Below, in pieces: positions 1 through 64,000 of a stretch of 64,000 nt of DNA. A program made the translations under genes and the position numbers. A model generated the notes under the pieces. The model was not told the origin of the DNA and searched no databases. It saw nothing but the letters and a program-made list of their open reading frames with translations. The stretch comes from Elusimicrobiota bacterium (GTDB lineage Bacteria > Elusimicrobiota > Elusimicrobia > FEN-1173). Every line of letters begins with the position of its first letter. Within the stretch, counting starts at the first letter, position 1. The stretch is taken from the NCBI GenBank assembly GCA_041917295.1, contig JAYRXX010000006.1, positions 16,876-80,875 of the forward strand. The letters are read 5' to 3'.

Positions 1-76
1 CGACCAACGCGGCCGCGGTAAACGCCGCGCCCACCACCGCGTCCCACCCCAACCGCTTGCGAAGGGAAGCGTCCAT
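1..76 (-). CDS. 5' part of a probable membrane protein running off the window (MDASLRKRLGWDAVVGAAFTAAALV...)
   Basis: ATG at 76-74, 4 nt after the stop of the cNMP-binding gene; basic N-terminus then a hydrophobic stretch; frame open to the window edge. Confidence 0.4.
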   Translation of the reverse strand, partial: MDASLRKRLGWDAVVGAAFTAAALV

Positions 77-80
77 TTCG

Positions 81-533
81 TTAGGCCGGGCGGGGTCCCG
101 CTCCGAACGCCTGGGCCTTCAGCCGTTTGCGTTCAGCAATTTTTTCCCGCAGGGACAGTTCCAGCCCCGGGTTTTCCCGCAAAAACCGTTTGAAGGTGTC
201 GTGGGGAAGCATCAACACTTCCGTGTCGTCGGCCGACGAGCGGATGGTCACATCGCAGGTGGTTGAATCCAACAGCGAAATTTCACCGAAGAAATCCCCC
301 GCCTTGAGATCCCCCAAACAGGCCTTACCCACGCCGGATTTGGCGAACACCTGGGCGCTCCCGCTTTTTAGAATGAAGAAGTTGTGGTTTATTTCCCCTT
401 GAAAAACGACCGTTTGGTCTTTTTTAAAGGTTTGGTGGGTCAGCTCCGACGTGATTTGGCGTATTTTGTCGTCGCTGAAATACGATAAGATATTAACGTT
501 TCTTTTGATGAACAGCGTGTCGTCGAACGGCAT
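81..533 (-). CDS. Stand-alone cyclic nucleotide-binding domain protein
   Basis: 150 aa with cNMP-binding pattern: VVFQGE...FFILKSGSAQV...LKAGDFFGEISLL...TIRS. Confidence 0.85.
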   Translation of the reverse strand: MPFDDTLFIKRNVNILSYFSDDKIRQITSELTHQTFKKDQTVVFQGEINHNFFILKSGSAQVFAKSGVGKACLGDLKAGDFFGEISLLDSTTCDVTIRSSADDTEVLMLPHDTFKRFLRENPGLELSLREKIAERKRLKAQAFGAGPRPA

Positions 534-567
534 ACCGCCCTCCCCTGTGGGGTCAGGCGGGGGGCGA

Positions 568-2268
568 TTATCCCCTTTTTTTCAAGAGGATCCCGGCCGC
601 CTGATCCAGTGCCACGTCCATGGATTCTTTGGCGTGGCGCGCTTTGATTTCAACCTGACCCAACGCCAATTTTTTTTCTCCAACAGTGATCCGCCAGGGA
701 ATCCCCAGCAAATCCGCGTCTTTAAATTTCACGCCGGCCCGCTGGTCCCGGTCGTCCATTAAGACGTCCAGCCCGGCGGCAACCAACTCTTTTTCCAACC
801 GCTCGGCCGCGGCCATAACCCCGGGCTCGGCGGTGTTCAAGGGCAAAATCAAGGCGTCAAACGGCGCCAGAGACGGCGGCCACACGATGCCCTCGGCATC
901 GCTCGACTGCTCAATCGCGGCCGCCACCACGCGGCTAACCCCGATGCCGTAACACCCCATGATGAAGGGAGACTTCGTCCCCTTTTCGTTCAAGAACCCC
1001 GCGTTCATGGATGTAGAATATTTGGTCCCCAACTTAAACGCGTGGCCCACTTCGATGCCCTTGAAGAAGCATAATGCAGATTTGCATTTTGGGCAAGGGT
1101 CTTTTTCAATGACCTGCCGCAAGTCTGCAATTTGGGCGGGAGTGAAGTCCCGGCCGGGATTGACGTTGCGCAAATGAAAATCCGTTTTGTTGGCGCCGGT
1201 CACGCCGTTTACGACGGACATAACGCTGTGATCGGCCAACACCGGGACGCTGAGCCCCACCGGTCCGGCAAACCCCGGCTCGCACGACGCGGTTTGACGG
1301 TACACGTCGTCGCCCGCTTTAAAGAGGAGTTTGGCTCCCAGCACCCGCTTCAGTTTGTGTTCGTTGAGTTCGTGATCGCCGCGCACCAGGGCCACCACCG
1401 GTTTTCCGTCAGCCACATAAAAAACGGTCTTGATAATTTTCGACGCGGACACGTTTAATAATCGCGACACGGCCTCCACCGCCCCAACCCCGGGCGTGGC
1501 CACGTCGTCCATCGGCAGGAGAGCAACGGTCGAAGGACCGTCGGTCGAATGTCCACATTCAGCCCGTTCGACGTTGGCGGCGTATCCGCAGGAAGAACAG
1601 GCCGCAATGGTTTCTTCTCCCGTGTCGGCCAGAACCATAAACTCGTGGGAAAAATTGCCGCCGATGGTGCCGGTGTCGGCCTCGACAGGACGGAATTTCA
1701 GTCCGCAACGCTGAAAAATCCGCGTGTAGGCGTCCAAGGCGTCACGGTAGGTGGCCTCGGCGCTGGCGTCATCGGCGTGAAAGGAATAGGCGTCTTTCAT
1801 ATAAAATTCACGAGCCCGCATCACCCCGAACCGAGGTCGAATTTCGTCTCGAAACTTGGTTCCGAACTGGTAGAGCAACAACGGCAATTCCCGGTAAGAC
1901 CGCACTTCCCGGCGAACCAAATCGGTGATCACTTCTTCCGCCGTGGGGGCCAAACAAAATTCGGTGTCCTTGCGGTCCCGCAGGCGAAGCATCTCTTTTC
2001 CATACTGCTGCCAACGGCCGGTTTCCTCCCACAGGTTTTTGGGTTGAACCACCGGCAACCACACTTCCTGGCCGCCGATGCGATCCATTTCTTCCCGCAC
2101 GATCCGTTCCACCCGACGCAGAACCCGCAACCCCACAGGCAACCATTCGTAGAGCCCGCTGGCCACTTTGCGGATCATTCCGGCCCTCAACATCAGGCGC
2201 GCCGAAACGGTATCGGCGTCGGAGGGCAAATCTTTCAGGGTGGGCAACAAAAATCGGGACAATCGCAT
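568..2268 (-). CDS. proS: Proline--tRNA ligase (bacterial type with editing insertion)
   Basis: MRLSRFLLPTLK start (ATG 2268; the ORF-track extension overlaps rseP); FCLAPTAEE, RDEIRPRFGVMRAREF, IEVGHAFKLGTKYS, MGCYGIGVSR motifs. Confidence 0.97.
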   Translation of the reverse strand: MRLSRFLLPTLKDLPSDADTVSARLMLRAGMIRKVASGLYEWLPVGLRVLRRVERIVREEMDRIGGQEVWLPVVQPKNLWEETGRWQQYGKEMLRLRDRKDTEFCLAPTAEEVITDLVRREVRSYRELPLLLYQFGTKFRDEIRPRFGVMRAREFYMKDAYSFHADDASAEATYRDALDAYTRIFQRCGLKFRPVEADTGTIGGNFSHEFMVLADTGEETIAACSSCGYAANVERAECGHSTDGPSTVALLPMDDVATPGVGAVEAVSRLLNVSASKIIKTVFYVADGKPVVALVRGDHELNEHKLKRVLGAKLLFKAGDDVYRQTASCEPGFAGPVGLSVPVLADHSVMSVVNGVTGANKTDFHLRNVNPGRDFTPAQIADLRQVIEKDPCPKCKSALCFFKGIEVGHAFKLGTKYSTSMNAGFLNEKGTKSPFIMGCYGIGVSRVVAAAIEQSSDAEGIVWPPSLAPFDALILPLNTAEPGVMAAAERLEKELVAAGLDVLMDDRDQRAGVKFKDADLLGIPWRITVGEKKLALGQVEIKARHAKESMDVALDQAAGILLKKRG

Positions 2269-2269
2269 T

Positions 2270-3349
2270 TTACTTGTCCTCCCCGACGGATTCGGCCGCC
2301 GGCTTGGTTCGCAACCGCTGAACATCGGATACCGTGGCGAACAACAAGATGCCCAGCAACACCGACAGTCCCGCCACATTGGCCACCTGGGCCGCCCGGC
2401 GGCTCACCGGACGACGGGTGATCCCCTCCCACAGGAAAAACATAAAATGCCCTCCGTCCAACATGGGAATCGGAAACAGATTAAACAACCCGATCCCCAA
2501 CGAAATAAGTGCAATAAGAAACAGGTAATCCTGAATGCCGCTACGGGTGGACTTGCTGATCACACTGGCGATCCCGATGGGACCGGCCAAATCGGGTTTT
2601 TCTCGATTAACCACCTTGTCTTTCAAATACGACAGCGTGTGGACCGTCCAGTAAACGGTCTGTTGGCCCCCCGCCTGGAGAGCCGCCCCCAACGGCAGGG
2701 GGGTTAAGAGGACGGACGGTGAAATGCCAATCAACCCTTGGTTTCCGGAACCCCGAACCGGCACCACCTCAAACGACCGTTCCTCTCCGCCGCGACGTAC
2801 AACCAAGGCAACAGGAGATTCGGGACTTTTGTGAATCCGTTCCGCCACATCGGTCCAAGCGGCCACTGGCTCGCCGTTGACGCTGAGAATCCGATCGCCG
2901 GAAAGGAGCCCCGCCGTTTTGGCTGGGTAAGAGTCCACCAGGTCCCCCACCACGGGCTCTGTGGACGGTTTCGGTTGCCCCCACAACAAGAAAACAAAAC
3001 TGAAAACAACGTAGGCCAAAACGTAGTTCATCGCGGGCCCCGCCAGCACGATGGGGATCCGTCGATACCAGGGTTTGGCGTAAAAATCCCGGGAATCTCG
3101 AACAGCCCCGGGGTCCGCACCGGGTTCCATTTCCCCGGCCATACGAACTTCGCCACCCAACGGGATCCAGGCGATGCAATAGCGTGTTTCCCCCCACTGA
3201 AACCCCCACAGTTCGGGCCCCAGCCCAAACGAAAACCGGTCCACGCGCACGCCGGTTTTTTTGGCCACAATAAAATGCCCAAACTCATGAACAAAAATCA
3301 CAATCCCAAACGCCACCACAACACCCAACGCCCCGAGCAAGAAACTCAT
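2270..3349 (-). CDS. rseP: RIP metalloprotease RseP (site-2 protease with PDZ domain)
   Basis: HEFGH zinc motif, NLFPIPMLDGGH motif, PDZ segment; usual dxr-rseP-proS synteny. Confidence 0.95.
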   Translation of the reverse strand: MSFLLGALGVVVAFGIVIFVHEFGHFIVAKKTGVRVDRFSFGLGPELWGFQWGETRYCIAWIPLGGEVRMAGEMEPGADPGAVRDSRDFYAKPWYRRIPIVLAGPAMNYVLAYVVFSFVFLLWGQPKPSTEPVVGDLVDSYPAKTAGLLSGDRILSVNGEPVAAWTDVAERIHKSPESPVALVVRRGGEERSFEVVPVRGSGNQGLIGISPSVLLTPLPLGAALQAGGQQTVYWTVHTLSYLKDKVVNREKPDLAGPIGIASVISKSTRSGIQDYLFLIALISLGIGLFNLFPIPMLDGGHFMFFLWEGITRRPVSRRAAQVANVAGLSVLLGILLFATVSDVQRLRTKPAAESVGEDK

Positions 3350-3433
3350 ATCAATTCCCCTTTAGTCCTTGAATCGACAAATAAATAAAACCGCTCCACC
3401 ATCGGGCTCGCCGTCCGATCCCATTCTATAATT

Positions 3434-6142
3434 TTAGCCTCTTTTAGTCCGGACCAAATACCGCTTGACCCCTTTTTCCACTTCCACCGCAAAGAACACA
3501 ACCGACGACAGCGCAAGGGTGAACGCCAACTCGTGAGCCGTCAACGCCTCGGTCCTAAAAATCGGTTGCACGAATGGCACGTAAATTGTCGCCATCTGCA
3601 ACGCAAAGGTCAAAAGAAACGCTCCCACGAGAGGCATGTTGGAGAAGACCCCTTGGGTGAAGATCGACTGTGTGTTGGACCGTATGGCCAAGACATGTCC
3701 CATCTGGCTCAAACAAAGGACCGTAAACGCCATGGTTTGCCAGTGGGCATGGCCCGTGTGTATGGACCAGGCCTGCGTGAAGATGGTCGAAAATCCCATG
3801 AGCAACCCAACCCACAGGGTGTGAGCGCCGAGACCCTGGGCGAAAATGCTTTCCTGGGGATGTCGGGGCGGCCTGTCCATGAGGCCTTTCTCGGCGGGTT
3901 CGGCCGATAGTGCCAGACCGGGAAGACCGTCCGTTACCAAATTGATCCACAAAATATGGATCGGCAGGAGTGGAATCGGCAGGCCCAGCAATGGCGCCAG
4001 AAATATCGCCCAAATTTCACCGGAATTTCCGGTCATCGCATACTTGATGAACTTACGGATGTTGTCAAAGATTCGCCGCCCTTCTTTGACGGATTTGACG
4101 ATGGTCGCAAAATTATCGTCCAGGAGGATCATGTGACCGGCCTCTTTTGAAACGTCCGTGCCGGTAATGCCCATCGCCACGCCGATGTCGGCCCGTCGCA
4201 AGGCCGGCGCATCGTTCACCCCGTCGCCGGTCATGGCCACGAAATGCCCCTTATCTTGGAGGGCTTTCACAATATCGAGTTTCTGGTCGGGGTCAACGCG
4301 CGCGTAGACCCGGATGTGTTCCACGCGATCCTCGAACTCCTCTGGGGTTAACTTTGCGAGTTCTCGACCCGTCATAACAGTCCCAGGATGGTTATCAATA
4401 ATACCCAACCGTTGGGCGATGGCCCCCGCGGTGATGGGGTGGTCGCCGGTGATCATGACCGGGGCAATGCCGGCGCTTTTGCAAAGGCGGATAGCCTCTT
4501 TCGCCTCTTCCCGGGGCGGGTCCATCATGCCAACCAACCCCACAAAGGTCAGGCCGGATTCCATAATTTCAGGCGAAAAATCCGTCGGTCGACCAGGCCA
4601 TCGACGCATGGCAACGGCCAAAACCCGCAACCCCCGCGACGCCATGGCCCCGTTGGCGTTAATAATTTCTTCGGTGTCCAAACCAACAACTCCATGGGAC
4701 CGCAGACAATCCTTGGATTTCGCCAAAAGCACATCCGGAGCGCCTTTGGTAAACGAGACATAACCGTCGCCGCCATCGGCGTTTTTGACCGGATGGAGGG
4801 TCGTCATGCATTTTCGATCGGAGTCGAAAGGGATTTCGCCCACCCGGGGGAAATCTTTCTCGAGCCGCGCCTTATCGAAACCGGCGTTCTTGGCCGCCAC
4901 ATAGGGGGCTGTCTCCGAGGGGTCCCCCAAGGGTTTGCCGGATGCATCCTCGCGCACATCATTGTTTAAGGCCAACGCCGTCATCAACAAGGCCGACGGG
5001 TGGCCCAACGATTCCAGAGGAGGCGGGGGCGTCATTTTTATCGACCACAGGGAGGGGCTCTGTGCGTCCACAAACAACTCTTCCACGGTCATTTTATTGA
5101 GGGTCAGGGTACCGGTTTTGTCGGAACAGATGTACGTGATCGATCCCAGGGTTTCCACCGCCGGCAACTTCCGAATAAGGGCATTTTGCCTGACCATTTT
5201 ACGCGCCCCCAACGCCAGAGAAATCGTCACCACCGCGGGAAGAGCCTCCGGTATCGCCGCCACGGCCAGGGAAATGGCCGTGAGAAGCATCGTTAAGGGG
5301 GGCTCTCCTTGGACCAAACCAACGGTAAAAACGACCGCGCAAATGGCCAACACCACCAGGGCCAGTTTGGTTCCAAACCGGGCCAGTCTTTTTTGGAGGG
5401 GTGTTTTTTCCTCTTCGCCTTCTTGCAACAGGGTGGCGATCCGACCCAATTCCGTTTCCATACCGGTGGAGACAACCACCCCGGCCCCGCGCCCGTAGGT
5501 AACGAACGTCCCCTTGAAAGCCATATTTTTCCTGTCGCCCAAGGAAGCCGTGGCGTCCGGGATCGGCGCGGTGTCTTTTTCAACGGGCACGGATTCCCCT
5601 GTCAAAGCGGATTCGTCGATCTTCAATCTCGCCGACTGGATAAGCCGCATATCGGCGGCGATAACATTTCCGGCATCCAGGAGAACGACATCGCCCGGCA
5701 CGATCGCGTGGGCAGAAATGGTCGAGGCGGTTCCGTTTCGGACAGCGATGGTGGAAGGCGCCGCCATTTTTTTGAGGGCGGCCATGGCCTTTTCCGCTCG
5801 ATATTCCTGGACAAACCCGATCAAGGCGTTGAGCACGACGATCACGGCGATGGCAATGGTGTCGGCCATTTCTCCGATAACACCCGCCACGATGGCCGAC
5901 GCGATGAGAACGAGGATCATGAAATCCTTAAATTGTTCAAGAAACATGACCAGGGGGATTTTTTTCTTCTTTTCTTGAAGGGCGTTGGGACCAAACTCCG
6001 CCAATCGGCTGGACGCCTGCTCGGCGGTAAGACCAACCGCCGTGTCGGTTCCCAACCGGCGGACGACCCCACCCATGTCGTCCACGTGCCAGGGACCGCC
6101 GGCGTGTTTCATCGAATAACCCTCATAGGATGAATCGGCCAT
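3434..6142 (-). CDS. Cation-transporting P-type ATPase, Ca2+-type (IIA-like)
   Basis: DKTGTLT phosphorylation site, TGES, IPEALP, MITGDH, GDGVNDAPAL, WINLVTDGLP; start set at MADSS (6142) because the longer ORF overlaps dxr. Confidence 0.93.
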   Translation of the reverse strand: MADSSYEGYSMKHAGGPWHVDDMGGVVRRLGTDTAVGLTAEQASSRLAEFGPNALQEKKKKIPLVMFLEQFKDFMILVLIASAIVAGVIGEMADTIAIAVIVVLNALIGFVQEYRAEKAMAALKKMAAPSTIAVRNGTASTISAHAIVPGDVVLLDAGNVIAADMRLIQSARLKIDESALTGESVPVEKDTAPIPDATASLGDRKNMAFKGTFVTYGRGAGVVVSTGMETELGRIATLLQEGEEEKTPLQKRLARFGTKLALVVLAICAVVFTVGLVQGEPPLTMLLTAISLAVAAIPEALPAVVTISLALGARKMVRQNALIRKLPAVETLGSITYICSDKTGTLTLNKMTVEELFVDAQSPSLWSIKMTPPPPLESLGHPSALLMTALALNNDVREDASGKPLGDPSETAPYVAAKNAGFDKARLEKDFPRVGEIPFDSDRKCMTTLHPVKNADGGDGYVSFTKGAPDVLLAKSKDCLRSHGVVGLDTEEIINANGAMASRGLRVLAVAMRRWPGRPTDFSPEIMESGLTFVGLVGMMDPPREEAKEAIRLCKSAGIAPVMITGDHPITAGAIAQRLGIIDNHPGTVMTGRELAKLTPEEFEDRVEHIRVYARVDPDQKLDIVKALQDKGHFVAMTGDGVNDAPALRRADIGVAMGITGTDVSKEAGHMILLDDNFATIVKSVKEGRRIFDNIRKFIKYAMTGNSGEIWAIFLAPLLGLPIPLLPIHILWINLVTDGLPGLALSAEPAEKGLMDRPPRHPQESIFAQGLGAHTLWVGLLMGFSTIFTQAWSIHTGHAHWQTMAFTVLCLSQMGHVLAIRSNTQSIFTQGVFSNMPLVGAFLLTFALQMATIYVPFVQPIFRTEALTAHELAFTLALSSVVFFAVEVEKGVKRYLVRTKRG

Positions 6143-6168
6143 GGGGACTCTCTTGAGAAAAAATAGGC

Positions 6169-7350
6169 CTACTTGAGGTGGGTCAACGCGTCGTGGGCGG
6201 CTCGACGCGCCCATTGGTCAGCGGCCAAAACATCGTCCAGGGACAACGGGTTCCCCTGGGCGCGATAACCGTCCATCACCCGCCGACAAATTTTGGGTAT
6301 GTCCATAAAACCCGCCTGGCCATGAATAAACGCTTTCACCGCCACTTCGTTGCCCGCGTTGAAAACCGCCGGCCACAAACCGCCCCGACGGCCCGCGTCC
6401 AACGCGATGGACAACGATGGAAACCGTTGAAACTGGGGTCGAAAAAATTCCAACGTTCGAATTTCCTCCAGTTCCAACGGCCGCACCGGCGTGGGCCGAC
6501 GATCGGGAAACGTGAGGGCGTATTGAATGGGCAATCGCATGTCCGGGTGGGACAGTTGGGCCAGCATGGACCCGTCGTCAAACTCCACCAACGAATGAAC
6601 GATGGATTGGGGATGAATCACAATATCGATGCGGTCCATGGGCACGCCAAACAAATGGTGGGCTTCAATGGCTTCCAAGCCTTTGTTGGTTAAGGTGGCG
6701 CAATCAACGGTTATTTTTTTGCCCATTTTCCAGGTGGGGTGGTTGAGGGCCTGCGCCACACCCACGCGCGCCAGGGACCCTTTATGCCGATAAAAGGCCC
6801 CGCCCGACGCCGTCAAAATGAGACGTCGAACCCCTGGCCCCGGCCCCGTGCGCCCGCCCAAGCATTGGAAGAGGGCAGAATGTTCACTGTCCACAGGGAT
6901 CACCCGGGCTCCGGACCGACGGGCGGTTTCCATCACCAGATCGCCGGCGACAATCAACGCTTCTTTGTTGGCCAACGCCACATTTTTTCCGGCCCGCAAC
7001 GCGGCCAACAAGGGCCGCAGACCCACCGCGCCGACGACAGCCGAAAGCACCAAATCAACCCGGGGAACAACGGCGGATTCCAACAATCCGTCCACCCCCG
7101 ACCCGACGCGGAGTCGAAGCTTATTCCCCCGCGCCCAACGGCTTAACGGGGCCACCGCCGCCGGATCGCCCACCACGGCCCGGGACGGTCGAAATTCGAC
7201 GATTTGTTTTTTAAGAAGGTCCACGTTGGAATGGGCCGACAACCCTTCCACACGAACAGCCCCCCCTGCCCGGTTCAACCGCCGAACCACGTCCAACGCG
7301 TTGACCCCAATGGAACCGGTGGACCCCCACACAGCCAAAACCCGTTTCAT
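6169..7350 (-). CDS. dxr: 1-deoxy-D-xylulose 5-phosphate reductoisomerase
   Basis: WGSTGSIG, LANKE, PVDSEHSA, HPTWKMGKKIT, HPQSIVHS motifs; ATG at 7350 overlaps the cdsA stop. Confidence 0.97.
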   Translation of the reverse strand: MKRVLAVWGSTGSIGVNALDVVRRLNRAGGAVRVEGLSAHSNVDLLKKQIVEFRPSRAVVGDPAAVAPLSRWARGNKLRLRVGSGVDGLLESAVVPRVDLVLSAVVGAVGLRPLLAALRAGKNVALANKEALIVAGDLVMETARRSGARVIPVDSEHSALFQCLGGRTGPGPGVRRLILTASGGAFYRHKGSLARVGVAQALNHPTWKMGKKITVDCATLTNKGLEAIEAHHLFGVPMDRIDIVIHPQSIVHSLVEFDDGSMLAQLSHPDMRLPIQYALTFPDRRPTPVRPLELEEIRTLEFFRPQFQRFPSLSIALDAGRRGGLWPAVFNAGNEVAVKAFIHGQAGFMDIPKICRRVMDGYRAQGNPLSLDDVLAADQWARRAAHDALTHLK

Positions 7351-8198
7351 CCCACTTTCCCTACAGAAATCATGTAAAAATACAAAAACGGAGCCGTAAG
7401 CAAAAAAGAGTCGAACCGGTCTAAAACGCCCCCGTGCCCGGGCAACAGGGCCGACGAATCTTTCACCCCGAAACACCGTTTCAATAACGATTCCATTAAA
7501 TCCGACATTTGGGCAAGAATCCCCAACACGGCCGCCAAAACCATTATTTCCCACCGCCCAAAAAGATCTTTCATGAACAGTTCACGCAACGCAAGGGAAA
7601 TCAAGATTCCCGCCACCCATCCGCCCGCCGCGCCTTCCCACGATTTTTTTGGGCTGATGGCGGGGGCCATTCGATGTTTGCCCAGGGCCAACCCCACCCC
7701 GTAGGCAGCCGAATCCTGGGTCCAGATCAACACCACCAAAAACAACGCCGCCCAGGCGCCACCGTTCATTAAAGCCGCGTTGGGCCCGCGCAAATCGCGC
7801 AGAAGGGCAAAATAGCCCAGGGGCCAAACGATGAGCAAAATGCCGGTCAGAGACATGGCCAGCCGAACAACCGCAAGACCTTTGTCTCTGCGAACCATTT
7901 CCCGTGCCACCAACACCGCCATCGCGCTCATGACAGTAAACGCGGGCGCTTGGGCCGCAAAGGGCACACCGGGCCGAACGCCCGGAATGACCATTGACAC
8001 GGCCACCGCCGCACCCGCGGCAATGCCCCACGCGCCTTGAGTGGCGTGGCCGCCTTCTTCCGCAATTTGGTGGAATTCCCAGAGAGCCAACAAAATCAGC
8101 AGGAACATAAATACAAAAAAAGGAAGGGACCCCAGATAGAGCACCCACAAAAACACGGGCGCCATCACCAACGCGGTCAAAACGCGAGGCAACAACAT
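7347..8198 (-). CDS. cdsA: Phosphatidate cytidylyltransferase
   Basis: Multi-TM; DSAAY.VG, ISPKKSWEG, DLMESLLKR..GVKDS..LLPGHGGVLDRFDS signature. Confidence 0.95.
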   Translation of the reverse strand: MLLPRVLTALVMAPVFLWVLYLGSLPFFVFMFLLILLALWEFHQIAEEGGHATQGAWGIAAGAAVAVSMVIPGVRPGVPFAAQAPAFTVMSAMAVLVAREMVRRDKGLAVVRLAMSLTGILLIVWPLGYFALLRDLRGPNAALMNGGAWAALFLVVLIWTQDSAAYGVGLALGKHRMAPAISPKKSWEGAAGGWVAGILISLALRELFMKDLFGRWEIMVLAAVLGILAQMSDLMESLLKRCFGVKDSSALLPGHGGVLDRFDSFLLTAPFLYFYMISVGKVG

Positions 8199-8199
8199 G

Positions 8200-8913
8200 T
8201 CACGCCTTTCCGAAGCGGCGTTGTCGCCGCTGGTAATCCTGCAAGGCGGCCAAGTAGGCCTCCCTCCGAAAGTCGGGCCAGTAGGTGGGGGTCACGTGAA
8301 TCTCCGTGTAGGCACACTGCCACAGCAGAAAGTTGGACAAACGATATTCTCCCGATGTTCGAATCAATAAATCCGGGTCGGGAAGCGGAGCGGTTTGCAT
8401 GTGCCCCGACAGGCTTTCTTCCGTTAATTCCTTGCCGGCTGAAACCACCGCTTTCGCGGCGTCCACAATTTCTTGGCGGCCCCCGTAATTCAGCGCCAGG
8501 GTTAACACCACGCCCCGATTGTCTTTAAGCCGATCCATGGTTTGGTGGAGTGATTTTTGAACCGAGGCGGGCAAAGCCTCAATACGCCCGATGGTGCGCA
8601 ACCGAACGCCGTTTTTGTCCAGTTCGTCCGCCTCCCGCCGCAACGTGCGCGCCAAAAGGGCCATCAGGCCGCGCACTTCATCAGTGGACCGGGCCCAATT
8701 TTCGGTTGAAAACGCAAACAACGTTAAGGCCTTTATCCCCCATTCACCTGACAACCGCACCGTTTCCCTCACGCTTTCCGCCCCGGCCCGATGGCCTAAT
8801 AATCGAGGCAACCCCCGCTGTTTCGCCCATCGACCGTTACCGTCCATAATGACGGCCACATGGTGGGGAATTTTGGACGGGTCCAGGCCCGCGGGAACAG
8901 ACGGGGACGTCAA
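8200..8913 (-). CDS. uppS: Undecaprenyl diphosphate synthase
   Basis: HVAVIMDGNGRWA, FSTENW, PDLLIRTSGEYRLSNFLLWQ; TTG start overlapping the frr stop. Confidence 0.96.
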   Translation of the reverse strand: MTSPSVPAGLDPSKIPHHVAVIMDGNGRWAKQRGLPRLLGHRAGAESVRETVRLSGEWGIKALTLFAFSTENWARSTDEVRGLMALLARTLRREADELDKNGVRLRTIGRIEALPASVQKSLHQTMDRLKDNRGVVLTLALNYGGRQEIVDAAKAVVSAGKELTEESLSGHMQTAPLPDPDLLIRTSGEYRLSNFLLWQCAYTEIHVTPTYWPDFRREAYLAALQDYQRRQRRFGKA

Positions 8914-9485
8914 ACCGTCAAAATCTCCTTTTCCTTGGCGGCCAAGGTGTCGTCCACCTTTTTGATGTAAAGATCGGTTACTCCCTGCAACGCGCCCTCG
9001 GCCGACTTGCGCTGGTCTTCGGTTAACACTTTGTCTTTTTCTGCTTTTTTGATTTTTTCCATGGCGTCCCGCCGATCGTTGCGGATGGCTACGCGGAAAT
9101 CCTCGGCCAATTTACGAACCACTTTGACCATCTCTTTGCGCCGCTCTTCCGTGAGCATGGGAATCACCAAACGAATCAGTTTGCCGTCGTTGTTGGGGGT
9201 TAATTTCAAGTCGGACAATTGAATGGCCTTTTCAATGGCTTGCAGAGCGCCGGCGTCCCAGGGCTTGATCTCGATGGTCCGGCCGTCGGGAACGCTCACG
9301 GCGGCCACTTGTTTCATGGGGGTCATCGTGCCGTAATATTCAACTTTGATGTGGTCCAGCAGGTTCCCCGTGGCCCGGCCCGATCGAATCGAGCTGAGTT
9401 CCTGGCCTAATTTTTCAAGGGATTTAACCATTTTGTCTTCGGCCTCTTTGAAAGCCGGTTGAAGAGCGGGAGGAATGTTTGACAT
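8910..9485 (-). CDS. frr: Ribosome recycling factor
   Basis: IRSGRA, VEYYG, PNNDGKLIRL.IP.LTEERRKE motifs. Confidence 0.97.
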   Translation of the reverse strand: MSNIPPALQPAFKEAEDKMVKSLEKLGQELSSIRSGRATGNLLDHIKVEYYGTMTPMKQVAAVSVPDGRTIEIKPWDAGALQAIEKAIQLSDLKLTPNNDGKLIRLVIPMLTEERRKEMVKVVRKLAEDFRVAIRNDRRDAMEKIKKAEKDKVLTEDQRKSAEGALQGVTDLYIKKVDDTLAAKEKEILTV

Positions 9486-9497
9486 GGGAGGAGTCCT

Positions 9498-10217
9498 TTA
9501 CGGAGTGACCAGCGTTCCGACGTTTTCGCCCGCAATGGCCCGACGAATGTTGCCGGGCCCTTTCAAGCTGAAAACGCGCACGGGAATTTTATTTTCCAAA
9601 CAAAGGGACAAGGCTGTCGCGTCCATGACACCCAACTGGTCGCGCAAGGCCTGCAACAACGTCAGCGTTGCGTATTTTTTGGCCGAGGGGTCCCGGTGCG
9701 GATCCGCGGTGTAAACGCCGTCGACCTGGGTGGCTTTCAACACCGCCGAGGCCTCGATTTCCGACGCCCGCAGGGCCGCGGCGGTATCCGTTGAGAAAAA
9801 CGGATTTCCGGTCCCCGCGGCGAACACCACGATCCGGCCCTTTTCCAAATGGCGAATGGCGCGACGACGGATGTAGGGTTCGGCCACTTTCGCCACTTCC
9901 ATAGCCGACATGACCCGCGTGGGTGCTCCCATTTTTTCCAGCGCATCCTGAAGCGCCAGGGCGTTGACCAACGTGGCCAACATGCCCATCTGGTCGGAAA
10001 TGACCCGGTCCAGTTCTTTGCCCTGGCCGCGGCCGCCCCGCCAAATGTTGCCGCCCCCCACCACCACGGCGATCTGATGTTGGGCTTTTCGGGCCGAACT
10101 CAGTTCCCGAGCAATCTCAAACAGGGCGTCCACATCAATGCCGCCCTGCCCCCGACCCAACAGGGCCTCCCCGGACAACTTTAAAACAACCCGTCTTACC
10201 CGCGGGGTTCGGGGCAC
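9498..10217 (-). CDS. pyrH: UMP kinase
   Basis: LKLSGEAL, VVGGGNIWRG, AGTGNPFFSTDTAAALRA motifs. Confidence 0.97.
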   Translation of the reverse strand: MPRTPRVRRVVLKLSGEALLGRGQGGIDVDALFEIARELSSARKAQHQIAVVVGGGNIWRGGRGQGKELDRVISDQMGMLATLVNALALQDALEKMGAPTRVMSAMEVAKVAEPYIRRRAIRHLEKGRIVVFAAGTGNPFFSTDTAAALRASEIEASAVLKATQVDGVYTADPHRDPSAKKYATLTLLQALRDQLGVMDATALSLCLENKIPVRVFSLKGPGNIRRAIAGENVGTLVTP

Positions 10218-10220
10218 GAT

Positions 10221-11111
10221 TTATTCCTCTTCTCCCACCTTCAACCTAATGAACCGACGGGGAATCAAGGTTGCACCCACTTTTTTGGACACCGACTCCA
10301 CCACCTGGGCAACCGTTGCCGTTTTACCGCCGTCCACGGGCTTAATAAACGGCTGTTCCATGAGACAAAATTGGCCGTAATACTGCTGAACCTTTCCGTT
10401 GACAATTTTGTCCCAGATTTTCTCGGGCTTGTTTTCCCGCCGGGCTTGTTCGCGAGCGATGTTGGACTCCTGCTCGATCACGTCCGGAGACACGTCTTCT
10501 TTGCGGACAAACTTCGGGCTGGCCGCCGCGATCTGCATGGCCAGGTCCCGGGCCAAGGTTTTGGACTCTTCTTTTTCGAGGGCGGCCGCGCCGTCACCGG
10601 CCACACCCAGTTCAACCAAAACGCCCACTTTGCCGATGTTGCCCGACGGATGGATATACACCGAGAAGATGCCCGGCGAAACCCGGTCAAACCGGGCGAA
10701 CCGGCCCTTGCGCAATTGAACGTTTTCTTTGAGCTTCGCGGCCATCTCTTGAATCCGGTCGGCCGGCGCGTCCGCAGCGGATTTCCAAGGCGGATTGGCG
10801 GTGGCCGCCAACCGCGTCAGTTCACCCAAGAAGCCCTGAAAATCGTCCGTGCGGGCCACGAAATCCGTTTCGCAGTTCAATTCGAGCAAAACAGCCGTTT
10901 TCCCCGACGGATCCACATACGACGTCACCAGCCCGTCTCCGGTCACGCGATCGGCCCGTTTGGCCGCCGACGCCGCTCCCTGCTCGCGCAACACCACCAC
11001 GGCTTTATCAAAATCCCCGCCGGTTTGAGTCAACGCGCGTTTGCAATCCATTAATCCGGCGCCTGTTTTGGCCCGGAGTTTTGCCACACTTTCGCTGGAA
11101 ATGTCCGCCAT
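10221..11111 (-). CDS. tsf: Elongation factor Ts
   Basis: LRAKTGAGLMDCKRAL, ELNCETDFVA motifs; follows rpsB. Confidence 0.97.
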   Translation of the reverse strand: MADISSESVAKLRAKTGAGLMDCKRALTQTGGDFDKAVVVLREQGAASAAKRADRVTGDGLVTSYVDPSGKTAVLLELNCETDFVARTDDFQGFLGELTRLAATANPPWKSAADAPADRIQEMAAKLKENVQLRKGRFARFDRVSPGIFSVYIHPSGNIGKVGVLVELGVAGDGAAALEKEESKTLARDLAMQIAAASPKFVRKEDVSPDVIEQESNIAREQARRENKPEKIWDKIVNGKVQQYYGQFCLMEQPFIKPVDGGKTATVAQVVESVSKKVGATLIPRRFIRLKVGEEE

Positions 11112-11130
11112 GGAAAAGGATCCTCCTCAA

Positions 11131-11919
11131 TTAGCGAGCGGCCGGGGCCGTTTGAGCCACCGATTCCGCTTCGTCCGTCAAATTGATTTCTTGGTCCGCC
11201 TGAACATCGGCCTCGGCCGGTTGAACAGCCGCCTTGGAGGCCGCGCGCCCCTCAATAATCGTGTCGGCAATGAGCTTGCAAAACAGCCGCACAGACCGAA
11301 TCGCGTCGTCGTTGCCGGGCATGGGGTAATCGATCAAGTCGGGATCGCAGTTGGTGTCGCAAATGGACACGATGGGAATTTCCATCCGCCGGGCTTCCGT
11401 CACGGCCGTCAGCTCCTGAACCGGATCCACCACGAAAAGGGCGTCGGGCAACCGGGTCATATTTTTAATGCCGTCCAAGGACTTCGCCAACCGCTTGATG
11501 TCTTTTTCCCGATACAGGGCTTCCTTCTTAGACAAAGAGCTGAACACACCACTCTGTTTCATGCGTTCTTGTTCCTGAAGCCGCTGAGCCGATTTACGAA
11601 CGGTCTCAAAGTTGGTCAACGTTCCGCCCAGCCAGCGATCGCGGACGAAGGGCATTTCACAGCGGGCCGCTTCTTGGGCAATGGCCTCCCGGGCTTGTTT
11701 TTTGGTGCCAACGAACATAAACACTTTCCCCTCGGAGGCGGCGTCCTTGACGTAGGTCAGGGCTTTTTTGAGTTCTTTCACGGTTTTTTGCAGGTCGATG
11801 ATGTGAATGTTATTGCGGCTCCCAAAAATGTATTTGGACATTTTCGGGTTCCAACGCCGGGTTTGGTGTCCGAAATGGACGCCGGCTTCCAACAGGGCCT
11901 TCATTGAGACAGTTGCCAT
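11131..11919 (-). CDS. rpsB: 30S ribosomal protein S2
   Basis: LLEAGVHFGHQTRRWNPKM, RWLGGTLTN, DTNCDPD.IDYPMPGNDDAIRS. Confidence 0.98.
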   Translation of the reverse strand: MATVSMKALLEAGVHFGHQTRRWNPKMSKYIFGSRNNIHIIDLQKTVKELKKALTYVKDAASEGKVFMFVGTKKQAREAIAQEAARCEMPFVRDRWLGGTLTNFETVRKSAQRLQEQERMKQSGVFSSLSKKEALYREKDIKRLAKSLDGIKNMTRLPDALFVVDPVQELTAVTEARRMEIPIVSICDTNCDPDLIDYPMPGNDDAIRSVRLFCKLIADTIIEGRAASKAAVQPAEADVQADQEINLTDEAESVAQTAPAAR

Positions 11920-11948
11920 GACTCCTCCTGAATGTCGCGCTTGTGCCG

Positions 11949-11978
11949 AAAAAAAAAGCGGTCCTTGTGAGGACCGCT
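11949..11978 (-). terminator. Intrinsic terminator-like hairpin inside the rpsB 5' leader
   Basis: Minus strand AGCGGTCCT-CACA-AGGACCGCT (9-bp stem) then a T run (A9 at 11949-11957 on plus), about 30 nt upstream of the rpsB ATG. Confidence 0.7.
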
Positions 11979-12029
11979 CTCTCGTTTAAGGCAAACAAGG
12001 GATTGAAACATTCCCGTTTCAATCAGCGC

Positions 12030-12126
12030 GCGGTTTTATCCGTCGATATCGACGGCCTCCATCCTCTTCGCTTCGCCCGCGGCCCTTTTTCAGGGACCCC
12101 GTCGGGCGATCCAAGGATGTGTGAAC
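12030..12126 (-). ncRNA. S2 ribosomal protein leader (t44/rpsB leader-like)
   Basis: Minus strand CACACATCC...GGATGGAGGC...ATAAAACC resembles the recalled t44 core (CACAC...GGAGGC ATAACC); lies upstream of rpsB-tsf. Confidence 0.65.
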
Positions 12127-12165
12127 GAGCGGCGCGGTGATCGGCGCCGCCCGCGTTAAACAAAT

Positions 12166-12562
<397 letters not shown>

Positions 12563-12598
12563 GGCGTTCGCGCCCGTCAGAAACAACGGGAAGGGGCT

Positions 12599-12775
12599 TT
12601 ACGCCTTCTTGTCTGTCGAGGAGCCGCCCGGCTCGTCGCCGTCTTTGAGCCCTTTCTTAAACCCGGTAATCGCCTTGCCCAAACTTTTGCCCAACTCCGG
12701 CAACTTGTGGGGCCCAAAAAACAACAACCCGATCAACAACACCAGAAACAGTTCCTGCCATCCCATTCCAAACAT
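12599..12775 (-). CDS. tatA: Twin-arginine translocase subunit TatA/E
   Basis: Absent from the ORF track; MFGMGWQELFLVLLIGLLFFGPHKLPELGKSLGKAITGFKKGLKDGDEPGGSSTDKKA* (58 aa) with the FG.xKLP signature. Confidence 0.93.
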   Translation of the reverse strand: MFGMGWQELFLVLLIGLLFFGPHKLPELGKSLGKAITGFKKGLKDGDEPGGSSTDKKA

Positions 12776-12777
12776 GG

Positions 12778-13776
12778 TTACACCTTCCTGTCCGACAACC
12801 GTCGGGACACTTCCGCCAGCAAACCACGGGCGGGCACATCGGGAAGCGTGGCCAAGGCGGCTTCCGCTTCCCTCAACAGGGTTCGAACCATCTCTTTTGA
12901 TTTATCGAGAACACCCGAACGGCGGAGGTCGGCGATAAAGGCGTCCACCCGGCCGTTGGGACTGCGAAGCAAATCCTGAAAAGCGGTCCGTTCTTTGTCC
13001 GACGACAATCCCGCCGCGTAATCGATCAGGGGCAACGTCATCTTGCCGTGAATCAGGTCGGTGTGCAGGGTTTTCCCGACAACAGCCTCGTCGCCTTCGA
13101 TATCCAAAATATCATCGACGATTTGAAATGCCACCCCCAACCGATCGCCGAACGTCTCCAACGCGCGAAGGGGGGCCGGCTCAAGCCCGCCCAAAAGCCC
13201 GCCCGCCCGGCACGCGGCCGCCATCAACGACGCGGTCTTTTTTTGGAGAAACGACACATAATCGGCCACGGATAAATCAAAGCGGTAACGACTTTCGTAC
13301 TGGCCTATTTCGCCCTCGCACATGGTCATGGTGCATCCGGCAAACATTGACATCAAGTCCGCCCGACCCAACGCGCTCAAGCGACGAAACGCCTCGGCGT
13401 ACACATAGTCGCCCAACAAAACGGCCGCACCCTCGCCAAATTTCACGCCCACCGTGGGCCGCTGGCGGCGGATGACCGCTTCGTCCACCAAATCGTCGTG
13501 GGCCAAGGTGGCGATGTGAATCATTTCCACGGCGAGGGCGGTTTGGGCTACCTCCGCCTTGTCGGCTTTCCCAAACTGAGACCCCAAAAACACCAAAGCG
13601 GGCCGAACCCGTTTCCCGGATCCCGTTAAAACATAATCGGCCAACCGCCCCAAAAATCCGGTTTTTTCACCGGCCGCTTGGGCCAAGGCTTTTTCGGTTT
13701 CCAACAGGAAATCCGTAAGAGGTTTGGACTCCCCCGCCCGAAGAACCGGTTCCAGTAAACGAAGAGCTAGGGCCAT
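12778..13776 (-). CDS. Polyprenyl diphosphate synthase (quinone side chain)
   Basis: GKRVRP, EMIHIATLAHDDLVD, FQIVDDILD, GKMTLP; start at MALAL (13776). Confidence 0.92.
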   Translation of the reverse strand: MALALRLLEPVLRAGESKPLTDFLLETEKALAQAAGEKTGFLGRLADYVLTGSGKRVRPALVFLGSQFGKADKAEVAQTALAVEMIHIATLAHDDLVDEAVIRRQRPTVGVKFGEGAAVLLGDYVYAEAFRRLSALGRADLMSMFAGCTMTMCEGEIGQYESRYRFDLSVADYVSFLQKKTASLMAAACRAGGLLGGLEPAPLRALETFGDRLGVAFQIVDDILDIEGDEAVVGKTLHTDLIHGKMTLPLIDYAAGLSSDKERTAFQDLLRSPNGRVDAFIADLRRSGVLDKSKEMVRTLLREAEAALATLPDVPARGLLAEVSRRLSDRKV

Positions 13777-15185
13777 ACCGAACGAACCGCCGTGACCAAC
13801 AGATTTGGAAACACCCCCACAATTAAAGTGAACGCGCCGGCCCCCGCCACCACGGTCCAAATCGGCGCCGTAAGGCGCGGTTTTCCGTCACGCGGGGGCG
13901 TTCCGAAAAACATGTTGCGCATGATGGAAAAATAATAAAACAGCGACACCACGCTGTTTAAAGCGCCCGCCACAGCCAGCCACAGAAGGCCCGGCGTTTG
14001 CAAAACAGCGGCAAACAAAGAAAATTTTCCGATAAAACCGGCCATTGGGGGCAATCCCGTTAAAGACAGGAGAAACACCGCCGTCACCAAAGCCAAGGGC
14101 AGAGACCGCGCCGCCGCCCCCGCAAAAGCCTCCACGTTTTCCGATTCGGCATCTTCTGTGAAAGCGATCACGCTGGCGAACGCGCCCAGATTCATTACCA
14201 TATAGACCACCAAATAAATTAATACCGCTTGGATTCCCGCGGCCTGCCCGGCCACCAGCCCCATCAACACGTATCCCATCTGAGCGATGGAAGAGTAGGC
14301 CAACAGCCGTTTCACATTGGTTTGGCGCAGGGCGCCCAAATTCCCGATGGTCATTGTGACCGCCGACAACAAAGCCACGATGGTTATGATCGTCGACCCT
14401 TCGGCCCCTTGAAAAAAGCGGATCATCATGCCGAAAGCGGCGGTTTTCGGCGCCACAGATAAAAAGGCCGTGATGGGAGTGGGAGCGCCTTCGTAAACGT
14501 CCGGGGCCCACAAATGAAACGGGGCCAGGGCCAGTTTAAATCCAAACCCAGCTAAAACAAAGAGGAGAGCCCCGGCCAACGGCATTGCCGGAAGAGCCGC
14601 TCCAGCGGGGCCGGCAAAAGAGCTCAACTGGGTGGACCCCGTCACTCCATACAAGAGAGACATTCCAAACACCATCAACCCTGTTGAGAAACCGCCCACC
14701 AAGAAATACTTAATGGCCGCCTCGCTGGCCCGCTTATCTTGGCGGCAATAACCGGTGAGGACGAACGAGGTCAAGCTGATCAATTCGATGGAAATAAGGA
14801 TGGTCAAAAAGTCGGATGCGGAGACGAGCAAAAAGAGCCCCACCGTGGACAACAAGAGCAGGCCCAAAAACGTTCCCCACGAAAACGGTTTTCCCCCCTC
14901 TCCCGATTGAAACACGCTAAACCCCGAGCAAAACCCCATCACAACCAAGACAGACAACACCGACAACGCTTTCAAGAACCGAGAGAGAGGATCCAACGTG
15001 AGAACGCCAAAAGCGGACGTGTCGGGAGAAGCCAACGTCAAGCCGAAAGCCGCGACCAACGAAACCAACGCGATGGCGAAGGCGGATTTTTTGTGTTCGC
15101 ACCGACCGGTGTCAACCAAAAACAACACAAGGGCCCCAACCGTCAGGGCCAGTTCGGGCAACAGAGAGAGTACAGACGACGTCAT
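13767..15185 (-). CDS. nuoN: NADH-quinone oxidoreductase subunit N
   Basis: Antiporter-like; EAAIKYF, FHLWAPDVYEGAP, KRLLAYSSI. Confidence 0.95.
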   Translation of the reverse strand: MTSSVLSLLPELALTVGALVLFLVDTGRCEHKKSAFAIALVSLVAAFGLTLASPDTSAFGVLTLDPLSRFLKALSVLSVLVVMGFCSGFSVFQSGEGGKPFSWGTFLGLLLLSTVGLFLLVSASDFLTILISIELISLTSFVLTGYCRQDKRASEAAIKYFLVGGFSTGLMVFGMSLLYGVTGSTQLSSFAGPAGAALPAMPLAGALLFVLAGFGFKLALAPFHLWAPDVYEGAPTPITAFLSVAPKTAAFGMMIRFFQGAEGSTIITIVALLSAVTMTIGNLGALRQTNVKRLLAYSSIAQMGYVLMGLVAGQAAGIQAVLIYLVVYMVMNLGAFASVIAFTEDAESENVEAFAGAAARSLPLALVTAVFLLSLTGLPPMAGFIGKFSLFAAVLQTPGLLWLAVAGALNSVVSLFYYFSIMRNMFFGTPPRDGKPRLTAPIWTVVAGAGAFTLIVGVFPNLLVTAVRSVWP

Positions 15186-16672
15186 TTTCCGACCACGTGT
15201 TCGATCAATTTTTCAATGGACGGGGTCATTTTGTTTAAGAGATAAGTGGGGTAAACCCCGATCCAAATCGTCAACACAACCAGGGGAACAACGGTAATCA
15301 ATTCCCGGCCGTTCATTTCCGACAATTTCCCGTCCCACTTCGTGTTAAAAGTTCCCAAAAAGACATCTTTGATTAGTTTTAAGAAAAAGGCCGCCGTAAC
15401 CACAATACCGATGACGGAAAGCCCAACCCACAGCAACATGCCTTTTTGGCCGAACCCGCCCAGGAAACAAAGGAACTCGCCCACAAAACCGGCCAATCCC
15501 GGCAAGCCCAGGGACGCCATGGCCTGAACCGTCATGATCCCGGCAAAAATGGGCAACCGCGCCCCCAACCCGCCGAATTCGTCGATGTTACGGGTATGAG
15601 CTTGGTCGTAGATAACACCCACCAACAAAAACAAGCTCCCCGTAATAATACCGTGGGTGACCATTTGCACCATCGCTCCGGAAAGTCCCGCGGCGGCGTT
15701 CGTGCCGGTGATGGCGGCCATGCCCAGCAAACAGTAACCCATGTGGTTAACAGACGAATAAGCCACCATCCGTTTCATGTCGCGCTGGTTCATGGCGCAA
15801 AAGGCGCCGTAAACAATGTTAACGAACGCGATAAACAACAAATAAGGGGCAAACCAGCGGGTGGCCTCGGGCAAGATGGAATACGAAACCCGCAATAAGC
15901 CGTAAGTGCCCATTTTCAGAAGAACGCCCGCCAGAATCACTGACACCGCGGTGGGCGCTTCCACGTGGGCCAGGGGCAACCAGGTGTGGAACGGAAACGC
16001 CGGAACCTTAACCGCAAATCCGACGAACAAGGCCAGAAACACCCAAATAAACCGCGTGCCCACAAAGGCGCTGGACTGTTTCGCCAACTCCACCATATCA
16101 AAGGTCCGCGGTTCGCTGGAAAAATAGAGCGCCAAAATACCCAACAGCATTAACACGCTTCCCGCCAAGGTGTAAAGGAAAAATTTAACCGCAGCGTATT
16201 CTCGTTTGGGGCCGCCCCACACGCCGATCAGGAAATACATCGGGACCAATGTGATTTCCCAAAACACGTAAAACAAAAACATATCCAAGGAAACGAACAC
16301 GCCCAACATCCCTGTTTCCAAAAGCAAGAACCAGAAAAAATATTCTTTCAAACGGTTTTCAATGCCAAACGAAGCGATCAAGGCGATCACGGTCAAAGCC
16401 GTGGTGAGCAAAATCAGAGGCATCGACAACCCATCCACGCCCACGAGGTATTGAACGTTAAAGGTCGGTATCCACGCCACCCGTTCCACCAACTGCATGG
16501 TGTCCCACCCGCCGGCGGCCCCGTCAAAACGGGCCCAAGCGATCAAAGACACAGCCAGCGAAGCAACAGCCGCGCCCACGGCGGTGGTCCGCAAAAGAAA
16601 TTTACTTTCTTTAGGAAGGGCCAAAATCAACAGGGCCCCCATCAACGGTAAAAAGGTTATTAAGCTCAACAT
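15182..16672 (-). CDS. nuoM: NADH-quinone oxidoreductase subunit M
   Basis: FYVFWE, FPFHTWLPLAHVEAPT, GLPGLAGFVGEF. Confidence 0.95.
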   Translation of the reverse strand: MLSLITFLPLMGALLILALPKESKFLLRTTAVGAAVASLAVSLIAWARFDGAAGGWDTMQLVERVAWIPTFNVQYLVGVDGLSMPLILLTTALTVIALIASFGIENRLKEYFFWFLLLETGMLGVFVSLDMFLFYVFWEITLVPMYFLIGVWGGPKREYAAVKFFLYTLAGSVLMLLGILALYFSSEPRTFDMVELAKQSSAFVGTRFIWVFLALFVGFAVKVPAFPFHTWLPLAHVEAPTAVSVILAGVLLKMGTYGLLRVSYSILPEATRWFAPYLLFIAFVNIVYGAFCAMNQRDMKRMVAYSSVNHMGYCLLGMAAITGTNAAAGLSGAMVQMVTHGIITGSLFLLVGVIYDQAHTRNIDEFGGLGARLPIFAGIMTVQAMASLGLPGLAGFVGEFLCFLGGFGQKGMLLWVGLSVIGIVVTAAFFLKLIKDVFLGTFNTKWDGKLSEMNGRELITVVPLVVLTIWIGVYPTYLLNKMTPSIEKLIEHVVGK

Positions 16673-16709
16673 GAACGATCACTCCTCGTTAATAATTTCG
16701 AAAAGAAAC

Positions 16710-18674
16710 TTATCCCAACACCCCGGCGATCCAAAGAAGCAACACCCCAACCCCCACAGCCGCGGCCAACAAATAATTCTGAACAAATCCAGACTGCACC
16801 GCCCGCACGCCCGCGCCCAACCGGCCGGCCAACCATCCCCAGCCGTTCACAAAAATCCCATCAACGATCACGTCGTCCACCCATTTGTGGATACGGCCCA
16901 AACCCCGCCCGACAGCGCCCACTCCGTCCACGCCCCCCTGGTCCAGGACGTTGTAATCAAAATCCGCCAAATAGCGCGCGGGCTTAAAACACAGGACGTC
17001 GGACAAATACAAATAGACCCGATCAAAGTAGCGCACCGTCACCAGCTGATACAAAACGGGAAACCGTCCGGCAACCCAAACCGGATCGGGCGTTTTGAAA
17101 ACGTACATGGCCACAGCCAATGCCAGCCCCGCCCCCAGCGCCAACAATGAGACCCCCAGTACGACCCCGTGAACATCGTGGGCCCCGTGATGAAGCGCAT
17201 GTATTTCCACCCACTTTTCAAACGGGAACACATAGTGTAAGAGGAACCCGGCCCCGATGGAAAAAACCGCCAAAATGGCCAAGGGGATGGCCATGGTCGG
17301 ACCGCTTTCATGGGCGTGGCCGAATCGGTCCCCATCCCGGGGCGTTCCCCAAAAGGTGAGAATCATCAAACGGGTCATGTAAAAAGTGGTTAAAAAAGCG
17401 GCGAAAGCCGCCACGGCAAATAGAGCCGGATGGTCAGCGCCCAAAACCGCCGCCAAGATGGCTTCTTTGCTGTAGAACCCGGATCCCACATAGGGGAACC
17501 CGATAATGGCCAGCCAGGCGCAAAACATGGCGATGGCGGTAATGGGAAGCTTTTTAGCCAGCCCGCCCATGAGCGGCATTTCGTTGGTGTGAACAGCATG
17601 GATCACGCTTCCGGCTCCCAAAAACAACAGCGCTTTGAAAAAGGCGTGGGTGGTCAAATGAAACATACCGGACTGGGGATCTCCCACTCCCATGGACATC
17701 ACCATGAAGCCCAACTGGCTGATGGTGGAATAGGCCAACACTTTTTTGATGTCCGTGGCGGTCAAGGCGCTTAGGGCGGCACCCAACGCGGTAATCCCGC
17801 CGGTCCAGGCAACGAGCGTTTGGGCGAACGGGGAAAGAGCGAACAAGAAATGAAACCGAGCCAGCAAAAACACACCCGCGGCCACCATGGTCGCCGCGTG
17901 AATCAACGCCGAAACAGGAGTGGGCCCTTCCATGGCGTCGGGCAACCACACATGCAGGGGAACCTGGGCCGATTTCCCCACCGCACCGGCAAACAACAAC
18001 AACGAAATCACCGTGGCCACGGCGGGGGTCAAATTTTTGTATTCGTTACCGATCAAACCAAAATTGAGCGTCCCCACAGACGTGAACAACAAAAGAAGGC
18101 CCAAATAAAACCCCACATCGCCGATACGCGTCGTAATAAAGGCTTTGCGGCTGGCGTAGGCCGCGGCAGGCCGTTCAAACTCAAAACCGATGAGCAGATA
18201 GGACGACAACCCCATTAATTCCCATCCCATAAAAAACTGAAGGAGATTGTTAGCCACAACCAACAGGAGCATGGCCGACGTGAAAAAAGAGAGATAAGCG
18301 TAATAGCGGGAAAAGCGAGGCTTGCCGTGTTGATACCCCAACGAATAAACCTGGACCAAAAGGGAAACCACGGTAACCACCACAAGCATCATGGCGGCCA
18401 TACCGTCGATCATAACGCCGGTTTCTACCCGAATTGGCCCGACAGTAAACCAATCCCACGTTCGCTCAAAAAACCGCCCCGACACCCCCTCCAACGGCAA
18501 CAGATCGGGGTTCAGATAAACCGAGGCCAAAATGCCGAACGATTGAACCACCCCCCACCCCGCGGCCAAAATCCCCAAAAAGGCGCCGCCCAAAGGCAAC
18601 TTTTTGCCAAAAAACAAAATCAGAACCGACGCGGCCAGGGGCAACAAGGGAATGAGGTAAGCGTGTTCGAGCAT
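16710..18674 (-). CDS. nuoL: NADH-quinone oxidoreductase subunit L
   Basis: GKSAQVPLHVWLPDAMEGPTPVSALIHAATMV, HLTTHAFFKALLFL. Confidence 0.96.
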   Translation of the reverse strand: MLEHAYLIPLLPLAASVLILFFGKKLPLGGAFLGILAAGWGVVQSFGILASVYLNPDLLPLEGVSGRFFERTWDWFTVGPIRVETGVMIDGMAAMMLVVVTVVSLLVQVYSLGYQHGKPRFSRYYAYLSFFTSAMLLLVVANNLLQFFMGWELMGLSSYLLIGFEFERPAAAYASRKAFITTRIGDVGFYLGLLLLFTSVGTLNFGLIGNEYKNLTPAVATVISLLLFAGAVGKSAQVPLHVWLPDAMEGPTPVSALIHAATMVAAGVFLLARFHFLFALSPFAQTLVAWTGGITALGAALSALTATDIKKVLAYSTISQLGFMVMSMGVGDPQSGMFHLTTHAFFKALLFLGAGSVIHAVHTNEMPLMGGLAKKLPITAIAMFCAWLAIIGFPYVGSGFYSKEAILAAVLGADHPALFAVAAFAAFLTTFYMTRLMILTFWGTPRDGDRFGHAHESGPTMAIPLAILAVFSIGAGFLLHYVFPFEKWVEIHALHHGAHDVHGVVLGVSLLALGAGLALAVAMYVFKTPDPVWVAGRFPVLYQLVTVRYFDRVYLYLSDVLCFKPARYLADFDYNVLDQGGVDGVGAVGRGLGRIHKWVDDVIVDGIFVNGWGWLAGRLGAGVRAVQSGFVQNYLLAAAVGVGVLLLWIAGVLG

Positions 18675-18675
18675 G

Positions 18676-18984
18676 TCAACCTTTTAACATCGTCAGATTT
18701 TCTGACAGAACGGTTTTGAAGTTGCGGTGGATGGCCAGCACCAGGGCCAATCCGACCACGGCCTCCGCGGCCGCGAGGGCGATAATGAAAAGGGCGAAAC
18801 CCTGTCCCCACGGTTGGCCCGGATGGAGATAGCGGTTAAACGCCACGAAATTAATGTTGGCGGCGTTAAACATGAGCTCAATACCAATCAAAATTCCGAG
18901 CACGTTTCGCCGGGCCAAAACCCCGAACATGCCGATCGAAAACAAGATCGACGAAACCAACAAATACCCGCCCAGCCCCATCAT
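18676..18984 (-). CDS. nuoK: NADH-quinone oxidoreductase subunit K
   Basis: IELMFNAANINFVAF, AAAEAVVGLAL. Confidence 0.95.
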   Translation of the reverse strand: MMGLGGYLLVSSILFSIGMFGVLARRNVLGILIGIELMFNAANINFVAFNRYLHPGQPWGQGFALFIIALAAAEAVVGLALVLAIHRNFKTVLSENLTMLKG

Positions 18985-19484
18985 ACCGATTTATCCTTTT
19001 TCGAAAAGTGAACCGCCCCGACCAAAGCCGCCAACAACACCAGAGAAATCGCTTCGAAAGGGAACACCCAATCGCGGATCAAAAGAAGCCCCAAAGATGC
19101 CGTGGTGGGCGCGGAAGGTCCGGTCTCGGCCGCCACCGGCAACTGATGAAAAAGAATAGACAACCCACCGACGAAAACGCCCACCAACGCCAAGCCCCAT
19201 CCCCACTGGGCGTTCACTTGTTTCACCATCCAATTTTTCGGACTACCCGACAAAAGAACAACGAACAACAGCAACACCGTGATCCCCCCCGCATACACCA
19301 AAATTTGGGCCACAAACAAAAAGTCGGCCCCCAACAGGGCAAACATCCCCCCCACGCCTGTTAAAGACACAACGAGCCACAGGGCACAATGGAAAATATT
19401 TTTCAAACCCACCGCCAAAATGGCGGGAACCAAAATAAGGACAGACAACAGCCCGAACACGGTTGATTCAATCACGCCATTCAT
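18981..19484 (-). CDS. nuoJ: NADH-quinone oxidoreductase subunit J
   Basis: AQILVYAGGITVLLLF, PFEAISLVLLAALVGA. Confidence 0.95.
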   Translation of the reverse strand: MNGVIESTVFGLLSVLILVPAILAVGLKNIFHCALWLVVSLTGVGGMFALLGADFLFVAQILVYAGGITVLLLFVVLLSGSPKNWMVKQVNAQWGWGLALVGVFVGGLSILFHQLPVAAETGPSAPTTASLGLLLIRDWVFPFEAISLVLLAALVGAVHFSKKDKSV

Positions 19485-20020
19485 TAGAACGCCACCGGAT
19501 CGGACGGGGTTGAAGACCCGTTGGATTTAATGTTAACTCCGGTTTTTTGCCCCTGCGCCATAAACCGCGCCCAAATTTGGCCGAAATCCGAACCCGCTGG
19601 TTGGGCCACATCCGGCCGCCAGTCCATGACAAAATCGTTACGGTTGGTAAAGGAAAGCTCGTATTCTTTTGTGTGGTGGACGGATTTGGGTTTCGTGGGG
19701 CAAACCTCTTCGCACAACCGGCAGTAATTGCATTTCCCGAAGTCGATTTTGTACCACGCCAAATCTTTTTTCTTTGTTTCTTCGTTGCGTTTGGATTCAA
19801 GGGAAATGCACGCCGACGGGCAGGCCCGAACGCACATTTCGCACGAAATACAAATTTCCGGATGAAACGCCAACGCGCCCCGGAACCGGTCTGACAAGGT
19901 CAGTTTTTCGTGGGGATATTGAACCGTGATGGACGGCATAAACAAATGGCGAAGAGTGACACCCAGGCCTGTGACTAATCCCTTGGCCCCGTTATAAACA
20001 GATTTGAAGTAGGCGAACAT
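19484..20020 (-). CDS. nuoI: NADH-quinone oxidoreductase subunit I
   Basis: TVQYPHE, CISCEMCVRACP and CNYCRLCEEVCP; start at MFAYF (20020) overlapping the nuoH stop. Confidence 0.95.
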   Translation of the reverse strand: MFAYFKSVYNGAKGLVTGLGVTLRHLFMPSITVQYPHEKLTLSDRFRGALAFHPEICISCEMCVRACPSACISLESKRNEETKKKDLAWYKIDFGKCNYCRLCEEVCPTKPKSVHHTKEYELSFTNRNDFVMDWRPDVAQPAGSDFGQIWARFMAQGQKTGVNIKSNGSSTPSDPVAF

Positions 20021-21243
20021 TAACGCATCCTCATCAAGAACAGAAATCCAGCCACAGCCACGTTGGCCAAGGACCATGGTAGAAGAAATTTCCAGCAAAA
20101 CTCCATCAGCCGGTCCACTCTCAGCCGAGGGTAGGTCCACCGAATCAAAATAAAGAGGAACGCCAAAAAGAACGTTTTGCCAAAGAACCACACGTAAGAG
20201 GGAACAAAATTCAAGGAAGGATAAAGAGGGTTTCCCCCTCCCAAAAACAACACCGCGCCCAGGGCGCAGGCCAAGAACATGTAAGCGTACTCAGCCATAA
20301 AGAACATGGCCCATTTCATTCCGGAATATTCCGTGTGGAATCCCGAGGTGAGTTCGGACTCCGCTTCAGCAATATCAAACGGTGTCCGGTTGGTTTCGGC
20401 GATAGACGAAATCAGATAAATGAGAAAGGAAATCTGACCCACAATGGGATAGAAAATAAACCATTTGGGCAGCACCCCAGCCCATGTGCCGGACTGTTTC
20501 ATCATGATTTCACCCAATTGCATCGATCCGGCCCACATTACAACAGGGAGTAAAGAGATGACCCGGGGAATTTCATACGACACCACCTGAGCCGCCGCCC
20601 GTAACCCGCCAAGCATGGAATATTTGTTGTTGGACCCCCACCCGGCCATAAGCAGTCCGATCACCGACAGGCCCGAAACACCCAGGACAAACAACAACCC
20701 CACATCCAACCCCACCGGCGCCAGCCCGGCGTGACCAAGCGGAATGGGCGCAAAACACACCAACGCCGGAGCCACCGCCACGACCGGCGCAACAAAATGA
20801 ACCCATCGGTCCGCTCCGGCGGGAACCAAATCCTCTTTCAAGAGCAACTTTATTCCGTCAGCAATGGTTTGAAGAACGCCGTGAAACCGCCCCACTCGCA
20901 TAGGTCCCAGACGCACTTGAATGTGGGCGGCGATTTTCATTTCCCACCACACTAAGAAAATGGGCAAAACTTGAATTAGGGTCAAAACCACCATGCAGGG
21001 CACCGCGATCAAGATTGCGGAACCGATCCAGGCCGGACCACCCCGTTCAGCGATCCATTGGGTCACGAACCCGTGAACCTGATGGAAGTATTTGTCCGGT
21101 TCCCCAACCAAAATGGTTAGGGCAAACAATGGCAAAAGAAACGCCGCCAAAACCAAAGCGGACACGATGTAGCGTCGCCGAATGGATTCGGCCGACTGAG
21201 CGGCCGTCCAGGGGCCAGTTACGGTCCAGGGACCACGAGCCAT
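20020..21243 (-). CDS. nuoH: NADH-quinone oxidoreductase subunit H (with N-terminal extension)
   Basis: RLGPMRVG, ADGIKLLLKE, AETNRTPFDIAEAESEL..GFHTEYSG. Confidence 0.95.
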   Translation of the reverse strand: MARGPWTVTGPWTAAQSAESIRRRYIVSALVLAAFLLPLFALTILVGEPDKYFHQVHGFVTQWIAERGGPAWIGSAILIAVPCMVVLTLIQVLPIFLVWWEMKIAAHIQVRLGPMRVGRFHGVLQTIADGIKLLLKEDLVPAGADRWVHFVAPVVAVAPALVCFAPIPLGHAGLAPVGLDVGLLFVLGVSGLSVIGLLMAGWGSNNKYSMLGGLRAAAQVVSYEIPRVISLLPVVMWAGSMQLGEIMMKQSGTWAGVLPKWFIFYPIVGQISFLIYLISSIAETNRTPFDIAEAESELTSGFHTEYSGMKWAMFFMAEYAYMFLACALGAVLFLGGGNPLYPSLNFVPSYVWFFGKTFFLAFLFILIRWTYPRLRVDRLMEFCWKFLLPWSLANVAVAGFLFLMRMR

Positions 21244-22430
21244 TAGCGGTCAACCTCGCCCAACACAATATCGATGGATCCCAAAATCGCGACCACGTCG
21301 GCCACTTTCCACCCTTTCAACATATCCTGAAGAACAGCCAGATTGATAAAAGATGGCGCGCGCAAATGCAACCGATAGGGGCTTAACCCCCCGTCCGACA
21401 CAATATAAACGCCCAGCAAACCCCGCGCCCCTTCCAACTGAGCGTATGATTCCCCCGCTGGCGGACGCAAATTGGCTTTCGGGACCTTGCCCATTATTTC
21501 GCCGGGCGCTAAACCATCCAAGGCCTGTTCAATAATGGAGCAGGACTCGGCGATTTCGTCGCGCCGAACCATATACCGGTCCCAGCAGTCCCCGTTTTCC
21601 CGAACAGCCACATTAAATTGAAACTTGGAGTAGATCCCATAAGGAGCGTCCTTGCGGAGGTCCATCGGAACACCGCTGGCGCGCAGGTTGGGCCCCGACA
21701 CGCCATAAGAGAGCGCCAACTCTTTTTTCAAAAGGCCAACCCCTTTGGTCCGATCCATAAAGATCGGGTTGTAACTCAACAAGTCATCGTATTCTTTTAA
21801 ACAATTTTTCATGTGGGCCACAAACTTCTTGGCTTTCTCCACCCATCCCTCTGGGACATCGTTGGAGACCCCGCCGATACGCACATAATTGTAAGTGATT
21901 CGGGCGCCGCACAATTGTTCAAACAGGTCCAAAATCATTTCCCGTTCCCGACCAAAAGCGTACAGGAACGGCGTAAACGCGCCGATGTCAATGCCGAAGG
22001 TTCCGATGAACAACAGGTGCGAGGCAATGCGGTTCAGTTCGCCAGTAATCACGCGCAAATATTCGGCCCGCTGGGGAATTTCCACCTTCAACAACTTTTC
22101 CACGGCCAACGCGTAGGACCAGTTATTGAGCATGGCGCACAAATAGTCGTCGCGATCGGTGAGGATGGTGAATTGGCCGTAGGTGCGGTTTTCCGCCAGC
22201 TTTTCCACGCCGCGGTGAAGGTAACCCAAATCCATGGCCGCGCCGGTCACCACTTCGCCGTCCAATTTGAGAACCACCCGCAACACCCCGTGGGTTGACG
22301 GATGTTGGGGACCCATGTTGAGCAACATTTCCGTTTCCGACACCCGCTCCATTTTCGTTTCAAAGGAAGGGCTCGCCAGCAACGAATCCGCCCGCTCGTT
22401 CACAGTGCCGACAGGAAGCGTATCGTTCAT
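21243..22430 (-). CDS. nuoD: NADH-quinone oxidoreductase subunit D
   Basis: NMGPQHPSTHGVLR, GYLHRGVEK, GSIDIVLGEVDR C-terminus. Confidence 0.96.
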   Translation of the reverse strand: MNDTLPVGTVNERADSLLASPSFETKMERVSETEMLLNMGPQHPSTHGVLRVVLKLDGEVVTGAAMDLGYLHRGVEKLAENRTYGQFTILTDRDDYLCAMLNNWSYALAVEKLLKVEIPQRAEYLRVITGELNRIASHLLFIGTFGIDIGAFTPFLYAFGREREMILDLFEQLCGARITYNYVRIGGVSNDVPEGWVEKAKKFVAHMKNCLKEYDDLLSYNPIFMDRTKGVGLLKKELALSYGVSGPNLRASGVPMDLRKDAPYGIYSKFQFNVAVRENGDCWDRYMVRRDEIAESCSIIEQALDGLAPGEIMGKVPKANLRPPAGESYAQLEGARGLLGVYIVSDGGLSPYRLHLRAPSFINLAVLQDMLKGWKVADVVAILGSIDIVLGEVDR

Positions 22431-22951
22431 TTTGTCACCCCGGCCTTGGGTGTCCCGACCTCACTGCCGTTATCGTATTTGTCGGCAGTGTGAACATAAT
22501 CTTTCCGCAACGGCCAACCAGGATACCCGTCCCACAACAAAATACGTTTGGGGTTCGGATGCCCGTCAAAACCAATGCCAAACAGGTCAAAGGTCTCCCG
22601 TTCTTGCCAATCGGCGGCGGAGTATAGCCCGGACAACGAAGGAAGCGTGGGCCCGCCGTCCCGGGGAAGATCGACTTTCAGAATCAGTTGCTGGGAAGGC
22701 TGAGCCGAGCGAAGAAAATGATAGACCACCTCGAACCGATTTTCTTTCACGTAGTCAACGGCGGTCAAAAAGTTCAAGAAATCAAACCCCAAATTCTGTC
22801 GCAAATGGTTCGCCAGCTCTTTTACCTGGGCGCCCGGGATCTTCACTTGAAGATCGTCAATGGCCCGAACAAACTTGGGATCCGCCGAAACGACCTCAGC
22901 CGCGTCGGAAAACCGTTCCTTAATTTTTTCGAAAAGGGCCGCTTTGTCCAT
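22427..22951 (-). CDS. nuoC: NADH-quinone oxidoreductase subunit C
   Basis: ADWQERETFDLFGI.FDGHP, GWPLRKDY. Confidence 0.95.
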   Translation of the reverse strand: MDKAALFEKIKERFSDAAEVVSADPKFVRAIDDLQVKIPGAQVKELANHLRQNLGFDFLNFLTAVDYVKENRFEVVYHFLRSAQPSQQLILKVDLPRDGGPTLPSLSGLYSAADWQERETFDLFGIGFDGHPNPKRILLWDGYPGWPLRKDYVHTADKYDNGSEVGTPKAGVTK

Positions 22952-23481
22952 TATCCCGCCTTCAATGCCAAAGCGCGTTTTTGGGCCGAAATTTTGTCGA
23001 TTTTATTTTGCAACGCCAAAATGGCATTCAGCAGGGCCTCGGGACGGGGCGGACAGCCGGGGATGTAAACATCCACAGGGATAATACGATCCACCCCTTT
23101 CACCACCGAATAAGAGTCGTAGTAAGGCCCCCCGCAGTTGGAACAAGCGCCCATGGAAATAACAAACCGGGGTTCGGGCATTTGATTGTAGAGTTTTTCA
23201 ATGGCGGGAGCCATTTTTTTTGTTACGGTTCCGGCAATGATCATCAAGTCGGCTTGGCGGGGAGACGGACGCGGAATCACGCCCAAGCGGTTCACATCAA
23301 AGCGAGTGGCATAGGCGGCCATCATTTCAATGGCGCAACAGGCCAATCCAAAAGTCAACGGCCAAATGCTGGACTTGCGCGCCCAATCAATGAAAAAGTC
23401 GACGGTGGTCATACTGATCTCGCCTAGGCCGCCGACCCTATACAAAGTCGAGGGAAGAACTTTGTCTTGAATCACTCCCAT
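22951..23481 (-). CDS. nuoB: NADH-quinone oxidoreductase subunit B
   Basis: [34 protein letters not shown]. Confidence 0.96.
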
Positions 23482-23825
23482 TTCAACGCTCCGTTACGCC
23501 ACGCGTAGATCAGTCCCACAAACAAGAGGCCCACGAACAACATCACGGCGATAAATCCCTCAACTCCCAAAGAATAAAACCGCACCGCCCAGGGAAAAAC
23601 GAACAACGCTTCGACGTCGAAAACAACGAACAAGAGGGCGAAAACATAAAACCGAATATTGGGTGAAACCCAAGCAACGCCAACAGGCTCCATCCCGCAT
23701 TCGTAAGCGGAGAGGTCCTTTTTAACGCCCCGTTCCCGAACCAAGGACGCGGCAATGAGCAACACGGGAAAGAAAACCGCCGCGATGCCGGCAAAGACAA
23801 GAATGTGAAAGTAGTCGAAGGCCAT
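23472..23825 (-). CDS. nuoA: NADH-quinone oxidoreductase subunit A
   Basis: [30 protein letters not shown]; start at MAFDY (23825). Confidence 0.95.
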
Positions 23826-24481
23826 TATTTGACACCTGTGAATAAAGAAACGATACCGCCCCAGAGAGGGCGACACTCAAACTTAGAAAACCCATTAGAA
23901 AGGAAGCAATTTCTTAACACTTCCGTATCCGGCAACGCGTTGATGGACCGTTGCAAATACGAACCCGGCCACTTGTTTCCAAAAAGGACACGCCCGATCA
24001 TAGGCAAAATTGTCCGCCCATAAATTTCATGTCCCCAGCGAAGGATGAAACGGGAAGGGCGGGTTAAATCCAAAAACATCAACCGCCCGCCGGGCTCCAA
24101 CACGCGGGAAAGTTCCAGAAGCCCACCGGTTAAAACACCGCCCATAACAAGATTTCTCAAAACAAAGGCCGACACAACCCAATCGAACGATCCATCTTTG
24201 AACGGAAGCCGATCCACACCGGCCTGAATCCGGGGAAAGGAAGGACCCTGACAACGCCCCGCCTCAATCAACATACCTAAACTGAGATCGACGCCAACCA
24301 CACGAACGTTGGGATAGCGAACCAGGATGTCACGGGCCAAGTCCCCCGTGCCGGTCCCCACATCCAGAACGCGCCGAACTGAAAACAGGCTCTTAACTAA
24401 CTCCGACCGCCAAGACTTGTCCAGTCCGAGACTCGATAGACAGTTAAACAGCCGATAGCGTCGTGCCAACCCCGAAAACAT
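23825..24481 (-). CDS. ubiE: UbiE/MenG-family quinone C-methyltransferase
   Basis: MFSGLARRY, VLDVGTGTGD SAM motif, LPFKDGSFD, LWGGIVSLFTG; adjoins nuoA; the start may lie a few codons upstream. Confidence 0.8.
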   Translation of the reverse strand: MFSGLARRYRLFNCLSSLGLDKSWRSELVKSLFSVRRVLDVGTGTGDLARDILVRYPNVRVVGVDLSLGMLIEAGRCQGPSFPRIQAGVDRLPFKDGSFDWVVSAFVLRNLVMGGVLTGGLLELSRVLEPGGRLMFLDLTRPSRFILRWGHEIYGRTILPMIGRVLFGNKWPGSYLQRSINALPDTEVLRNCFLSNGFSKFECRPLWGGIVSLFTGVK

Positions 24482-24509
24482 CGGCCCAATTGAATAGGCC
24501 GATTTATTT

Positions 24510-24689
24510 TTAGAGATCTTCCGCGCCCAGGGTTTTCTTTTTGCCCTCGGTGGTGACTTTCGAGATAGAGGCGTTCACCAAATCTTCGATTTTTTTTGAC
24601 AACGCGTCGATGTAATCGCCGCCGGTCCGCAGACCCTTGTCTTTCACCGCTTTTTTAATTTTGCTGACCACAACGTAGACTTCTGCCAT
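24510..24689 (-). CDS. Bacterial histone-fold protein (Bd0055-like singlet)
   Basis: MAEVYVVVSKIKKAVKDKGLRTGGDYIDALSKKIEDLVNASISKVTTEGKKKTLGAEDL (59 aa); three-helix pattern, very close to the recalled Bd0055 sequence; GAAGGGG RBS before ATG 24689. Confidence 0.85.
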   Translation of the reverse strand: MAEVYVVVSKIKKAVKDKGLRTGGDYIDALSKKIEDLVNASISKVTTEGKKKTLGAEDL

Positions 24690-24750
24690 AGTTGACCCCT
24701 TCGGTAATGTCAAGAAAGAAAGCGAATTAAACGAATTTCCGAATCCATTG

Positions 24751-25530
24751 TCAATGTGCTGACCGAATTTTTCGGATGGTCTGAGCCCGCCCATGAGGAC
24801 AGTCTTTGCGTCGACGAACGTCCCGTTCGTAGATCTTCATGTTTAAAAAGTCAAACGCCCACAACCGGCTGGCCAGGGATGTGCCTTTCCCCAACAAGAC
24901 CTTCAATCCTTCCGTGGCCATCAACGTTCCCACCGTCCCGGCCACGGACCCAAGGATTCCCGCGTTGGAACAAGATTGGGCCAAGGCCGGATCGGGAGGT
25001 TCCGGAAACAAGCACTCGTAACAGGCTGATTGGCCCGGCAAAACGGTCATAACCTGCCCCTCCCACCGAAGAACCGCGCCCCACACCAAGGGAACCCCCT
25101 GAGCTATGCACGCGGCGTTAACCGCGTAACGGGTCTCAAAATTATCGGACCCATCCAAAACCAAATCGCACCCCGCCAGCAACCGACCGGCGTTGGCCGG
25201 CGTAAAACGAGATTTCTTGGCTACAATTTTCACACCCGGATTGAGCGCCGCCAGCTTGTCGCGTGCCGACTGAACCTTCGCTTTCCCCACATCGGGCGAA
25301 AAATGAAGAATCTGGCGATGAAGGTTGGAGAGGTCCACATTGTCGTTATCCACCAAAACTAAAGTCCCAACCCCTGCCGCCGCCAAATAAAGCGCCGCCG
25401 GCGATCCCAGGCCCCCCGCTCCGACAAGAAGGACCCGCGCCTTCGCCAGTTTTTTTTGCCCCGCCCCCCCCACCTCCGGCAAAATTAACTGCCGCGCGTA
25501 TCGTTCAATGTCTTCTTTGTTTTTTCTCAA
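24751..25530 (-). CDS. moeB: MoeB/ThiF/HesA-family adenylyltransferase (no rhodanese domain)
   Basis: RYARQLILPEVG, VGAGGLGS, SNLHRQ, DGSDNF, CYECLFP, RRKDCP; TTG start. Confidence 0.88.
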   Translation of the reverse strand: MRKNKEDIERYARQLILPEVGGAGQKKLAKARVLLVGAGGLGSPAALYLAAAGVGTLVLVDNDNVDLSNLHRQILHFSPDVGKAKVQSARDKLAALNPGVKIVAKKSRFTPANAGRLLAGCDLVLDGSDNFETRYAVNAACIAQGVPLVWGAVLRWEGQVMTVLPGQSACYECLFPEPPDPALAQSCSNAGILGSVAGTVGTLMATEGLKVLLGKGTSLASRLWAFDFLNMKIYERDVRRRKDCPHGRAQTIRKIRSAH

Positions 25531-25576
25531 GAGAGTGTCATTGTTTTATGAATTTTTTAGTCAACAGTAGAATCTC

Positions 25577-25609
25577 ATTATACGAGGATTATACGAAGTC
25601 TACGTATAA
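25577..25609. repeat. Short repeats in the moeB/fic divergent intergenic region
   Basis: ATTATACGA at 25577 and 25588 (11-bp period) plus an inverted CGTATAA at 25603. Confidence 0.4.
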
Positions 25610-25713
25610 CCGCAATGGGCCCCCCCCCTCCCCGCGGGTCGTCGCGGCGACTCAGGGATCACTCACATATGCCATGTATTGAAAAAAACTTGGCGTTTGT
25701 ATAAAATAATCCC

Positions 25714-26946
25714 ATGTTTCCACACTCTCCCCCATGGCCCAAAGACCAGCTCATTGAACGGCGTTGGGCGCCCGAGAGAGGACGAAGCGATGGGCGCTCC
25801 CTCCGACCTTATCGATATCACGCTTTCCTGCCGCTCCCCATCGCAACAAAGGAATATCCGTTAACCGCGCCCTTGGCTCAGGCCGTGGTTGAAGCCGAAA
25901 GGGCTTGCCTGGAGCTGAACCAAAACCCTCCCATGGCGTCGAACTTGGAAGGGTTGGCACGACACCTCCTGAGAGCGGAATCGGTCGCTTCATCGCGAAT
26001 TGAGGGACTGATTTTGTCCCACCGACGTCTGGCCCGAGCCTTCCTTTCTGAAAAACATCGAGACTTAAACGCCCAGTCGGTGGTCGCCAATGTTTTGGCG
26101 ACAGAGAAAGCCATTGCCCTGGCCACCCAAAATGAGGATGTTTCCTTGGAAACCATTTTAACAATCCATCGGACCCTCCTTGAGGGGACCCGGGAGGAGC
26201 GATTTGCAGGGATCGTACGACAGGGACAAAACTGGATCGGTGGCCGTGCCGACGGCCCCCTGGGAGCGGACTTTGTCCCTCCGCCGGAGGACAAGCTCCC
26301 TGAAGCGCTCAAGGATTTATGCGCATTTATGAACCGCACAGACCTTCCGGCCAGTCTTCAGGCCGCTGTCGCGCACGCGCAATTCGAAACATTGCATCCT
26401 TTTATTGACGGCAATGGCCGTGTGGGCCGAGCGCTGATCCATTTGGTCCTTCGCCGCCGCAGGCTCGCCGCTCGCTATGTTCCACCGGTTTCTTTGGCGC
26501 TGGCCGGGCGGGCAGATCGTTACGTTCATGGTCTCACAGCTTATCGATTGGGCCACGAAGAATCCTGGTTTCTTCTTTTTTGCGACGCCCTCTCATCCTC
26601 CGCTGGGCGGTCACGAACTTTTGCCGACGACATTCTCCATCTCCAACAGACGTGGAGCGAAAAGGCGGGCCATCCAAGGCCCCACTCCGCCCCAAAAAAA
26701 TTGATCGACCGGCTTCCCGCTTATCCGGTCATAGATATCCAGACCGCTCAATCGGTGACAGGACTCGAACGGGAAGCATGCCGGTTGGCGGTTCTCCGCC
26801 TAGAAAAAGCGAACATCCTGCGGGAAATCACCCTTTCTCGACGAAATCGCGCGTGGGAAACCGTCGGCCTTTTTGACCTTTTGGACCGCTTTGAGCGCAC
26901 CCTGGGCCCGCACTCCCGCACGCCCCCGCCCACACGGCATGAGTGA
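25714..26946 (+). CDS. Fic family protein (class II-like, N-terminal inhibitory helix)
   Basis: Canonical HPFIDGNGRVGR; SSRIEG fits the (S/T)xxxE(G/N) inhibitory motif; C-terminal HTH-like region. Confidence 0.92.
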   Translation: MFPHSPPWPKDQLIERRWAPERGRSDGRSLRPYRYHAFLPLPIATKEYPLTAPLAQAVVEAERACLELNQNPPMASNLEGLARHLLRAESVASSRIEGLILSHRRLARAFLSEKHRDLNAQSVVANVLATEKAIALATQNEDVSLETILTIHRTLLEGTREERFAGIVRQGQNWIGGRADGPLGADFVPPPEDKLPEALKDLCAFMNRTDLPASLQAAVAHAQFETLHPFIDGNGRVGRALIHLVLRRRRLAARYVPPVSLALAGRADRYVHGLTAYRLGHEESWFLLFCDALSSSAGRSRTFADDILHLQQTWSEKAGHPRPHSAPKKLIDRLPAYPVIDIQTAQSVTGLEREACRLAVLRLEKANILREITLSRRNRAWETVGLFDLLDRFERTLGPHSRTPPPTRHE

Positions 26947-26987
26947 ACCGAACAGTTGTGCAAAAAGGGTGATTTTAAGAACCCTCT

Positions 26988-29900
26988 TTAAGCATTTGAT
27001 GCCAGATGTCTAAGAAAACGCAGGAAGGTTTCCACAACCTCCGTCAAAGTCAGCGCGTTCATTAATGCCGTTCGGAGTTTGGAATCAGGGTTGAGCGCCT
27101 CCACGGCCGTTCGGTTTATGCCCACATTCTCCCCCACCGTGGCCACAATGCCGTTGGCTTTCGCCAAGAAGGGGGCCATTTTATTGTCCAGATCCACGAG
27201 GACTTCCTTCGACCACCCATGATCCTGAATATCCACCGAGAAAACCGCCCCCCCCCGCGCCTCAAACATATCGATCATGGTTTTAAATTTGATTCTTTGA
27301 CTTTCCGAAACCACAAGAGCAACAGAGAACCCGCTCGATGTTTTCCCCTCCCGTTCGATCAAACCTTGAAGGGTTTGAAGTTCCTGTTCCTGGGAATTCC
27401 CCAAAATGTGCACATGCGCGATCGGTTGTCCCGTGGCGGCCATGACCAGCGCTGAAAGTAAATTCAAGGATGACCCGGAAACATTTTCTTGAGCGATGGC
27501 CGTTTGAACAACACCCAAAAATCCCATACGAAATTCTTTGTCCGTTTTTAATCGAGACAGGGTTTTTGTCAGCCACTCGGGCAATGAGTTCCCGTTCCCA
27601 ACAATCTCCTCCGTATGCCCATTGTGAATCCCCGGCATCACCACCTCAAAAGCGCCCTGAACATGGGACAATTGTTTGATCAATTTCCAAGCCGCTTCTT
27701 GCCCCTCCTTTCGCAGATTTTCTTTGTCAAAGGAATGGTGTAAAAGCCCCGCTAACGCCCAAACCGCGCCCCCAGCCAGAACACCAAATTCCGGAATGCC
27801 CAACAACGGAACCGCCCCCAACAAATATGGCGTCACCGAAATTAAAACCCCATAAATCACGCCCATTAACAACGCCTGCACCACCCCCACCTTCACTTTC
27901 GTCACCGGCGCCAAGGATTCAGGAATAAAGTGGGACCCGAAAAACAATATCCCATAAACCAACCCCGCCACCGGAGCCATCAACCATCCAAACGCAGTCC
28001 CCGCGAAAGCGAGGGTCCCCATAAAACCCCAGAAAGCGACCTTAGCACTAAAACTCCACTCGATCAACGCCGCAAACCGCTTGTAAGCCGCCCCAAACCG
28101 CTCGCTTCCCTGTTTAGGATCCACCTTTGACCCCATCCACTCTGCGAATTTAAGTCCCCAAAGGCTTGTTCCGCGCCCGGATTCTGGATCGAGCGGTTTT
28201 TTAATGTTGGCACCCTTTAAGAAAATTTCACGGAGGCTGTCATTAACCTCGTAAAGCGGAGAAAAAAAATCATCGCTTTTTGCGTAAACCCCTTTTAAGG
28301 TTTCAACCGCATTATACTTCAGGCCGGCCACAAATCTAAAACGGTGAAACAATGTTATTTCGAACTCGGTTGGCCGGTGACTACGCATAACAAGCCTCGG
28401 AATATCCCTTTCAACAAGAGTTTTTGTCCTTTCAACAAACAATTTTTTTACACGATCCACATCAGCTGGCGTGATACTGGGGTCACGAACAAGAACAGAT
28501 GGGCCTTGGGGCTTTCCGAGCGGTTTTTCCACGGGACTCGTTTCGTTAGCAACGCTTATTCCCATGTTCGCCAAATCCGTCGTTGGTTCCAGATAAGCTT
28601 TCGCACTACTTTGTGCCACAATAACAGATGTTCCCGGTTTCGCCGAATCTGTCACCGGTTTAGACCCATTTGTATTTCTTATCGTTGCCACAATAACAAG
28701 GGGTTGCTTATTCGCTTCTGTTGCACCGTCACGCTTTGCTCTATATTCGTAACGAAACTCAATGTTATTTACAAACTCCGAAAGATACCCTAATTGGTTC
28801 AATACGGCATCCTTTGGATTAGGCACATATGTTAAACGTTCCTGATGATTGTGTATCATCCACTGGATAACCGTTGCTATCCGCAGTTCATTAGGATCCG
28901 CAAATCCCAAGTCCCTCTGGACAGGAAGCGACTTAAAGCTTTCATAAAAAGACGCCAACCTTTCACCGGCTCGATGAACTTCGATGTCGCCATCAATATC
29001 TTTATAATTGGTTGCAAGTCTATCTATTCTGTAATCCTGTTTATAATAACGAGCCCTGTATTTTTGGCCCTCAGTAAAGACAAGAACTTGTTCAGTGTCA
29101 AAAGATAGGTCTCCGATATGCCTCACATATTGGTATTGCGGAATAGGAATTAAAATAAGCAATCCCACAATAAATGACAGAATGATGGCAATTGAGCCAT
29201 ATAATGCGAGTTTCATTATATTGTTTAATTTGATCCGCGCGTCTGGGAATGCGGGAACAAATTTCACAGATCTAAGATTGATTAGTAACTTTGCGAAAGA
29301 CTTTGAAATCACATTTCCAAAATACCGTTCAAATAAATAATTAAACCTGGAATAGAAAAACCCAAAAATAAATGGAAGCAGGGAAAAAATCAATCCTTGT
29401 TGAGGGAATAAAAAACACAAGTGTACCCAAAGTGATAAAAGGAATGAAATCCGCAACCAGTTAATTGATACTGTTTCAAAAACATCATTAAACACCGGTT
29501 TATTAAAATCTACGCCTAAATAAGAACTCAATCTTTTTTTTACGTCGGCTAATTCTTCTCGCTTATTCATTTCCTGTGGATACAACAAACAGACTCGAAT
29601 TAATTCGGCATAATGTTCCATAGAATGTGTTAACGAATATGCACTAACAAACATTCCGGATTTGTTTTGTTGAGGTGTGTGCAGATATCCTGGTATCAAT
29701 TTTGACAATATTTCGTCAATTATTGTTGGATTATCCTTAATCTCCCATGCTAAATCCTCAATATAATGTAGAGAGTCAGGATTACTATGATGAAGTGCGT
29801 GCCCAATCTCATGGGCAAAAACGTTTCTAAAACGTCCACGCCAGGGAGAAACTCGAACAATCAAATGACCATCGTAACTGAAACTACCCCCGAAACGAAA

Positions 29901-32627
29901 TGACATGAACCAGGGGAGATGGCTTAAAGTAATCACTTTCAAACTTGAAATGCGTTCAGGCGGAATTCTCTGCAAAATAGACTGAATATCTTCTAGGTAT
30001 TGGAACGGAGTAGTTTCCCAACCTTTTACTTCCAAGCCAGGGAAATGCGCTTGAATTTCATTTACCTTATCCATCTTTTTTCCCATCAGCTTTATTTTCC
30101 AATTAATAAAATGAGGAATGTTAACCAAATCAAAAACCAAGTGGACCGTTGGAACGACGAGCACAATATGGGCCAAATAAATGTCCTGCACAAGAATTGC
30201 CAGTTCGAAAATGGAGTTAAACCCAACAAACGGAAATAACAGGTACAGCATTAAAACAATTCGCCGGATTCTTAAATTGGGAGGGTTTTTGTCATCGATT
30301 TGTGACTCGAGGAAGTCGTGAAAGTAAGAAAATAACAGCAAAAACGGTGTACTCACCCAAAAGGGGGTGCTAACAGAAATCACCACCAAAATTGGGATTT
30401 CAATCACCAGCCCGACAATTCCAATCAAGTCCGCATGTTTGGTCAATGCCTGACCATATTTGTTTTTCATTCGCTGGCCAAAAAATAACGATAAACTCCT
30501 AAACACCGCGGCGGGATTAGAAACAAACATAGGTTTGTCGGGATCAATGTTCCCTGCTTGGGGGCGGGAAAATTTGGATCTTATGAATTCCAAGGCCGAG
30601 TGCCACTTTGACGACTGGATGGAACTCTGGGTCGCTTGAGCGATAACGCCCCCTTCCGTTTTAACATCAAGTTCCGTGGCACTGTTGCCATTCTGGATTC
30701 GGACGGTGGCGCGGGTTTGAGAAATTTTCAAAAGAGACAAGGTTCCCAGCCCGCCCAAAGAAGCGTAAATGACGGGAACAGTGGATTCAGAGTCGCCCAC
30801 GGCGAGCCCCAGGAGGGCGGCAACAACAGCCACGAGGGCGGGCAAAAACGTGCGCGTCAATGTCAGTGGGGCGGGATGCTGTGACAGGAATAATTTCTCC
30901 CCCTCAAACAACCGCTCCAGAGGTGTTCTCTCCTGGGTGAAGACGGAGAGGTAGGTCGAACCTTGAACGGAATCTATCTTTTCAATTTTTGGAACATACG
31001 AAATAACCGTGGCCCCCGTTTGGGTCAACAGATCGGCCATGCCTTCGGCGTGGAAACCGCCGGTGACCAACAGGCCGATAGGTGGAGAGAATGTGGCGGA
31101 TTTTGGATCTAGGTCCAGGGCCGCCAAAAGATTTTGGGCCATGGCCGTGTCTCGGGCTTCGGCTTCCCGGTAAAACGATTCGAAAGAGGCGAGCACCCCG
31201 TCGTTTGCGAGCGGAGAGAAAAAAACTTCCAGGTTTCCTTTCCCCCCTTCATATTCCTTCCATTCCGGCGGGGTTAAACTGAAATCCACCAGTTTGGATG
31301 TCAGCCAGGCTTGGCGCGACTGGGCAGCCAGGGCTTTCTCTTCCGAAGTGGGCGCCAGTGCGTCGTAGGCGGCTTTTTCCAGAGAGGACATTTCGTTCAA
31401 TAATTTTTCCGCGTCGATCCCGTCGCAGAGAAGAACATATCGAACATACTCGTCCATGGCGGGGTAATCCGACAGGCGGATCCCTTTTTTCGCGCAGGTT
31501 TCTCTGAGTTGTCCGTAGAAGTCCCCGTACCGCAGTTCGCCCGTTCGATAGGCTACGCTTTGGGCCATCAGCTCGTTGATCTCTTGTGTGCTGAGAAAGT
31601 TCGTCAGCTTTTCAATCAGCCGGGATCGTTCGGCTTCCACCTGTTTAAAGTCGAGGGATCGCTCCGTGTTTAAAGCCTGCGTCAATTTGTCGACGTTCCG
31701 TAACGAAGAAGACTGGATTCCGGCTAACCCCATGCCGGAATGACGGGAGTAGTTGTTCTCCTTCCTTGAAACGATTTCCACCAGCACGCCCACATAGTCG
31801 CCCAAGGACACGCTGTCGGCTCGATATCCCGACACGGTCTCGTCAAGGGCCAAAAGGGCAGGTGAAAAAACCGATTTCTTCTGCTCGTCAATTTTCAATT
31901 GGTGGGCTTTGATCAGTCGGCGGGTTTCGTCCAGTTTCGGGGCGGAATCTTTGTAGGCCTGGACGTTGGCGGCGTAATGGACGGGATCGTCGATGCCCAG
32001 GATGCGGGGCAGTTTGCCCGATGCCGTCAAGGCCGCGTGGATGGGGCCGGAAATCTTGTTTTCCCTCAACAGATAATCCGCTGTCAGTTCAACGGCTTTC
32101 CTGTTGGGGAAATCCACAAAGGGCTGGAGGGCAATGTCTTCGGTGGATCCCTCCAGGGCCACAAGGCCCACCTTTCCGGAATTCAACAAAGTCGCCACCG
32201 TCTCCCGGATATTTTTCTGGGCTTCGGCGTTCATGTGAACGTCTTGGATGTGGATCACCACCGGCCCACGTGCACCGGCGTTTTTCCCAAGGGAGACCTT
32301 TCGCACGCTCCCGTGGACGGGAGAGAGCGCGGTCAAAAGATCGGCGTGACTTTTTAAAAAGGATTTAGGGAGTGACCGAACAACCGATGGGGTGAGCGAC
32401 GAACGAACCATTTGCGGCGAAGGAAATTGCGCCGCCAGGTTGTCCCCCGCTCGGTGTCCAAGCGGAAGAGAAGCCAATACACTGGGAGACGTTCGCCGAG
32501 CCACCTGGCGCCGTTGGTCCCAAAAACTCTTTTCCGGCTGATACGCAAACAGGCTCTGGGTGGCCAGGAGGGCCCCAGAAATCACAAAACCCGCGACTTT
32601 CTTTGCATCGAGCGTGGGACGTTTCAC
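26988..32627 (-). CDS. Giant A: 1879-aa exported modular protein (signal peptide, TIKI/TraB-like module, TM bundles, HExxH peptidase-like domain)
   Basis: Uninterrupted ORF from GTG 32627; signal-like N-terminus ending SLFA; QDVH/EG/RD..M/GGFH motifs; HEIGH at 29799-29813; several hydrophobic bundles. Confidence 0.85.
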   Translation of the reverse strand: MKRPTLDAKKVAGFVISGALLATQSLFAYQPEKSFWDQRRQVARRTSPSVLASLPLGHRAGDNLAAQFPSPQMVRSSLTPSVVRSLPKSFLKSHADLLTALSPVHGSVRKVSLGKNAGARGPVVIHIQDVHMNAEAQKNIRETVATLLNSGKVGLVALEGSTEDIALQPFVDFPNRKAVELTADYLLRENKISGPIHAALTASGKLPRILGIDDPVHYAANVQAYKDSAPKLDETRRLIKAHQLKIDEQKKSVFSPALLALDETVSGYRADSVSLGDYVGVLVEIVSRKENNYSRHSGMGLAGIQSSSLRNVDKLTQALNTERSLDFKQVEAERSRLIEKLTNFLSTQEINELMAQSVAYRTGELRYGDFYGQLRETCAKKGIRLSDYPAMDEYVRYVLLCDGIDAEKLLNEMSSLEKAAYDALAPTSEEKALAAQSRQAWLTSKLVDFSLTPPEWKEYEGGKGNLEVFFSPLANDGVLASFESFYREAEARDTAMAQNLLAALDLDPKSATFSPPIGLLVTGGFHAEGMADLLTQTGATVISYVPKIEKIDSVQGSTYLSVFTQERTPLERLFEGEKLFLSQHPAPLTLTRTFLPALVAVVAALLGLAVGDSESTVPVIYASLGGLGTLSLLKISQTRATVRIQNGNSATELDVKTEGGVIAQATQSSIQSSKWHSALEFIRSKFSRPQAGNIDPDKPMFVSNPAAVFRSLSLFFGQRMKNKYGQALTKHADLIGIVGLVIEIPILVVISVSTPFWVSTPFLLLFSYFHDFLESQIDDKNPPNLRIRRIVLMLYLLFPFVGFNSIFELAILVQDIYLAHIVLVVPTVHLVFDLVNIPHFINWKIKLMGKKMDKVNEIQAHFPGLEVKGWETTPFQYLEDIQSILQRIPPERISSLKVITLSHLPWFMSFRFGGSFSYDGHLIVRVSPWRGRFRNVFAHEIGHALHHSNPDSLHYIEDLAWEIKDNPTIIDEILSKLIPGYLHTPQQNKSGMFVSAYSLTHSMEHYAELIRVCLLYPQEMNKREELADVKKRLSSYLGVDFNKPVFNDVFETVSINWLRISFLLSLWVHLCFLFPQQGLIFSLLPFIFGFFYSRFNYLFERYFGNVISKSFAKLLINLRSVKFVPAFPDARIKLNNIMKLALYGSIAIILSFIVGLLILIPIPQYQYVRHIGDLSFDTEQVLVFTEGQKYRARYYKQDYRIDRLATNYKDIDGDIEVHRAGERLASFYESFKSLPVQRDLGFADPNELRIATVIQWMIHNHQERLTYVPNPKDAVLNQLGYLSEFVNNIEFRYEYRAKRDGATEANKQPLVIVATIRNTNGSKPVTDSAKPGTSVIVAQSSAKAYLEPTTDLANMGISVANETSPVEKPLGKPQGPSVLVRDPSITPADVDRVKKLFVERTKTLVERDIPRLVMRSHRPTEFEITLFHRFRFVAGLKYNAVETLKGVYAKSDDFFSPLYEVNDSLREIFLKGANIKKPLDPESGRGTSLWGLKFAEWMGSKVDPKQGSERFGAAYKRFAALIEWSFSAKVAFWGFMGTLAFAGTAFGWLMAPVAGLVYGILFFGSHFIPESLAPVTKVKVGVVQALLMGVIYGVLISVTPYLLGAVPLLGIPEFGVLAGGAVWALAGLLHHSFDKENLRKEGQEAAWKLIKQLSHVQGAFEVVMPGIHNGHTEEIVGNGNSLPEWLTKTLSRLKTDKEFRMGFLGVVQTAIAQENVSGSSLNLLSALVMAATGQPIAHVHILGNSQEQELQTLQGLIEREGKTSSGFSVALVVSESQRIKFKTMIDMFEARGGAVFSVDIQDHGWSKEVLVDLDNKMAPFLAKANGIVATVGENVGINRTAVEALNPDSKLRTALMNALTLTEVVETFLRFLRHLASNA

Positions 32628-32660
32628 ACCCCGATTCTACCACGCCCGCCCAGAAGATCC

Positions 32661-32689
32661 CCTTAAGAACTTGTAACAAAACAGTAAAC
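32661..32689 (-). promoter_or_regulatory. Conserved upstream element of giant A: TTTACT-N5-GTTACA-N4-CTTAAGG
   Basis: Same three blocks and spacing as 47451-47478; ends 33 nt upstream of the start codon. Confidence 0.7.
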
Positions 32690-32792
32690 GCGGGGCCCCC
32701 GGGGAGTTCCCCATTTCACCGAGAGTAAAAGGATGCAAACGGTATAGGCCATACCGCCCGAAAAGATTGTTTCCGTTAAATCGCGGTTTTGA

Positions 32793-33071
32793 TCAACATG
32801 TCCCTTTAAAGGCGGGGATACTTGTAAATTTCGGCAAGAACAATGGGCGGTTTTTTGTTCTCCCCAACAGGAGCCCGCTTCCAAAAAAAGGAGGGATCCG
32901 CAACAAGGCCTTCTGATCTTCCCAAATATCCCAATTGAAATACCCCCCGGGGGATGAGGGCAAAAGACTCTTCGCCAACGTGATTTTCCCTACCTGCCGC
33001 GGATCGGCGATAAACGCCATTTTCTTTTCTTCCGCCAACAATCGTTTCATTTCCGAGGTCAGATAGCGCAC
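32793..33071 (-). pseudogene. Degraded AAA_14-type ATP-binding protein fragment
   Basis: KMAFIADPRQVGKIT (decayed GPRQVGKTT) and YFNWD; a Walker-B-like remnant IVLAEIYKYPRL lies in another frame after a T run and is followed by a stop. Confidence 0.7.
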
Positions 33072-33085
33072 AGCTATACTCTATA

Positions 33086-33123
33086 TAGCCCTATAAAAAA
33101 GTCTCGACTTTTTAATAGGGCTA
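33086..33123. terminator. AT-rich near-perfect palindrome just downstream of the sulfite reductase gene
   Basis: TAGCCCTATAAAAAAGTC-TC-GACTTTTTAATAGGGCTA: 18-bp arms, one mismatch, 2-nt loop. Confidence 0.5.
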
Positions 33124-33131
33124 GAGAGAGT

Positions 33132-35363
33132 TTACGCGGCGCATTCGCCCACGCCGATGTCGGGTTTGAAGTCGGTGGTTTCGCCCCAATCGAAATACAG
33201 AGTTGGATTTTCCGCATAGGGGGGCAACGTGGTGAATTCCTGAACCAAATCTTTTACCCGTGTTTTTCCCACCCGGTCGAACCAATCATTAAACGTCTCC
33301 CCGGATTTTTTTTCTACTTTAAATGCTCCGATCACTTTTTTGACCGCGTCGGGCACACGCCGGGCCGGGAGAGCCCCGATCACTTGACCAAAGCGCGCTT
33401 CTCCTTCTTTGGTGAACCCGCCGGCCAGCATCATGTAATGGGGCACGGGCCGATCGTTGATCTTTCGGTAGGTCCCATAAAAACCGAGACTGCCAATGTG
33501 GTGTTGTCCGCAACTGTTGGTGCATCCGGAAATTTTAATGTGAACGCCTTCCATGTCCACGTCGGCCGACAACCCGTCGGTAAACAACCCGCCGATGGCT
33601 TTGGCCAGTTCCCGCGATTTGGTCACGGCAATTTGGCAGGTGTCCGCGCCAGGGCAACGGGTGATGTCGGATAACCGGTTCCCCCCCGCGGTGGCCAACC
33701 CGGCTTTCACCAAGGCGTTGTAAACCGTCGGCAAATGCTCGTTTCGAATCCATCGCAACAAGAAGTTTTGTTCCACCGTCGTGCGCAACCGCCCGCCGTT
33801 CAACCGCCGCGACAGATCCGCCAACGCGCGCATTTGGCCCACCGTGATGTCGCCCAAAGGAAGAACCACCGTGGCCCAACTGTAACCCGCTTGACGTTGC
33901 GCGGCCACGTTCGTGGCCTTCCAACGGTCAAACCCCGGCGCGGGGGGTTCCACGGCGACGGATCCCGCCGCCAAAGCCGGCGCGGTTTCTTCCGTCACAG
34001 GAACCGTCCAATCGATGGATCCGGCCCGGGTGGTTAAGACGGCACGCCGTTCGGCTTGAAACTTCTTGCGAAATTCATCGGCCCCCCACTTCTTAACCAA
34101 AAACTTAATCCGGGCGTGGAGCTTGTCGGTTCGGTCGCCGAACCGATCGAACATCCGCACCACGGTTTCGATCGTCGGCATTAAAAGGTCCGCGGGGGTG
34201 AACTCTTCCAACCGAATCGCCACCTGGGGCGTCGCACCCAAACCGCCGCCCACGTAGGTGCGAAACCCGCGCACGCCGTTGCGGATTTCCGCCACAAACG
34301 CCATGTCGTGGATGGGCGTCAGGGCATAATCCGTGGGGGTGCTTTCAAACGCAATTTTGAATTTGCGGGGCAAGTTTTGGCTCAGCGGGTTGCGAAGAAA
34401 AAACTTAAACGCCGCGTCGGCGTACGGGGCCACGTCAAACACATCGTCCGGATGAACCCCCGAGTATGGGTTGGCCGTGATGTTTCGAACCGTGTTGCCG
34501 CACCCTTCCCGCGGCGTCAAACCGGACTCGGCCAAACGGCGAATGACCTTCGGCGTGTCTTCCAAAGGAACCATGTGAATCTGCAAATTCTGACGGGTGG
34601 TGAAATGACCGATCTTGGATGGGGCAAATGTTTCGGTCACGTCAGCCATGGCTTCCAGCTGATCGGGCGTGAGTTTTCCGAAAGGGACCTTGATGCGAAT
34701 CATTTGTTTGTCCACTTGGTTGCGGATGCCGTAAATGCCGTTGTTGAGGCGAAACCGCCGAAAGTCGTCCATTTCCATTTTGCCGGCTTTCAAGGCGCGG
34801 ATGTTTTCCTCGGCTTGCCGGATTTCATTTTCAACCGATTCGGGTAGGGCGTAAGGCATGGACGACTCCTTGATTAACTCAATGGGTTCCTCAATAAACG
34901 GCGCCGATTCCTCGTCGCGAAACCAGGAACGGGCCTCATCAAACCGGCCTTTTTTTACCGACACGATTACGTTGGACCAACCGGCCAACAACGGTTGGGC
35001 CGCGTCGGTGGCGCTGGGCCGCGCCGGGTGGTCGGGATGGGTGTGCAGAACCCCCACCAAATCCAACCCGTCCTTTTCGGCTTCCAAAACCGCCCGGTTA
35101 AACGCCGCCGGGTCCATCACAAATTCGAACTCACCCTCTGTATCGGCCCGCGCTCCCAACGTGTCCCGGGCCGTATCCAATACACTGGGCCGCGCGGATG
35201 TTTTTTCGCGCAAAAGGTTCGCCAGCGGGACAAACCGTTCCACACGCCGGACCCCTCCCGGCATAAACCGTCCCACCAAAACGCCGCACCCTTCGTAAGG
35301 GTAACAGGACTGGGACCACTCCCGAAGAAATTCCCGAACCGACGAACTCCACACCAAACTCAT
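33132..35363 (-). CDS. Mec/JAB (MPN+) metallopeptidase fused in frame to a ferredoxin-dependent siroheme sulfite/nitrite reductase
   Basis: N-terminal YPYEGCG and HTHPDHPARPSATD (JAMM HxHx7Sx2D); from M169: FTTRQNLQIH, GCGNTVRN, LPRKFK, CPGADTC and SGCTNSCGQH cluster/siroheme ligands. Confidence 0.88.
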   Translation of the reverse strand: MSLVWSSSVREFLREWSQSCYPYEGCGVLVGRFMPGGVRRVERFVPLANLLREKTSARPSVLDTARDTLGARADTEGEFEFVMDPAAFNRAVLEAEKDGLDLVGVLHTHPDHPARPSATDAAQPLLAGWSNVIVSVKKGRFDEARSWFRDEESAPFIEEPIELIKESSMPYALPESVENEIRQAEENIRALKAGKMEMDDFRRFRLNNGIYGIRNQVDKQMIRIKVPFGKLTPDQLEAMADVTETFAPSKIGHFTTRQNLQIHMVPLEDTPKVIRRLAESGLTPREGCGNTVRNITANPYSGVHPDDVFDVAPYADAAFKFFLRNPLSQNLPRKFKIAFESTPTDYALTPIHDMAFVAEIRNGVRGFRTYVGGGLGATPQVAIRLEEFTPADLLMPTIETVVRMFDRFGDRTDKLHARIKFLVKKWGADEFRKKFQAERRAVLTTRAGSIDWTVPVTEETAPALAAGSVAVEPPAPGFDRWKATNVAAQRQAGYSWATVVLPLGDITVGQMRALADLSRRLNGGRLRTTVEQNFLLRWIRNEHLPTVYNALVKAGLATAGGNRLSDITRCPGADTCQIAVTKSRELAKAIGGLFTDGLSADVDMEGVHIKISGCTNSCGQHHIGSLGFYGTYRKINDRPVPHYMMLAGGFTKEGEARFGQVIGALPARRVPDAVKKVIGAFKVEKKSGETFNDWFDRVGKTRVKDLVQEFTTLPPYAENPTLYFDWGETTDFKPDIGVGECAA

Positions 35364-36310
35364 AAATCGTGCCCTTTCATGTAATCCTCAAAGTTGTCCA
35401 ACAAGTCCCCCCAGTAGCGCGTGTGAAGATAGCGTTCCCCCGAGTCGGGAAGAACCGTCACGATCACGCCTTCCTTGAGCCCATGAGCCACTTCAAACAC
35501 ACCGTGGACCGCGGCGCCGCACGAATAGCCCACCAAAATGCCTTCTTCCCGGGCCATGCGACAACACATTTCGTAGGCGTCTTCCGTGAACACAGACACC
35601 TTGCGATCGTGCACCCGAGGATCGTAGATACCCGGCACAATCGACGTTTCCATGTGTTTCAAACCCTCCAACCCGTGCAACGGCGTGGCGGGCTCAACAG
35701 CGATAATCTGGATGGCCGGGTTTAATTCTTTCAACCGCCGGCCGGTTCCCATCAGTGTGCCGCTGGTGCCGATCCCCGCCACAAAATGGGTGATGCGCCC
35801 TTCGGTTTGACGCCAAATTTCTTCGGCGGTGGTTTTGTAATGGGCCCTCCAGTTATTGGGATTGTTATACTGGTCGGGCATGTAGTAACGACCGGGATGG
35901 GCCTCGTAAATTCGGTGGGATTCCAGTTGGGCGCCGTCGGTGCCTTCCATCGGGTCGGTAAAAGTCACCTTCGCGCCGAAGGCTTCGATCAACCGGCTTT
36001 TTTCCGAGGCGTTTTGGGGCATCACCAACTGAACCCGAATCCCCAACGCGGCGCCAATCATGGCGTAGGCGATTCCTGTGTTGCCCGACGTGGAATCCAA
36101 CAAAATTTTATCTTTCGTCAGCTCCCCAGAGGCGATGGCTTCCAACATCATGTTTTTGGCGGCGCGGTCTTTCACCGACCCGCCGGGGTTCATGAACTCC
36201 GCTTTCGCAAAAACCGACACGCCCTCCGGAACCCACCGGGACAACCGATCCAATCGCAGAAGAGGGGTGTTCCCAATCCGTTCCAGCAACCCCACGCCCA
36301 GGGTGGTCAT
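35360..36310 (-). CDS. cysM: PLP-dependent cysteine synthase family protein (CysM-like)
   Basis: IGNTPL, NPGGSVKDR (PLP lysine), TSGNTG, GIGTSGT, LPDSGERY. Confidence 0.88.
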   Translation of the reverse strand: MTTLGVGLLERIGNTPLLRLDRLSRWVPEGVSVFAKAEFMNPGGSVKDRAAKNMMLEAIASGELTKDKILLDSTSGNTGIAYAMIGAALGIRVQLVMPQNASEKSRLIEAFGAKVTFTDPMEGTDGAQLESHRIYEAHPGRYYMPDQYNNPNNWRAHYKTTAEEIWRQTEGRITHFVAGIGTSGTLMGTGRRLKELNPAIQIIAVEPATPLHGLEGLKHMETSIVPGIYDPRVHDRKVSVFTEDAYEMCCRMAREEGILVGYSCGAAVHGVFEVAHGLKEGVIVTVLPDSGERYLHTRYWGDLLDNFEDYMKGHDL

Positions 36311-37299
36311 GGGATCCCCAACGACTTGGAAATCTCGTCGGCCTCGCGATTTTTGGCCAACCCCCGCCGGTAAAGATGCGTCACCGCCGGTTGAGTGATC
36401 CCCAACAAGTCGGCCACATCAATTTTGCGCATGCCGCACCGCTCCGACAACAAATACGATGCCATCGATCGCGCCTCCGCCCCGATCCGGGTTGATTTTC
36501 CCCGCCTCGACAACGTCTTTTCCGGCAGGCCAAAATAAGTTTCGATCCCCCGAATAAAACGGTCGGCCAAAACCGGATCCGGGGCCTTGTTCCGAACCGC
36601 TGAGGCTGAAGGCAAAACGCTTTCAACGAACGCGCGTCCCCCCAACACCCGGGAGTCGAACGATCCCGCCGCGTTCCGGCCCACAACCACATCCATCCCC
36701 CGGGCACTGCGGACCAACCCGCCACCAGACAAATCCGGCTGGGATTTTTTCCTTTCGGCCACGTGCGCGGCGTAGTTTTTAATACCCGTCGGACCACGCC
36801 CCCCAAACGCCTCCCACACCGCGTCCACCGCCTGCCAGGAGGCCTTTTCCAGCCCCAACAGGGCCCGATGGCCGCTCCACGGATAGGATTCCAAAGCGTC
36901 CAAGGAGCCCACCGTGTTTTCTTTCAAAGGAATCAAATGAACGTAAGCCACCAAATCTTTAAAAAAGACCGAGCGGTCGCATACGGTGGACTTGTAGCGG
37001 TTTTTGAACAAGCGCCCGGAACGATTGTGTTGCCGGTTAAAATACCCCGCGTATCGTGTGGACAGACGGTTCATCAATTCCGACAATGGCCGGGACCCCG
37101 TTTCGAGCAGAACGTGAAAATGCGTGGGCAAAAGCGCCCAGGCGTAACAGGTAAACCCGCCCTCTTTAATTAACTCCGCCAACGCGTCTCGAAACACAGC
37201 GTAGTCGGACCGGTCAATAAATAATTTCTGCCGATCGTTGCCCCGGTTGATCACATGATGCAACAGCCCCGGCGCGTCCAAACGGGCTTGGCGGGGCAC
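36307..37299 (-). mobile_element. Y1/HUH transposase-like gene (RAYT/IS200-related) with C-terminal DnaA-C-like HTH
   Basis: HHVINRGNDRQKLF, LLPTHFHVL (HUH), GRLFKNRYKS, YVHL.P, YPWSG; no IS ends visible; stop overlaps the cysM ATG. Confidence 0.8.
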
Positions 37300-37307
37300 A
37301 GGAGATC

Positions 37308-38465
37308 TCAGTATTGAGGGACAGACGGGTCGATCTCTTCTGACCAGGCGCGGATCCCGCCTTTGACGTTCGAGAGTTTTTTAAACCCCATCTGTTTGAG
37401 GATGTGAATGGCTTTGGCACTGCGCACCCCCGACCGGCAATGAACGACGATATCGTCGGCGGTGTCCAGCTCGTTGGCGCGAACCGCTACGTCGGCCAGC
37501 GGAATCAAACGTGCACCGGGCAAACGAGCGATGTCGTATTCGCTGGGTTCGCGCACATCCAACAGCGTGAACTTGTCTTTGCGGTCCATGCGGGCTTTCA
37601 GTTCTTTTACGGTAATTTCGACCAAGGAATCCCCCTGCGTTGCGGACGGTTCGGAACCCCGACCGACGCCGCAAAACTGGTCGTAATCGACCAACTCGGT
37701 GATGGTCGGCCGATCCCCGCACACCGGGCAATGGGGGTTCCGTCTAATTTTAAGTTCATCAAACGACATGTCCAGCGCGTTAAACAGCAACAACCGCCCC
37801 ACCAACGGACGGCCTTTACCTATAATTAGTTTAATGGTTTCGGTGGCTTGAATCAGGCCCACCAGCCCCGGCAAAATTCCCAGCACGCCGCCTTCCGCGC
37901 ACGAGGGCACTTCGCCCGGTGGAGGGGGTTCCGGATACAAGCACCGGTAGCAGGGGCTCTCCGGGTCCCCCGGCTTAAACACCGTGGCTTGGCCGTCGAA
38001 CCGAAAAATCGACGCGTAAACATTGGGCTTCTTTAAAAACACGCAGGAATCGTTGGTGAGGTAGCGGGTTTGAAAATTGTCGGTTCCGTCGACCACGATG
38101 TCGTAGTTTTTAACAATATCCAAGGCCACATCGCGGCGAAACGGGATGTTGTATGTTTTGACGTTCACGTTGGGGTTGATGTCGCGGATGGTTTCCCGGG
38201 CGCTTTCCACTTTAAGTTTGCCCACGTCGTCGGTGCCGTGAATCACCTGCCGGTGAAGGTTGGTGTGGTCCACCACATCAAAATCCACCAGTCCCAATGT
38301 TCCCACCCCGGCCGCTGACAAATACAACGCGTTGGGGGACCCCAACCCGCCGGATCCGATCAAAAGGACTTTCGCATCCATCAATTTTTCTTGGCCTTCC
38401 ACGCCCACCTCGGGCATAATCAAATGCCGCGAGTAACGCAAAACCTGTTCCTGGTTCAATTTCAC
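37308..38465 (-). CDS. moeZ: MoeZ-type adenylyltransferase/sulfurtransferase (ThiF plus rhodanese)
   Basis: RYSRHLIMPEVG, GSGGLGSP, CYRCLYPEPP, CPVCG; C-terminal rhodanese DVREPSE...HCRSGVRS; GTG start overlapping the gph stop. Confidence 0.93.
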   Translation of the reverse strand: MKLNQEQVLRYSRHLIMPEVGVEGQEKLMDAKVLLIGSGGLGSPNALYLSAAGVGTLGLVDFDVVDHTNLHRQVIHGTDDVGKLKVESARETIRDINPNVNVKTYNIPFRRDVALDIVKNYDIVVDGTDNFQTRYLTNDSCVFLKKPNVYASIFRFDGQATVFKPGDPESPCYRCLYPEPPPPGEVPSCAEGGVLGILPGLVGLIQATETIKLIIGKGRPLVGRLLLFNALDMSFDELKIRRNPHCPVCGDRPTITELVDYDQFCGVGRGSEPSATQGDSLVEITVKELKARMDRKDKFTLLDVREPSEYDIARLPGARLIPLADVAVRANELDTADDIVVHCRSGVRSAKAIHILKQMGFKKLSNVKGGIRAWSEEIDPSVPQY

Positions 38466-39100
38466 GACAGCACCTCCCGCAGTTCGGCTAACGAACCGAT
38501 CAAATAGTCTGGTGATAACGCCGCCAAATCCGGACCGGGCCGAAACCCGTATGTCACCGCGGCCGCCCGCACGCCCGCCGACCGGGCCGCGCGAATGTCC
38601 AAGGGGCTGTCGCCCACCATCACCGATGTTTCCCGGGGCGCCCCCAACCGGCGAAGGGCTTCCCACAGGGGTTCGGGATCCGGCTTGCGGGTGGGCAGTG
38701 TATCCCCCGCGATCACCACCGTAAAAAACCCGTCCAGACCCGTGGCTCGCAAGGTTTTTTCCGTGTGCGCCATTGGTTTATTGGTGACCACCGCCATCGC
38801 ACGCCCGCTTAACGCCCTCAACGTTTCAATCACGCCGGGATACAACGCGGTTGTATCGGTGCAATGGTCCAGGTAATAGGGCAAAAACAGGTCCAATGCC
38901 CGTTTCATTGACGCGTCGTCCAGGGGCCCGGCGGCCCGAATCAACAACTGACGAACCCCATCGCCTACCATCCGAGCAACACTGTCCACGGACAACGTGG
39001 GACGTCCCAATCGTTCCAACGTAAAATTAACCCCTTCGGCGATATCCCGACGGCTGTCCACCAGGGTTCCGTCCAAATCGAACAACAACGCTCCCGACAT
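38462..39100 (-). CDS. gph: HAD-family phosphoglycolate phosphatase-like hydrolase
   Basis: FDLDGTLVDS, VVTNKP, KPDPEP, MVGDSPLD. Confidence 0.85.
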   Translation of the reverse strand: MSGALLFDLDGTLVDSRRDIAEGVNFTLERLGRPTLSVDSVARMVGDGVRQLLIRAAGPLDDASMKRALDLFLPYYLDHCTDTTALYPGVIETLRALSGRAMAVVTNKPMAHTEKTLRATGLDGFFTVVIAGDTLPTRKPDPEPLWEALRRLGAPRETSVMVGDSPLDIRAARSAGVRAAAVTYGFRPGPDLAALSPDYLIGSLAELREVLS

Positions 39101-39699
39101 TATTTAGGGTGAATCAACGCCAAAAATTCGTCCCGGGTCCGGCCATCGGTGCGAAACAGCCCCTGCATGGCGCTGGTCACGGTGGGGCTGTTTATGCTTT
39201 CGGCGCCCCGCATTTCCATGCACATGTGGCGTGCCGACATGACCACCCCGACCCCCAGGGGCGTCACTTTCCGCATAATAATGTCGGCAATCTCGTTGGT
39301 CAACCGTTCTTGCACCTGCAGACGACGGGAAAAGGCCTTGACCAGTTTGGGGATTTTGGACAACCCGATGATTTTTCCGTTGGGGACGTACGCCACATGG
39401 CACACGCCAAAAAAGGGAAGCAGGTGATGCTCGCACAATGAATAAAAGCTTATGTCGCGTACCACCACCATCTCGCTGTAAGGCTCGTCGAACAAAGCAC
39501 GATTAATAAGTTGGTCCACATCCACCCGGTAACCCGACGTGAGCTCTTCCCAGGCCTTCGCCACCCGATGGGGGGTGCGTTGCAACCCTTGGCGCTGGGG
39601 ATCTTCCCCCAACGTCACCAACAGCTCTTCGGCCAAATGGGTCAAGGCCCGGGCCGGGGGGGCCACAATGGCTTGCCGTCGTGCGAGGGATTGTTTCAT
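39100..39699 (-). CDS. folE: GTP cyclohydrolase I FolE
   Basis: [42 protein letters not shown]; start at MKQSL. Confidence 0.95.
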
Positions 39700-39706
39700 G
39701 GGATTT

Positions 39707-40117
39707 TTAGGAGTGTTTTCGAAGCGAGAAAACGGACAAATCCAAAGTCTTACGGGAGGCAAATCCTTCCGACCGCCGATGCCAAAACGACACCTTTTCT
39801 TCCCCCCACCGCCAGCAAAGGTAAACATACCCTTCGCCCGGAATCCATCCAGGAAAATCCAAAAGACCCCGATCAATGTCTTTGACCAAAACGCCCATAC
39901 CGTGAATCAAATCAATGCGGCGACGGGTTTCCAATAACAAAAACTCCACCTGGCCGCGCGCCATGGCTAAGTCCACAGGATTCTCGGTCCCTTTTTCTTT
40001 CCAGTAAACGATCTTGGCGTCGGCCCGACTTTTCAGTTCCCGCGCTTCGCCCAACAGCTCTTTCAAACGAGGAAGGGCTTTTTGGGCTTCATCCAGTGTG
40101 AAATAATCGTTCGGCAT
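39707..40117 (-). CDS. DUF2203-family protein
   Basis: [11 protein letters not shown]...[12 protein letters not shown]...YLCWRWGEE...WH...GFASRK pattern. Confidence 0.8.
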
Positions 40118-40148
40118 GGGAATATATTACTTTAATTGGAGCCTTTCG

Positions 40149-40601
40149 TCAAAGAGCCGCCAGCACGTCGGCCGGATGATTCGCGGGTTTCACTTTGGGA
40201 TAGACGGCCGCCACCTTTCCATCCGGTCCAATGACATACGTGATCCTCAAGATTCCCATGTATATTTTGCCGTAAAGTGATTTTTCGCCCCAGGCCCCGT
40301 AGGCTTTTACGATGGCGCCGGACTCATCGGCCAGAAGAGGAAAAGTCAACCCCTGTTTATCCGCAAACTTTTTGTGGGTAGCCGCGGTGTCTTTGCTGAC
40401 GCCAATCACCACGGCGCCCTTTTTTTTAAGAGACGCCAGGTTTTCTTGAAATCCGCAGGCTTCCACGGTGCATCCCGGGGTCAAATCCCGCGGATAAAAG
40501 TACAAAATGACGGTTTTTCCCTTAAAGTCCGATAGGGACACCATTTTTCCCGATTGATCCACCGCCGCAAAAGTAGGTGCTTTGTCCCCAATTTTCAACA
40601 T
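40149..40601 (-). CDS. bcp: Thioredoxin-dependent peroxiredoxin Bcp
   Basis: YFYPRDLTPGCTVEACGF signature. Confidence 0.93.
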   Translation of the reverse strand: MLKIGDKAPTFAAVDQSGKMVSLSDFKGKTVILYFYPRDLTPGCTVEACGFQENLASLKKKGAVVIGVSKDTAATHKKFADKQGLTFPLLADESGAIVKAYGAWGEKSLYGKIYMGILRITYVIGPDGKVAAVYPKVKPANHPADVLAAL

Positions 40602-40642
40602 GGACTCCTCCTTTTCTTCTGAAAGAGGATTATATCATTTCG

Positions 40643-40762
40643 GGTAACTACCCAGGTCCCTCATCCGCTCCTTCGGAGCACCTTCCCCCAAGAGGGGAAG
40701 GAAAACAAAGATTTTCCCTCTCCTCTTGGGAGAGGGCAGGGTGAGGGACCTGAGCAGTTACC
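40643..40762. repeat. 120-bp palindromic REP/MITE-like element
   Basis: 24-bp imperfect terminal inverted repeats (GGTAACTACCCAGGTCCCTCATCC vs GGTAACTGCTCAGGTCCCTCACCC, 21/24) around internal hairpins such as CCCTCTCC-TCTTG-GGAGAGGG. Confidence 0.7.
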
Positions 40763-40793
40763 ATTTTGGGTAAAAACGAAGAGGGAAACGGGG

Positions 40794-41876
40794 CTATTCA
40801 GCGGGATTTTTTTGGTTCAGGCACCGTAGAAGTGCGCGGGCCGCATCGTGGGCTTCCAAATGATTTTGAAACCCCCCGAACGCCGCCCAGGGGCGAAATC
40901 CGCCCGCCCGATCAATACGTACGCCGTAGCGGTTCGGTCCGCCGGAAAACACCACCCGAATTCCCACCACTGTTGATCGTGGGAAAGACCGGCTCCGGCG
41001 AATGGGGCCCAAACACCGACGAACCGTAACGTTAACCGGGTCCACCCACACTTCTTCACGGCCAAACCATTGGGCAACCAAGACCAGCGCGGCCGCCACA
41101 TTAAGCAAAGCCCCTCCCACCATGACCCACAGGGGCGCCTTCAGTCGGACCATCACCATAAAAAAGGCCGTTAACGTCAAAGCCCAGATCACAAGAGGGT
41201 TGGGGCCGGGAAAAACAAAAGGAGACCGCAAAGAAAACCGCCTCTGGTCCCCAACTGTATTAACGGTCAAGGGACGAGGGGGCCCGCCTTTAAGAGAGGC
41301 CGCGGCGGGAAGCGGGACAGGAAGAAGTTTTGAAGCCGGACCCATGTTGGGTGAAACCACCAGGGCCCATTCACCCTCAAAACGACCGGGCGTATTTGAT
41401 TGGGCCCGCATTCGCCAGAACACGTTACCATCCGGCGATAGGCCCGATGGCGGCGCTTCGACCGGAAGAGAAAAATGAAACGGCCACGCGCCGTCCGACG
41501 ATGGGGTGGGGGAATCGGCTTCGGCGGACCACAACAACCATTCCCCCCCGCCGCCCCGTTCAAAACAGTCCAAAAATAATTTCATCCCCCCGGCCAGGGG
41601 TTCCTGGTCCCCCGTGTGGACGACCCCCACCATCATTTCGCCCGGCCGACCCGCTGACCAGAGAGTCACTTTGGACCGTTGACTTTTTTTCCAATGGCGA
41701 AATCCCGCCGTGACCAACACCGCCAATCCGACGGATCCCACGACGACGCCCGCTAAGCCCAACAGCAACGGGCCCCCAAAATTCCAACCGGTCGCCTGTC
41801 CCAAACACGCCAACGCCGCCCCCGACCACAAAACAGTTAACGCCAGGGGCCCGCCCCACACCCATTTATTTTTCAT
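40794..41876 (-). CDS. Hypothetical membrane protein
   Basis: 360 aa with two hydrophobic hairpins and beta-rich soluble regions; in operon with flanking genes; no family recognised. Confidence 0.65.
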   Translation of the reverse strand: MKNKWVWGGPLALTVLWSGAALACLGQATGWNFGGPLLLGLAGVVVGSVGLAVLVTAGFRHWKKSQRSKVTLWSAGRPGEMMVGVVHTGDQEPLAGGMKLFLDCFERGGGGEWLLWSAEADSPTPSSDGAWPFHFSLPVEAPPSGLSPDGNVFWRMRAQSNTPGRFEGEWALVVSPNMGPASKLLPVPLPAAASLKGGPPRPLTVNTVGDQRRFSLRSPFVFPGPNPLVIWALTLTAFFMVMVRLKAPLWVMVGGALLNVAAALVLVAQWFGREEVWVDPVNVTVRRCLGPIRRSRSFPRSTVVGIRVVFSGGPNRYGVRIDRAGGFRPWAAFGGFQNHLEAHDAARALLRCLNQKNPAE

Positions 41877-42285
41877 GGGAAGAGACCATCCCGGACAAAC
41901 CCATCAAAATTTTTTCTTGGGAGCCCGTCAAAGGGGCCACGGACAAGCGGGGAATCCGAACAAAGTCCATGGCAGACAAAACGGGGTGAGTGCGCAATTC
42001 GGATAAAGGCACGGGGGTTTTGAGCCACCGGTCAAACGCCACGTCCACCGCCAACCAGCGTTCATCGGCTGGGTCGGGGTAGGCGGTCCCCGCCGCCCGG
42101 GCCCAACAAACCAACGCTTTTTCAGGGCTCGAATGGTATCCCCACACGCGGTCCCCGGCAGAGAGAAGCCGAAGGTTTTTGCGTGCCAGGGGACCCCGAA
42201 CGCCGTCCCACCGGGCATGGCCATCCCGTTCGACCTGGGTCCAAGGAAACACGTCAGGCTCGGTGGAAAAAATCCAGGCGGTCAC
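41866..42285 (-). CDS. EVE domain protein
   Basis: WIFSTEPDVFPW, WDGVR...ARKNLR...GDRVWGYHS, FVRIPRLSV; GTG start overlapping the moaE stop. Confidence 0.88.
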   Translation of the reverse strand: MTAWIFSTEPDVFPWTQVERDGHARWDGVRGPLARKNLRLLSAGDRVWGYHSSPEKALVCWARAAGTAYPDPADERWLAVDVAFDRWLKTPVPLSELRTHPVLSAMDFVRIPRLSVAPLTGSQEKILMGLSGMVSSHEK

Positions 42286-42752
42286 GAGGGCGGATAGGTT
42301 AAAACGCTGTCGGAGATCAGCATCGTTTCCCGGTGATGGTCCGACCACCGGGACGTTCCATCCGAAAAAATATCTTTTTTACGCAGGGGAACGCGGCATT
42401 TCATTTGTTCCAAGGCGTAATGGCAGGCCAAAAACGCCGCGGCCCGCTGGGGCGAACTGACCACCAAAAACATGCTGGTTTCCCCCACGGGGATTCGCCC
42501 CACACGGGTTTGCCACAAAACCTGGGTCCCGGGCCACTTTTCCGCCACTTCCGTTGTGATCTTTGACACTTCGGCCTCGGCGGCCGCGTCGGCGCTTTCG
42601 AACTCCAAAGCCACCACATTGCCTATATCCGTTCGGTCTGGTCGAACCACGCCTTGAAACGACACCACCGCGCCGGTTTCCGATTCCCGAGCCCGTTCCT
42701 CCAACCCATCAAACGCAATGGGCCCGTCCGTAAAAAAAGGGACCGACTCCAT
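42282..42752 (-). CDS. moaE: Molybdopterin synthase catalytic subunit MoaE-like
   Basis: GAVVSFQGVVR, RVGRIPVGE, VSSPQRAAAF.AC.YALEQMK.RVP..KK. Confidence 0.8.
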   Translation of the reverse strand: MESVPFFTDGPIAFDGLEERARESETGAVVSFQGVVRPDRTDIGNVVALEFESADAAAEAEVSKITTEVAEKWPGTQVLWQTRVGRIPVGETSMFLVVSSPQRAAAFLACHYALEQMKCRVPLRKKDIFSDGTSRWSDHHRETMLISDSVLTYPPS

Positions 42753-43675
42753 TACAGCGCCACCATACGATCAATGGCCCTACGGGCTTTGGCGGCCACG
42801 TCGGGGGGCACGGTGATGCGGTGCTTGAGGTTTTGCAAGGACCACAAAACATTTTCCACGGTGATTTTTTTCATGAACTCGCATTGGGCCGCCCGAGCCA
42901 CGGGCAAAAAGGTTTTGGCGGGATTCTGTTTTTGCAGGGTGTGCAAAATGCCGGTTTCCGTGGCCACCAAAAATTCGGTCCGGGGCGATTCTTTGGCGTG
43001 GCGCACCATCCCGCTGGTGGAAGCGATATAATCGGCGTGTTTCAATGCCGACGACAAACAACCGCATTCCGGGTGGACCATCAATTCGGCGTTGGGGTGG
43101 GCTTTTTTTTGTGTTTCGATGTCCACGTCAGTAATGGCGTAATGCACGTGGCACGATCCGGGCCACAAATGGATTTTTCGTCCGGTTTTTTCCCTCACGT
43201 ATTGGCCCAAATACATGTCGGGCAAAAACAAAATTTCCTGTTCTTTGGGAAACGATTCAACCACCTTGACGGCGTTCGAGGAGGTGCAACAGGCATCGGC
43301 CTCGGCTTTCACCTCGGCCGTGGTGTTGACATAGGCCACGACGGCCGCCTGGGGATGGCGGGCTTTCCACGCCCGAACTTGAACCGCGTCGGCCGTGGCC
43401 GCCAACGAACACCCCGCTTCCAGGTCCGGCAATAAAACCATTTTGTGGGGAGCCAACACAGCGGCGGTTTCGGCCATAAAATGGACCCCGCAAAAAACGA
43501 TCACGTCCGCCGAAGATTTGGCCGCCGCCTGAGACAACGCCAACGAGTCGCCCACCACGTCGGCGAGATCTTGCACCTCGCCCCGCTGGTAATTGTGGGC
43601 CAAAATCACCGCGTTGCGTTGTTTGGCCAAACGCTTTATTTCAGCGACGATGTCGGTGGGCGGGGCCGTGGCCAT
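42752..43675 (-). CDS. nadA: Quinolinate synthase
   Basis: ILAHNYQ, FCGVHFMAETA, AGCSLA, CHVH, HPEC, CEFMK. Confidence 0.96.
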   Translation of the reverse strand: MATAPPTDIVAEIKRLAKQRNAVILAHNYQRGEVQDLADVVGDSLALSQAAAKSSADVIVFCGVHFMAETAAVLAPHKMVLLPDLEAGCSLAATADAVQVRAWKARHPQAAVVAYVNTTAEVKAEADACCTSSNAVKVVESFPKEQEILFLPDMYLGQYVREKTGRKIHLWPGSCHVHYAITDVDIETQKKAHPNAELMVHPECGCLSSALKHADYIASTSGMVRHAKESPRTEFLVATETGILHTLQKQNPAKTFLPVARAAQCEFMKKITVENVLWSLQNLKHRITVPPDVAAKARRAIDRMVAL

Positions 43676-43676
43676 A

Positions 43677-44054
43677 TCAAAAAGTGAGGATGGGCCCTCC
43701 TTGGGCCTGGGACAAAAAGGCGTTTAATCCGACCACAGCGTCCAACCGTTGCGCCAACAGACGCGGGGACAAATTCAACATCCGCGCCCAGGCGGAACAC
43801 GCATACACCCGCACGCCGCCGGCTTGCCGCAGATCGTCCAAAAACGCGGCGGGAGACCGATGTTGAAAATGGAGGTGTTGAGCCGTGGCCGCGTTGGCGA
43901 CGGGCCAGTGATTTTCCACAAATGCTTTTAACGCGGGTCCGCGAAAAAAGAGGATCACGGTTTCTCCCCGAGCCCGGGCGGCGGCGCCGAACGATACGGC
44001 TTCGTACAACCGATCCATTTCCGCTCCATAGACCACAACCGAAAAAACAGCCAC
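43677..44054 (-). CDS. DsrE/DsrF-like protein
   Basis: LYEAVSFGAAARARGETVILFF..PAL...GVRVYACSAWARM pattern; GTG start at 44054 inferred. Confidence 0.65.
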   Translation of the reverse strand: MAVFSVVVYGAEMDRLYEAVSFGAAARARGETVILFFRGPALKAFVENHWPVANAATAQHLHFQHRSPAAFLDDLRQAGGVRVYACSAWARMLNLSPRLLAQRLDAVVGLNAFLSQAQGGPILTF

Positions 44055-44077
44055 AGAGGAAGAGGGATAAGGTGTCC

Positions 44078-44392
44078 CTATCGCGCTTTCGTCCGGGCGG
44101 GAGCGGGCTTTGCGGCGGGTTTGGTGTCGGGCTTGACCTCGACGGCCGGGGCCGGTTTTTCGGCCAAGCGGGCTTTCAACGCTTCCAAACTCTCGCGGTT
44201 TTGGGCTTGGATTTTGGCAATCCGCCGGGCCGCCAGCCACTGGCGCAAACTGGTATCAACCACATAAAAAACGCCCAGGGCCATTAAAAAACCCGAAAGA
44301 CTTATCCCGATTAAGAACCTCTTCTTGGAGGGGATCAGCAAAGAAACAATGACCCCGATGATGCCCAAACTTAAGATTGCCAACCCAAACAT
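44078..44392 (-). CDS. Small membrane protein with Pro/Ala/Lys-rich tail
   Basis: Two TM segments, a short coiled coil and a low-complexity tail; start at MFGLA. Confidence 0.6.
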   Translation of the reverse strand: MFGLAILSLGIIGVIVSLLIPSKKRFLIGISLSGFLMALGVFYVVDTSLRQWLAARRIAKIQAQNRESLEALKARLAEKPAPAVEVKPDTKPAAKPAPARTKAR

Positions 44393-44519
44393 GTTGCTCG
44401 TTAATATGAACACAAGTCCCCCCTGGTTAAGCCCCAGACCCCGGAGCCGATGTGGCACCCATTTATATTAACAGACAAACCGCTCCGCGACAAGGCAAAT
44501 TTTGTTACACTGAAACACC

Positions 44520-45962
44520 GTGAAACAGATCAGTCTGCGGACAAAATTGGTGGCGCACTCGACCCTGCTGGTGTTGGCGGCGGGGACCGGGGTGGGCGTG
44601 TCCCTTTATTTCGCCGAGCGGCAGTATCTGGTCCGCCGGTTCGACCAAACCCAGGAAGACAATGTCACCAGCCTCGTCCAAATCCGCCGCGAGTCGGTGA
44701 CCTCCAACAACGAACAACTGTTGCTCAGCTACCTGTCGTTGCTTCGTCGATCGCGGGCCCTCAGTTACGCCATGATCCAAGACACGACGGGCCGCGTGCT
44801 GTCGCACACAAACCCGGCGTTCGTGGGGCAACGCCTTTCCGACCCGCTGACGCTGGGGGCGCTGGAAACCGCCTCGTTGTTGCGCCAACGGGGCGGCTCC
44901 ACCGATGACGTGATCGACTTGGCGTTGCCCATCGTCCACGGCACCAAACGTTTGGGCGTTGCCCGGGTGGGATATTCCCGCGCCACCATGGCCCAGTTGG
45001 TGGACCAAACGTTGCAGGCGGCCCGACATCGAATTTTGATTGCCACCTTTTTGGCCATGGGGTTCGGCGTGGCGCTGGCGGTGGGATTGTCGTTGTTGTT
45101 TACGAAACCCATCGAGCTCTTGCGCGCGGGGGCCCGAATCATCGGGGAGGGCAACCTCACCCACCGCATTCAGATCACCACCCGCGACGAGTTGGGCGAC
45201 CTGGCCAAAGAGTTCAACGTGATGGCCGCCAAACTTCAAGAACTGGACCAACTGAAACAGGATTTCGTCTCCAACGTCACCCACGAACTGCGGTCGCCGT
45301 TGACGTCTCTGCGCGGGTATGTGGAACTGCTGTTGCGCGAAGGCGCCGGACCGATCAATGAAGAACAACGGGAATTTTTAATCGTCATTAAAAACAATTC
45401 CGTCCGATTGGCGCGGTTCATCGACAACCTGCTGGACGTGGCCAAAATCGAAGCGGGGAAAATCGAATTGCATCCCGAATTCATTCGACTTCAAGATTTG
45501 GCCTTGGAAATGTCGGTGGTTTTTCGGCCCATGGCCCAGGAAAAACGCATCGATTACCGGGTGGAAATGGACCCGCGCCTACGCCCGGTGCGGGCCGACG
45601 CCGACAAAATGCTGGAAGTGCTGACCAACTTGTTAAGCAACGCCTTCAAATTCACTCCCCCAGACGGAAAAGTCACGCTTTCGGCTGTTCCCGAAAACGC
45701 CCACGTTCACATAACGGTATCCGACACGGGCATTGGCATCCCAGCGGAATCCCAGTCCAGCGTGTTCAACAAATTCGAACAGGTGAAACCCACCCAAGGC
45801 CTGGCGCGGAAAACAAAAGGGTCCGGTTTGGGATTGACCATCGTCAAAGGCATTGTGGAAGCCCACGGCGGCCAGGTTTGGATCGAAAGCCAACCGGAAA
45901 AGGGAACCACCGTGCATGTGGTTTTGCCCCATTCCAGTGAGGAGGAGCCGGAGGAGGGATGA
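44520..45962 (+). CDS. Sensor histidine kinase (two TM, HAMP, HisKA, HATPase_c)
   Basis: DELGDLAKEFN (HAMP), THELRSPLT (H-box), NLLSNAFKF, DTGIGIP, GSGLGL. Confidence 0.95.
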   Translation: MKQISLRTKLVAHSTLLVLAAGTGVGVSLYFAERQYLVRRFDQTQEDNVTSLVQIRRESVTSNNEQLLLSYLSLLRRSRALSYAMIQDTTGRVLSHTNPAFVGQRLSDPLTLGALETASLLRQRGGSTDDVIDLALPIVHGTKRLGVARVGYSRATMAQLVDQTLQAARHRILIATFLAMGFGVALAVGLSLLFTKPIELLRAGARIIGEGNLTHRIQITTRDELGDLAKEFNVMAAKLQELDQLKQDFVSNVTHELRSPLTSLRGYVELLLREGAGPINEEQREFLIVIKNNSVRLARFIDNLLDVAKIEAGKIELHPEFIRLQDLALEMSVVFRPMAQEKRIDYRVEMDPRLRPVRADADKMLEVLTNLLSNAFKFTPPDGKVTLSAVPENAHVHITVSDTGIGIPAESQSSVFNKFEQVKPTQGLARKTKGSGLGLTIVKGIVEAHGGQVWIESQPEKGTTVHVVLPHSSEEEPEEG

Positions 45963-46065
45963 ATCATTGCGTCTCCCCATTTTTTTATTCTACGATTGTT
46001 TTGATTTTTTGCGGACTTCGGCAGGGCCACAGAGCGGAATTGGGAATCCATCGCGGAGGACACGT

Positions 46066-46746
46066 ATGCTAAAAAAACGGATCATGGTGGTCGACGACGA
46101 TCGAGACATTCGCCGTCTGGTGGAAAGCATTTTGGCCAAAGAAGGCTTTGTGACCATCGGCGCCGACAGCGGGGCGGACGCGCTCAAAAAAGTGGAAAAC
46201 TCCAAACCCGACTTGATCATATTGGACTTGCAACTGCCGGACAAAGACGGTTTTGAAGTCTGCAAAATTTTACGGTCCGACCCGACCACAAAAACGATTC
46301 CCGTGGTGTTTTTGACGGTGCAAAATTTGGATTCGTATAAAATCGCGGGGTTGGAAATGGGCGCCGACGATTACATCACCAAACCGTTCAACCAAACCGA
46401 ACTGGTGGCGCGGGTGAAAGCGGTTCTGCGCCGAGCCGAATGGCGCGACACCAAAGATTCGCCGGTCAAGGAAGGCCCCTTGAGCGTGGACATGGAAAAA
46501 CACACCGTGATCATGGACGGAAAATCCCTTAACCTGGCGCCCAAAGAGTTTGATTTGTTGCTGACGTTGATGCGCAACCAAGGCAAAGTGTTGACTCGGC
46601 CGGAACTTTCCGAATCGGTGTGGGGCCAAGAGTATTCCAACACCACCCGAACCGTGGATGTCCACGTGGGCCGACTGCGGCGCAAACTGGGAAAACACGG
46701 AGACCGGGTCCGAACCGTCGAACGGATCGGTTACCGCTTCGAGTAA
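46066..46746 (+). CDS. OmpR/PhoB-family response regulator
   Basis: MVVDDD, IILDLQLP, GADDYITKPF; winged helix with RTVDVHVGRLRRKL and TVERIGYRF; GGAGGA RBS before ATG 46066. Confidence 0.95.
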   Translation: MLKKRIMVVDDDRDIRRLVESILAKEGFVTIGADSGADALKKVENSKPDLIILDLQLPDKDGFEVCKILRSDPTTKTIPVVFLTVQNLDSYKIAGLEMGADDYITKPFNQTELVARVKAVLRRAEWRDTKDSPVKEGPLSVDMEKHTVIMDGKSLNLAPKEFDLLLTLMRNQGKVLTRPELSESVWGQEYSNTTRTVDVHVGRLRRKLGKHGDRVRTVERIGYRFE

Positions 46747-46847
46747 CCCCCGCTTTCCCCCCATCGTTTAACGCTCTTTGGCCGTCCTTGTGGCGCGTTT
46801 TAGGCCGAAATCCTCCCGTATTTTTTACCCCAAAGCAAAACCCGACA

Positions 46848-46879
46848 CGTCACTATTTGCGTTGACGCAAATAGTGACG
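46848..46879. repeat. Perfect 15-bp inverted repeat with 2-nt loop between convergent genes
   Basis: CGTCACTATTTGCGT-TG-ACGCAAATAGTGACG. Confidence 0.75.
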
Positions 46880-46914
46880 CCGCCATGTGGAACGTGTTCC
46901 CCCACGGACACGAA

Positions 46915-47295
46915 TCAAATCGGCCGTGTGTGGATGATGTTGTGAATGCTCTGCGCGAATGAAGAATAGCGGACGGGTTTGGCCATGGCGGCTTGGACAT
47001 CGATGGTTTGGAGTTTGCGTTCGTCGGCCCAGCCGGTGACGATCACCACGGGCGTGCCGTTGGTGGCCGGATGGCCGCGAAGTTGTTTTAAAACGTCATA
47101 CCCGTTGACAAAGGGCATTTCCAAATCCAAGGTGATCAAGTGGGGACGAAAATCGATGGCCGCGCGCAAGGCGTCCCGGGGGTCGGTGACACACCGCACT
47201 TCATATCCCATGGACTCGCAAAAGTCCCCCAACAAGTCGGCCATTCCGATATCGTCTTCAATCACCAAAATCCGGCGTGGATCGAGCATGATCAT
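46915..47295 (-). CDS. Single-domain response regulator (CheY-like receiver)
   Basis: ILVIEDD, LITLDLEMP, VVIVTG, MAKPV. Confidence 0.9.
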   Translation of the reverse strand: MIMLDPRRILVIEDDIGMADLLGDFCESMGYEVRCVTDPRDALRAAIDFRPHLITLDLEMPFVNGYDVLKQLRGHPATNGTPVVIVTGWADERKLQTIDVQAAMAKPVRYSSFAQSIHNIIHTRPI

Positions 47296-47352
47296 CCCCC
47301 CTCACGCTAAAATTACCACTTGCCCAATCCTACACCCGATTTGATTTTCTCG

Positions 47353-47370
47353 CCTTAAGAAGTTGTAACA
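47353..47370 (-). promoter_or_regulatory. Inverted partial copy of the giant-gene element (GTTACA-N4-CTTAAGG) upstream of the receiver gene
   Basis: Plus strand CCTTAAGAAGTTGTAACA, differing at 1 of 18 positions from CCTTAAGAACTTGTAACA at 32661. Confidence 0.6.
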
Positions 47371-47450
47371 GCGTCTTTCGCCCCTTGCGAACCAATGAAG
47401 CACGATTCCCCCCCCCCCACATTAATTTAATTAACTATGTCCCATGCGAT

Positions 47451-47478
47451 TTTACAATTCCGTTACAAACTCTTAAGG
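47451..47478 (+). promoter_or_regulatory. Conserved upstream element of giant B: TTTACA-N5-GTTACA-N4-CTTAAGG
   Basis: Matches the giant A element; ends 36 nt upstream of ATG 47515. Confidence 0.7.
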
Positions 47479-47514
47479 GAATCTTTAGATTGGTTTGATA
47501 AAATTCCCGTCATT

Positions 47515-50500
47515 ATGAAGCTTTTCTTGCGGATGGTACGGCCTGGCCTTGGGGGGATGATATCGTTTTCTCTTCTGCTTACAGGCCCCCTCGCCCCCCT
47601 GGCCCAGGCCCGAACAGAAGAAAACAAAGCCAATTATTGGACAGCAAGGAAAAGCGTTGCCCGACAACGTTCTCTCCCCACCCAGCCAGTGAAGGCGCCC
47701 TTTCCAAATTCCCCGCACTTAAGAGGTTCCGAGCCGGTAAAGGAAACAAGCAAAAATTGGTTTGAAGTGGCCAGTTACACGCCCGTGTTCGGTCCAAGAT
47801 CCTGGAAGCGGGGCAACGTGCTGGTCCCGTTCGTGACGATCATCCAAGACGCCCACGATAATTACGAAGCCCAACTGGCTCTTAGCCGCACCCTGGCCGA
47901 ACTGGCCGACAAGGAAAAAGACGGCCCCCTCCTGGTGTGCGTCGAAGGCGCCTGGGGGCCCCTTTCCACCGAAATTTTCAAACCACTGGATCCAGAATTA
48001 CGCAAACAGAAAGCCGACCAATTACTTAAGCGTCACATTATCACCGGGGAAGAATTTTTATCAATAGTTCATCCAGGTTTAATTCAACTGGTGGGGGTAG
48101 ACGATCCCGATCTTCATAAAAAGAACACCGTGGCGCGGGAACTGGTGGAAACGCATCGATGGTCCACGACCGAACGAATGAAGATCCTCCAAATCAATAT
48201 GGAGCGATTAAAAAAGGCCGTTTACCCCCCCCGTATGCGATCGATTGATGAAATCAGACTGAAATACCAAACGGGGATATTGAACTCCCAAGAGTTTGCT
48301 AAAAAAATAGTCCCTTATGCCTCAAAAGAGTGGTGGCTAAAAAATTTCCCCCTTTTGTATCAACTCTCATCCCTCGACGCAGATGGTCTGGAAAAATCAC
48401 CAACCCGGGCGGAAATTGAAGAATGGGTGACAACCCTTTCAAACACCGATCTACAAAACAAGATTGATTGGTTGCTTCATCAAAAAAAAATAGACCTACC
48501 CGTCTTGGCCAATGAAATGGAAAAAGCACCGGACCAACTTTTACGGATGGACAAACGGTTTCAACTGTTGGTTGAACTTGATCAATGGATTTCCCTGGCT
48601 GACCGTCTTATTTCCCTCAAAATGACTCCGGAGGATTTGAACCAATTCGATCGGATCGAACCCAGTCAATCCATTGAAGACGTCGCAAACAAAATAAACA
48701 TTATCTCCCGAAAAAACAATGTTCGTGTTTTACCCCTCCCTCAAGCCCGTCGGCCCAATGAAGAAACGACGTGGCAAGCGGCCAAATCATTTTATCGGAT
48801 CGCCAAAAAGCGCGACAACGCCATGGCCACCAACACTCTGCGTCAAGCCAGAAAACATGACAAAAGGAAAGTCGTCCTTATTGCGGGAGGATTCCACACT
48901 CCTGGGATCTCGAGACTCTTTCGTCTCCAACAAAATTTCAACCATTCTCTGTGTCCGAAATTTTCATCGAGCGTAACAAAAGCCCCGCGGCCAACGCTCC
49001 GAAAAAAAAGTCTTTTTCAAAAGAGCATCCCTGAAAACAAACGCAAATTCCGTTTATCCCCAACCCTCACCCCGTTTTTCCGATTTATAGTCTTCATGTC
49101 GATCAGCTCCTTGGCCCTCGCGGCGGGCGGTGGGACCGGATCAGATTGGATTGAATATCTCGTTTTGGCATCCACCATCAGCGACCCCTTTTTAAGGCGT
49201 TTAATATCCCGAAAACCCATAGCCACACCTCCGGAAGAAATATTAATAAACAGTGACGCCGCTGTCGGCAAACTCAAAAATGACTTTTTGGCAATATACC
49301 GCTCTCAAAAGATCCCCGAAGCGATTAAGTTGCTGGACGAAGTTTCTTCTTACAGCGATTTAAGAGCCTATTTTTTATTATCTCTGTTAGAAAAAACTGA
49401 ACAACAAGCACTATTGGAATCAATGCCCCCAGCCTTGAAAAGAAGGGTTTTGAACGGTCTCCCGGACTACGAATATCACGCTTACATCAGAGGGATTGAA
49501 AAAACAATTCAGTGTATTTCTTCCCTTAAAGAAATGGATGATTTGTGGAAAAAGATAATCAGTGACGTGCGAGAGGGTAGTCCAAACAATAAAACTGTTT
49601 TAAGCTACTTAAATGCAATTACAGAAGCAAAAGAACGGGTGAGTATTATTCTTAACAAACTCGAATCACAAGTGGCCTCTCTTAAATCCATTGCAAGTGA
49701 CCCCGGTTCAATTCCCAAATTAATCCCTCCACAAGAAACAACCGATTTTATTTTAACCAGAGTAAATCCAGCGCTTAATACGAGAACCATTGCCCATGGG
49801 CATCTTTATTCAATCTTTTCTCATTTGGAGTACGCAGAAAAATGGTTGGGAACCAAATTGAGTCCGTTCGGAGGGATGGCCGCCTTTGGATTGGGTAGTT
49901 CGGGATATATTAACCGAACGCCACCCGCTCCAACGGCGCTGGAGTCTTCCGTTGCATCTTTACACCTTGCCAACGGAGCGAAAGAACGGTTAAGAGACGA
50001 ACTCTACTTTCTGAGGCACCCCGAAGCCACCTACCGGACTGTCCATCAAGACTGGGTGGAAACGATATCCAACGCAACCCGTCAAACAAAAATTAAGGAT
50101 TTAAAGGCACTTTCTCCCCGATCCAGAGATGATGATGAGATGGAAAGCGAGCGCTTAAAAAAAATTGAGTCCTTTTCCCACCGGATGGGAAATGGAGTCG
50201 AGGATCTTTCATTAAAGGCTCAAGCCTTTCTCGAAACGATTGAGGGGCCGCCTTGGAGTTTAACGCAATCCCATTATTTGGCTGAACTGGAGAGAGTCAG
50301 CGGCTATTTTGAGGGACCGGTTCTCGACCGACGAGCAACGGTTGTCCTTCCCAACCCATCCGACATTCAACTTTTTGCTTCGGATTTGGCGGTCCTCTAT
50401 CGTCATCAAGGCAAGGCAAAAAAACTCGTGATATTGGACATTGGTCGCATCCAAACAAGCCATCACGACCAATCCTCGATTGAAAATTTTTTGACCGCCT

Positions 50501-53500
50501 TACTGGCTGAAGCTAAGGAACGCGGGAATGTCATGATCCTTGTGGATATGGAGGGGGTCCAGGGGGAAGGGAATCGAACCTATTTGCACCTGATGGAACG
50601 ATGGAGGGTGGAAAATGATCAATCCCTGGCTCCGGACTTGATAATTTTGTCAAGCGAGCGAACATTCACATTTCACCTACAACAAGATGCACTCAAAAAG
50701 GCGGCTCCCACCTTCACCGTAACGATGAAGGATCCCGCCCGCTTAACCACGCGACGTTTGGACGCTTTTCAGGAACGGATTTCGGCTCAACTTGGGATTG
50801 TATTGGAACACCCGCTTGTTGAAGCCTGCGTCACACGATTATCAAGCTCCGACCGATTTGGAGTTGTAGACAGATCCATTAAGCTTTTAACAGACCTCGC
50901 TTTGAGGGTACAAAATGAGCGCCAGCCTGTGACCTCCCCCTCGCTCGAGGACTTATCAGGATCAGCCGACCTCTTTTCTGAGGAAACGGGTGAACTACCA
51001 CTTGAATTAAGAGCTGTCGCCAGATTGGATGTCATGCCCCCGGATTCCCAGATAACAGTGAAAAAAAAACTCGCCGAGCTCAGCAACCTACGAATAACAG
51101 ACCCAAACAGCGAACGGATAGCCGATATTGAACGTCTGATCGATACGATAATCAGTATTCCTTGGATTGAAATGGCCCCGCCCATTGTTTCCCGCGATGC
51201 CCCGAGGGAAATTCAAGACCAGCAAATAGAAGAACTTTACAACCGATTTGAAGAAAAATTGCGTCAAAGCCACACCGGTCTCGAAGAAAATGTCGTTCAG
51301 GCTCTGAAAGATTTACTTGGCTTAGTTATTCTTAGTGACATCGGCAGGGTCCCCCCCACCACCAATATTCCGACATTGGTGGGCCCTCCCGGGGTGGGCA
51401 AAACCGCGCTCATGCAACTGCTTGGGGAAGTTACAGGCCGCCCAGTGTATCGCATCTCAATGAATACGATACAAGATCCCATGAATCTTAAAGGCAGTTC
51501 TCCCACTTTTCTTCACGCGAAAGAAGGGCGCTTGGTCGCAGAGTTAATTGGGGGAGAACCACGGGTCGGGAATCCCATTTACTTCCTCGATGAGCTGGAC
51601 AAAACACCTCCAGCGGTACAAACAGTTTTTCTTGATGTCGGCCAAAGTTACTTGCGTGACAATTACGCCGGGATGGTCTTTGTTGGGAACAGTCTCTTTG
51701 TTGCCACAGCCAATCATCTCGAAAATGTAATTGCTCCGCTTAGAAACCGCATGGACATTATCCCCATGCCCGGATATACACTGAGGGGAAAAACGAACAT
51801 TGCAACTCGAAACACCCTTCCCCGGGCCTTGGCAAAAAACTTTTTAAGCGATGACCCCGGAAACGGACATCAAGAAGTCGCGTTCAATAATCGGCCGGCC
51901 GTCCTTCAATTCCTAGCTCAAGGCTACGCCCGAGAAGAAGGGATGCGACACATGATCAGACTCATCGACAATATCCTGATCGAAGCCTACGCTCTTTACA
52001 TTAAAACGGGCAGACCCACTCTCATTGATGAAAAATTCGTCCGATCTATTCTAGGGGCGCCGATCGAATTTCTGAGAATACCCAAACAAGACCCAGTCGG
52101 GAGAGCGTATTTTCCCCATCCTTCTGGGAATCTCATTGACACACACGCAATCCCAAAATCCACTATATCGCCTTTGGCGGGACGGTCGGCTTTTCTTGAA
52201 ATGACATTACCCGTTGAACTGTTGCTCAACGAACACGGCCCCGACTGGACAAAGAATATCTGTGCTCTATTTGATGGTAAGAGAGATTCAATCGCTCCGA
52301 TTTCCAATCTTCAAATTGACGTTCCGCGCGTGGTCCAGGAAGATGCGGCGGCACAACTGGCCATGGCGATCGCAACCCTTTCCAAGGCAACGGGGATTCC
52401 TGTAAAACGGGAAATGGCGTTTATCGGGGAAATGGACAACCGAGCCCGCGTTGTTGCCGCAACGAAACTTCGCCAACGAATCTTGGTTGCCTACGACGCC
52501 GGCGCACGTTGGCTGGCCATCCCTCACGGAAATAAGAACGAACTGATGACCAGCCTGTTTCCTGCGATGGAGGCCATCCGAGGTCCTATTTTGGAACCTC
52601 CCGTCAACGATGGCGAAGAATGGACAGTTTACAGGCCTCGGCAGGGGAATATCCCTTTTGTTGCCGATAAGGGGCCTCTTGAATCTGTTTTGGCGTTGGC
52701 GGAAGGAGAAATTTCAATGGCACCCTCGGAATGTATCTATGTATTAGTTCGTACCGTTGAAGACGGTTTTTCCTTGGCGTTTGCCAAACTGGGTCGGCAG
52801 TCTTTCAAGGAGAATCCCCCTTCACCAATTGACATTATCCCACCCCAGGAAAAAACAAAACCAGCGGTAAGTGAACTTACCCGTCCCTTTGAGAAATTTC
52901 CGGAGCTTCCCACCCGGGTTTTGGAGTGGAACATCAACGTTAATGGCCAGTTGGTTGACCTTCGTAATCTTTTTAGAAATGGCCTAACAGAGGAAGCTCT
53001 CTCGCTCATCCAAAATATTACTCAAACAATCGCATCAACGGGTTCACTGGATTCAATCGCACAACTTGAAGCCTGCGCGCGTTTTTCCATTGCCCAGAAC
53101 GACGGTGCCGCCTTTGTCGATTTCTTGTTAGGTCTTGACCCCACGACACGATGCCGTATCATCTCGGTTTTTTCCCCAGAAACCCTGGGGACTCTTGTCC
53201 ACCTCAAAGGGGCGTCAGGTTACCTAACAGAAACCGCGCGATGGGAAGCGAATTTAATAAAAATTCAGTCCACCCTGGCATCGATAAAAAATAATTCCGT
53301 TCAGCGGAAAGACGTTATCGAAATTCAAGATATGTTAAGCGTGCCGGGCGCTTTCCCCCCCTTGTTTAGAGAAGGCGGCAGTTATTATACGATCGTAGGC
53401 CTAAGAGCGGCGATCGATAATTATCTTTATCGGGAAGGTGGAATAGACGATATGAAGGCCCATATGGAGGAATGCTTAGAAATAGGAATTTCTTGCCTCA

Positions 53501-56500
53501 ATAAATACAGAACAGTCCTGTCATACAATGCAAACCCGACAGGCCTTCTTGCTGTAAAAAATGCCATGGACCAAGCCTTGACCGAACTAGCTGTTTTTCG
53601 ACCACTGTTTTTAAGCCCCGATGAACTTGGGGGTCAAGATCCGGAAGGAAGTTGGCAAGTATACATGGCCAACGAACACCTGCGCCAAGAAACACTGAGA
53701 GGATCTTGCCGGTTTATCCCCTTAGAAGATCTTCCAGCCAGCGCAGGAATAGATTCCCCTGAAAGCAACGTCTGGCATGCCCTTTTCGGGGTCCCATTTG
53801 AACGATTTGTTGAAGTATCAAACCGGGATAATCATAAGGTGATGGTATTGACAGGTTGCCCCCCGCTCCTTCGAAACGCTTGGGCTTCCTATTTGAATCG
53901 GAACCTTTGGAAAGTGGGATTGCCTCAGCGAATAATAAAAATTGACGTTTCAAAATTATTGGAGAGCAATTATCGATCAGGAGAATCGACCGAATCAAAG
54001 TGGCCGCGATTGAAAAAAACTCTTGAGGCCGCGCGAGATTCGGGAAATATGGTGGTATGGATCGACTTGGACTTTCTTCCTCCCTCCGCCCCGCCGTTTC
54101 TTATTTCGCGGATTATGCGGTTATTCAATCAAGGTTCTGGGCAAGCGTCTGTCATTTTTACCGGAGAAGAATTCGTGCACCAAAACCTTGTCAATTCCTC
54201 ACCCGTGTACGCCGGGGGGGTGACCCACCTATCAATCGGTGAAGAAAACCGGGAAAACCTTCTTCGATTGGAAATAATTGAGCGGGAAAAAATAACGAAA
54301 GTCCAATACCCCGCTCCCGTCGTAGAGCATCTCTGCGAAAAAGTGCGATCCGGATCCGTTAGTCTCTCTCTTGCGCGAAGAATTCTAGACCGAGCCCACT
54401 CTCCTTCGGGCGAACCCCTAACTCCGGCTCTCATTGATTCAACACAAAAGGGGATCGATCTGGAAAATGATCAAATGCTTCAGTGGGCAACTTTGTGGGA
54501 ACAGTTTGAGTTCATATCTGGAAAGATGCCTAAATCAGCTCGCAAGCGGGCAATGACCCTCTTTGGCCAATTCCGAAAAGCGTCAGGGGACGAAGCGGCG
54601 GCCCTTGAGAATCAAATTAGAATTATTATCGAATTCCCCTGGGAAAAAAGAGCTCCCTCACCTATTCCCCGCCTGCCGCCAAATCCCCAACCTGAGGATT
54701 ATAAAAATCTTGAATCGATCATTGCGGGACAGATCAACACTGTAAGAGAGGAACTTGATCGATCCCATCATGGAATGGATCGGGTTAAAGAGCTGATCAT
54801 CAATTACGTACTGAGGGATTCGCTTGCACGCGCGCACACTGGGAAAGGAGTTGGGAAACCTCTCTTGGTCGTGTCCCACCCAGGACAGGGGAAAACCACC
54901 CTTGCTGAGTCTGTTGCCCGGGCATTAGGGCGACCATTCATATTCATTCCCCTGGGTGCGGTAAAACACACCGAAGAGCTCACAGGGTTCGCTTCCCAGT
55001 ACGTCAATTCTGACGCCGGGTTGCTGATAAAAGGAATGATAAGAGCAGGCGCATTGAACCCGGTCATGCTATTAGACGAAATTGACAAAATGGGTGGGGG
55101 CGAAACGAGTCCAATAGATTCGATTCTTTCCCTCACTGATCCCGAACAAAATGAAAAATTTCGGGACGAATATCCCCAAGTCGATTTTCCAATGGACGAA
55201 CCATTGTATTTTGCAACCGCGAACGATATTGAAAAATTACCTGGACCCGTCAGAGACCGATTTGAGATTATAGTTCTTCCCCCTTACACGCAACAGGAGA
55301 AATCAGCCATCCTGGTTGATAAAGCCCTGCCTGAACTCATGGAAAAATGGGAAACCAACGATCGCGTGACAGTGACGAATGCCTTCCCCATCGCGCAAAT
55401 CATCCTATCGATCGTCCAGGAACACGGGGTGCGACTTGCCAAGGCAAAGATGTCCACGCTGATTTTGAGATCGCTCATAGAATCCCACTTAACGCGCACC
55501 CCCATCGAAATAACGGAAGCTGTCGCTCGAAGACTATTAAGGATATCGGAACCCCCACCATCCGCCGAAATCGTCTCCGCCCGTGTTGGAGAAATTAACG
55601 GCCTTGTCTACAACGAGGCCACCGGGGAGGGCGCGGTACTGGGAATTCATGCCAACTTACACAATTTGGGGGGAGACGAACCCTTCCGATACGTGGGAAT
55701 TGGACGCCTCGGCCCATCAATGAAAGCAAGCCTTGATCGCGCGGTCGCCCTTGCCCAAGTCCGTGCTCAAACGATGATCCCTTCCCTCAACCTCAATGGA
55801 AAAGTTCTGACCGTTTTGGTCACCAAACAAGACGTTCAAAAGGACGGAGACTCAGCCGGTGTGGGCTTTTATTTCGTGGCGCTCTCCGCATTGACGGGAG
55901 TTCCGGTAAGCCAAGACATTGCCCTTACGGGAGCGATCTCCCCATCGGAAGGAGCGATGCAAGTTGGCGCCATCGAGGCAAAAGTATCTGCGGCAATTAA
56001 CGCAGGAGTGAAATACATTTTCATTCCAACCGAAAACAGGGATGTGGTTGACGGAATCGTTCGCAGCAATGGGACAAACATAACGCTCGTTGAAGACCTG
56101 ACCGAAACTAGCTTCCCCTTCACCCTGCGCATTCCCAGACTGTTGTGGAGTCCAGGCCTTGAACTCCGCGCACAGGCGAATCTTGAATCTTCGGTTGAAC
56201 AGGTGGGAATGGCCAAGAATCAGATTTCGTTTGAAAAAGGAGTGGCTGTCATCCGATGTTCCGCTAGTCAATTGAAAGATTTCTCTAAATCGAACAAACA
56301 CTATTCAGAACCACCCACATTGGTCCTCTATCCTGATGCAAATTTAATCGAAGACCGCGTGCTTACCAAAAACAGTCCCAGGGGGACTGACATCAACATG
56401 CGGGATCTTCGAAATGGGTTTATCACGCCCCAGTTCTCCATCCTTCTATTCTTCTTCACTGCCCTGGCCATCGGGCTCCCGATTGGGTTCGAAATCAGCC

Positions 56501-56991
56501 ACTTTATACATTGGGCAAGCACCCACATTTGGTACGTCATCTCGGCCGTCCCTGTTCTAATATTGTCATTTTTCACCCCCATAATCATTTCGCGAATCAT
56601 TAGTCGAAGAATCCCCCCCGCTTCAGGCCCATTAATAGAGGCAAACGGAACCATCCGATTTACGGATATTACAGCGTGGGAAGTAATGGTTGATTTAAAC
56701 AGCCTGGCGAGAAAAAAAGCAGACAATGAGATCCTACGAGTTATTGAAACAGCCATCTCCCAAATTGAGGCCACTCGTTTACTCAACACAAAGGACCCGA
56801 TTTGGAATAAATTATACCCGCATTTAAAACATGGGCCTGCGTCTTATTCCAGGCGCAACCTCATCGCCCTGCTGGAGCAAGCAAACCCCGAACTTAGTCA
56901 AATCGAGATTATTCCACCAAACACAGATCACGTTCAAAGTGTGATCTCACAATTTCTTAACACACAACACGCCAGATTGATTCAAACATAA
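47515..56991 (+). CDS. Giant B: about 3158-aa membrane-anchored protein with a TIKI/TraB-like N-module and two tandem (Clp-like pseudo-AAA + Lon AAA+ + Lon protease) units
   Basis: Signal-like MKLFLRM...LAPLAQA; Walker A GPPGVGKT (51382) and SHPGQGKT (54874); Walker B FLDELDK and LLDEIDK; KDGDSAG (Ser 55852) and GAIEAK (Lys 55981); start moved from 47437 to 47515 on signal-peptide and upstream-element evidence. Confidence 0.9.
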   Translation: MKLFLRMVRPGLGGMISFSLLLTGPLAPLAQARTEENKANYWTARKSVARQRSLPTQPVKAPFPNSPHLRGSEPVKETSKNWFEVASYTPVFGPRSWKRGNVLVPFVTIIQDAHDNYEAQLALSRTLAELADKEKDGPLLVCVEGAWGPLSTEIFKPLDPELRKQKADQLLKRHIITGEEFLSIVHPGLIQLVGVDDPDLHKKNTVARELVETHRWSTTERMKILQINMERLKKAVYPPRMRSIDEIRLKYQTGILNSQEFAKKIVPYASKEWWLKNFPLLYQLSSLDADGLEKSPTRAEIEEWVTTLSNTDLQNKIDWLLHQKKIDLPVLANEMEKAPDQLLRMDKRFQLLVELDQWISLADRLISLKMTPEDLNQFDRIEPSQSIEDVANKINIISRKNNVRVLPLPQARRPNEETTWQAAKSFYRIAKKRDNAMATNTLRQARKHDKRKVVLIAGGFHTPGISRLFRLQQNFNHSLCPKFSSSVTKAPRPTLRKKSLFQKSIPENKRKFRLSPTLTPFFRFIVFMSISSLALAAGGGTGSDWIEYLVLASTISDPFLRRLISRKPIATPPEEILINSDAAVGKLKNDFLAIYRSQKIPEAIKLLDEVSSYSDLRAYFLLSLLEKTEQQALLESMPPALKRRVLNGLPDYEYHAYIRGIEKTIQCISSLKEMDDLWKKIISDVREGSPNNKTVLSYLNAITEAKERVSIILNKLESQVASLKSIASDPGSIPKLIPPQETTDFILTRVNPALNTRTIAHGHLYSIFSHLEYAEKWLGTKLSPFGGMAAFGLGSSGYINRTPPAPTALESSVASLHLANGAKERLRDELYFLRHPEATYRTVHQDWVETISNATRQTKIKDLKALSPRSRDDDEMESERLKKIESFSHRMGNGVEDLSLKAQAFLETIEGPPWSLTQSHYLAELERVSGYFEGPVLDRRATVVLPNPSDIQLFASDLAVLYRHQGKAKKLVILDIGRIQTSHHDQSSIENFLTALLAEAKERGNVMILVDMEGVQGEGNRTYLHLMERWRVENDQSLAPDLIILSSERTFTFHLQQDALKKAAPTFTVTMKDPARLTTRRLDAFQERISAQLGIVLEHPLVEACVTRLSSSDRFGVVDRSIKLLTDLALRVQNERQPVTSPSLEDLSGSADLFSEETGELPLELRAVARLDVMPPDSQITVKKKLAELSNLRITDPNSERIADIERLIDTIISIPWIEMAPPIVSRDAPREIQDQQIEELYNRFEEKLRQSHTGLEENVVQALKDLLGLVILSDIGRVPPTTNIPTLVGPPGVGKTALMQLLGEVTGRPVYRISMNTIQDPMNLKGSSPTFLHAKEGRLVAELIGGEPRVGNPIYFLDELDKTPPAVQTVFLDVGQSYLRDNYAGMVFVGNSLFVATANHLENVIAPLRNRMDIIPMPGYTLRGKTNIATRNTLPRALAKNFLSDDPGNGHQEVAFNNRPAVLQFLAQGYAREEGMRHMIRLIDNILIEAYALYIKTGRPTLIDEKFVRSILGAPIEFLRIPKQDPVGRAYFPHPSGNLIDTHAIPKSTISPLAGRSAFLEMTLPVELLLNEHGPDWTKNICALFDGKRDSIAPISNLQIDVPRVVQEDAAAQLAMAIATLSKATGIPVKREMAFIGEMDNRARVVAATKLRQRILVAYDAGARWLAIPHGNKNELMTSLFPAMEAIRGPILEPPVNDGEEWTVYRPRQGNIPFVADKGPLESVLALAEGEISMAPSECIYVLVRTVEDGFSLAFAKLGRQSFKENPPSPIDIIPPQEKTKPAVSELTRPFEKFPELPTRVLEWNINVNGQLVDLRNLFRNGLTEEALSLIQNITQTIASTGSLDSIAQLEACARFSIAQNDGAAFVDFLLGLDPTTRCRIISVFSPETLGTLVHLKGASGYLTETARWEANLIKIQSTLASIKNNSVQRKDVIEIQDMLSVPGAFPPLFREGGSYYTIVGLRAAIDNYLYREGGIDDMKAHMEECLEIGISCLNKYRTVLSYNANPTGLLAVKNAMDQALTELAVFRPLFLSPDELGGQDPEGSWQVYMANEHLRQETLRGSCRFIPLEDLPASAGIDSPESNVWHALFGVPFERFVEVSNRDNHKVMVLTGCPPLLRNAWASYLNRNLWKVGLPQRIIKIDVSKLLESNYRSGESTESKWPRLKKTLEAARDSGNMVVWIDLDFLPPSAPPFLISRIMRLFNQGSGQASVIFTGEEFVHQNLVNSSPVYAGGVTHLSIGEENRENLLRLEIIEREKITKVQYPAPVVEHLCEKVRSGSVSLSLARRILDRAHSPSGEPLTPALIDSTQKGIDLENDQMLQWATLWEQFEFISGKMPKSARKRAMTLFGQFRKASGDEAAALENQIRIIIEFPWEKRAPSPIPRLPPNPQPEDYKNLESIIAGQINTVREELDRSHHGMDRVKELIINYVLRDSLARAHTGKGVGKPLLVVSHPGQGKTTLAESVARALGRPFIFIPLGAVKHTEELTGFASQYVNSDAGLLIKGMIRAGALNPVMLLDEIDKMGGGETSPIDSILSLTDPEQNEKFRDEYPQVDFPMDEPLYFATANDIEKLPGPVRDRFEIIVLPPYTQQEKSAILVDKALPELMEKWETNDRVTVTNAFPIAQIILSIVQEHGVRLAKAKMSTLILRSLIESHLTRTPIEITEAVARRLLRISEPPPSAEIVSARVGEINGLVYNEATGEGAVLGIHANLHNLGGDEPFRYVGIGRLGPSMKASLDRAVALAQVRAQTMIPSLNLNGKVLTVLVTKQDVQKDGDSAGVGFYFVALSALTGVPVSQDIALTGAISPSEGAMQVGAIEAKVSAAINAGVKYIFIPTENRDVVDGIVRSNGTNITLVEDLTETSFPFTLRIPRLLWSPGLELRAQANLESSVEQVGMAKNQISFEKGVAVIRCSASQLKDFSKSNKHYSEPPTLVLYPDANLIEDRVLTKNSPRGTDINMRDLRNGFITPQFSILLFFFTALAIGLPIGFEISHFIHWASTHIWYVISAVPVLILSFFTPIIISRIISRRIPPASGPLIEANGTIRFTDITAWEVMVDLNSLARKKADNEILRVIETAISQIEATRLLNTKDPIWNKLYPHLKHGPASYSRRNLIALLEQANPELSQIEIIPPNTDHVQSVISQFLNTQHARLIQT

Positions 56992-57012
56992 AGATAATCT
57001 TGGGTTCTGATC

Positions 57013-60000
57013 TTAGGCATCCGATCCGATCCGTTTCATGGCTTTCAGGTGATTGTGGATCTCTTCAATCGGCAAGCGCAGGCCCAGGGTGAGCACGTCT
57101 TTGCCCAGTTTTTCCCACGTGGCTTTGTCTTGCAACACCGTCGTGTCCGCCGGGGTCGCGCCGATCATCTCCGGGATCAACGACGTCAACACATTGAACC
57201 GAATCACCCCGCCTTTCACCGCCCCGCGGCGATCCAACAGATCTTTCTCACCGAACACAATGGACCCATTGGCCGCGCCTTTGGCCAACGCCCCGCGAAC
57301 CTTTAGCATATCGTCTACCGACAAACCGTTGTTCACCACCAGAATCTTCAATGTTGATAACTGAGCGTCGTCCAACCGGGACGCCGCAAGAGCCCTCAGT
57401 TTCTGGACCGCATCCTCGTCCACCCGACCAGTGGAGATCAGGTCCGTCGCCGCCACCAGCACCAGCGACGTCTGCGACTGTCGAATCGCTTCATTCATCA
57501 GCGCCTTTTCCATTCGGCCCTGGTAGAGCTGGCCCATCCAGTATTCGCTGTTCGTCAACCGCGCATACCGTTCCCCCATCACCGTCACAATCGAATAGCT
57601 CAACCACGCCCGCCGCGCCATCGCCGGCGTCAGTTCCTCAATTTCTCGCAACAGCCCCAACAAGCTCAGATCCGCCAATTCGTTCGGCATCGAAGAACTG
57701 ATTCGGTATTGAACCACCATCTCAGACGCACCGCCCGTCACTCCGTACCGAGCCAAAGTGGGGATATGTCCCACTTCGTGCACCAACCGGGCCATCACAT
57801 CTCCCGCTTCCCCGTTGCGCACGTGGACCACATACCCCTCTTCGTTCGCCACCACAAACGCGTTCGTGTGCGACTCCGTGTTCCTGTGCCCCTCGGCCGC
57901 CAAAATCCGCTCAAAACTTACAGAATTTTCATGCAACACCACCCTCACCGGCGGCATACCCAAGGGAGACATTTTCAATTTCTTTTCTGATTCCAGCATC
58001 TTTTTCAACATCCCTTCCGCCGCCTCTTGCGCCTGAGCCTGTGTTAACCGCGCCCCAACAGCACCGGTCACTCCCAGAAGGCGATACACCCGTTCCGGCA
58101 ACACACCCGTCTCTTTCTCCAGCTCAGCAATCCGTTTCTCCAGGCTCGCCAACAATTCTCCTTCACGCGTCGGCACACCCATCTGCTCAAGATACCGCGC
58201 CAGCCGCGCCTCCGCCAGAATCTCCATTAACATCGGGTCCATCGCCTGTAGTTCCGGCGCCAACTGATGCATAAACTCCACCGTTCGTTGACGCAGTTGC
58301 CCCTCCCAACTCAACCGGCTTGCGCGCCCACTTCGAACCGCCCGGTTTGCCGCCTCTATCATTTCGTTCATCTGCTTCACGGTCAACCCCAACGTCTTCC
58401 AGTCCGCGTCCTCCGGCAACACAGCCGACAACGCCAACGCGTTGGCCACCGACGTGTTCAAGATCGGGTTCCCTTCCGCTTCCATCCCAAGGAACCCTTC
58501 CATGTCACGTCCTTGTTCAACCGCCTCCCGCACAATTTCCCCCACCGTCCTCGTCGCGATCAGTTTCAACCCATCCCGCGTCACCTGCGCTTCTTGAACT
58601 AACCCGTTGGGCATGACTCGAAACGCCACAACCCTCTTCCCCGACGCGTCCGAAATAAGCTGGAATTCAGGATCCCCCATCGCTCCAGGAACACGCTGTT
58701 GTCTATTAATGAACTGGATAAACGCCGCCATGTCCGCAACCGAACTATTCACTCGGTTTCCATCCAATTCCAAGTTCTCATGAATGTGCAACGTCGGGCC
58801 GGTAACAGCAGGAACCTGAACACCCCCGCTGACCGTCACCTGCCCAGCCACAACCGCAGGCTGACCATTCTCTCCAAACACCGCCACCTGGTTCGATCCC
58901 AATTGGCTCGCGAATCCTGGGTTCGCCGCAATCCACGCCGCGGCCGCCACTGCCCGCGCTGCCGCACGACCGGGCACTCTTGAACCCAATGTCGTTATCC
59001 CCGATTGTTCACCGATTTCCTTATTTAATACCACAGCACGAACCAACTCTTGCCCAACCATTTTGCCTGTTTCCACAAACCATCCTTTCGGCAAACTCCC
59101 CATGTTATAAACCATGTGGGCCACAGTCGTCACGATTGTCCCCACCACAGGCCCCGCCACCACGGAGGAAGCCAAAATCAATCCAACTCCAGCCCCAAAC
59201 AACCCAAACCGCTTGCCGAACTCTTGCGCGTCTTGAACCAATGCCCCCCGATCGAAAACGGCCGACCACCCGCCTCGACCTCGATCCGGGTTCAATTGCC
59301 CGTATCGCCCATGCCATTCCGCGAAAGTATGGGCCAGAGCAAAACCCAATCCCACCAAAACCCCCACCTCCCCCAACCCGGCCAAACTCGACAGGTCACC
59401 TGCAAACACCATTTCCTTTGCTCCCCACAACCACGTTTCCAAGAACATCAGCCCTTCAACGATCGGGCTCACAACCGCAACAACCCCCAAATATCCCAAC
59501 CGTTGCCCAAGGGAACCCTCTTTCCAATCCCGCAAATAAGCTTCAAACACAGACGCGACCGATCTCGCTCCGCTCGCCGTCGCACCCGCGTTTCGCTCGC
59601 TGGCTTCGGGACCCTTGGGTTCATCTGGTGATCTAGGATTTGATACTTCTCCTGTCCCGGAGTTCGGTGGAGCCTCCCCCTTTGCCAGCCTCTGAATCAT
59701 ATTCCAAATAGAATTGGTAGCTCCTGGTCCTTCCTGACGCAACAGATTATCAATCTCTTTAGGATAACCGGCATTATCGGTCAAATCAAACATGCTCCCA
59801 GTCAGCCTATATGGCGGATCCCCAAAGACACCGCCCCTCTTCTGGTAATTAAATGGAACTTGGTCATTATTGCCAAAAGAAACATTGATCCCCGGCCTTT
59901 TTTCTCCCTGGGTCAGGCCTGCGCCGGAGAAACTCCACCCATCACCAGCTCGATCGTGCCATCCCCATCCCTCTTCCGGCCTTTCCGTTCCTCCACTCAA

Positions 60001-63000
60001 CTCCACTTCCCGAACCGGTAGATTAACCCTTTCAATCGTCGGTACGGACAAGACGGCTTCCACTCCTCCATCAGGCTCTTGCCAATTCCTTGATTCAGCT
60101 TCTCCTTGTTGGGCAATTTCTTTCGCGTTTGCTTTTTCTCTTTGCGCTGATAACGCCTCATTTCGCTCCGCGGGTATCGACTTCGCGAAAGCCAACATGG
60201 AATCCAGCTCTCGAACTTTCGCTTGAAGAGTTGCCTTTGTTTCCTTCAATTTATCGATTGCGGCTTTGGCTTCCCTTAATTCGTAAACTGGCTGTCCAGG
60301 CGTATCCAATTGAGCAGTCCCTGATGGCATCGCTCGAATCTGCTCTTCCAATTTGCTCACATAAGTTTCATTTTGATTAATCCCAACATCAATTCGGGAA
60401 ATACGTTCCCCAAGACCTTTGATGCCTACTTGTAATTTGGCCTTATAGGCCCGAAGCTCACTGGGGTTCATTTTTGACACCCGGTCTACCTGATCGAGTT
60501 TAGCCACCGCACTCAACTGGTTAAGGGCATTTCCATATTTTTGATTTAAATTGTCCACACCATTACCGGGACCATCAGCCGATTGAGCGCTGGACAGTGA
60601 AGCCAACTCTTTTTGACCCATAGCTTTTATTCTTGATCCCGCCAAAGATTCAACTTGGGCTCGATGAGCAAAGGAACCCTGAGTTTGAGCCGACTCCCCT
60701 CGCCAAAGCGTTTCGGCCAATGCATTCGCCTCGCTTTGAACATTTCCATCCATCGGAAGGGCATTCAAAATTACGGATCTGACCCCATCCGCACCGAGAA
60801 ATTCCCCATACTCCAACACGCTGGCCCCATAAAATGTCAGGAACTCTTCTAGGCTGGCACTCGCCAATGGCGTCGTTCGTTCATTCATCTCCCGGATCAA
60901 CTCAAACTGAGCTCGCACTACTTCGGGCTGTTGCAAAACCTGGGTGACGTTCATCTGCCCCTTCTCGGTCTCGGTCGAATCGTCATACAAGATCTTTGCC
61001 TCTCTCGTATCGGTCACGCCCCGCGCGGTGGCCGCAAGTTCCATAACCGTTTCCCAACTGACGCCCGTGGACGCACTTACCTCATTGAGGTCAGCGAGAG
61101 TCCAATCGCCCTTCGCCTCCAACTTAGTCCATTCGCTAGCGGCTTTCCGGTCAGAATCCCAACTCTTGCTTTGAACCATCGCACGAGCTTGACCCACAAC
61201 CGCCGTCACCACAGGAGCGACAATCATTCCCGCCACACTCCCAATCGCCATAAAACCCGACACAGCATATGTCGCAATAGCCCCAACAGCGGGTCCGCCA
61301 TAACTCATCATAAATCCTTTGTCCGAAAACACAGCCCCCCATCCTTCCGTCCTCTTTTTCTGAGCCATATTCCTAAAAATGTCCACCGGGGATTTGGCTC
61401 CTGGGGCAAACGCGTTAAAGGCGCCCGCTAAGGCCATAACCGGGATCGCCATTGCGGATCCGCTTAGTAACAACACCCCTCCTAAAACCGTTCCAGCCAT
61501 GCCCGCCCCCTGGAACCACTTGCCGTAAATGCCGTTTGTTATTTCGTCCACCTTGGCGGAAAAAGCTTTGGGATCATTCCCCTGCAAGGAAACAAGCGTT
61601 TGGAGGTCACGCATCTTGGCCCCTCCAACGAACCGCGACGATTGACTACCCAAGTTTTCCGTCAATCGGGTTACCAGATCCCGCGCAGGGGAGAATGAAC
61701 TCGCTTCCAGGACTTGACCCTGGACATTCACACGGTCGGAGGCGACAATGTTTGGTAACTCATCGCTAAGTGGTATCCCTTGATCTGTCACTATTTGGGC
61801 CGCGACGTCTGCTAATACGTGGGCCGCTTGTTGAGCGACGTTTGACAGCCCACCGGTTTTTCCGCTCGAATTAGGGACATTACTGGCGACCTGGGCAACA
61901 GACCTCACGCCTTCGACCAAGGGCGTAACCTGCCGGGCCAATGTTTCGGTCATCGTCATTGGGCCAGAATAGGCCTCCGGATGCGCGTCCAAATCCGCCG
62001 CTTCAGAGAAAGCACCTTCCAACCCTCGATTAACGACTCCCGCGTCCAAACGGTCAGCCATCCGACCCAACATCTCACCCAACCCCATTTGGTCACTGGA
62101 TCGATCTTTTTGAGCAATCCCTTGGCTAATCTGAACGAGCCACGGGCTTGCTGAAATCATCCCTCCAAACAAGGAAGAGGACAGATCCGCCCATCGGTAC
62201 CGGGCTTCCTTTGCAAATCCTTCCAGGGCATGCACGAATCCAGTCGCCCCTTGGGATTTCTGGGCCGAAGAAGGAACGGAGGTCACCGCAGAGGCGAGAT
62301 GGGTAATAACGCGCGCTTCTAAGGCCGTTTGGGCTCGAACGTCCAAATCCATATCCTTAAACCCTGTCAGCAGGTCCGCCATGTTCCCAAGGACGCCCCA
62401 GTTGGCGGCGTTGTCCGCATTAGGACTTGCGTCCCATCGGGGGGTCCAGCCGGTCAGAGCGCCAACCATCTGATGAACCTGGTCCATATTCCCTTCGGCT
62501 CCCAAAGCCGAGAACGCCTCTCGGGCGAACAGGGCCACCTCAGCTCCAAACCCGTTGGCCACCAGGTTTTCCGATTGGCGTCCAATGGATTCAACCATGG
62601 ACTCGCCCTCAAAGAAGTTCACACTCGAATCCCTCATTAATCTCGCCGCGGTCCACAACGTATCCGCCACGGCACCGATATCGCCATCCATCCCGTCGCT
62701 CAGCTGGTTGGCAAGATCAAACAAAGCGTTTTCCACCCATGGGATATTCAACATCGGTGCGTTATTTATGTTCACCTGCGCCATGACCTGATTGACAATG
62801 GCCACATTCACCATTTTCTCGGCATTGTTTCCGGCTCGCGCTTGCAACTGCGATGAGGCACCAGAATATTTTGTCACAGTTACAAATTCCCCTCGCCCAA
62901 TCGCTCCCGACACAAATCGTTCTGCCGCTTCCATGAATCCCAAATTGCTGTCTTTAGTCGTAAACCGATCCGTTCCAGATGCCGCACTTAGGCGGGACTT

Positions 63001-64000
63001 ACCCATCCGATCACCCATTTCTTGAAGCACTTCGGACGCCTCATGGGGCAGAAATGCTGCCATCAACTCAATGGGTTTTTCTTGGAACGCCTCTTCTTTT
63101 ATGAACGCTTCCCATCGGCCCACATGTCCTTTGGCCCACATTCCGCCAAGGAAATGATCGAATTGGTTGATATACTTCACAAAAGACCCAAGTATCGGCA
63201 CATTCTGGATCAGTGGAGCCACAACAGGCCGGAACAACCCAACCATTCCACCAAACAGCCACATTTGAGGATCAGCGGCCGTTTGTTTAATTGTCGCCGC
63301 GAATCCCGCGAAGGCCGATTCAAAGCCTTCCTTAAACGCCGGTATATTGACCAACCCGCCAAACAAGACAATATCCTGGGCATCCTCGCCATACACGGCG
63401 GTATTAATTGCCCCACCTAATCCATAAGCCACCGCGTTGAATTTTGTGACATCCCGCACCGTTCTCTCCATCCCAGAAATTCCCGTGACTAACCCTCGCC
63501 CGATATCTCGACCCAACTGCATCGCCACATACCCAGGCCCTTTCACAGATAGATTTGTCATCAAACGACCAATGTTACCCCCAATCTCACGAAGGCCCGT
63601 CACTTCAAGAACACCAACTCCAACCTGTTTTGCCGCCGTTATAATCCCACTTGTTTTGTAGCTTGTAGAGACGGCCGAAAATTGGGATCGAACCACACCC
63701 ACCCTATCCAATACGGTTTCTTTTGAGAATAACACCTTTCCCCCACCAGCCCCGGGGGCCATCCCCGCAGCCAAGAAAGGCGCGAATATTAATACCACAC
63801 GAACGGCATCCAACATCCCGGGATCGATGGTAACACCCATCTTCGATAACGCCCAGGGAGCCAGCCCTTCAACCTGAGCCCAATCTGGGCCAATTCCTGG
63901 ATTTCCAACAATCAATGCATTAATTATTACCTTAGGCAATGTAAACAGCCCCATTACTTTGCTGGCTCCTTCAAGCCCTGCCTTCGACGTTTGGAAAATG
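57013..64000 (-). CDS. Giant C: 5'-truncated giant membrane protein (more than 2300 aa visible) with Gly-rich hydrophobic segments, coiled coil, CPBP-like bundle and HExxH motif
   Basis: Frame stays open to the window edge (...IFQTSKAGLEGASKV-MGLF); HEVGH at 57766-57780; stop 21 nt from the convergent stop of giant B. Confidence 0.85.
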   Translation of the reverse strand, partial: IFQTSKAGLEGASKVMGLFTLPKVIINALIVGNPGIGPDWAQVEGLAPWALSKMGVTIDPGMLDAVRVVLIFAPFLAAGMAPGAGGGKVLFSKETVLDRVGVVRSQFSAVSTSYKTSGIITAAKQVGVGVLEVTGLREIGGNIGRLMTNLSVKGPGYVAMQLGRDIGRGLVTGISGMERTVRDVTKFNAVAYGLGGAINTAVYGEDAQDIVLFGGLVNIPAFKEGFESAFAGFAATIKQTAADPQMWLFGGMVGLFRPVVAPLIQNVPILGSFVKYINQFDHFLGGMWAKGHVGRWEAFIKEEAFQEKPIELMAAFLPHEASEVLQEMGDRMGKSRLSAASGTDRFTTKDSNLGFMEAAERFVSGAIGRGEFVTVTKYSGASSQLQARAGNNAEKMVNVAIVNQVMAQVNINNAPMLNIPWVENALFDLANQLSDGMDGDIGAVADTLWTAARLMRDSSVNFFEGESMVESIGRQSENLVANGFGAEVALFAREAFSALGAEGNMDQVHQMVGALTGWTPRWDASPNADNAANWGVLGNMADLLTGFKDMDLDVRAQTALEARVITHLASAVTSVPSSAQKSQGATGFVHALEGFAKEARYRWADLSSSLFGGMISASPWLVQISQGIAQKDRSSDQMGLGEMLGRMADRLDAGVVNRGLEGAFSEAADLDAHPEAYSGPMTMTETLARQVTPLVEGVRSVAQVASNVPNSSGKTGGLSNVAQQAAHVLADVAAQIVTDQGIPLSDELPNIVASDRVNVQGQVLEASSFSPARDLVTRLTENLGSQSSRFVGGAKMRDLQTLVSLQGNDPKAFSAKVDEITNGIYGKWFQGAGMAGTVLGGVLLLSGSAMAIPVMALAGAFNAFAPGAKSPVDIFRNMAQKKRTEGWGAVFSDKGFMMSYGGPAVGAIATYAVSGFMAIGSVAGMIVAPVVTAVVGQARAMVQSKSWDSDRKAASEWTKLEAKGDWTLADLNEVSASTGVSWETVMELAATARGVTDTREAKILYDDSTETEKGQMNVTQVLQQPEVVRAQFELIREMNERTTPLASASLEEFLTFYGASVLEYGEFLGADGVRSVILNALPMDGNVQSEANALAETLWRGESAQTQGSFAHRAQVESLAGSRIKAMGQKELASLSSAQSADGPGNGVDNLNQKYGNALNQLSAVAKLDQVDRVSKMNPSELRAYKAKLQVGIKGLGERISRIDVGINQNETYVSKLEEQIRAMPSGTAQLDTPGQPVYELREAKAAIDKLKETKATLQAKVRELDSMLAFAKSIPAERNEALSAQREKANAKEIAQQGEAESRNWQEPDGGVEAVLSVPTIERVNLPVREVELSGGTERPEEGWGWHDRAGDGWSFSGAGLTQGEKRPGINVSFGNNDQVPFNYQKRGGVFGDPPYRLTGSMFDLTDNAGYPKEIDNLLRQEGPGATNSIWNMIQRLAKGEAPPNSGTGEVSNPRSPDEPKGPEASERNAGATASGARSVASVFEAYLRDWKEGSLGQRLGYLGVVAVVSPIVEGLMFLETWLWGAKEMVFAGDLSSLAGLGEVGVLVGLGFALAHTFAEWHGRYGQLNPDRGRGGWSAVFDRGALVQDAQEFGKRFGLFGAGVGLILASSVVAGPVVGTIVTTVAHMVYNMGSLPKGWFVETGKMVGQELVRAVVLNKEIGEQSGITTLGSRVPGRAAARAVAAAAWIAANPGFASQLGSNQVAVFGENGQPAVVAGQVTVSGGVQVPAVTGPTLHIHENLELDGNRVNSSVADMAAFIQFINRQQRVPGAMGDPEFQLISDASGKRVVAFRVMPNGLVQEAQVTRDGLKLIATRTVGEIVREAVEQGRDMEGFLGMEAEGNPILNTSVANALALSAVLPEDADWKTLGLTVKQMNEMIEAANRAVRSGRASRLSWEGQLRQRTVEFMHQLAPELQAMDPMLMEILAEARLARYLEQMGVPTREGELLASLEKRIAELEKETGVLPERVYRLLGVTGAVGARLTQAQAQEAAEGMLKKMLESEKKLKMSPLGMPPVRVVLHENSVSFERILAAEGHRNTESHTNAFVVANEEGYVVHVRNGEAGDVMARLVHEVGHIPTLARYGVTGGASEMVVQYRISSSMPNELADLSLLGLLREIEELTPAMARRAWLSYSIVTVMGERYARLTNSEYWMGQLYQGRMEKALMNEAIRQSQTSLVLVAATDLISTGRVDEDAVQKLRALAASRLDDAQLSTLKILVVNNGLSVDDMLKVRGALAKGAANGSIVFGEKDLLDRRGAVKGGVIRFNVLTSLIPEMIGATPADTTVLQDKATWEKLGKDVLTLGLRLPIEEIHNHLKAMKRIGSDA

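What the first reader, a model, noticed from the sequence alone, without database searches (positions are those of the whole stretch)
24510..24689. Bacterial histone gene upstream of the respiratory operon
Seen: a 59-aa Lys-rich protein, easily hidden inside a longer spurious ORF-track call. Known: it closely follows the recalled Bdellovibrio Bd0055 histone (MAEVLVVTSKVKKLIKEKG...GRKTVMARD); such singlet histones are abundant chromatin proteins in a few bacterial phyla, including predatory ones. The usual R-x-T...D L2-loop motif here reads K-K-T-L-G-A-E-D. Inference: histone-based chromatin in this organism, with a variant DNA-contact loop, co-oriented with moeB and ubiE-nuo.
Basis: partly seen in the sequence, partly recalled or inferred. 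Interest (0 to 1): 0.65.

Follow-up and report, generated by a model that had tools for sequence, protein, structure and literature searches.

The report
Elusimicrobial histone gene leading complex I operon
This is a real, transcribed 59-residue bacterial histone of the already described HBb/Bd0055 type in an activated-sludge Elusimicrobiota bacterium; the less expected part is that across most of that phylum it sits as the first gene ahead of the respiratory complex I operon.

Summary
Window 24510-24689 (- strand) encodes a 59-aa, Lys-rich protein (pI 9.3) with its own Shine-Dalgarno sequence. The 94-aa ORF around it is an over-extension.

It belongs to the alpha3-truncated "bacterial dimer" histones:
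- 42-46% identity to Bdellovibrio HBb/Bd0055; PDB profile search E 8e-12.
- The AF2 model (pLDDT 88) superposes on HBb at TM 0.87, and every other fold match is a histone.
- The L2 motif reads KKTLGAED. The clamp Arg is Lys in at least 90% of the 52 close relatives aligned.

Its relatives are confined to Elusimicrobia/Elusimicrobiota MAGs (171 species-level genomes). Histones in this phylum were already reported in 2023-2024, so this is one more member of a known kind.

New here:
- In 58 of 70 informative related loci the histone lies co-oriented just upstream of a methyltransferase gene and nuoABCD.
- Metatranscriptome contigs from several studies, in this species and a sister species, mostly start 11-14 nt before the histone ATG and run into the downstream genes.
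- This contrasts with the published statement that such histones are single-gene operons.

DNA binding, dimer state and protein abundance remain untested. Interest is moderate to low.

The parts
24510..24689 (-). Histone CDS: 59 codons plus a TAA stop at 24510-24512. Alpha3-truncated 'bacterial dimer' class. Model: alpha1 8-17, L1 18-23, alpha2 24-48, L2 49-55, one-turn alpha3 56-58.
   Evidence: Purifying selection against L001: 14 synonymous versus 3 non-synonymous codon differences.
24696..24702 (-). Shine-Dalgarno-like GAAGGGG, 6 nt before the ATG.
   Evidence: Sequence. Invariant in the window, L001 and L049. GGAGG/AAGGAG-type sites occupy the same position in nearly all 77 related loci printed.
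24703..24703 (-). 5' end of the zero-mismatch metatranscriptome contigs of runs X12 and X13, 14 nt before the ATG. Neither run has contigs over the upstream moeB-like gene.
   Evidence: The sister locus L001 gives the equivalent position, 11 nt before its ATG, in two other studies. Some contigs (X27, X45) extend further upstream.
24726..24754 (-). Candidate promoter: TTGACA (24754-24749), a 17-nt spacer, then TTTAAT (24731-24726). The -35 box overlaps the TGA stop of the moeB-like gene.
   Evidence: Read. Both boxes are conserved blocks in the window/L001/L049 alignment, while the flanks diverge. The consensus scanner did not report it because it requires A at position 2 of the second hexamer. 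This is an inference; the transcription start was not mapped.
24480..24503 (-). 9-bp hairpin in the 28-nt gap after the stop codon, followed by GUUUUC. Its 3' arm overlaps the ATG of the downstream methyltransferase gene. It may be a weak terminator or attenuator.
   Evidence: -15.4 kcal/mol, z = -2.9. A similar hairpin plus ATGTTTTC is present in L001. RNA contigs read through it. Function is inferred.
23825..24481 (-). UbiE/COQ5-family SAM methyltransferase gene, 28 nt downstream and co-transcribed.
   Evidence: Pfam PF01209, E 4e-31. One RNA contig spans the histone, this gene and nuoA.
13767..23876 (-). nuo operon. The annotated ORFs, in order, are nuoA, B, C, D, H, I, J, L, M and N; no nuoE/F/G-like gene lies among them. 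nuoA is given as the longest ORF, 23472-23876.
   Evidence: Pfam hits.
24751..25530 (-). ThiF/MoeB-family gene upstream. It is not part of the conserved arrangement.
   Evidence: Pfam PF00899, E 3e-82. A homologue was found in only 4 of 80 related loci, and directly upstream in only 2, L001 and L049. No RNA contigs lie over it in X12 or X13.

Best explanation
The gene encodes a 59-residue histone-fold protein of the alpha3-truncated 'bacterial dimer' class, the class of Bdellovibrio HBb/Bd0055.

The most likely mechanism, by homology, is as follows. Two chains form the antiparallel alpha2 'handshake' dimer. The dimer binds the DNA backbone without sequence specificity, through the first turn of alpha1 (S9-K10, K12, K13, K16) and the paired L1/L2 loops (R21-T22; K51-K52-T53). 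It bends or compacts DNA as an abundant nucleoid-associated protein.

The L2 loop is held by a Lys51-Asp58 pair in place of the usual Arg-Asp clamp.

The gene has its own promoter-like element and a strong ribosome-binding site. It is transcribed as the first cistron of an mRNA that continues into a quinone-type methyltransferase gene and the complex I (nuo) operon. A hairpin after the histone stop codon may let histone mRNA exceed the downstream message.

Shown: the gene, its homology, the predicted fold, phylum-wide conservation, conserved synteny and transcription. Inferred: dimerisation, DNA binding and bending, abundance, and the promoter and attenuator roles.
For: Homology:
- phmmer against the PDB: HBb (8fvx/8cmp) E 5e-8, HLp E 6e-6, HTkC E 2e-3.
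- Clade profile A1: HBb E 8e-12.
- Wider profile A2: HBb 6e-23, HLp 4e-21, HTkC 3e-19. It also reaches HMfA (1e-4), HMfB (5.5e-4), NF-YB (2e-3) and H4 (0.02).
- 33 of 84 relatives hit Pfam CBFD_NFYB_HMF and 9 hit Histone.
- 42% identity to an HBb-type protein.

Fold:
- The AF2 model has pLDDT 87.9, with alpha1 8-17, alpha2 24-48 and alpha3 56-58.
- Foldseek: 9ezz_B TM 0.87, rmsd 1.5 A, 46% identity, probability 1.00. Then come HLp and HTkC, and after those only histone-fold chains among the 50 matches listed.

Residues:
- Six of the ten main HBb DNA-contact residues listed in PMC11317129 are identical and invariant in the clade: S9, K10, K12, K16, K52, T53.
- The HBb dimer-core hydrophobic positions (V11, L31, I35, L38, I59) correspond to I11, L30, I34, L37 and L59, my mapping from the alignments.
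- The residues HLp uses for tetramer contacts (R49, N53) correspond to V45 and G49 here.

Conservation:
- 530 homologues.
- 171 species-level genomes, the 80 listed titled Elusimicrobia/Elusimicrobiota/Endomicrobia or just 'bacterium'.
- 69-88% identity among the 52 aligned clade members, all drawn from the best 120 hits.
- Synonymous changes outnumber non-synonymous ones.

Expression:
- RNA contigs cover the gene in X12, X13, X26, X27 and X30.
- The sister-species gene is covered in X43-X46.
- Contig depth over the histone (19.3 and 13) is at least that over rpsB in the same runs (9.5-16.8 and 1.6-2.6). This is only a rough measure.
Against: - No direct evidence of DNA binding, dimerisation or protein abundance.
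- Pfam's histone model scores 12.7 bits, below its 21.4-bit cut-off, on this protein alone.
- The clamp Arg is Lys. HBb's strong DNA contact R57 is an invariant Glu here, and T8 is Val. The DNA interface therefore differs in detail.
- The tight, conserved linkage to a respiratory operon is unusual for a global nucleoid protein. PMC11390915 describes alpha3 histones as single-gene operons.
- Contig depth is a poor proxy for expression (tool caveat).
Confidence: 0.72

Rival explanations
1. It is an operon-linked specialist. The histone-fold protein acts mainly on, or with, the complex I / quinone module. It could be a local transcription regulator of its own operon, or a factor whose dosage is deliberately tied to respiratory gene expression, rather than a genome-wide chromatin protein.
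For: - In 58 of 70 informative loci the gene is co-oriented immediately upstream of nuoA. This is so whichever methyltransferase occupies the slot between them (33 Methyltransf_28, 22 UbiE-like) and in 3 cases with none.
- Gaps to the next gene are often only 4-60 nt.
- RNA contigs run from the histone into ubiE, nuoA and nuoB.
Against: - Twelve loci, including the Endomicrobia, keep the gene in unrelated contexts or as a stand-alone gene with a strong terminator, for example L013, L079, L046 and L058.
- The conserved surface is the generic, non-specific DNA-backbone interface of HBb.
- The very high sequence conservation and strong ribosome-binding site fit an abundant structural protein.
- Adjacency may simply be inherited gene order behind a strong promoter.
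Confidence: 0.12
2. It is a face-to-face (FtF) tetrameric histone like Leptospira HLp or Thermococcus HTkC, wrapping about 60 bp of DNA rather than bending it as a dimer.
For: HLp and HTkC are also significant sequence and structure matches: E 3e-9 and 7e-7; TM 0.81-0.82.
Against: - HBb is the better match in every search.
- The residues that make the dimer-dimer contacts in HLp, R49 and N53, which are conserved in bacterial FtF histones, correspond to V45 and G49 here (for the residues; the mapping is mine).
- PMC11390915 places the Elusimicrobiota among the phyla in which 'bacterial dimer' histones are predominantly found.
Confidence: 0.1
3. The true product is the 94-aa ORF (24510-24794), or the short ORF is not a real gene.
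For: - The 94-aa ORF is open.
- Gene callers extended a few close relatives in the same way (P0001, P0002, P0005, P0007, P0008).
- Two RNA contigs, in X27 and X45, extend upstream of the promoter-like boxes.
Against: - 110 of the 120 best homologues are 59-60 aa.
- The apparent conservation of the extension (IDN...NSFN) corresponds to the DNA blocks ATTGACAA and AATTCGTTTAAT, which look like promoter boxes.
- In more distant loci the upstream frame holds stop codons or a tRNA gene lies directly upstream.
- A Shine-Dalgarno sequence sits directly before the inner ATG.
- The RNA contigs of X12 and X13 start at 24703.
- There is strong purifying selection on the 59 codons only.
Confidence: 0.03

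Closest known systems
HBb / Bd0055 of Bdellovibrio bacteriovorus (PDB 8CMP, 8FVX, 9EZZ, 9F0E); 'bacterial dimer' alpha3-truncated histones (Schwab et al. 2024, PMC11390915; Hu et al. 2024, PMC11317129; Hocher et al. 2023, PMC10627809)
   Same: - Singlet of about 60 aa with no tail, beginning MAEV.VV.SK.KK.
- S9-K10 motif, alpha1 lysines, short alpha2, one-turn alpha3, KT pair and Asp in L2/alpha3.
- 42-46% identity; model TM 0.87.
- The phylum is already listed as carrying this class.
   Different: - The clamp Arg51 is Lys; one extra residue (K50) lies before it.
- L1 is one residue shorter and carries an invariant Arg21.
- HBb's R57 is an invariant Glu and T8 is Val.
- The chain ends at L59, without HBb's C-terminal IVIDHL.
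- It is embedded at the head of a multigene transcript rather than standing as a single-gene unit.
HLp of Leptospira perolatii (PDB 9QT0-2) and HTkC of Thermococcus kodakarensis (PDB 9F2C): face-to-face alpha3 histones
   Same: The same alpha3-truncated fold and size, with significant sequence and structure matches.
   Different: It lacks the R49/N53-type tetramerisation residues, so tetrameric DNA wrapping is not expected.
Archaeal nucleosomal histones HMfA/HMfB (PDB 1B67, 1A7W, 5T5K)
   Same: The histone fold, and an RKT...D-type L2 motif whose T and D are kept. They are reached by the wider family profile at E 1e-4 to 5.5e-4.
   Different: In the HBb comparison with HMfB, alpha2 is one turn shorter and alpha3 is only a single turn, and the tetramerisation residues are absent (PMC11317129). 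Here the model shows a 3-residue alpha3. Structural similarity is only TM 0.5-0.6, and Pfam's model is below threshold on this protein.
HU/IHF family (functional analogue only)
   Same: A small, basic dimeric protein that bends DNA non-specifically. This is the functional comparison drawn for HBb in PMC11317129.
   Different: An unrelated fold. No HU-like gene was found in this 64-kb window, which says nothing about the rest of the genome.

Membership tests
Alpha3-truncated 'bacterial dimer' histones (HBb/Bd0055 class) | Significant sequence similarity to HBb-type histones. PMC11390915 defines the class by sequence clustering. | tested here: met
   E 5e-8 for the single sequence, 8e-12 for the clade profile and 6e-23 for the wider profile, against 8fvx/8cmp. 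42% identity to HBb-type P0226.
Alpha3-truncated 'bacterial dimer' histones (HBb/Bd0055 class) | Histone fold with alpha3 cut to 3-4 residues and a shortened alpha2. | tested here: met
   AF2 model, pLDDT 87.9: alpha2 spans 24-48 and alpha3 spans 56-58. TM 0.87 and rmsd 1.5 A to 9ezz_B. This is a prediction, not a solved structure.
Alpha3-truncated 'bacterial dimer' histones (HBb/Bd0055 class) | KT pair in L2 and the Asp of the RKTxxxxD motif. | tested here: met
   K52, T53 and D58 are invariant in 52 clade members.
Alpha3-truncated 'bacterial dimer' histones (HBb/Bd0055 class) | The Arg of the R-D clamp (R51 in HBb). | tested here: not met
   It is Lys51 here and in at least 90% of the clade; a few members have Arg, such as P0022, P0024 and P0039. 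The change is conservative, and most other alpha3 histones keep GRKT.
Alpha3-truncated 'bacterial dimer' histones (HBb/Bd0055 class) | S9-K10 motif and conserved alpha1 lysines. | tested here: met
   S9, K10, K12 and K16 are invariant and K13 is at least 90% conserved. The motif is described in PMC10627809 and PMC11390915.
Alpha3-truncated 'bacterial dimer' histones (HBb/Bd0055 class) | Dimer as the largest assembly, with no FtF tetramer contacts. | tested here: inconclusive
   The positions equivalent to R49/N53 are V45/G49. That argues against a tetramer. A dimer or tetramer model could not be run.
Alpha3-truncated 'bacterial dimer' histones (HBb/Bd0055 class) | Non-specific DNA binding and bending; high cellular abundance. 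| not testable with these tools
   Only transcription was seen.
Alpha3-truncated 'bacterial dimer' histones (HBb/Bd0055 class) | Single-gene transcription unit, as stated for alpha3 histones in PMC11390915. | tested here: not met
   RNA contigs span histone, ubiE, nuoA and nuoB, and histone into ubiE in L001. The intergenic gap is 28 nt. The arrangement is conserved in 58 of 70 loci.
Nucleosomal histones / Pfam CBFD_NFYB_HMF (PF00808) | Score above Pfam's gathering threshold. | tested here: not met
   12.7 bits against a cut-off of 21.4. At E <= 0.01, 33 of 84 relatives do match the model.
Nucleosomal histones / Pfam CBFD_NFYB_HMF (PF00808) | An alpha3 of about 10 residues, which nucleosomal histones use to join dimers into tetramers through a four-helix bundle. 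| tested here: not met
   The chain ends 1 residue after D58, and alpha3 is 3 residues in the model.
Face-to-face (FtF) histones (HLp, HTkC) | Conserved Arg and Asn at the end of alpha2 that make the dimer-dimer contacts. | tested here: not met
   V45 and G49 occupy the equivalent positions.

The most novel reading that the evidence does not exclude
In most Elusimicrobiota the histone is not a free-standing nucleoid-protein gene. It is the conserved leader cistron of the complex I operon: histone, then a UbiE-like or NDUFAF7/MidA-like methyltransferase, then nuoA to nuoN. This linkage would be functional. Either histone supply is tied to respiratory or energy status, or the histone acts on the expression of its own operon. 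That would be an operon-embedded histone, unlike the bacterial and archaeal histones discussed in the papers read here.
Probability: 0.15. Interest if true: 0.6.

Novelty: new member of a known kind. Interest (0 to 1): 0.35.

Why it matters
Bacterial histones were characterised only recently, and only from Bdellovibrio and Leptospira. Elusimicrobiota were noted as a phylum where histone genes persist, but the paper that noted this said no expression profiles were available for the clade.

This locus adds three things:
- In-situ transcription evidence for the Elusimicrobial histone, in two species and several sludge, wastewater and bioreactor studies.
- A clade-wide Lys-for-Arg variant of the L2 clamp, together with a Glu where HBb has its DNA-contacting Arg57. 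That makes a natural test case for which contacts the minimal histone fold really needs.
- A conserved placement at the head of the complex I operon, which contradicts the general statement that these histones are single-gene units.

None of this changes the picture of what the protein is. It is a useful annotation, since gene callers label it 'hypothetical protein' or over-extend it to 82-99 aa. It is also a modest lead on how histone dosage is controlled in this phylum.

Tried and rejected
- Direct Pfam and NCBIfam scans of the protein gave nothing significant: CBFD_NFYB_HMF at E 0.16. A PHROGs scan also gave nothing, so the 'phage-related protein' label on two JGI homologues finds no support.
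- The first AF2 model, built on the shallow clade alignment, was mediocre (pLDDT 69.6, C-terminus below 50). Its Foldseek search found nothing significant. A more diverse alignment fixed this.
- The sigma-70 consensus scanner found no promoter in 23700-25700. The candidate TTGACA-N17-TTTAAT fails its rule of A at position 2 of the -10 box, so that promoter call rests only on a three-sequence footprint and the RNA 5' ends.
- I considered a transcription start exactly at 24703 and rejected it. The bases 7-12 nt upstream are neither -10-like nor conserved in L001. The contig ends probably fall about 15 nt short of the true start, or mark a processed end.
- I searched for a second histone copy or an HU gene in the window; neither was found. 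The window holds no tRNA gene, unlike many related loci.
- Linkage to moeB was rejected as a conserved feature (4 of 80 loci).

Full report
**1. What is in the sequence**

On the - strand, 24689-24510 reads ATG...TAA. It encodes MAEVYVVVSKIKKAVKDKGLRTGGDYIDALSKKIEDLVNASISKVTTEGKKKTLGAEDL. The protein is 59 aa and 6.35 kDa, has pI 9.26, and contains 11 Lys and 1 Arg.

The short form is the real one, for six reasons:
- GAAGGGG lies 6 nt before the inner ATG. GGAGG/AAGGAG-type sites occupy the same place in nearly all related loci.
- 110 of the 120 best database homologues are 59-60 aa.
- In close relatives the extension looks conserved only as 'IDN...NSFN'. In DNA terms that is ATTGACAA and AATTCGTTTAAT.
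- In more distant loci the upstream frame holds stop codons, and a tRNA gene sits directly upstream in many others.
- Against the sister locus L001, the 59 codons differ at 14 synonymous and 3 non-synonymous codons. The 105 nt upstream are only 67% identical.
- The RNA contigs in the two best-covered metatranscriptomes begin at 24703, downstream of the outer ATG.

**2. What it is**

Searched alone against the sequences of all PDB chains, the protein finds:
- the Bdellovibrio histone HBb/Bd0055 (8fvx, 8cmp) at E 5e-8;
- the Leptospira perolatii histone HLp (9qt0) at 6e-6;
- the Thermococcus histone HTkC (9f2c) at 2e-3.

A profile of 52 clade members (alignment A1) improves these to 8e-12, 3e-9 and 7e-7.

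Pfam and NCBIfam do not recognise the protein on its own. CBFD_NFYB_HMF scores 12.7 bits against a cut-off of 21.4.

A full HMMER scan of 1.84 billion cluster representatives with the clade profile found 422 relatives at E <= 1e-3. They include:
- HBb-type proteins ending GRKTVMARDIVIDHL;
- many 58-aa singlets ending GRKTVxxxDL;
- 118-135-aa doublets;
- members with an N-terminal Cys-rich domain.

A profile of 84 of these singlets (alignment A2, window protein first) matches the following in the PDB:

| Target | E-value |
|---|---|
| HBb | 6e-23 |
| HLp | 4e-21 |
| HTkC | 3e-19 |
| HmvA | 2e-7 |
| M. kandleri histone 1f1e | 4e-6 |
| HMfA | 1e-4 |
| HMfB | 5.5e-4 |
| NF-YB | 2e-3 |
| H4 | 0.02 |

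Of the 84 members, 33 hit Pfam CBFD_NFYB_HMF, 9 hit Histone and 6 hit DUF1931.

With alignment A2, AlphaFold2 gives a confident model (pLDDT 87.9). It has alpha1 at 8-17, L1 at 18-23, alpha2 at 24-48, L2 at 49-55 and a single-turn alpha3 at 56-58.

Foldseek against the PDB ranks HBb first: 9ezz_B with TM 0.87, rmsd 1.5 A, 46% identity and probability 1.00. HLp and HTkC follow (TM 0.81-0.82). After them, the 50 matches listed are all histone-fold chains: H4, HMfA, NF-Y, TAFs and MHF.

**3. Residue-level comparison with HBb**

The alignments place a one-residue deletion in L1 and a one-residue insertion (K50) before the L2 motif. From residue 51 on, numbering therefore coincides with HBb.

PMC11317129 lists ten principal DNA-contact residues of HBb: N22, R57, S9, T53, T8, S24, K10, K12, K52 and K16.
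- Six are identical here and invariant in the clade: S9, K10, K12, K16, K52 and T53.
- N22 corresponds to an invariant Arg21.
- T8 is Val, S24 is Gly, and R57 is an invariant Glu.

The R51-D58 'RD clamp' becomes K51-D58. K51 is at least 90% conserved, and a few members have Arg. It is a property of the clade, not a peculiarity of this one gene.

The hydrophobic dimer-core positions of HBb (V11, L31, I35, L38, I59) correspond to I11, L30, I34, L37 and L59.

The residues that build the HLp tetramer, R49 and N53, correspond to V45 and G49. That argues for the dimer class and against the face-to-face tetramer class.

**4. Who has it**

A scan of one genome per GTDB species found 171 genomes encoding a relative. 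All but seven of the 80 listed are titled Elusimicrobia, Elusimicrobiota or Endomicrobia; the others are labelled only 'bacterium' or, in one case, Candidatus Obscuribacterium magneticum. All 80 are MAGs. The closest is a wastewater MAG, L001: histone 95%, NuoB 98% and NuoD 94% identical.

The window itself occurs at zero mismatches and about 211x word depth in an activated-sludge run. It also occurs in many other sludge and bioreactor runs.

There is no second copy, no HU-like gene and no tRNA gene in the 64-kb window.

**5. Context and transcription**

In the window the gene order on the - strand is as follows (Pfam):
1. ThiF/MoeB-family gene
2. 61-nt gap
3. histone
4. 28-nt gap
5. UbiE-family methyltransferase
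6. nuoA, B, C, D, H, I, J, L, M, N (no nuoE/F/G-like gene among the annotated ORFs)
7. polyprenyl synthetase

Seventy related loci have at least 1.5 kb of downstream sequence. In 58 of them nuoA is co-oriented within about 0.1-1.2 kb:
- 33 have a Methyltransf_28 (MidA/NDUFAF7-like) gene in between.
- 22 have a UbiE-like gene in between.
- 3 have nothing in between.

The gap to the next gene is often only 4-60 nt.

The upstream neighbour is not conserved. A moeB homologue turned up in 4 of 80 loci, and directly upstream of the histone in only 2, L001 and L049. A tRNA-Met(CAT) gene sits directly upstream in all 29 loci I scanned.

The 12 loci without nuo include Endomicrobia, where the order is nrdR, GGDEF gene, histone, kinase-like gene, then a fourth co-oriented gene that I read from its sequence as dCMP deaminase-like. 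They also include loci where the histone stands alone with a strong terminator.

RNA evidence for the window:
- In two metatranscriptomes of one study, zero-mismatch contigs cover 23532-24703 and 23256-24703. That spans histone, ubiE, nuoA and, in one run, the start of nuoB.
- Both contigs end at 24703, 14 nt before the ATG. Neither run has any contig over the moeB-like gene.
- In two further studies the only contig in the 2.8-kb region covers the histone: 24519-24687 and 24463-24641.
- A variant-strain contig in another study runs from 24554 to 24859, into the end of moeB.

RNA evidence for the sister locus L001, in four runs from three other studies:
- Contigs cover the histone and continue into ubiE.
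- Two of them start 11 nt before the ATG.
- One starts 148 nt upstream.

Contig depth over the histone (19.3 and 13) is at least that over rpsB in the same runs. The tool warns that contig depth is a poor measure of expression.

My reading is this. Most transcripts start just upstream of the histone and read through into the methyltransferase and nuo genes. There is some read-through from upstream, and message levels appear to decline downstream.

Two sequence elements fit that reading:
- **Candidate promoter.** TTGACA (24754-24749), 17 nt, then TTTAAT (24731-24726). Both boxes are conserved blocks in the window/L001/L049 alignment. The consensus scanner did not report them because the -10 box lacks A at position 2.
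- **Hairpin.** A 9-bp hairpin at 24503-24480 (-15.4 kcal/mol, z -2.9), followed by GUUUUC, overlaps the ubiE start codon. L001 has a similar one.

Both are inferences.

**6. Comparison with the literature**

- Hocher et al. [quoted passage not shown]
- Schwab et al. 2024 (PMC11390915) list Elusimicrobiota among the phyla holding 'bacterial dimer' alpha3 histones. They describe the RKTxxxD motif and the alpha1 lysines.
- Hu et al. 2024 (PMC11317129) say the HBb contact residues are conserved in Elusimicrobiota histones.

The existence and class of this protein are therefore already known. Schwab et al. also state that nucleoid-protein genes are generally single-gene operons and that this holds for the alpha3 histones. 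The conserved histone-methyltransferase-nuo arrangement and the spanning RNA contigs do not fit that statement for this phylum. My searches for 'bacterial histone' or 'histone' together with Elusimicrobia/Elusimicrobiota turned up only the histone papers cited here, and a search of PMC11390915 for 'NADH' found nothing.

**7. Verdict**

- The interpretation as a Bd0055-like bacterial histone is supported by sequence, profile and predicted structure.
- The inference of histone-based chromatin is plausible by homology but untested.
- The finding is a new member of a known kind.
- Its added value is the in-situ transcription evidence, the clade-wide Lys clamp and E57 variant, and the conserved position at the head of the complex I operon.
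- Whether that position has functional meaning is open. I put it at about 15%.

Noticed in passing
window 26988-32627 (- strand): A 1879-aa ORF with no Pfam family at E <= 1e-5. It lies just beyond the divergently oriented Fic gene.
   Followed up: no
window 25714-26946 (+ strand): A Fic/DOC-family protein with a Fic_N domain, divergent from the moeB-histone-nuo strand. No homologue was found in any of the 80 related loci.
   Followed up: no
L005-L079: 29 loci, about 30-190 nt upstream of the histone start (e.g. L018 5404-5475): A tRNA-Met(CAT) gene sits directly upstream of the histone gene in all 29 loci scanned. In many it is followed by a conserved palindrome, CCCGGACATTGATCTAGGTCAATGTCCGGG, and a T-rich stretch. 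The window has moeB there instead, and no tRNA gene at all.
   Followed up: partly
related loci, slot between the histone and nuoA (e.g. L005 6218-7219; window 23825-24481): The slot holds either a UbiE-like methyltransferase (22 loci) or a Methyltransf_28 (MidA/NDUFAF7-like) methyltransferase (33 loci), or is empty (3 loci). The flanking histone and nuoA stay fixed. To my knowledge NDUFAF7 is a complex I assembly methyltransferase in mitochondria; its presence inside a bacterial nuo operon may deserve a look.
   Followed up: partly
window 12778-23876 (- strand): The nuo run has the annotated ORFs A, B, C, D, H, I, J, L, M and N, with no nuoE/F/G-like gene among them. A polyprenyl synthetase gene follows, and rpsB lies further on. 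With the UbiE-like gene at its head, the operon mixes quinone biosynthesis with complex I.
   Followed up: partly
upstream regions printed (e.g. L007, L008, L018, L032, L069) and window 24726-24731: A -10-like element of the form T-N-TAAT (TTTAAT, TGTAAT, TCTAAT), with a variable second base, recurs about 40-60 nt before many histone start codons. Other loci show canonical TTGACA-N17-TAxxxT promoters. The promoter grammar of this phylum was not examined further.
   Followed up: no
proteins P0124, P0137, P0145, P0156, P0200 and P0248: Relatives found by the clade profile include pseudodimeric doublets (118-135 aa), a 279-aa protein with a C-terminal histone domain, and proteins with an N-terminal Cys-rich domain resembling the 'ZZ histones' of PMC11390915.
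   Followed up: no

Follow-up and report, generated by a model that had tools for sequence, protein, structure and literature searches.

Paralogous giant genes of an Elusimicrobiota bacterium and their family of modular, probably membrane-anchored proteins with a TIKI-like head and exchanged cargo

Two of the three giant genes in a 64,000-nucleotide stretch of an Elusimicrobiota genome (the window), genes A and B, are true paralogs, and they probably belong to an Elusimicrobiota family of giant modular membrane proteins with an exported N-terminal head and a cargo on the cytoplasmic side. The family to which they belong is very large, and is apparently restricted to the Elusimicrobiota and undescribed. 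All three open reading frames (A, B and C; Table 1) lie where the initial annotation of this DNA placed them, together with the proposal that they form one chassis-plus-cargo family built from common parts. For A and B this is strongly supported, and on a much larger scale than the window alone could show, as the N-module is constant and the cargo varied, but the support does not extend to C. The three genes do not constitute a single locus, the region at 33–46 kb being filled by housekeeping genes.

Table 1. Features of genes A, B and C and their upstream regions, in window positions.
Feature	Position	Strand	Basis or remark
Gene A	26988..32627	(-)	1,879 aa; family member; ortholog P0002 63% identical over 99% of length
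A C-terminal alpha/beta tail domain, ending ...LASNA	26991..27707	(-)	sequence comparison and model
A recurrent TM-bundle module, aa 1451-1640; invariant E, FxxxH, HxxxD	27708..28277	(-)	sequence comparison
A low-GC cargo block, aa 701-1450	28278..30527	(-)	GC3 0.33-0.48 vs background 0.67-0.71
A zincin-like domain, aa 846-1065; HEIGH at aa 939-943 (nt 29799-29813), downstream EHYAE	29433..30092	(-)	weak Pfam M78/Mx hits
A N-module, aa 29-590: TIKI/ChaN-like alpha/beta core and ~270-aa helical insert	30858..32543	(-)	comparison and model
A signal peptide, aa 1-28, ...SLFA/YQ	32544..32627	(-)	family-wide positive n-region, hydrophobic core, Ala at -1
-10 box TAGAAT with upstream TG, 6 nt before GTG start of A	32634..32639	(-)	sequence reading
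42-bp family promoter element upstream of A	32648..32689	(-)	PWM 40.6 bits; 17-mer core 32661-32677
Half-element (17-mer), aimed at divergent CheY-like receiver gene 46915-47295	47353..47369	(-)	sequence and conservation in L082
42-bp family promoter element upstream of B	47450..47491	(+)	PWM 40.4 bits; conserved upstream of L082 ortholog
-10 box TAAAAT, 10 nt before ATG 47515	47499..47504	(+)	sequence
Gene B	47515..56991	(+)	3,158 aa from corrected start; family member with tandem Lon modules
B N-module, aa 59-540 in ORF numbering from 47437	47611..49056	(+)	sequence comparison
B Lon-like module 1, aa 1224-1720	51106..52596	(+)	Walker A/B intact; protease Ser to Ala, Lys to Arg
B Lon module 2, aa 2383-2890	54583..56106	(+)	Walker A/B, catalytic Ser (DGDSAG) and Lys all intact
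B C-terminal pair of hydrophobic helices, aa 2996-3047	56422..56577	(+)	hydrophobicity
Gene C, 3' part (7 kb); whole gene at least 24.6 kb and 8,211 aa long	57013..64000	(-)	not demonstrably related to A/B

The common N-terminus of A and B is evident in BLASTP alignments of A residues 1–289 with B 33–298 (E=2e-13) and of A 395–534 with B 343–495 (E=1e-5). The FW..RR peptides from which it was originally proposed are real, W36 and R39 being invariant in an alignment of 21 sequences. The start of B is the ATG at 47515 and not 47437, because the signal peptide is the first part of its orthologs and the 26 codons of the apparent extension contain the promoter element. It is extremely improbable that these reading frames arose from chimeric assembly or from gene calls wrongly fused: assemblies do break at giant genes, and C is cut at the contig end in all three assemblies that contain it, but independent samples yield collinear orthologs over the full length of A (63% identity) and B (62, 47, 39 and 34%), and a second, independent contig encodes an identical B protein.

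A and B have in common a Sec-type signal peptide, the features of which are seen in 201 of 222 proteins, with AxA sites in the B orthologs. The head that follows spans about 560 aa with D129, H131, E159, R492 and H526 invariant (21 sequences including B), and by these motifs is a putative distant TIKI/ChaN-like hydrolase with the catalytic-type D-x-H...E...H constellation intact. In an AlphaFold2 model of the N-module (pLDDT 75) helices alternate with six strands and the motif residues lie at strand ends, and the core is predicted to be a central parallel beta-sheet flanked by helices. PF04187 matches 16 of the 21 heads (best E 2.4e-6), all below the curated cut-off of 27.7 bits (A, 15.6 bits; B, 18.7 bits). 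A Foldseek search with the head, which is dominated by the helical insert, gives only a weak match to HopBA1 (5t09; probability 0.63, E=0.59), and a profile search against PDB sequences yielded no TIKI superfamily member.

The TIKI superfamily has a 2His/2Glu catalytic motif (PMC6254334); the head has Asp in place of the first Glu, and its His-to-Glu spacing of 28 is that of the TIKI enzyme RRSP (PMC6254334). With this superfamily (Tiki, TraB/PrgY, erythromycin esterase, ChaN, HopBA1, RRSP) the head shares the predicted parallel-sheet alpha/beta core, the acid-x-His...Glu...His order with RRSP-like spacing, the sub-threshold PF04187 matches, a predicted location outside the cytoplasm but tethered to the membrane, like that of Tiki and PrgY, and the appending of many different domains to the core. 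It differs in the ~270-aa helical insert that splits the core, in the Asp substitution and the sub-cut-off scores, in its fixed place at the N-terminus of proteins with their own promoter element (553 to 6,142 aa among those checked), and in occurring in one phylum at every genome locus retrieved.

At 50% identity the family defined by the head comprises no fewer than 9,266 clusters; the representatives number 9,266 at E up to 1e-3, 8,094 at 1e-10 and 5,790 at 1e-30. All 79 genomic loci retrieved are from Elusimicrobiota, several MAGs carry at least seven paralogs, and the N-module occupies residues 1 to ~600 in each of the listed proteins that were checked, namely the best 120 hits and the best 150 representatives. 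Since a genome has many copies of 1,000–6,000 aa, the family must account for a sizeable part of the coding capacity of a poorly understood phylum. In the source annotations, members are named by a recognised cargo domain only, or are hypothetical proteins.

The cargo is, as judged from recognisable domains, mostly of cytoplasmic enzyme types and mostly not proteolytic. NUDIX (16), inositol monophosphatase (9) and PPDK-like domains (6) are commonest among the 119 best relatives, and glycosyltransferase, phosphoglycerate kinase (PGK), a complete sigma-70, kinases and phosphatases also occur; a protease domain is present in only three of the 119, contrary to the original suggestion of a proteolytic cargo.

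Gene A illustrates the modular organization that had been proposed, as its middle cargo has a foreign base composition. The low-GC block is common to the ortholog P0002 only, save for a short TM-bundle match (aa 705–837) to P0081, and as part of the favored reading it was probably acquired horizontally between conserved end modules. In a relative, P0003, the ends resemble those of A (64% and 70% identical) but enclose another middle, of ~1,940 aa; such mosaic structure shows ongoing domain shuffling. The TM bundle and tail form a second module recurring in a subfamily, and the TM bundle is found between soluble domains in up to three copies per protein. The HEIGH and EHYAE motifs of the zincin-like domain are conserved in the ortholog, with Pfam M78 and Mx matches below cut-off. 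FxxxH and HxxxD/N are invariant in the TM-bundle module of A, but the CPBP-like identity once given to the TM motifs of A and C could not be sustained: there is no EExxxR and no Pfam match, and Foldseek with the module (model pLDDT 63) finds nothing significant. A CPBP/Rce1-like intramembrane protease is not supported for the TM bundles of A or the TM region of C.

The Lon assignment in B is correct, and there are two modules. In the first, the protease Ser is replaced by Ala in four of five orthologs and the Lys by Arg in all five, with the Walker motifs kept; in the second, PGQGKT, DEIDK, DGDSAG and GAIEAK are all found and are retained by the orthologs. Conservation of the Lon residues extends to B orthologs with 34% identity. 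Module 2 matches LonA structures with E=1e-60, and scores 377 bits with TIGR00763 against a cut-off of 608 bits, the LonA N-domain being absent. It shares Walker A/B and the Ser-Lys dyad with Lon (LonA, with the membrane-anchored LonB and FtsH as functional analogues), and like LonB and FtsH it is presumably membrane-tethered; unlike Lon proteases, B has two modules in tandem, the first of them protease-dead, which follow a TIKI-like head and long helical regions in the same chain. The cargo of B would be a membrane-anchored ATP-dependent protease, and B a compact case of a live and dead Lon pair tethered to the membrane.

Gene C extends past the window end, with its N-terminus at least 5,900 aa beyond, and has orthologs in two close relatives only. 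The parts said to be common to A and C are partly present, in that both have HExxH (A, aa 939; C, aa 2059) and FxxxH...Hxxx[ND] pairs, but motifs of this kind arise by chance in 2–34% of shuffles (the TM motifs of C in 7%, its bare HEVGH in 1.9%). The proposed C-terminal tail link is weak, at 6.0 bits on the family tail matrix, exceeded by seven of 499 control ORFs. There is no alignable A–C or B–C similarity (BLASTP best E 0.09). The profile-profile significance on which the initial annotation had staked the kinship is lacking: an HMM of the A C-terminal module scores C at ~0 bits, hhalign gives a probability of 0.4%, and with the iterated TM-bundle HMM C reaches no more than 0.4 bits. No profile test against A or B supports C as a family member, and within the favored reading C is probably a separate, lineage-specific giant gene.

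The upstream DNA element that A and B were suggested to have in common is real. The core GTTACAANNTCTTAAGG occurs three times in the window against 0.06 expected, and apart from the A and B elements no window match to the 42-bp PWM reaches 8 bits. The A element contains two TTACAA boxes and two CTTAA boxes with 11-bp spacing, and the element of the L082 ortholog of B scores 42.7 bits. In 1.17 Mb, 79 of 81 matches of at least 20 bits stand ahead of a head-encoding ORF; in two-fold cross-validation, 62 of 77 held-out family loci have a match upstream, with 13 matches elsewhere in 1.09 Mb and none in shuffles. Family loci have a fixed -10 box and a modal distance of 19–21 nt from element to start codon, and the -10 geometry at A, which is the mode across the family, implies that A probably has a leaderless mRNA because the box lies so close to the start. 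Each family gene would have a dedicated promoter in which two pairs of 7-bp direct repeats, with 11-bp spacing, abut the -10 box, without a -35 box and with an often leaderless start codon; this geometry offers a handle on gene-start annotation.

The organization is reminiscent of PhoB/OmpR-type promoters, in which the pho box consists of 7-bp direct repeats with an 11-bp period in place of the -35 box. The family element likewise has 7-bp direct repeats with 4-bp spacers just upstream of the -10 box, but differs in having two different repeat pairs followed by a leaderless start. The element is the mark of a regulon rather than of the family alone, because it also precedes a Rhs/YD-repeat giant gene in a relative and the half-element precedes the CheY-like gene, where it is kept in L082 despite an AbiE insertion. 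A phylum-wide element nearly exclusive to family genes makes the regulon directly testable.

These features are consistent with proteins built from a signal peptide, the head, membrane-spanning segments and a freely exchanged C-terminal region that carries unrelated enzymes and often ends in an amphipathic helix with alanine. The head would be exported to the periplasm and stay tethered while the cargo acts on the cytoplasmic side of the membrane, a placement we infer because the Lon, PGK and PPDK-like domains are ATP-dependent and because of the sigma-70. The family would then be a set of co-regulated membrane-anchored enzymes that share a periplasmic head, either a hydrolase or a sensor. We note that in some members, the sigma-70 carrier P0080 among them, head and cargo are not separated by any strongly hydrophobic segment, and that in B the linker preceding the first TM, on the side of the head, is rich in Lys/Arg, counter to the positive-inside rule. 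A bolder version is possible but doubtful: a phylum-wide regulon of thousands of giant TIKI-headed membrane proteins, with head and promoter as a universal platform placing nearly any cytoplasmic enzyme at the membrane, a sigma factor or tandem Lon machine included, cleavage perhaps releasing them on demand, and C perhaps a further member with its head outside the window.

The TM-bundle module is also at the center of an alternative, which we regard as unlikely, that these are self-processing membrane polyproteins in which the TM bundles, the TIKI head or both cut the chain and free soluble enzymes. The recurrence of the module between soluble domains and its invariant charged and His residues would suit such a role, a fused sigma-70 would need release to act, and the conserved ...xA at the C-terminus might serve as a signal for processing or degradation; the module, however, lacks the protease matches sought above and is absent from B. 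One-polypeptide transmembrane signalling, with a periplasmic head sensing a ligand and switching cytoplasmic enzyme output, is quite unlikely. It agrees with one conserved extracytoplasmic domain joined to many cytoplasmic outputs, and with the two-component system and CheY-like half-element gene adjoining B in an arrangement conserved in a relative, but the head keeps a catalytic-type constellation and is not a known sensor fold, classic signalling outputs are rare among the cargo, and a response regulator neighbors only one of 79 other family loci.

The originally proposed exported chassis, displaying or delivering proteolytic domains to hosts or prey, is very unlikely. TIKI domains occur as effectors in MARTX toxins (PMC6254334), A and B have signal peptides and protease-type domains, and the promoter element is found ahead of the Rhs-like gene. 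Export of the cargo is nevertheless improbable because Lon AAA+, sigma-70, PGK and PPDK-like domains depend on ATP or partners in the cytoplasm and only the head carries a signal peptide; the predominance of housekeeping-type over protease cargo, the multiple internal TM bundles and the lack of nearby secretion-system or immunity genes also stand against it.

Rather than such exported systems, we favor membrane-anchored enzymes with cytoplasmic-side cargo, whose architecture nonetheless has parallels elsewhere. Like polymorphic toxins and MARTX, the family has a conserved N-terminal part and freely exchanged C-terminal modules, and is compositionally mosaic and giant with many paralogs per genome; it differs in the resemblance of its cargo to housekeeping enzymes, its internal TM bundles and the absence of adjacent immunity or secretion-system genes. 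A polymorphic toxin system was rejected, as no toxin family was detected and the neighbors are housekeeping or regulatory genes. The polyvalent proteins of phages and conjugative elements combine many unrelated enzymatic domains in one polypeptide, sometimes with zincin-type proteases (PMC5512222), as the present family does; unlike them, the family genes are chromosomal, lie outside mobile-element contexts and encode proteins that are probably membrane-anchored, with a common head and promoter.

The kinship that the initial annotation drew between genes A and B stands, and the one between A and C is not confirmed. All three giant ORFs that it claimed were found, at the coordinates in the table. 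Residues 1-289 of A align with 33-298 of B (BLASTP, E=2e-13) and residues 395-534 with 343-495 (E=1e-5), and on these alignments A and B are paralogs. What they have in common is an upstream element, a signal peptide and an N-terminal head module, behind which the remainder of each protein, the cargo, is exchangeable.

Giant genes and associated features (L080, L081 and L082 are loci outside the window; L080 and L082 come from relatives)
Feature	Sequence	Coordinates	Strand	Detail
Gene A	window	26988-32627	-	1,879 aa
C-terminal end of A	window	26991-27010		alanine end
Middle of A, aa 701-1450	window	28278-30527	-	GC3 0.33-0.48
Short ORF	window	32793-33071	-	AAA ATPase-like start
Sulfur cluster	window	33132-38666	-
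Y1 transposase domain ORF	window	36307-37299		IS200-like
Sensor kinase and OmpR-type regulator (the latter at 46066-46746)	window	44520-46746	+	immediately 5' of B
CheY-like receiver gene	window	46915-47295	-	single-domain; adjoins B
17-bp core	window	47353-47369	-	upstream of CheY-like gene
Apparent extension of B	window	47437-47514	+	26 codons
Gene B	window	47437-56991 as listed	+	3,184 aa as listed; corrected start ATG 47515
Gene C	window	57013-63954 as listed	-	2,313 aa as listed
Gene C to window edge	window	57013-64000	-
Gene C	L081	16282-26260
Element	L080	10484-10525		37.7 bits
Rhs/YD-repeat ORF	L080	from 10674		2,513 aa
17-bp core	L082	7993-8009		with CheY-like gene

Searching with full-length A gave 233 proteins. 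With the exception of its ortholog P0002 (63% identity over 99%), these match mainly the first ~600 residues of A at 36-66% identity, and the match always starts between residues 1 and 76 or, in N-terminally truncated records, at residue 1. A profile built from 21 heads and run against 1.84 billion representatives finds 9,266 proteins at E<=1e-3 and 5,790 at E<=1e-30; the best 150 of the 9,266 are 553-6,142 aa long, and the head is N-terminal in all. At least 176 stretches encode a relative, counted in one genome per species. All 79 loci kept come from Elusimicrobiota MAGs, several of which have at least seven family loci each among the loci listed. Source records name the proteins as hypothetical or by whichever cargo domain is recognizable, and the family was not described in the literature searched. 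Each part is of a known kind, and it is their combination, the scale, the apparent restriction to one phylum and the dedicated promoter that appear undescribed.

The head begins with a Sec-type signal peptide, with a positive n-region in 91% of the proteins, a hydrophobic core, and a c-region with a conserved (N/Q)-x-(L/A/V)-(F/L)-A followed by Y or H; the alanine at -1 is present in 73%, and the B orthologs have plain AxA sites. The FW..RR peptide quoted in the initial annotation follows as an invariant peptide. An AlphaFold2 model (pLDDT 75) has a six-stranded alpha/beta core interrupted by a helical insert of ~270 aa, and D129, H131, E159, R492 and G523-G524-x-H526 are invariant, B included. 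What defines the TIKI superfamily is a core of parallel beta-sheet together with a 2His/2Glu motif, and RRSP has a His-Glu pair 28 residues apart (PMC6254334), the same spacing as H131-E159 of the head. The Pfam ChaN/Tiki model PF04187 matches 16 of the 21 heads, each score falling below the curated cut-off for membership. Foldseek gives a sole suggestive match, the TIKI member HopBA1 (probability 0.63), with helical-bundle noise swamping the whole-head search, and the head profile returned nothing but spurious EF-hand matches among PDB sequences. Our reading of the head is a distant TIKI-type hydrolase that is probably active.

The most striking feature to be confirmed is the DNA element upstream of A and B. 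Its 42-bp consensus, tTTTACAAaaaaGTTACAAnTTCTTAAGGngaTCTTAAtgnc, contains two pairs of 7-bp direct repeats with 11-bp spacing in each pair, and a TAnAAT -10 box lies 7-8 nt 3' of it; these promoters have no -35 box. The start codon is 6-8 nt past the -10 box in about half of the loci, which implies that the predicted mRNAs there are leaderless; A has TAGAAT, 6 nt and GTG, and B has TAAAAT, 10 nt and ATG. What appears to be an N-terminal extension of B is an in-frame reading of the promoter element, and the same false extension is seen in the annotated B ortholog P0210. When 1.17 Mb (the loci plus the window) was scanned on both strands at a threshold of >=20 bits, 79 of 81 matches were directly upstream of a head-encoding ORF. 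Two-fold cross-validation gave a match at 62 of 77 held-out loci, 13 matches elsewhere and none in shuffles, and in the full scan nearly all matches away from the anchor gene are upstream of further paralogs.

The element is not strictly exclusive to the family. In the OdNE MAG it precedes a gene for an Rhs/YD-repeat protein that has a signal peptide and lacks a TIKI-like head, and its 17-bp core, a half-element, lies upstream of the CheY-like receiver gene adjoining B. In L082, the locus with the B ortholog, the core stays with the CheY-like gene although AbiEi/AbiEii genes are inserted between it and B. From these occurrences the element looks like an operator or promoter of a putative regulon, and its repeat geometry resembles that of OmpR/PhoB-type sites. 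The sensor kinase (sCache_3_2-HAMP-HisKA-HATPase) and OmpR-type regulator immediately 5' of B keep their arrangement in a relative with 62% identity; as the family regulator, the OmpR-type protein was rejected, being near a family gene in just one of 79 other loci.

Promoter, signal peptide and head are thus established as common and the cargo as exchangeable, which supports the proposed chassis-plus-cargo organization; the proposal that the cargo is specifically proteolytic fell. Pfam scans of the 119 best relatives, precomputed and re-run, recognize proteases in just three (one rhomboid, one site-2 protease, one subtilase), whereas NUDIX domains are commonest (16), ahead of inositol monophosphatase (9), PPDK/PEP-utiliser (6) and NAGPA-like domains (5). 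Further types are DUF89, metallophosphatase, GT4 glycosyltransferases, phosphoglycerate kinase (PGK), kinases, radical SAM, DnaJ, HEAT repeats and a complete sigma-70; about half of the relatives have no domain recognizable in these scans. The sigma-70 (regions 1.2, 2, 3 and 4; residues 764-1018 of P0080) lies behind a TIKI-like head; P0080 may act as a sigma factor tethered to the membrane, and it is one candidate for the regulator acting on the family promoter.

Gene A illustrates the exchange within one ORF. GC3 is 0.64 in the head and 0.57-0.58 in the C-terminal modules, against a genomic background of 0.67-0.71, and falls sharply in the middle cargo; this mosaic is direct evidence that the block is a foreign insert. 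The low-GC block encodes a TM bundle along with a domain that has NVFAHEIGH...MEHYAE, both motifs being kept in the ortholog; the domain has weak Pfam M78 and Mx matches and is putatively zincin-like. The C-terminal unit of A, in which an alpha/beta tail comes after a TM bundle, is common to a subfamily with 12 full copies, and the bundle alone occurs in up to three copies in one protein. The ends of P0003 are A-like (64% and 70% identical) and enclose a different middle of ~1,940 aa.

Full-length orthologs of B were identified at 62, 47, 39 and 34% identity, and B carries two Lon-type modules that are paralogs of each other (26% identity, E=4e-24). In module 2, which matches LonA structures at E=1e-60, every ortholog retains Walker A/B, the catalytic Ser (DGDSAG) and a Lys corresponding to K722; module 1 keeps the Walker motifs, with Ser replaced by Ala in four of five orthologs and Lys by Arg in all five. 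The LonA N-domain is absent from B. With the state of both catalytic sites thus established, B is a predicted membrane-tethered tandem Lon with one protease site live and one dead. PADLOC gave just generic AAA/Lon matches, and an anti-phage defence reading was dropped.

We infer that the head is exported and remains tethered, and that the cargo would work at the cytoplasmic side of the membrane, because Lon, PGK and PPDK-like domains and sigma-70 depend on ATP or on partners in the cytoplasm. The same argument makes export of the cargo, as originally proposed, the less probable topology. Topology is the weakest step of the mechanism: simple hydropathy, which in some members finds no strong TM segment separating head from cargo, does not settle it, and the B linker breaks the positive-inside rule. 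Compared with a tethered head and cytoplasmic cargo, we also assign lower probability to self-processing polyproteins and to receptor-like signalling.

An alanine end after an amphipathic helix is found in 66% of family proteins P0001-P0222 (e.g. ...LASNA, ...AEAA), and in the loci a terminal alanine is present in 28 of 47 family ORFs versus 57 of 524 other ORFs (11%); it may signal sorting, processing or degradation. The last residues of C are ...KRIGSDA and those of its ortholog ...RIATSA, and C scores 6.0 bits with the family-tail position matrix, surpassed by 7 of 499 control ORFs. This tail is the one A-C link left, and a weak one. Tests for homology of C to A or B were otherwise negative: BLASTP gave nothing below E=0.09, an HMM of twelve copies of A's C-terminal module scored C at about 0 bits, hhalign gave a probability of 0.4%, and a TM-bundle HMM iterated four times recovered 46 copies in 37 proteins, yet scored C at <=0.4 bits. 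The motifs said to be shared, HExxH and FxxxH then Hxxx[ND], are present in both A and C, but composition-preserving shuffles yield them in 2-34% of cases, and the CPBP assignment was dropped for want of support from Pfam and Foldseek. There is no stop codon from the listed start of C to the window edge, and on a second contig with an identical B protein C is called at 8,211 residues; C is at least 24.6 kb long, since that call is still cut by the contig end. In each of the three assemblies that contain it, the gene is truncated at a contig end, with its N-terminus beyond, and it is not demonstrably related to A or B. C is a near-orphan, with one single protein match in 5.8 billion searched and collinear orthologs in two close relatives only.

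The giant genes do not form a single locus. A is separated from B by 15 kb that encode housekeeping and regulatory proteins: a sulfite reductase fused to a JAB domain, a cysteine synthase-like PLP enzyme, a ThiF-rhodanese, a HAD hydrolase, GTP cyclohydrolase I, a peroxiredoxin, an EVE-domain protein, MoaE, NadA, and the sensor kinase, OmpR-type regulator and CheY-like receiver. The first three (the fusion being JAB-domain/sulfite-nitrite reductase) form a sulfur cluster whose arrangement recalls sulfur-carrier-protein-dependent cysteine synthesis, and an IS200-like Y1 transposase domain ORF lies within it. Between the sulfite reductase gene and the promoter of A is a short ORF that begins AAA ATPase-like (…ADPRQVGKITLAKSLL…) and looks like the remnant of a gene.

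Follow-up and report, generated by a model that had tools for sequence, protein, structure and literature searches.

The two giant proteins encoded in the 64,000-nucleotide stretch of Elusimicrobiota DNA analyzed here (the window), designated giant A and giant B, have in common an N-terminal module of approximately 550 residues from the start that carries the same motifs in the same order. This module, hereafter the head, is probably exported, is the constant N-terminal part of a very large paralogous family and is probably a domain of the Tiki/Ere/ChaN type. We lean modestly towards the explanation that the head is a Tiki-type hydrolase with a periplasmic job of its own that was reused by the giants.

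BLASTP aligned the two proteins in two blocks, A 1-289 with B 33-298 (E 2e-13) and A 395-534 with B 343-495 (E 1e-5), a likeness that, judged from these alignments, is far beyond chance. The family profile matched only giants A and B among the reading frames of the window, both of which belong to its training set. All seven motif pairs quoted in the initial annotation were found where it had placed them, with the order kept. Giant A contains QDVH (128-131), VALEG (156-160), GIDD (211-214), FYREAEARDTAM (485-496), GGFH (523-526) and VPK (545-547), all within 30987-32246 of the window on the minus strand. The counterparts in giant B are QDAH (137-140), VCVEG (167-171), ITG (202-204), GVDD (220-223), FYRIAKKRDNAM (452-463), GGFH (484-487) and CPK (506-508), all within 47845-48960. 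The span 30980-48960 given there takes in two separate modules on opposite strands. Approximately 15 kb of unrelated housekeeping genes lie between them. The shared region also begins earlier than had been proposed, since it includes the signal-peptide-like N-terminus as well as an E-x-N-[FY]-W motif (residues 1-36 of giant A; from about Met27 of giant B). Since it opens at about Met27, the ATG annotated for giant B at 47437 is probably ~26 codons too far upstream. The features are listed below by window coordinates.

26988-32627, minus strand: giant A, 1879 aa.
32544-32627, minus strand: giant A residues 1-28, signal-peptide-like N-terminus in the translation, fitting the family N-terminal consensus; GTG start, K/R-rich start, 12-residue apolar core and SLFA preceding YQPE.
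32277-32543, minus strand: giant A residues 29-117, conserved E-x-x-F-W-x-x-R-R motif, low-complexity linker and beta0 (GSVRKVSLG; strand 6-12 of the AlphaFold model).
31980-32276, minus strand: giant A residues 118-216, N-terminal core half containing beta1-beta3, drawn from invariant columns and model secondary structure; the modeled strand ends carry D129-x-H131, E159-G160 and G211-x-D-D.
31197-31979, minus strand: giant A residues 217-477, all-helical inserted lobe of ~260 aa (model helices 115-375).
30978-31196, minus strand: giant A residues 478-550, C-terminal core half containing beta4-beta5, the region matched by PF04187; F-Y-x-x-A-x-x-R492-D helix, beta4 with G-G-F-H526 and beta5 with P-K.
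30873-30977, minus strand: giant A residues 551-585, post-core motif GSTYLSVFTQERTPLERLFEGEKLFL, from conservation among 19 giants.
30795-30851, minus strand: giant A residues 593-611, first post-head transmembrane segment; the same hydropathy scans indicate eight further segments beyond it.
47437-56991, plus strand: giant B, 3184 aa.
47515-47610, plus strand: giant B residues 27-58, segment resembling a signal peptide, probably with the true start, running from MKLFLRMVRPG to PLAPLAQA and followed by RTEEN; the alignment with giant A begins at B 33.
47818-48120, plus strand: giant B residues 128-228, N-terminal core half containing D138-x-H140, E170-G171 and G220-x-D-D.
48121-48762, plus strand: giant B residues 229-442, helical inserted lobe of 214 aa.
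48763-48972, plus strand: giant B residues 443-512, C-terminal core half containing F-Y-x-x-A-x-x-R459-D, G-G-F-H487 and C-P-K.
49066-49122, plus strand: giant B residues 544-562, by hydropathy the sole hydrophobic segment separating the head from the tandem Lon-like ATPase/protease units (Lon and AAA domains) that follow.

The head contains an invariant pentad consisting of Asp-x-His, Glu, Arg and His. The sequences Q-D-x-H, E-G, F-Y-x-x-A-x-x-R-[DNS] and G-G-[FY]-H are invariant in the head family, and three clades with about 20-25% identity to the head of giant B all keep D, H, E-G, G, Y, A, R and G-G-F-H without change. The Asp lies two residues before the His in 191 of 193 members; the His-to-Glu spacing is 28 in 183 of them (28 in giant A, 30 in giant B) and the Arg-to-His spacing is 28 in 134. 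The catalytic residues of EreC are E47, H50, E78, R261 and H289, with both spacings 28 (PMC7979712); the corresponding residues are H85 and E113 in Bcr135 and E3900, H3902, E3930 and H4030 in RRSP (PMC6254334). As read from the sequences, the invariant residues of the head fit the Ere/BcR135/RRSP catalytic set in order and spacing, and a fully invariant Ere-type pentad at 20-25% identity has the appearance of an active site. Traits of the Tiki superfamily are likewise present, with the first His after strand 1 and the Glu after strand 2, followed by an Arg helix (R-[ND]-x-x-M) and the second His in a strand-end G-x-x-H.

A search with the head profile returned 9,962 protein clusters at E<=1e-3, nearly all from Elusimicrobiota and Omnitrophota; 6,923 of them also pass E<=1e-30. 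Within these proteins the match sits between positions ~5 and ~600, and the majority of the top matches are 1,000-6,142 aa long. Every one of the 51 word-indexed homologues was from Elusimicrobia or Omnitrophica. The GTDB genomes contain at least 553 head loci, and 8 of the 80 loci listed belong to one MAG. Many genomes hold many copies of the head. The D-x-H motif was located in 79 of the 80 listed loci, where it lies 42-238 residues from the nearest upstream stop; for the 49 loci with full flanks this distance was 84-172 residues (median 131), and the frame was still open more than 1,080 residues downstream in 38 of these. Most of the top-matching proteins carry many membrane segments, and their tails are unrelated and mosaic, with up to 26 predicted membrane segments; some tails hold enzyme modules of a usually cytoplasmic kind. 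The modules are very diverse (Lon, NUDIX, inositol monophosphatase, adenylate kinase and sigma-70 region 4). A C-terminal end motif is common to 61% of the long members, so that both ends are constant. Omnitrophota also encode head-only relatives of about 535 aa that have an N-terminal membrane anchor and keep the pentad. Of five Omnitrophota contexts, three have the head-only gene upstream of glmS-rsmI-lpxA, and a fourth has it upstream of glmS, where the contig ends.

The N-terminus of the family is built like a Sec signal peptide in all three parts, beginning with Lys/Arg, continuing with an apolar run of 7-13 residues, too few for a membrane span, and closing with a conserved A-x-A-type box directly before E-x-N-F-W. 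The head-only relatives have a classical signal anchor of 19-22 residues preceded by a Lys/Arg-rich start. Both features speak against a cytoplasmic head. In that case the hydrophobic N-terminal stretch would tether the protein to the membrane or form an uncleaved anchor with the N-terminus outside, and the head would be a membrane-proximal hydrolase facing the side where the enzyme cargo lies. The charge distribution at the first strong post-head membrane segment points the other way: the mean Lys/Arg difference was -0.97 (n = 122 proteins) with the excess on the head side, and 79 of the 122 proteins had more Lys/Arg on that side (giant B, +5 vs 0), which under the positive-inside rule argues for a cytoplasmic head. 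Also in line with that location are one relative (P0053) in which an inositol-monophosphatase domain, usually cytoplasmic, follows the head without a membrane segment in between, the cytoplasmic location of the Ere enzymes, and a second weak hydrophobic stretch at once after the first post-head segment of giants A and B that makes a hairpin possible. A cytoplasmic head is in our judgment rather unlikely. The phrase conserved export module, under which the head was first described, is apt insofar as a predicted Sec-type signal peptide precedes the head, which is always N-terminal, and is otherwise not apt.

The AlphaFold models of the heads (pLDDT 88.7 for giant A and 79.0 for giant B) contain five or six strands in beta-alpha-beta order. 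In both models D-x-H, E-G, G-x-D-D and G-G-F-H lie right at the C-terminal ends of strands 1-4, and from these strand-end positions we infer that the pentad residues would cluster in one site. A helical block interrupts the core between the strand motifs (12 helices in giant A, 10 in giant B); in all relatives a block of 214-280 aa separates the Glu strand from the Arg helix, a placing that resembles the one in Ere enzymes. Neither model gave a match at E<=1e-3 when compared with the PDB by Foldseek, and the top 50 matches of model B were without any Tiki-superfamily structure. The matches were dominated by the helical lobe. For model A, ChaN (2g5g) had the highest probability, 0.35, and EreC (6xcs) had 0.20, neither of them significant; these two were the sole Tiki-superfamily structures among the matches listed, the rest being almost all helical proteins.

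The ChaN family (PF04187) was the only Pfam family to recur among the relatives, with matches in 23 of 35 full modules (E down to 6e-6) and, among spliced cores, in 15 of 21 (E down to 6e-7). The head of giant B matched with an E of 1.2e-4 over query residues 355-399, corresponding to B residues 444-488. None of the PF04187 matches on natural sequences for which a bit score was given reached the curated cut-off, the best having 26.8 bits against 27.7. The matches cover profile positions ~130-208 only, which is the C-terminal third (about 45-80 residues); the aligned part holds F-Y..A..R-[DN]..M followed by G-G-F-H, and the N-terminal half of the ChaN profile was unmatched. The TraB family (PF01963) touched 3 of 21 cores with an E of about 0.09, and PF05139 was not returned in the Pfam searches of the heads. 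No Pfam or NCBIfam model covers the module, and the NCBIfam search of the head was empty. No Ere, ChaN or RRSP chain was matched when PDB sequences were searched with the family profiles. The core alignment compared by hhalign with a YbaP/TraB alignment, which was shallow (14 sequences, at least 65% identical to YbaP), gave a probability of 4.4% (P 0.009) that was not significant. The Pfam matches held no competitor from enzyme families other than the Tiki type.

The fold named in the initial annotation (TIKI/TraB/EreA-ChaN) is probably right, being supported by the order and spacing of the pentad, the recurrence of PF04187 and the strand-end motifs of the two models, but not by the Foldseek, PDB-sequence and TraB-profile comparisons. 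These last results, together with the short, sub-threshold Pfam matches, agree with a head outside the Tiki superfamily, which would be a separate Rossmann-like alpha/beta domain with an Ere-like His/Glu/Arg/His set acquired by convergence. Against convergence, five functional residues agree in order and in two independent spacings of exactly 28, the modeled helical lobe is inserted at the same place, PF04187 matches most members with no competing enzyme family, and ChaN and EreC alone represent solved Tiki folds among the listed matches of model A. We therefore consider a non-Tiki origin quite unlikely.

Among known systems, the Ere enzymes (EreA-D) and BcR135/BcR136 (PF05139) show the same acid 2-3 residues before the His, the Glu at +28, the Arg and the His at +28, and have, as in the head models, an alpha/beta major lobe with a helical lobe between Glu and Arg. 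A helical minor lobe is present in both Ere and BcR135, and that of EreC is placed after the Glu strand and before the Arg helix (PMC7979712). The lobe of the head is far larger (214-280 aa) than the four-helix bundle of Ere, and whereas Ere is soluble with ~410 aa, the head follows a predicted signal peptide and fronts proteins of up to ~6,000 aa. ChaN, a haem-uptake lipoprotein of Campylobacter jejuni, is like the head extracytoplasmic if the signal peptide of the head is real. Proteins of the ChaN type bind haem cofacially and dimerize, and no enzyme activity is known for ChaN. It is without the helical minor lobe (PMC7979712) that the head has. TIKI1/2 and the TraB/PrgY/GumN family (PF01963), E. 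coli YbaP among them, have the same motif grammar as the head, as read from the YbaP alignment (strand x-x-x-His, strand Glu, R-[ND]-x-x-[MW], strand G-x-x-His). TIKI and PrgY are membrane-tethered and extracytoplasmic, as the head would be, and are anchored via C-terminal membrane segments. The His-to-Glu spacing is 26 in YbaP compared to 28 in most heads, and PF01963 has no helical lobe of the head's size. The RRSP of MARTX toxins and the C1-C2 region of PMT are Tiki-type domains within very long multi-domain proteins, as the head would be, and RRSP shows E-x-H, the Glu at +28 and a second His. RRSP, however, is itself cargo, carried inside the toxin and released into host cells, whereas here the N-terminal head is constant and the cargo varies. 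Neither RTX repeats, nearby type I secretion genes nor a sequence match were found. TIKI activity requires Co/Mn (PMC6254334), and EreC and RRSP are reported to be metal-independent (PMC7979712, PMC6254334). The Ere family is characterized by metal-independent hydrolysis of macrolactone esters. The His and Glu residues of the head could ligate a metal; since EreC and RRSP share the motifs of the head yet are metal-independent, the earlier designation of the head as a metalloenzyme was an over-reading.

In the explanation that we prefer, the shared region would be one domain of ~430 residues following the predicted Sec-type signal peptide and a short conserved linker, a Tiki-superfamily domain with erythromycin esterase/BcR135/ChaN as its nearest branch. 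The core would be a small alpha/beta sheet, interrupted after its third strand and ahead of the arginine helix by the all-helical lobe of 214-280 aa. The mechanism is presumably like that of Ere: by analogy with EreC, the first His (H131 in giant A, H140 in giant B), held by the Asp two residues ahead, would activate a water molecule to be positioned by the Glu 28-30 residues on (E159, E170) and by the second His (H526, H487). The Arg (R492, R459) would stabilize the oxyanion and the helical lobe would close over the substrate, in which an ester or peptide bond would be hydrolyzed; no metal requirement is claimed. The existence of membrane-anchored head-only versions suggests that the head has a job of its own. 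It would probably be a periplasmic hydrolase tethered to the membrane, with a peptide or a component of the envelope as its target, and the giants would reuse it as a common front end.

Alternatively, the head could act in cis, either as an autoprocessing protease cutting at the post-core motif or its own N-terminus, or as a docking unit plugging into an envelope partner like the N-terminal retention module of LapA-type giant adhesins. Its position, always N-terminal to unrelated cargo in long proteins, suits a role in protein making better than an independent enzyme activity; the shared C-terminal end motif of 61% of the long members also agrees with it, and Tiki removes N-terminal residues from Wnt. 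A 26-residue motif directly follows the core in the Elusimicrobia giants, with 12 positions invariant and 5 more almost so in 19 giants; however, giant B is without it. Weaker D-x-x-x-Y-x-x-L counterparts were seen by eye, unscored, in the C-termini of the head-only relatives, and the motif is therefore suggested to belong to the fold. The head-only proteins keep the active-site residues with no cargo to process, which weakens the autoprocessing reading; cytoplasmic cargo would be out of reach of a periplasmic head; and no secretion-system or partner genes were found in the window or conserved beside the relatives. The autoprocessing or docking unit put forward in the initial annotation is without direct support and strikes us as distinctly improbable. 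Equally doubtful is a ligand-binding or sensor domain with an outer-face, ChaN-like pocket for haem or another small molecule, reporting to or localising variable modules across the membrane as periplasmic sensor domains with many outputs do: the recurrence of a haem-binding family and the receptor-like layout (constant extracytoplasmic N-terminal module, membrane segments, diverse modules) agree with it, but the Ere-type pentad is invariant among such divergent clades, the many-spanning mosaic tails are unlike signalling proteins, and the copies in many genomes are numerous.

The giant membrane proteins described from Omnitrophota (West-Roberts et al. 2023 preprint; 2026 complete-genome preprint) occur in the same phyla and likewise combine a signal peptide, many membrane segments and scattered NUDIX, methyltransferase and AAA domains. 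In those preprints their N-terminal regions are mostly without identifiable domains, bar C39 or S8 peptidases, and the terms 'Tiki', 'erythromycin', 'PF04187' and 'conserved head' are absent from the text of both. The head is a constant front end in two little-studied phyla. A bolder proposal, which we regard as speculative and not probable, is that the head and the Ala-ending C-terminal tail mark a route, not described before, by which giant mosaic membrane proteins with several enzyme modules are made or sorted. The Tiki-like head would act as an enzyme in cis, being required for the insertion, anchoring, trimming or release of every giant, and would stem from a housekeeping hydrolase of the envelope, encoded by the head-only gene near glmS and lpxA, that was recruited as the universal front end. 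If true, Elusimicrobiota and Omnitrophota would possess a modular protein-building system with a universal front end.

The three very long reading frames of the window, designated giants A, B and C, are located as follows (window numbering).

Giant reading frames of the window
26988-32627, minus strand: giant A, 1879 aa, GTG start
47437-56991, plus strand: giant B, 3184 aa
57013-63954, minus strand: giant C, 2313 aa

The initial annotation described an N-terminal module shared by A and B over the single span 30980-48960. The similarity is real, but the span comprises two modules on opposite strands, residues ~120-550 of A and ~132-508 of B as covered by it, separated by ~15 kb in which the genes are of ordinary chromosomal kinds (a JAB-sulfite reductase fusion, a PLP enzyme, ThiF-rhodanese, a HAD hydrolase, GTP cyclohydrolase I, and a pair of histidine kinase and response regulator). 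The remainder of the window is also housekeeping, with genes for prolyl-tRNA synthetase, a P-type ATPase, Dxr and complex I. The homologues indicate an Elusimicrobia affiliation. The JAB-domain/sulfite-reductase fusion, PLP-dependent enzyme and ThiF-rhodanese form a cluster (33132-38666, minus strand) resembling those for sulfur-carrier-protein cysteine synthesis, in the middle of which lies a frame of 330 aa (36307-37299) that includes an IS200-type transposase domain. A Fic/DOC-family gene (25714-26946, plus strand) adjoins the 3' end of giant A in convergent orientation on the opposite strand.

All of the motifs originally quoted for the module were found in A and B in identical order. Comparison of A with B by BLASTP returned two segments, one with 25% identity (A 1-289 and B 33-298, E 2e-13) and the other further downstream (A 395-534 and B 343-495, E 1e-5), and the similarity begins at the N-terminus rather than at residue 120. 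Each protein opens with a segment resembling a signal peptide, after which comes an E-x-N-[FY]-W-type motif; this also suggests that the true start of B is near Met27. The domain as a whole is hereafter called the head. No shared head was found in giant C on comparison with A and B. An H-E-x-x-H zincin-like motif is present in giant A (FAHEIGHALHH, 29799-29813, minus strand), where Pfam matched it weakly to Peptidase_M78 (E 0.017) and to Peptidase_Mx (E 0.09), and in giant C (LVHEVGHIP, 57766-57780, minus strand).

Alignment of A and B with 33 homologues, 22-70% identical to A, revealed invariant residues comprising the Gln of A-E-A-Q, E-G, the Gly of G-x-D-D, one Asn, one Tyr, the Arg of A-R-D, and the G-G and His of G-G-F-H, with D-x-H nearly invariant. 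The set was kept in an alignment restricted to the core, the alpha/beta part that is split by a helical lobe, and in a third alignment to which a distant clade of head-only proteins was added. The putative catalytic set of five residues, here called the pentad, is assigned as follows.

Pentad residues
Giant A: D129, H131, E159, R492, H526
Giant B: D138, H140, E170, R459, H487

The Asp two residues before the first His is present in 191 of 193 family members; the spacing from the first His to the Glu is exactly 28 in 183 of them, and that from the Arg to the second His is exactly 28 in 134. Directly after the core of A lies the segment GSTYLSVFTQERTPLERLFEGEKLFL (30885-30962, minus strand), absent from B, with 12 invariant and 5 nearly invariant positions among 19 Elusimicrobia giants.

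It was proposed at the outset that the module resembles a TIKI/TraB/EreA-ChaN-fold metalloenzyme. This fold is that of the Tiki superfamily, which includes TraB_PrgY_gumN (PF01963), ChaN/Cofac_haem_bdg (PF04187) and Ere (PF05139). The catalytic residues of EreC are E47, H50, E78, R261 and H289, with both spacings 28 (PMC7979712), and the His-Glu spacing is likewise 28 in Bcr135 (H85/E113) and in RRSP (E3900/H3902/E3930/H4030), members of a fold with a parallel sheet flanked by helices (PMC6254334). A helical minor lobe is present in EreC and BcR135/136, whereas it is missing in ChaN, HopBA1 and PMT (PMC7979712). The head has a helical block, 214-280 residues long in its relatives, between the third strand and the Arg-bearing helix, and the minor lobe of the Ere enzymes must occupy this same place in sequence. 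That five residues, two spacings and one insertion point apparently agree, as read from sequences and predicted structures, is the strongest support for the assignment. Within the lobe, residues ~333-379 of A (~31491-31631, minus strand) fall in a region that weakly but recurrently matched the paired amphipathic helix domain PAH_ZNF598 of Pfam, in 13 of 35 relatives and with E 3e-5 at best; the matches probably reflect no more than helical resemblance.

Profile searches point in the same direction. PF04187 matched A with E 0.1 for the whole protein and 0.0077 for the module, and B with E 0.0018 and 1.2e-4, respectively. It was the only enzyme-fold family to recur across relatives. Among 35 full modules it matched 23, with E down to 6e-6, and among 21 spliced cores it matched 15, with E down to 6e-7; PF01963 touched three of the spliced cores with E ~0.09. 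The best printed score of PF04187 against a natural sequence, 26.8 bits, is below the curated cut-off of 27.7, and the match covers only the Arg helix and the G-G-F-H strand. An NCBIfam run on the giants and spliced cores gave no match to the head, and no Pfam or NCBIfam model covers it.

Confident AlphaFold models were built from the family alignments for A (pLDDT 88.7, pTM 0.84; the model ends inside the post-core motif) and B (pLDDT 79.0, pTM 0.76). Both predict the order strand with D-x-H, helix, strand with E-G, helices, strand with G-x-D-D, helical lobe, long Arg-bearing helix, strand with G-G-F-H, helix, and strand with P-K. The four conserved motifs are at the C-terminal ends of successive strands in both models. 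In doubly wound sheets the active site is found at the C-terminal strand ends, and from this topology the motifs would together make one site. Foldseek against the PDB gave no match at E<=1e-3 for either model, the weak matches being mostly to helical proteins drawn by the inserted lobe. For model A, ChaN (2g5g) had the top probability (0.35 over 118 columns) and EreC (6xcs) was also listed (0.20); for model B, Tiki-fold entries were absent among the best 50. Searches of PDB chain sequences with one protein (phmmer) and three family profiles found no Tiki-fold chain. Comparison with a YbaP/TraB alignment by hhalign gave a probability of 4.4%; this is a weak test, the alignment being shallow and the homologues listed for E. 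coli YbaP being close enterobacterial relatives only.

The motifs and spacings favour the proposed fold, for which Foldseek and the PDB-sequence searches gave no significant match. Taken with the profile matches, the motifs indicate that the head probably belongs to the Tiki superfamily. A calcineurin-type metallophosphoesterase, with D-x-H...G-D...G-N-H motifs, was rejected based on the absence of the later motifs, the lack of a Pfam match and the misfit of the beta-alpha-beta topology.

The head, with its invariant residues, its N-terminal position and its family, is established; the mechanism is a proposal. By analogy with EreC, His131, oriented by Asp129, would take a proton from a water held between Glu159 and His526, and Arg492 would steady the oxyanion. 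The substrate pocket would be formed by the helical lobe, which may alternate between open and closed states, and the bond cleaved would be an ester or peptide bond. TIKI requires Co or Mn whereas Ere and RRSP do not (PMC6254334, PMC7979712); the metal dependence of the head cannot be read from its sequence.

The family was delimited by searching 1.84 billion cluster representatives with the head profile, which matched 9,962 proteins at E<=1e-3 and 6,923 at E<=1e-30. In the best 150 of the 9,962, the profile aligns to positions ~5-600 of the protein, and protein lengths are mostly 1,000-6,142 aa. A scan covering one genome for each species located at least 553 loci, nearly all in Elusimicrobiota and Omnitrophota; among 80 loci listed, one genome contributed eight and another six. 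D-x-H is 42-238 residues past the nearest upstream stop in the 79 of 80 fetched loci where it was located, and in 49 loci with full flanks the distance is 84-172 residues (median 131), with the frame open for more than 1,080 residues downstream in 38.

What follows the head, here called the tail, is a mosaic. No relative of the B tail was found among 183 family members. The A tail shares with a few members, at differing positions, only its C-terminal domain and a membrane module (A 1480-1636, 27720-28190), the latter being present in six relatives at places that vary. In most tails, several membrane segments are predicted. Scattered single domains in 19 sampled giants included 4-alpha-glucanotransferase, glucosamine-6-phosphate isomerase, epimerase and inositol monophosphatase, as well as NUDIX, adenylate kinase, methyltransferases and sigma-70 region 4. 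The GC content is 0.41 within A (28000-30000) and 0.44 within B (48000-50000), compared with 0.55-0.59 in flanking housekeeping genes, a drop which together with the mosaic sharing suggests that tail pieces have been exchanged or acquired.

The head of B is nearest to ~535-aa Omnitrophota proteins in which a Lys/Arg-rich start is followed by a hydrophobic anchor of 19-22 residues and then by the head, the chain ending ~45 residues past G-G-F-H. Four of their genes are as follows, by genomic context.

Head-only genes (~535 aa)
L085, 10001-11602
L087, 10001-11605
L089, 6001-7590
L090, 6001-7614

These proteins keep the pentad, and their existence implies that the head has a function independent of cargo. 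In three of five contexts glmS, rsmI and lpxA are downstream, sometimes with one gene between, the upstream neighbours differing in one of the three; in a fourth (L089) the gene is upstream of glmS, where the contig ends. Head-only genes often adjoin gyrB-gyrA near dnaA. No conserved neighbourhood was found for the 700-aa Elusimicrobia and Omnitrophica relatives. The function of head-only proteins may, as a weak lead from gene context, be tied to envelope synthesis. The Tiki-superfamily member GumN is reportedly associated with exopolysaccharide gene clusters. BcR135/136 are also linked to such clusters (PMC7979712), in agreement with this lead. In L085 and L089 a PEP-utilizer-like gene (923-1139 aa) starts no more than 7 nt from the stop of the head gene, resembling a split longer protein.

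The head-only genes argue for a trans-acting, membrane-tethered putative hydrolase that has been reused as the front end of giants. The rival explanation, that the head acts in cis in the making of the giant protein, is kept alive by its constancy at the N-terminus and by a shared C-terminal end motif. C-terminal Ala occurs in 94 of 155 family proteins longer than 650 aa (61%, against a background of 9%), with the consensus L(-15), L/I(-11), K/R(-10), A(-8), R(-7), I/L/V(-5), A(-4), A(-1). Amphipathic termini of this kind end giant A (FLRFLRHLASNA, 26991-27035, minus strand) and giant C (HLKAMKRIGSDA, 57016-57060, minus strand), C having this ending without the head and B the head without this ending. 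A search for a common C-terminal domain across the family with jackhmmer linked sub-groups only, the last ~15 residues alone being shared. The Ala-final ending could be a sorting or degradation signal. An export domain for two-partner or type I secretion was rejected as the main reading, the tails having many membrane segments and the window no transporter genes.

The side of the membrane on which the head resides was also considered. The N-terminus resembles a Sec signal peptide: its start is rich in Lys/Arg, its apolar run spans 7-13 residues (mode 13), and a conserved A-x-A-type box stands immediately ahead of E-x-N-F-W. A periplasmic head is therefore slightly favoured. The single hydrophobic segment at B 544-562 would in that case bring the chain back to the cytoplasm, where the ATP-dependent Lon units of B must be. 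There are two such Lon-like ATPase/protease units.

Lon-like units of giant B
51208-52551, plus strand: first unit, with Walker A at 51382-51405 and no Ser motif as read from the sequence
54721-56100, plus strand: second unit, with serine motif KDGDSAG (55846-55860) and a candidate Lys

Lacking the Ser motif, the first unit has probably lost its protease activity. Near its C-terminus, B has a hydrophobic hairpin (residues 2996-3047). A cytoplasmic head is a tentative but serious alternative. In 79 of 122 proteins, the first strong membrane segment downstream of the head is flanked by more Lys/Arg on its head side than on the other (+5 versus 0 for B). In A and B, moreover, another weak hydrophobic stretch comes immediately afterwards, and in one relative an inositol-monophosphatase domain follows the head with no membrane segment between. 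The hydropathy and flanking-charge scans of topology disagree.

The giant proteins found in Omnitrophota and Elusimicrobiota pose a puzzle at present. One of two preprints on Omnitrophota giants states that their N-terminal regions are generally without identifiable domains, and the terms Tiki, erythromycin, PF04187 and conserved head were searched for in both and not found. A paper on huge proteins includes Elusimicrobia among the phyla most likely to have them, with no mention of a shared N-terminal module in the passages retrieved from it. Literature pairing Elusimicrobiota or Omnitrophota with the Tiki superfamily or erythromycin esterase was absent among the matches listed. As far as found, the role of a constant head in giant mosaic membrane proteins is undescribed.

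The head is the one constant part of approximately ten thousand protein clusters otherwise unrelated in sequence, for which a single profile provides a handle for cataloguing the family. The domain is recognisable and probably catalytic, five of its residues can be named, and as a soluble piece it lends itself to expression and assay. It would extend the Tiki/Ere/ChaN superfamily by a large branch of restricted taxonomic range whose helical lobe is unusually large, and it permits a direct test of whether the giants are processed, anchored or sorted via their front end.
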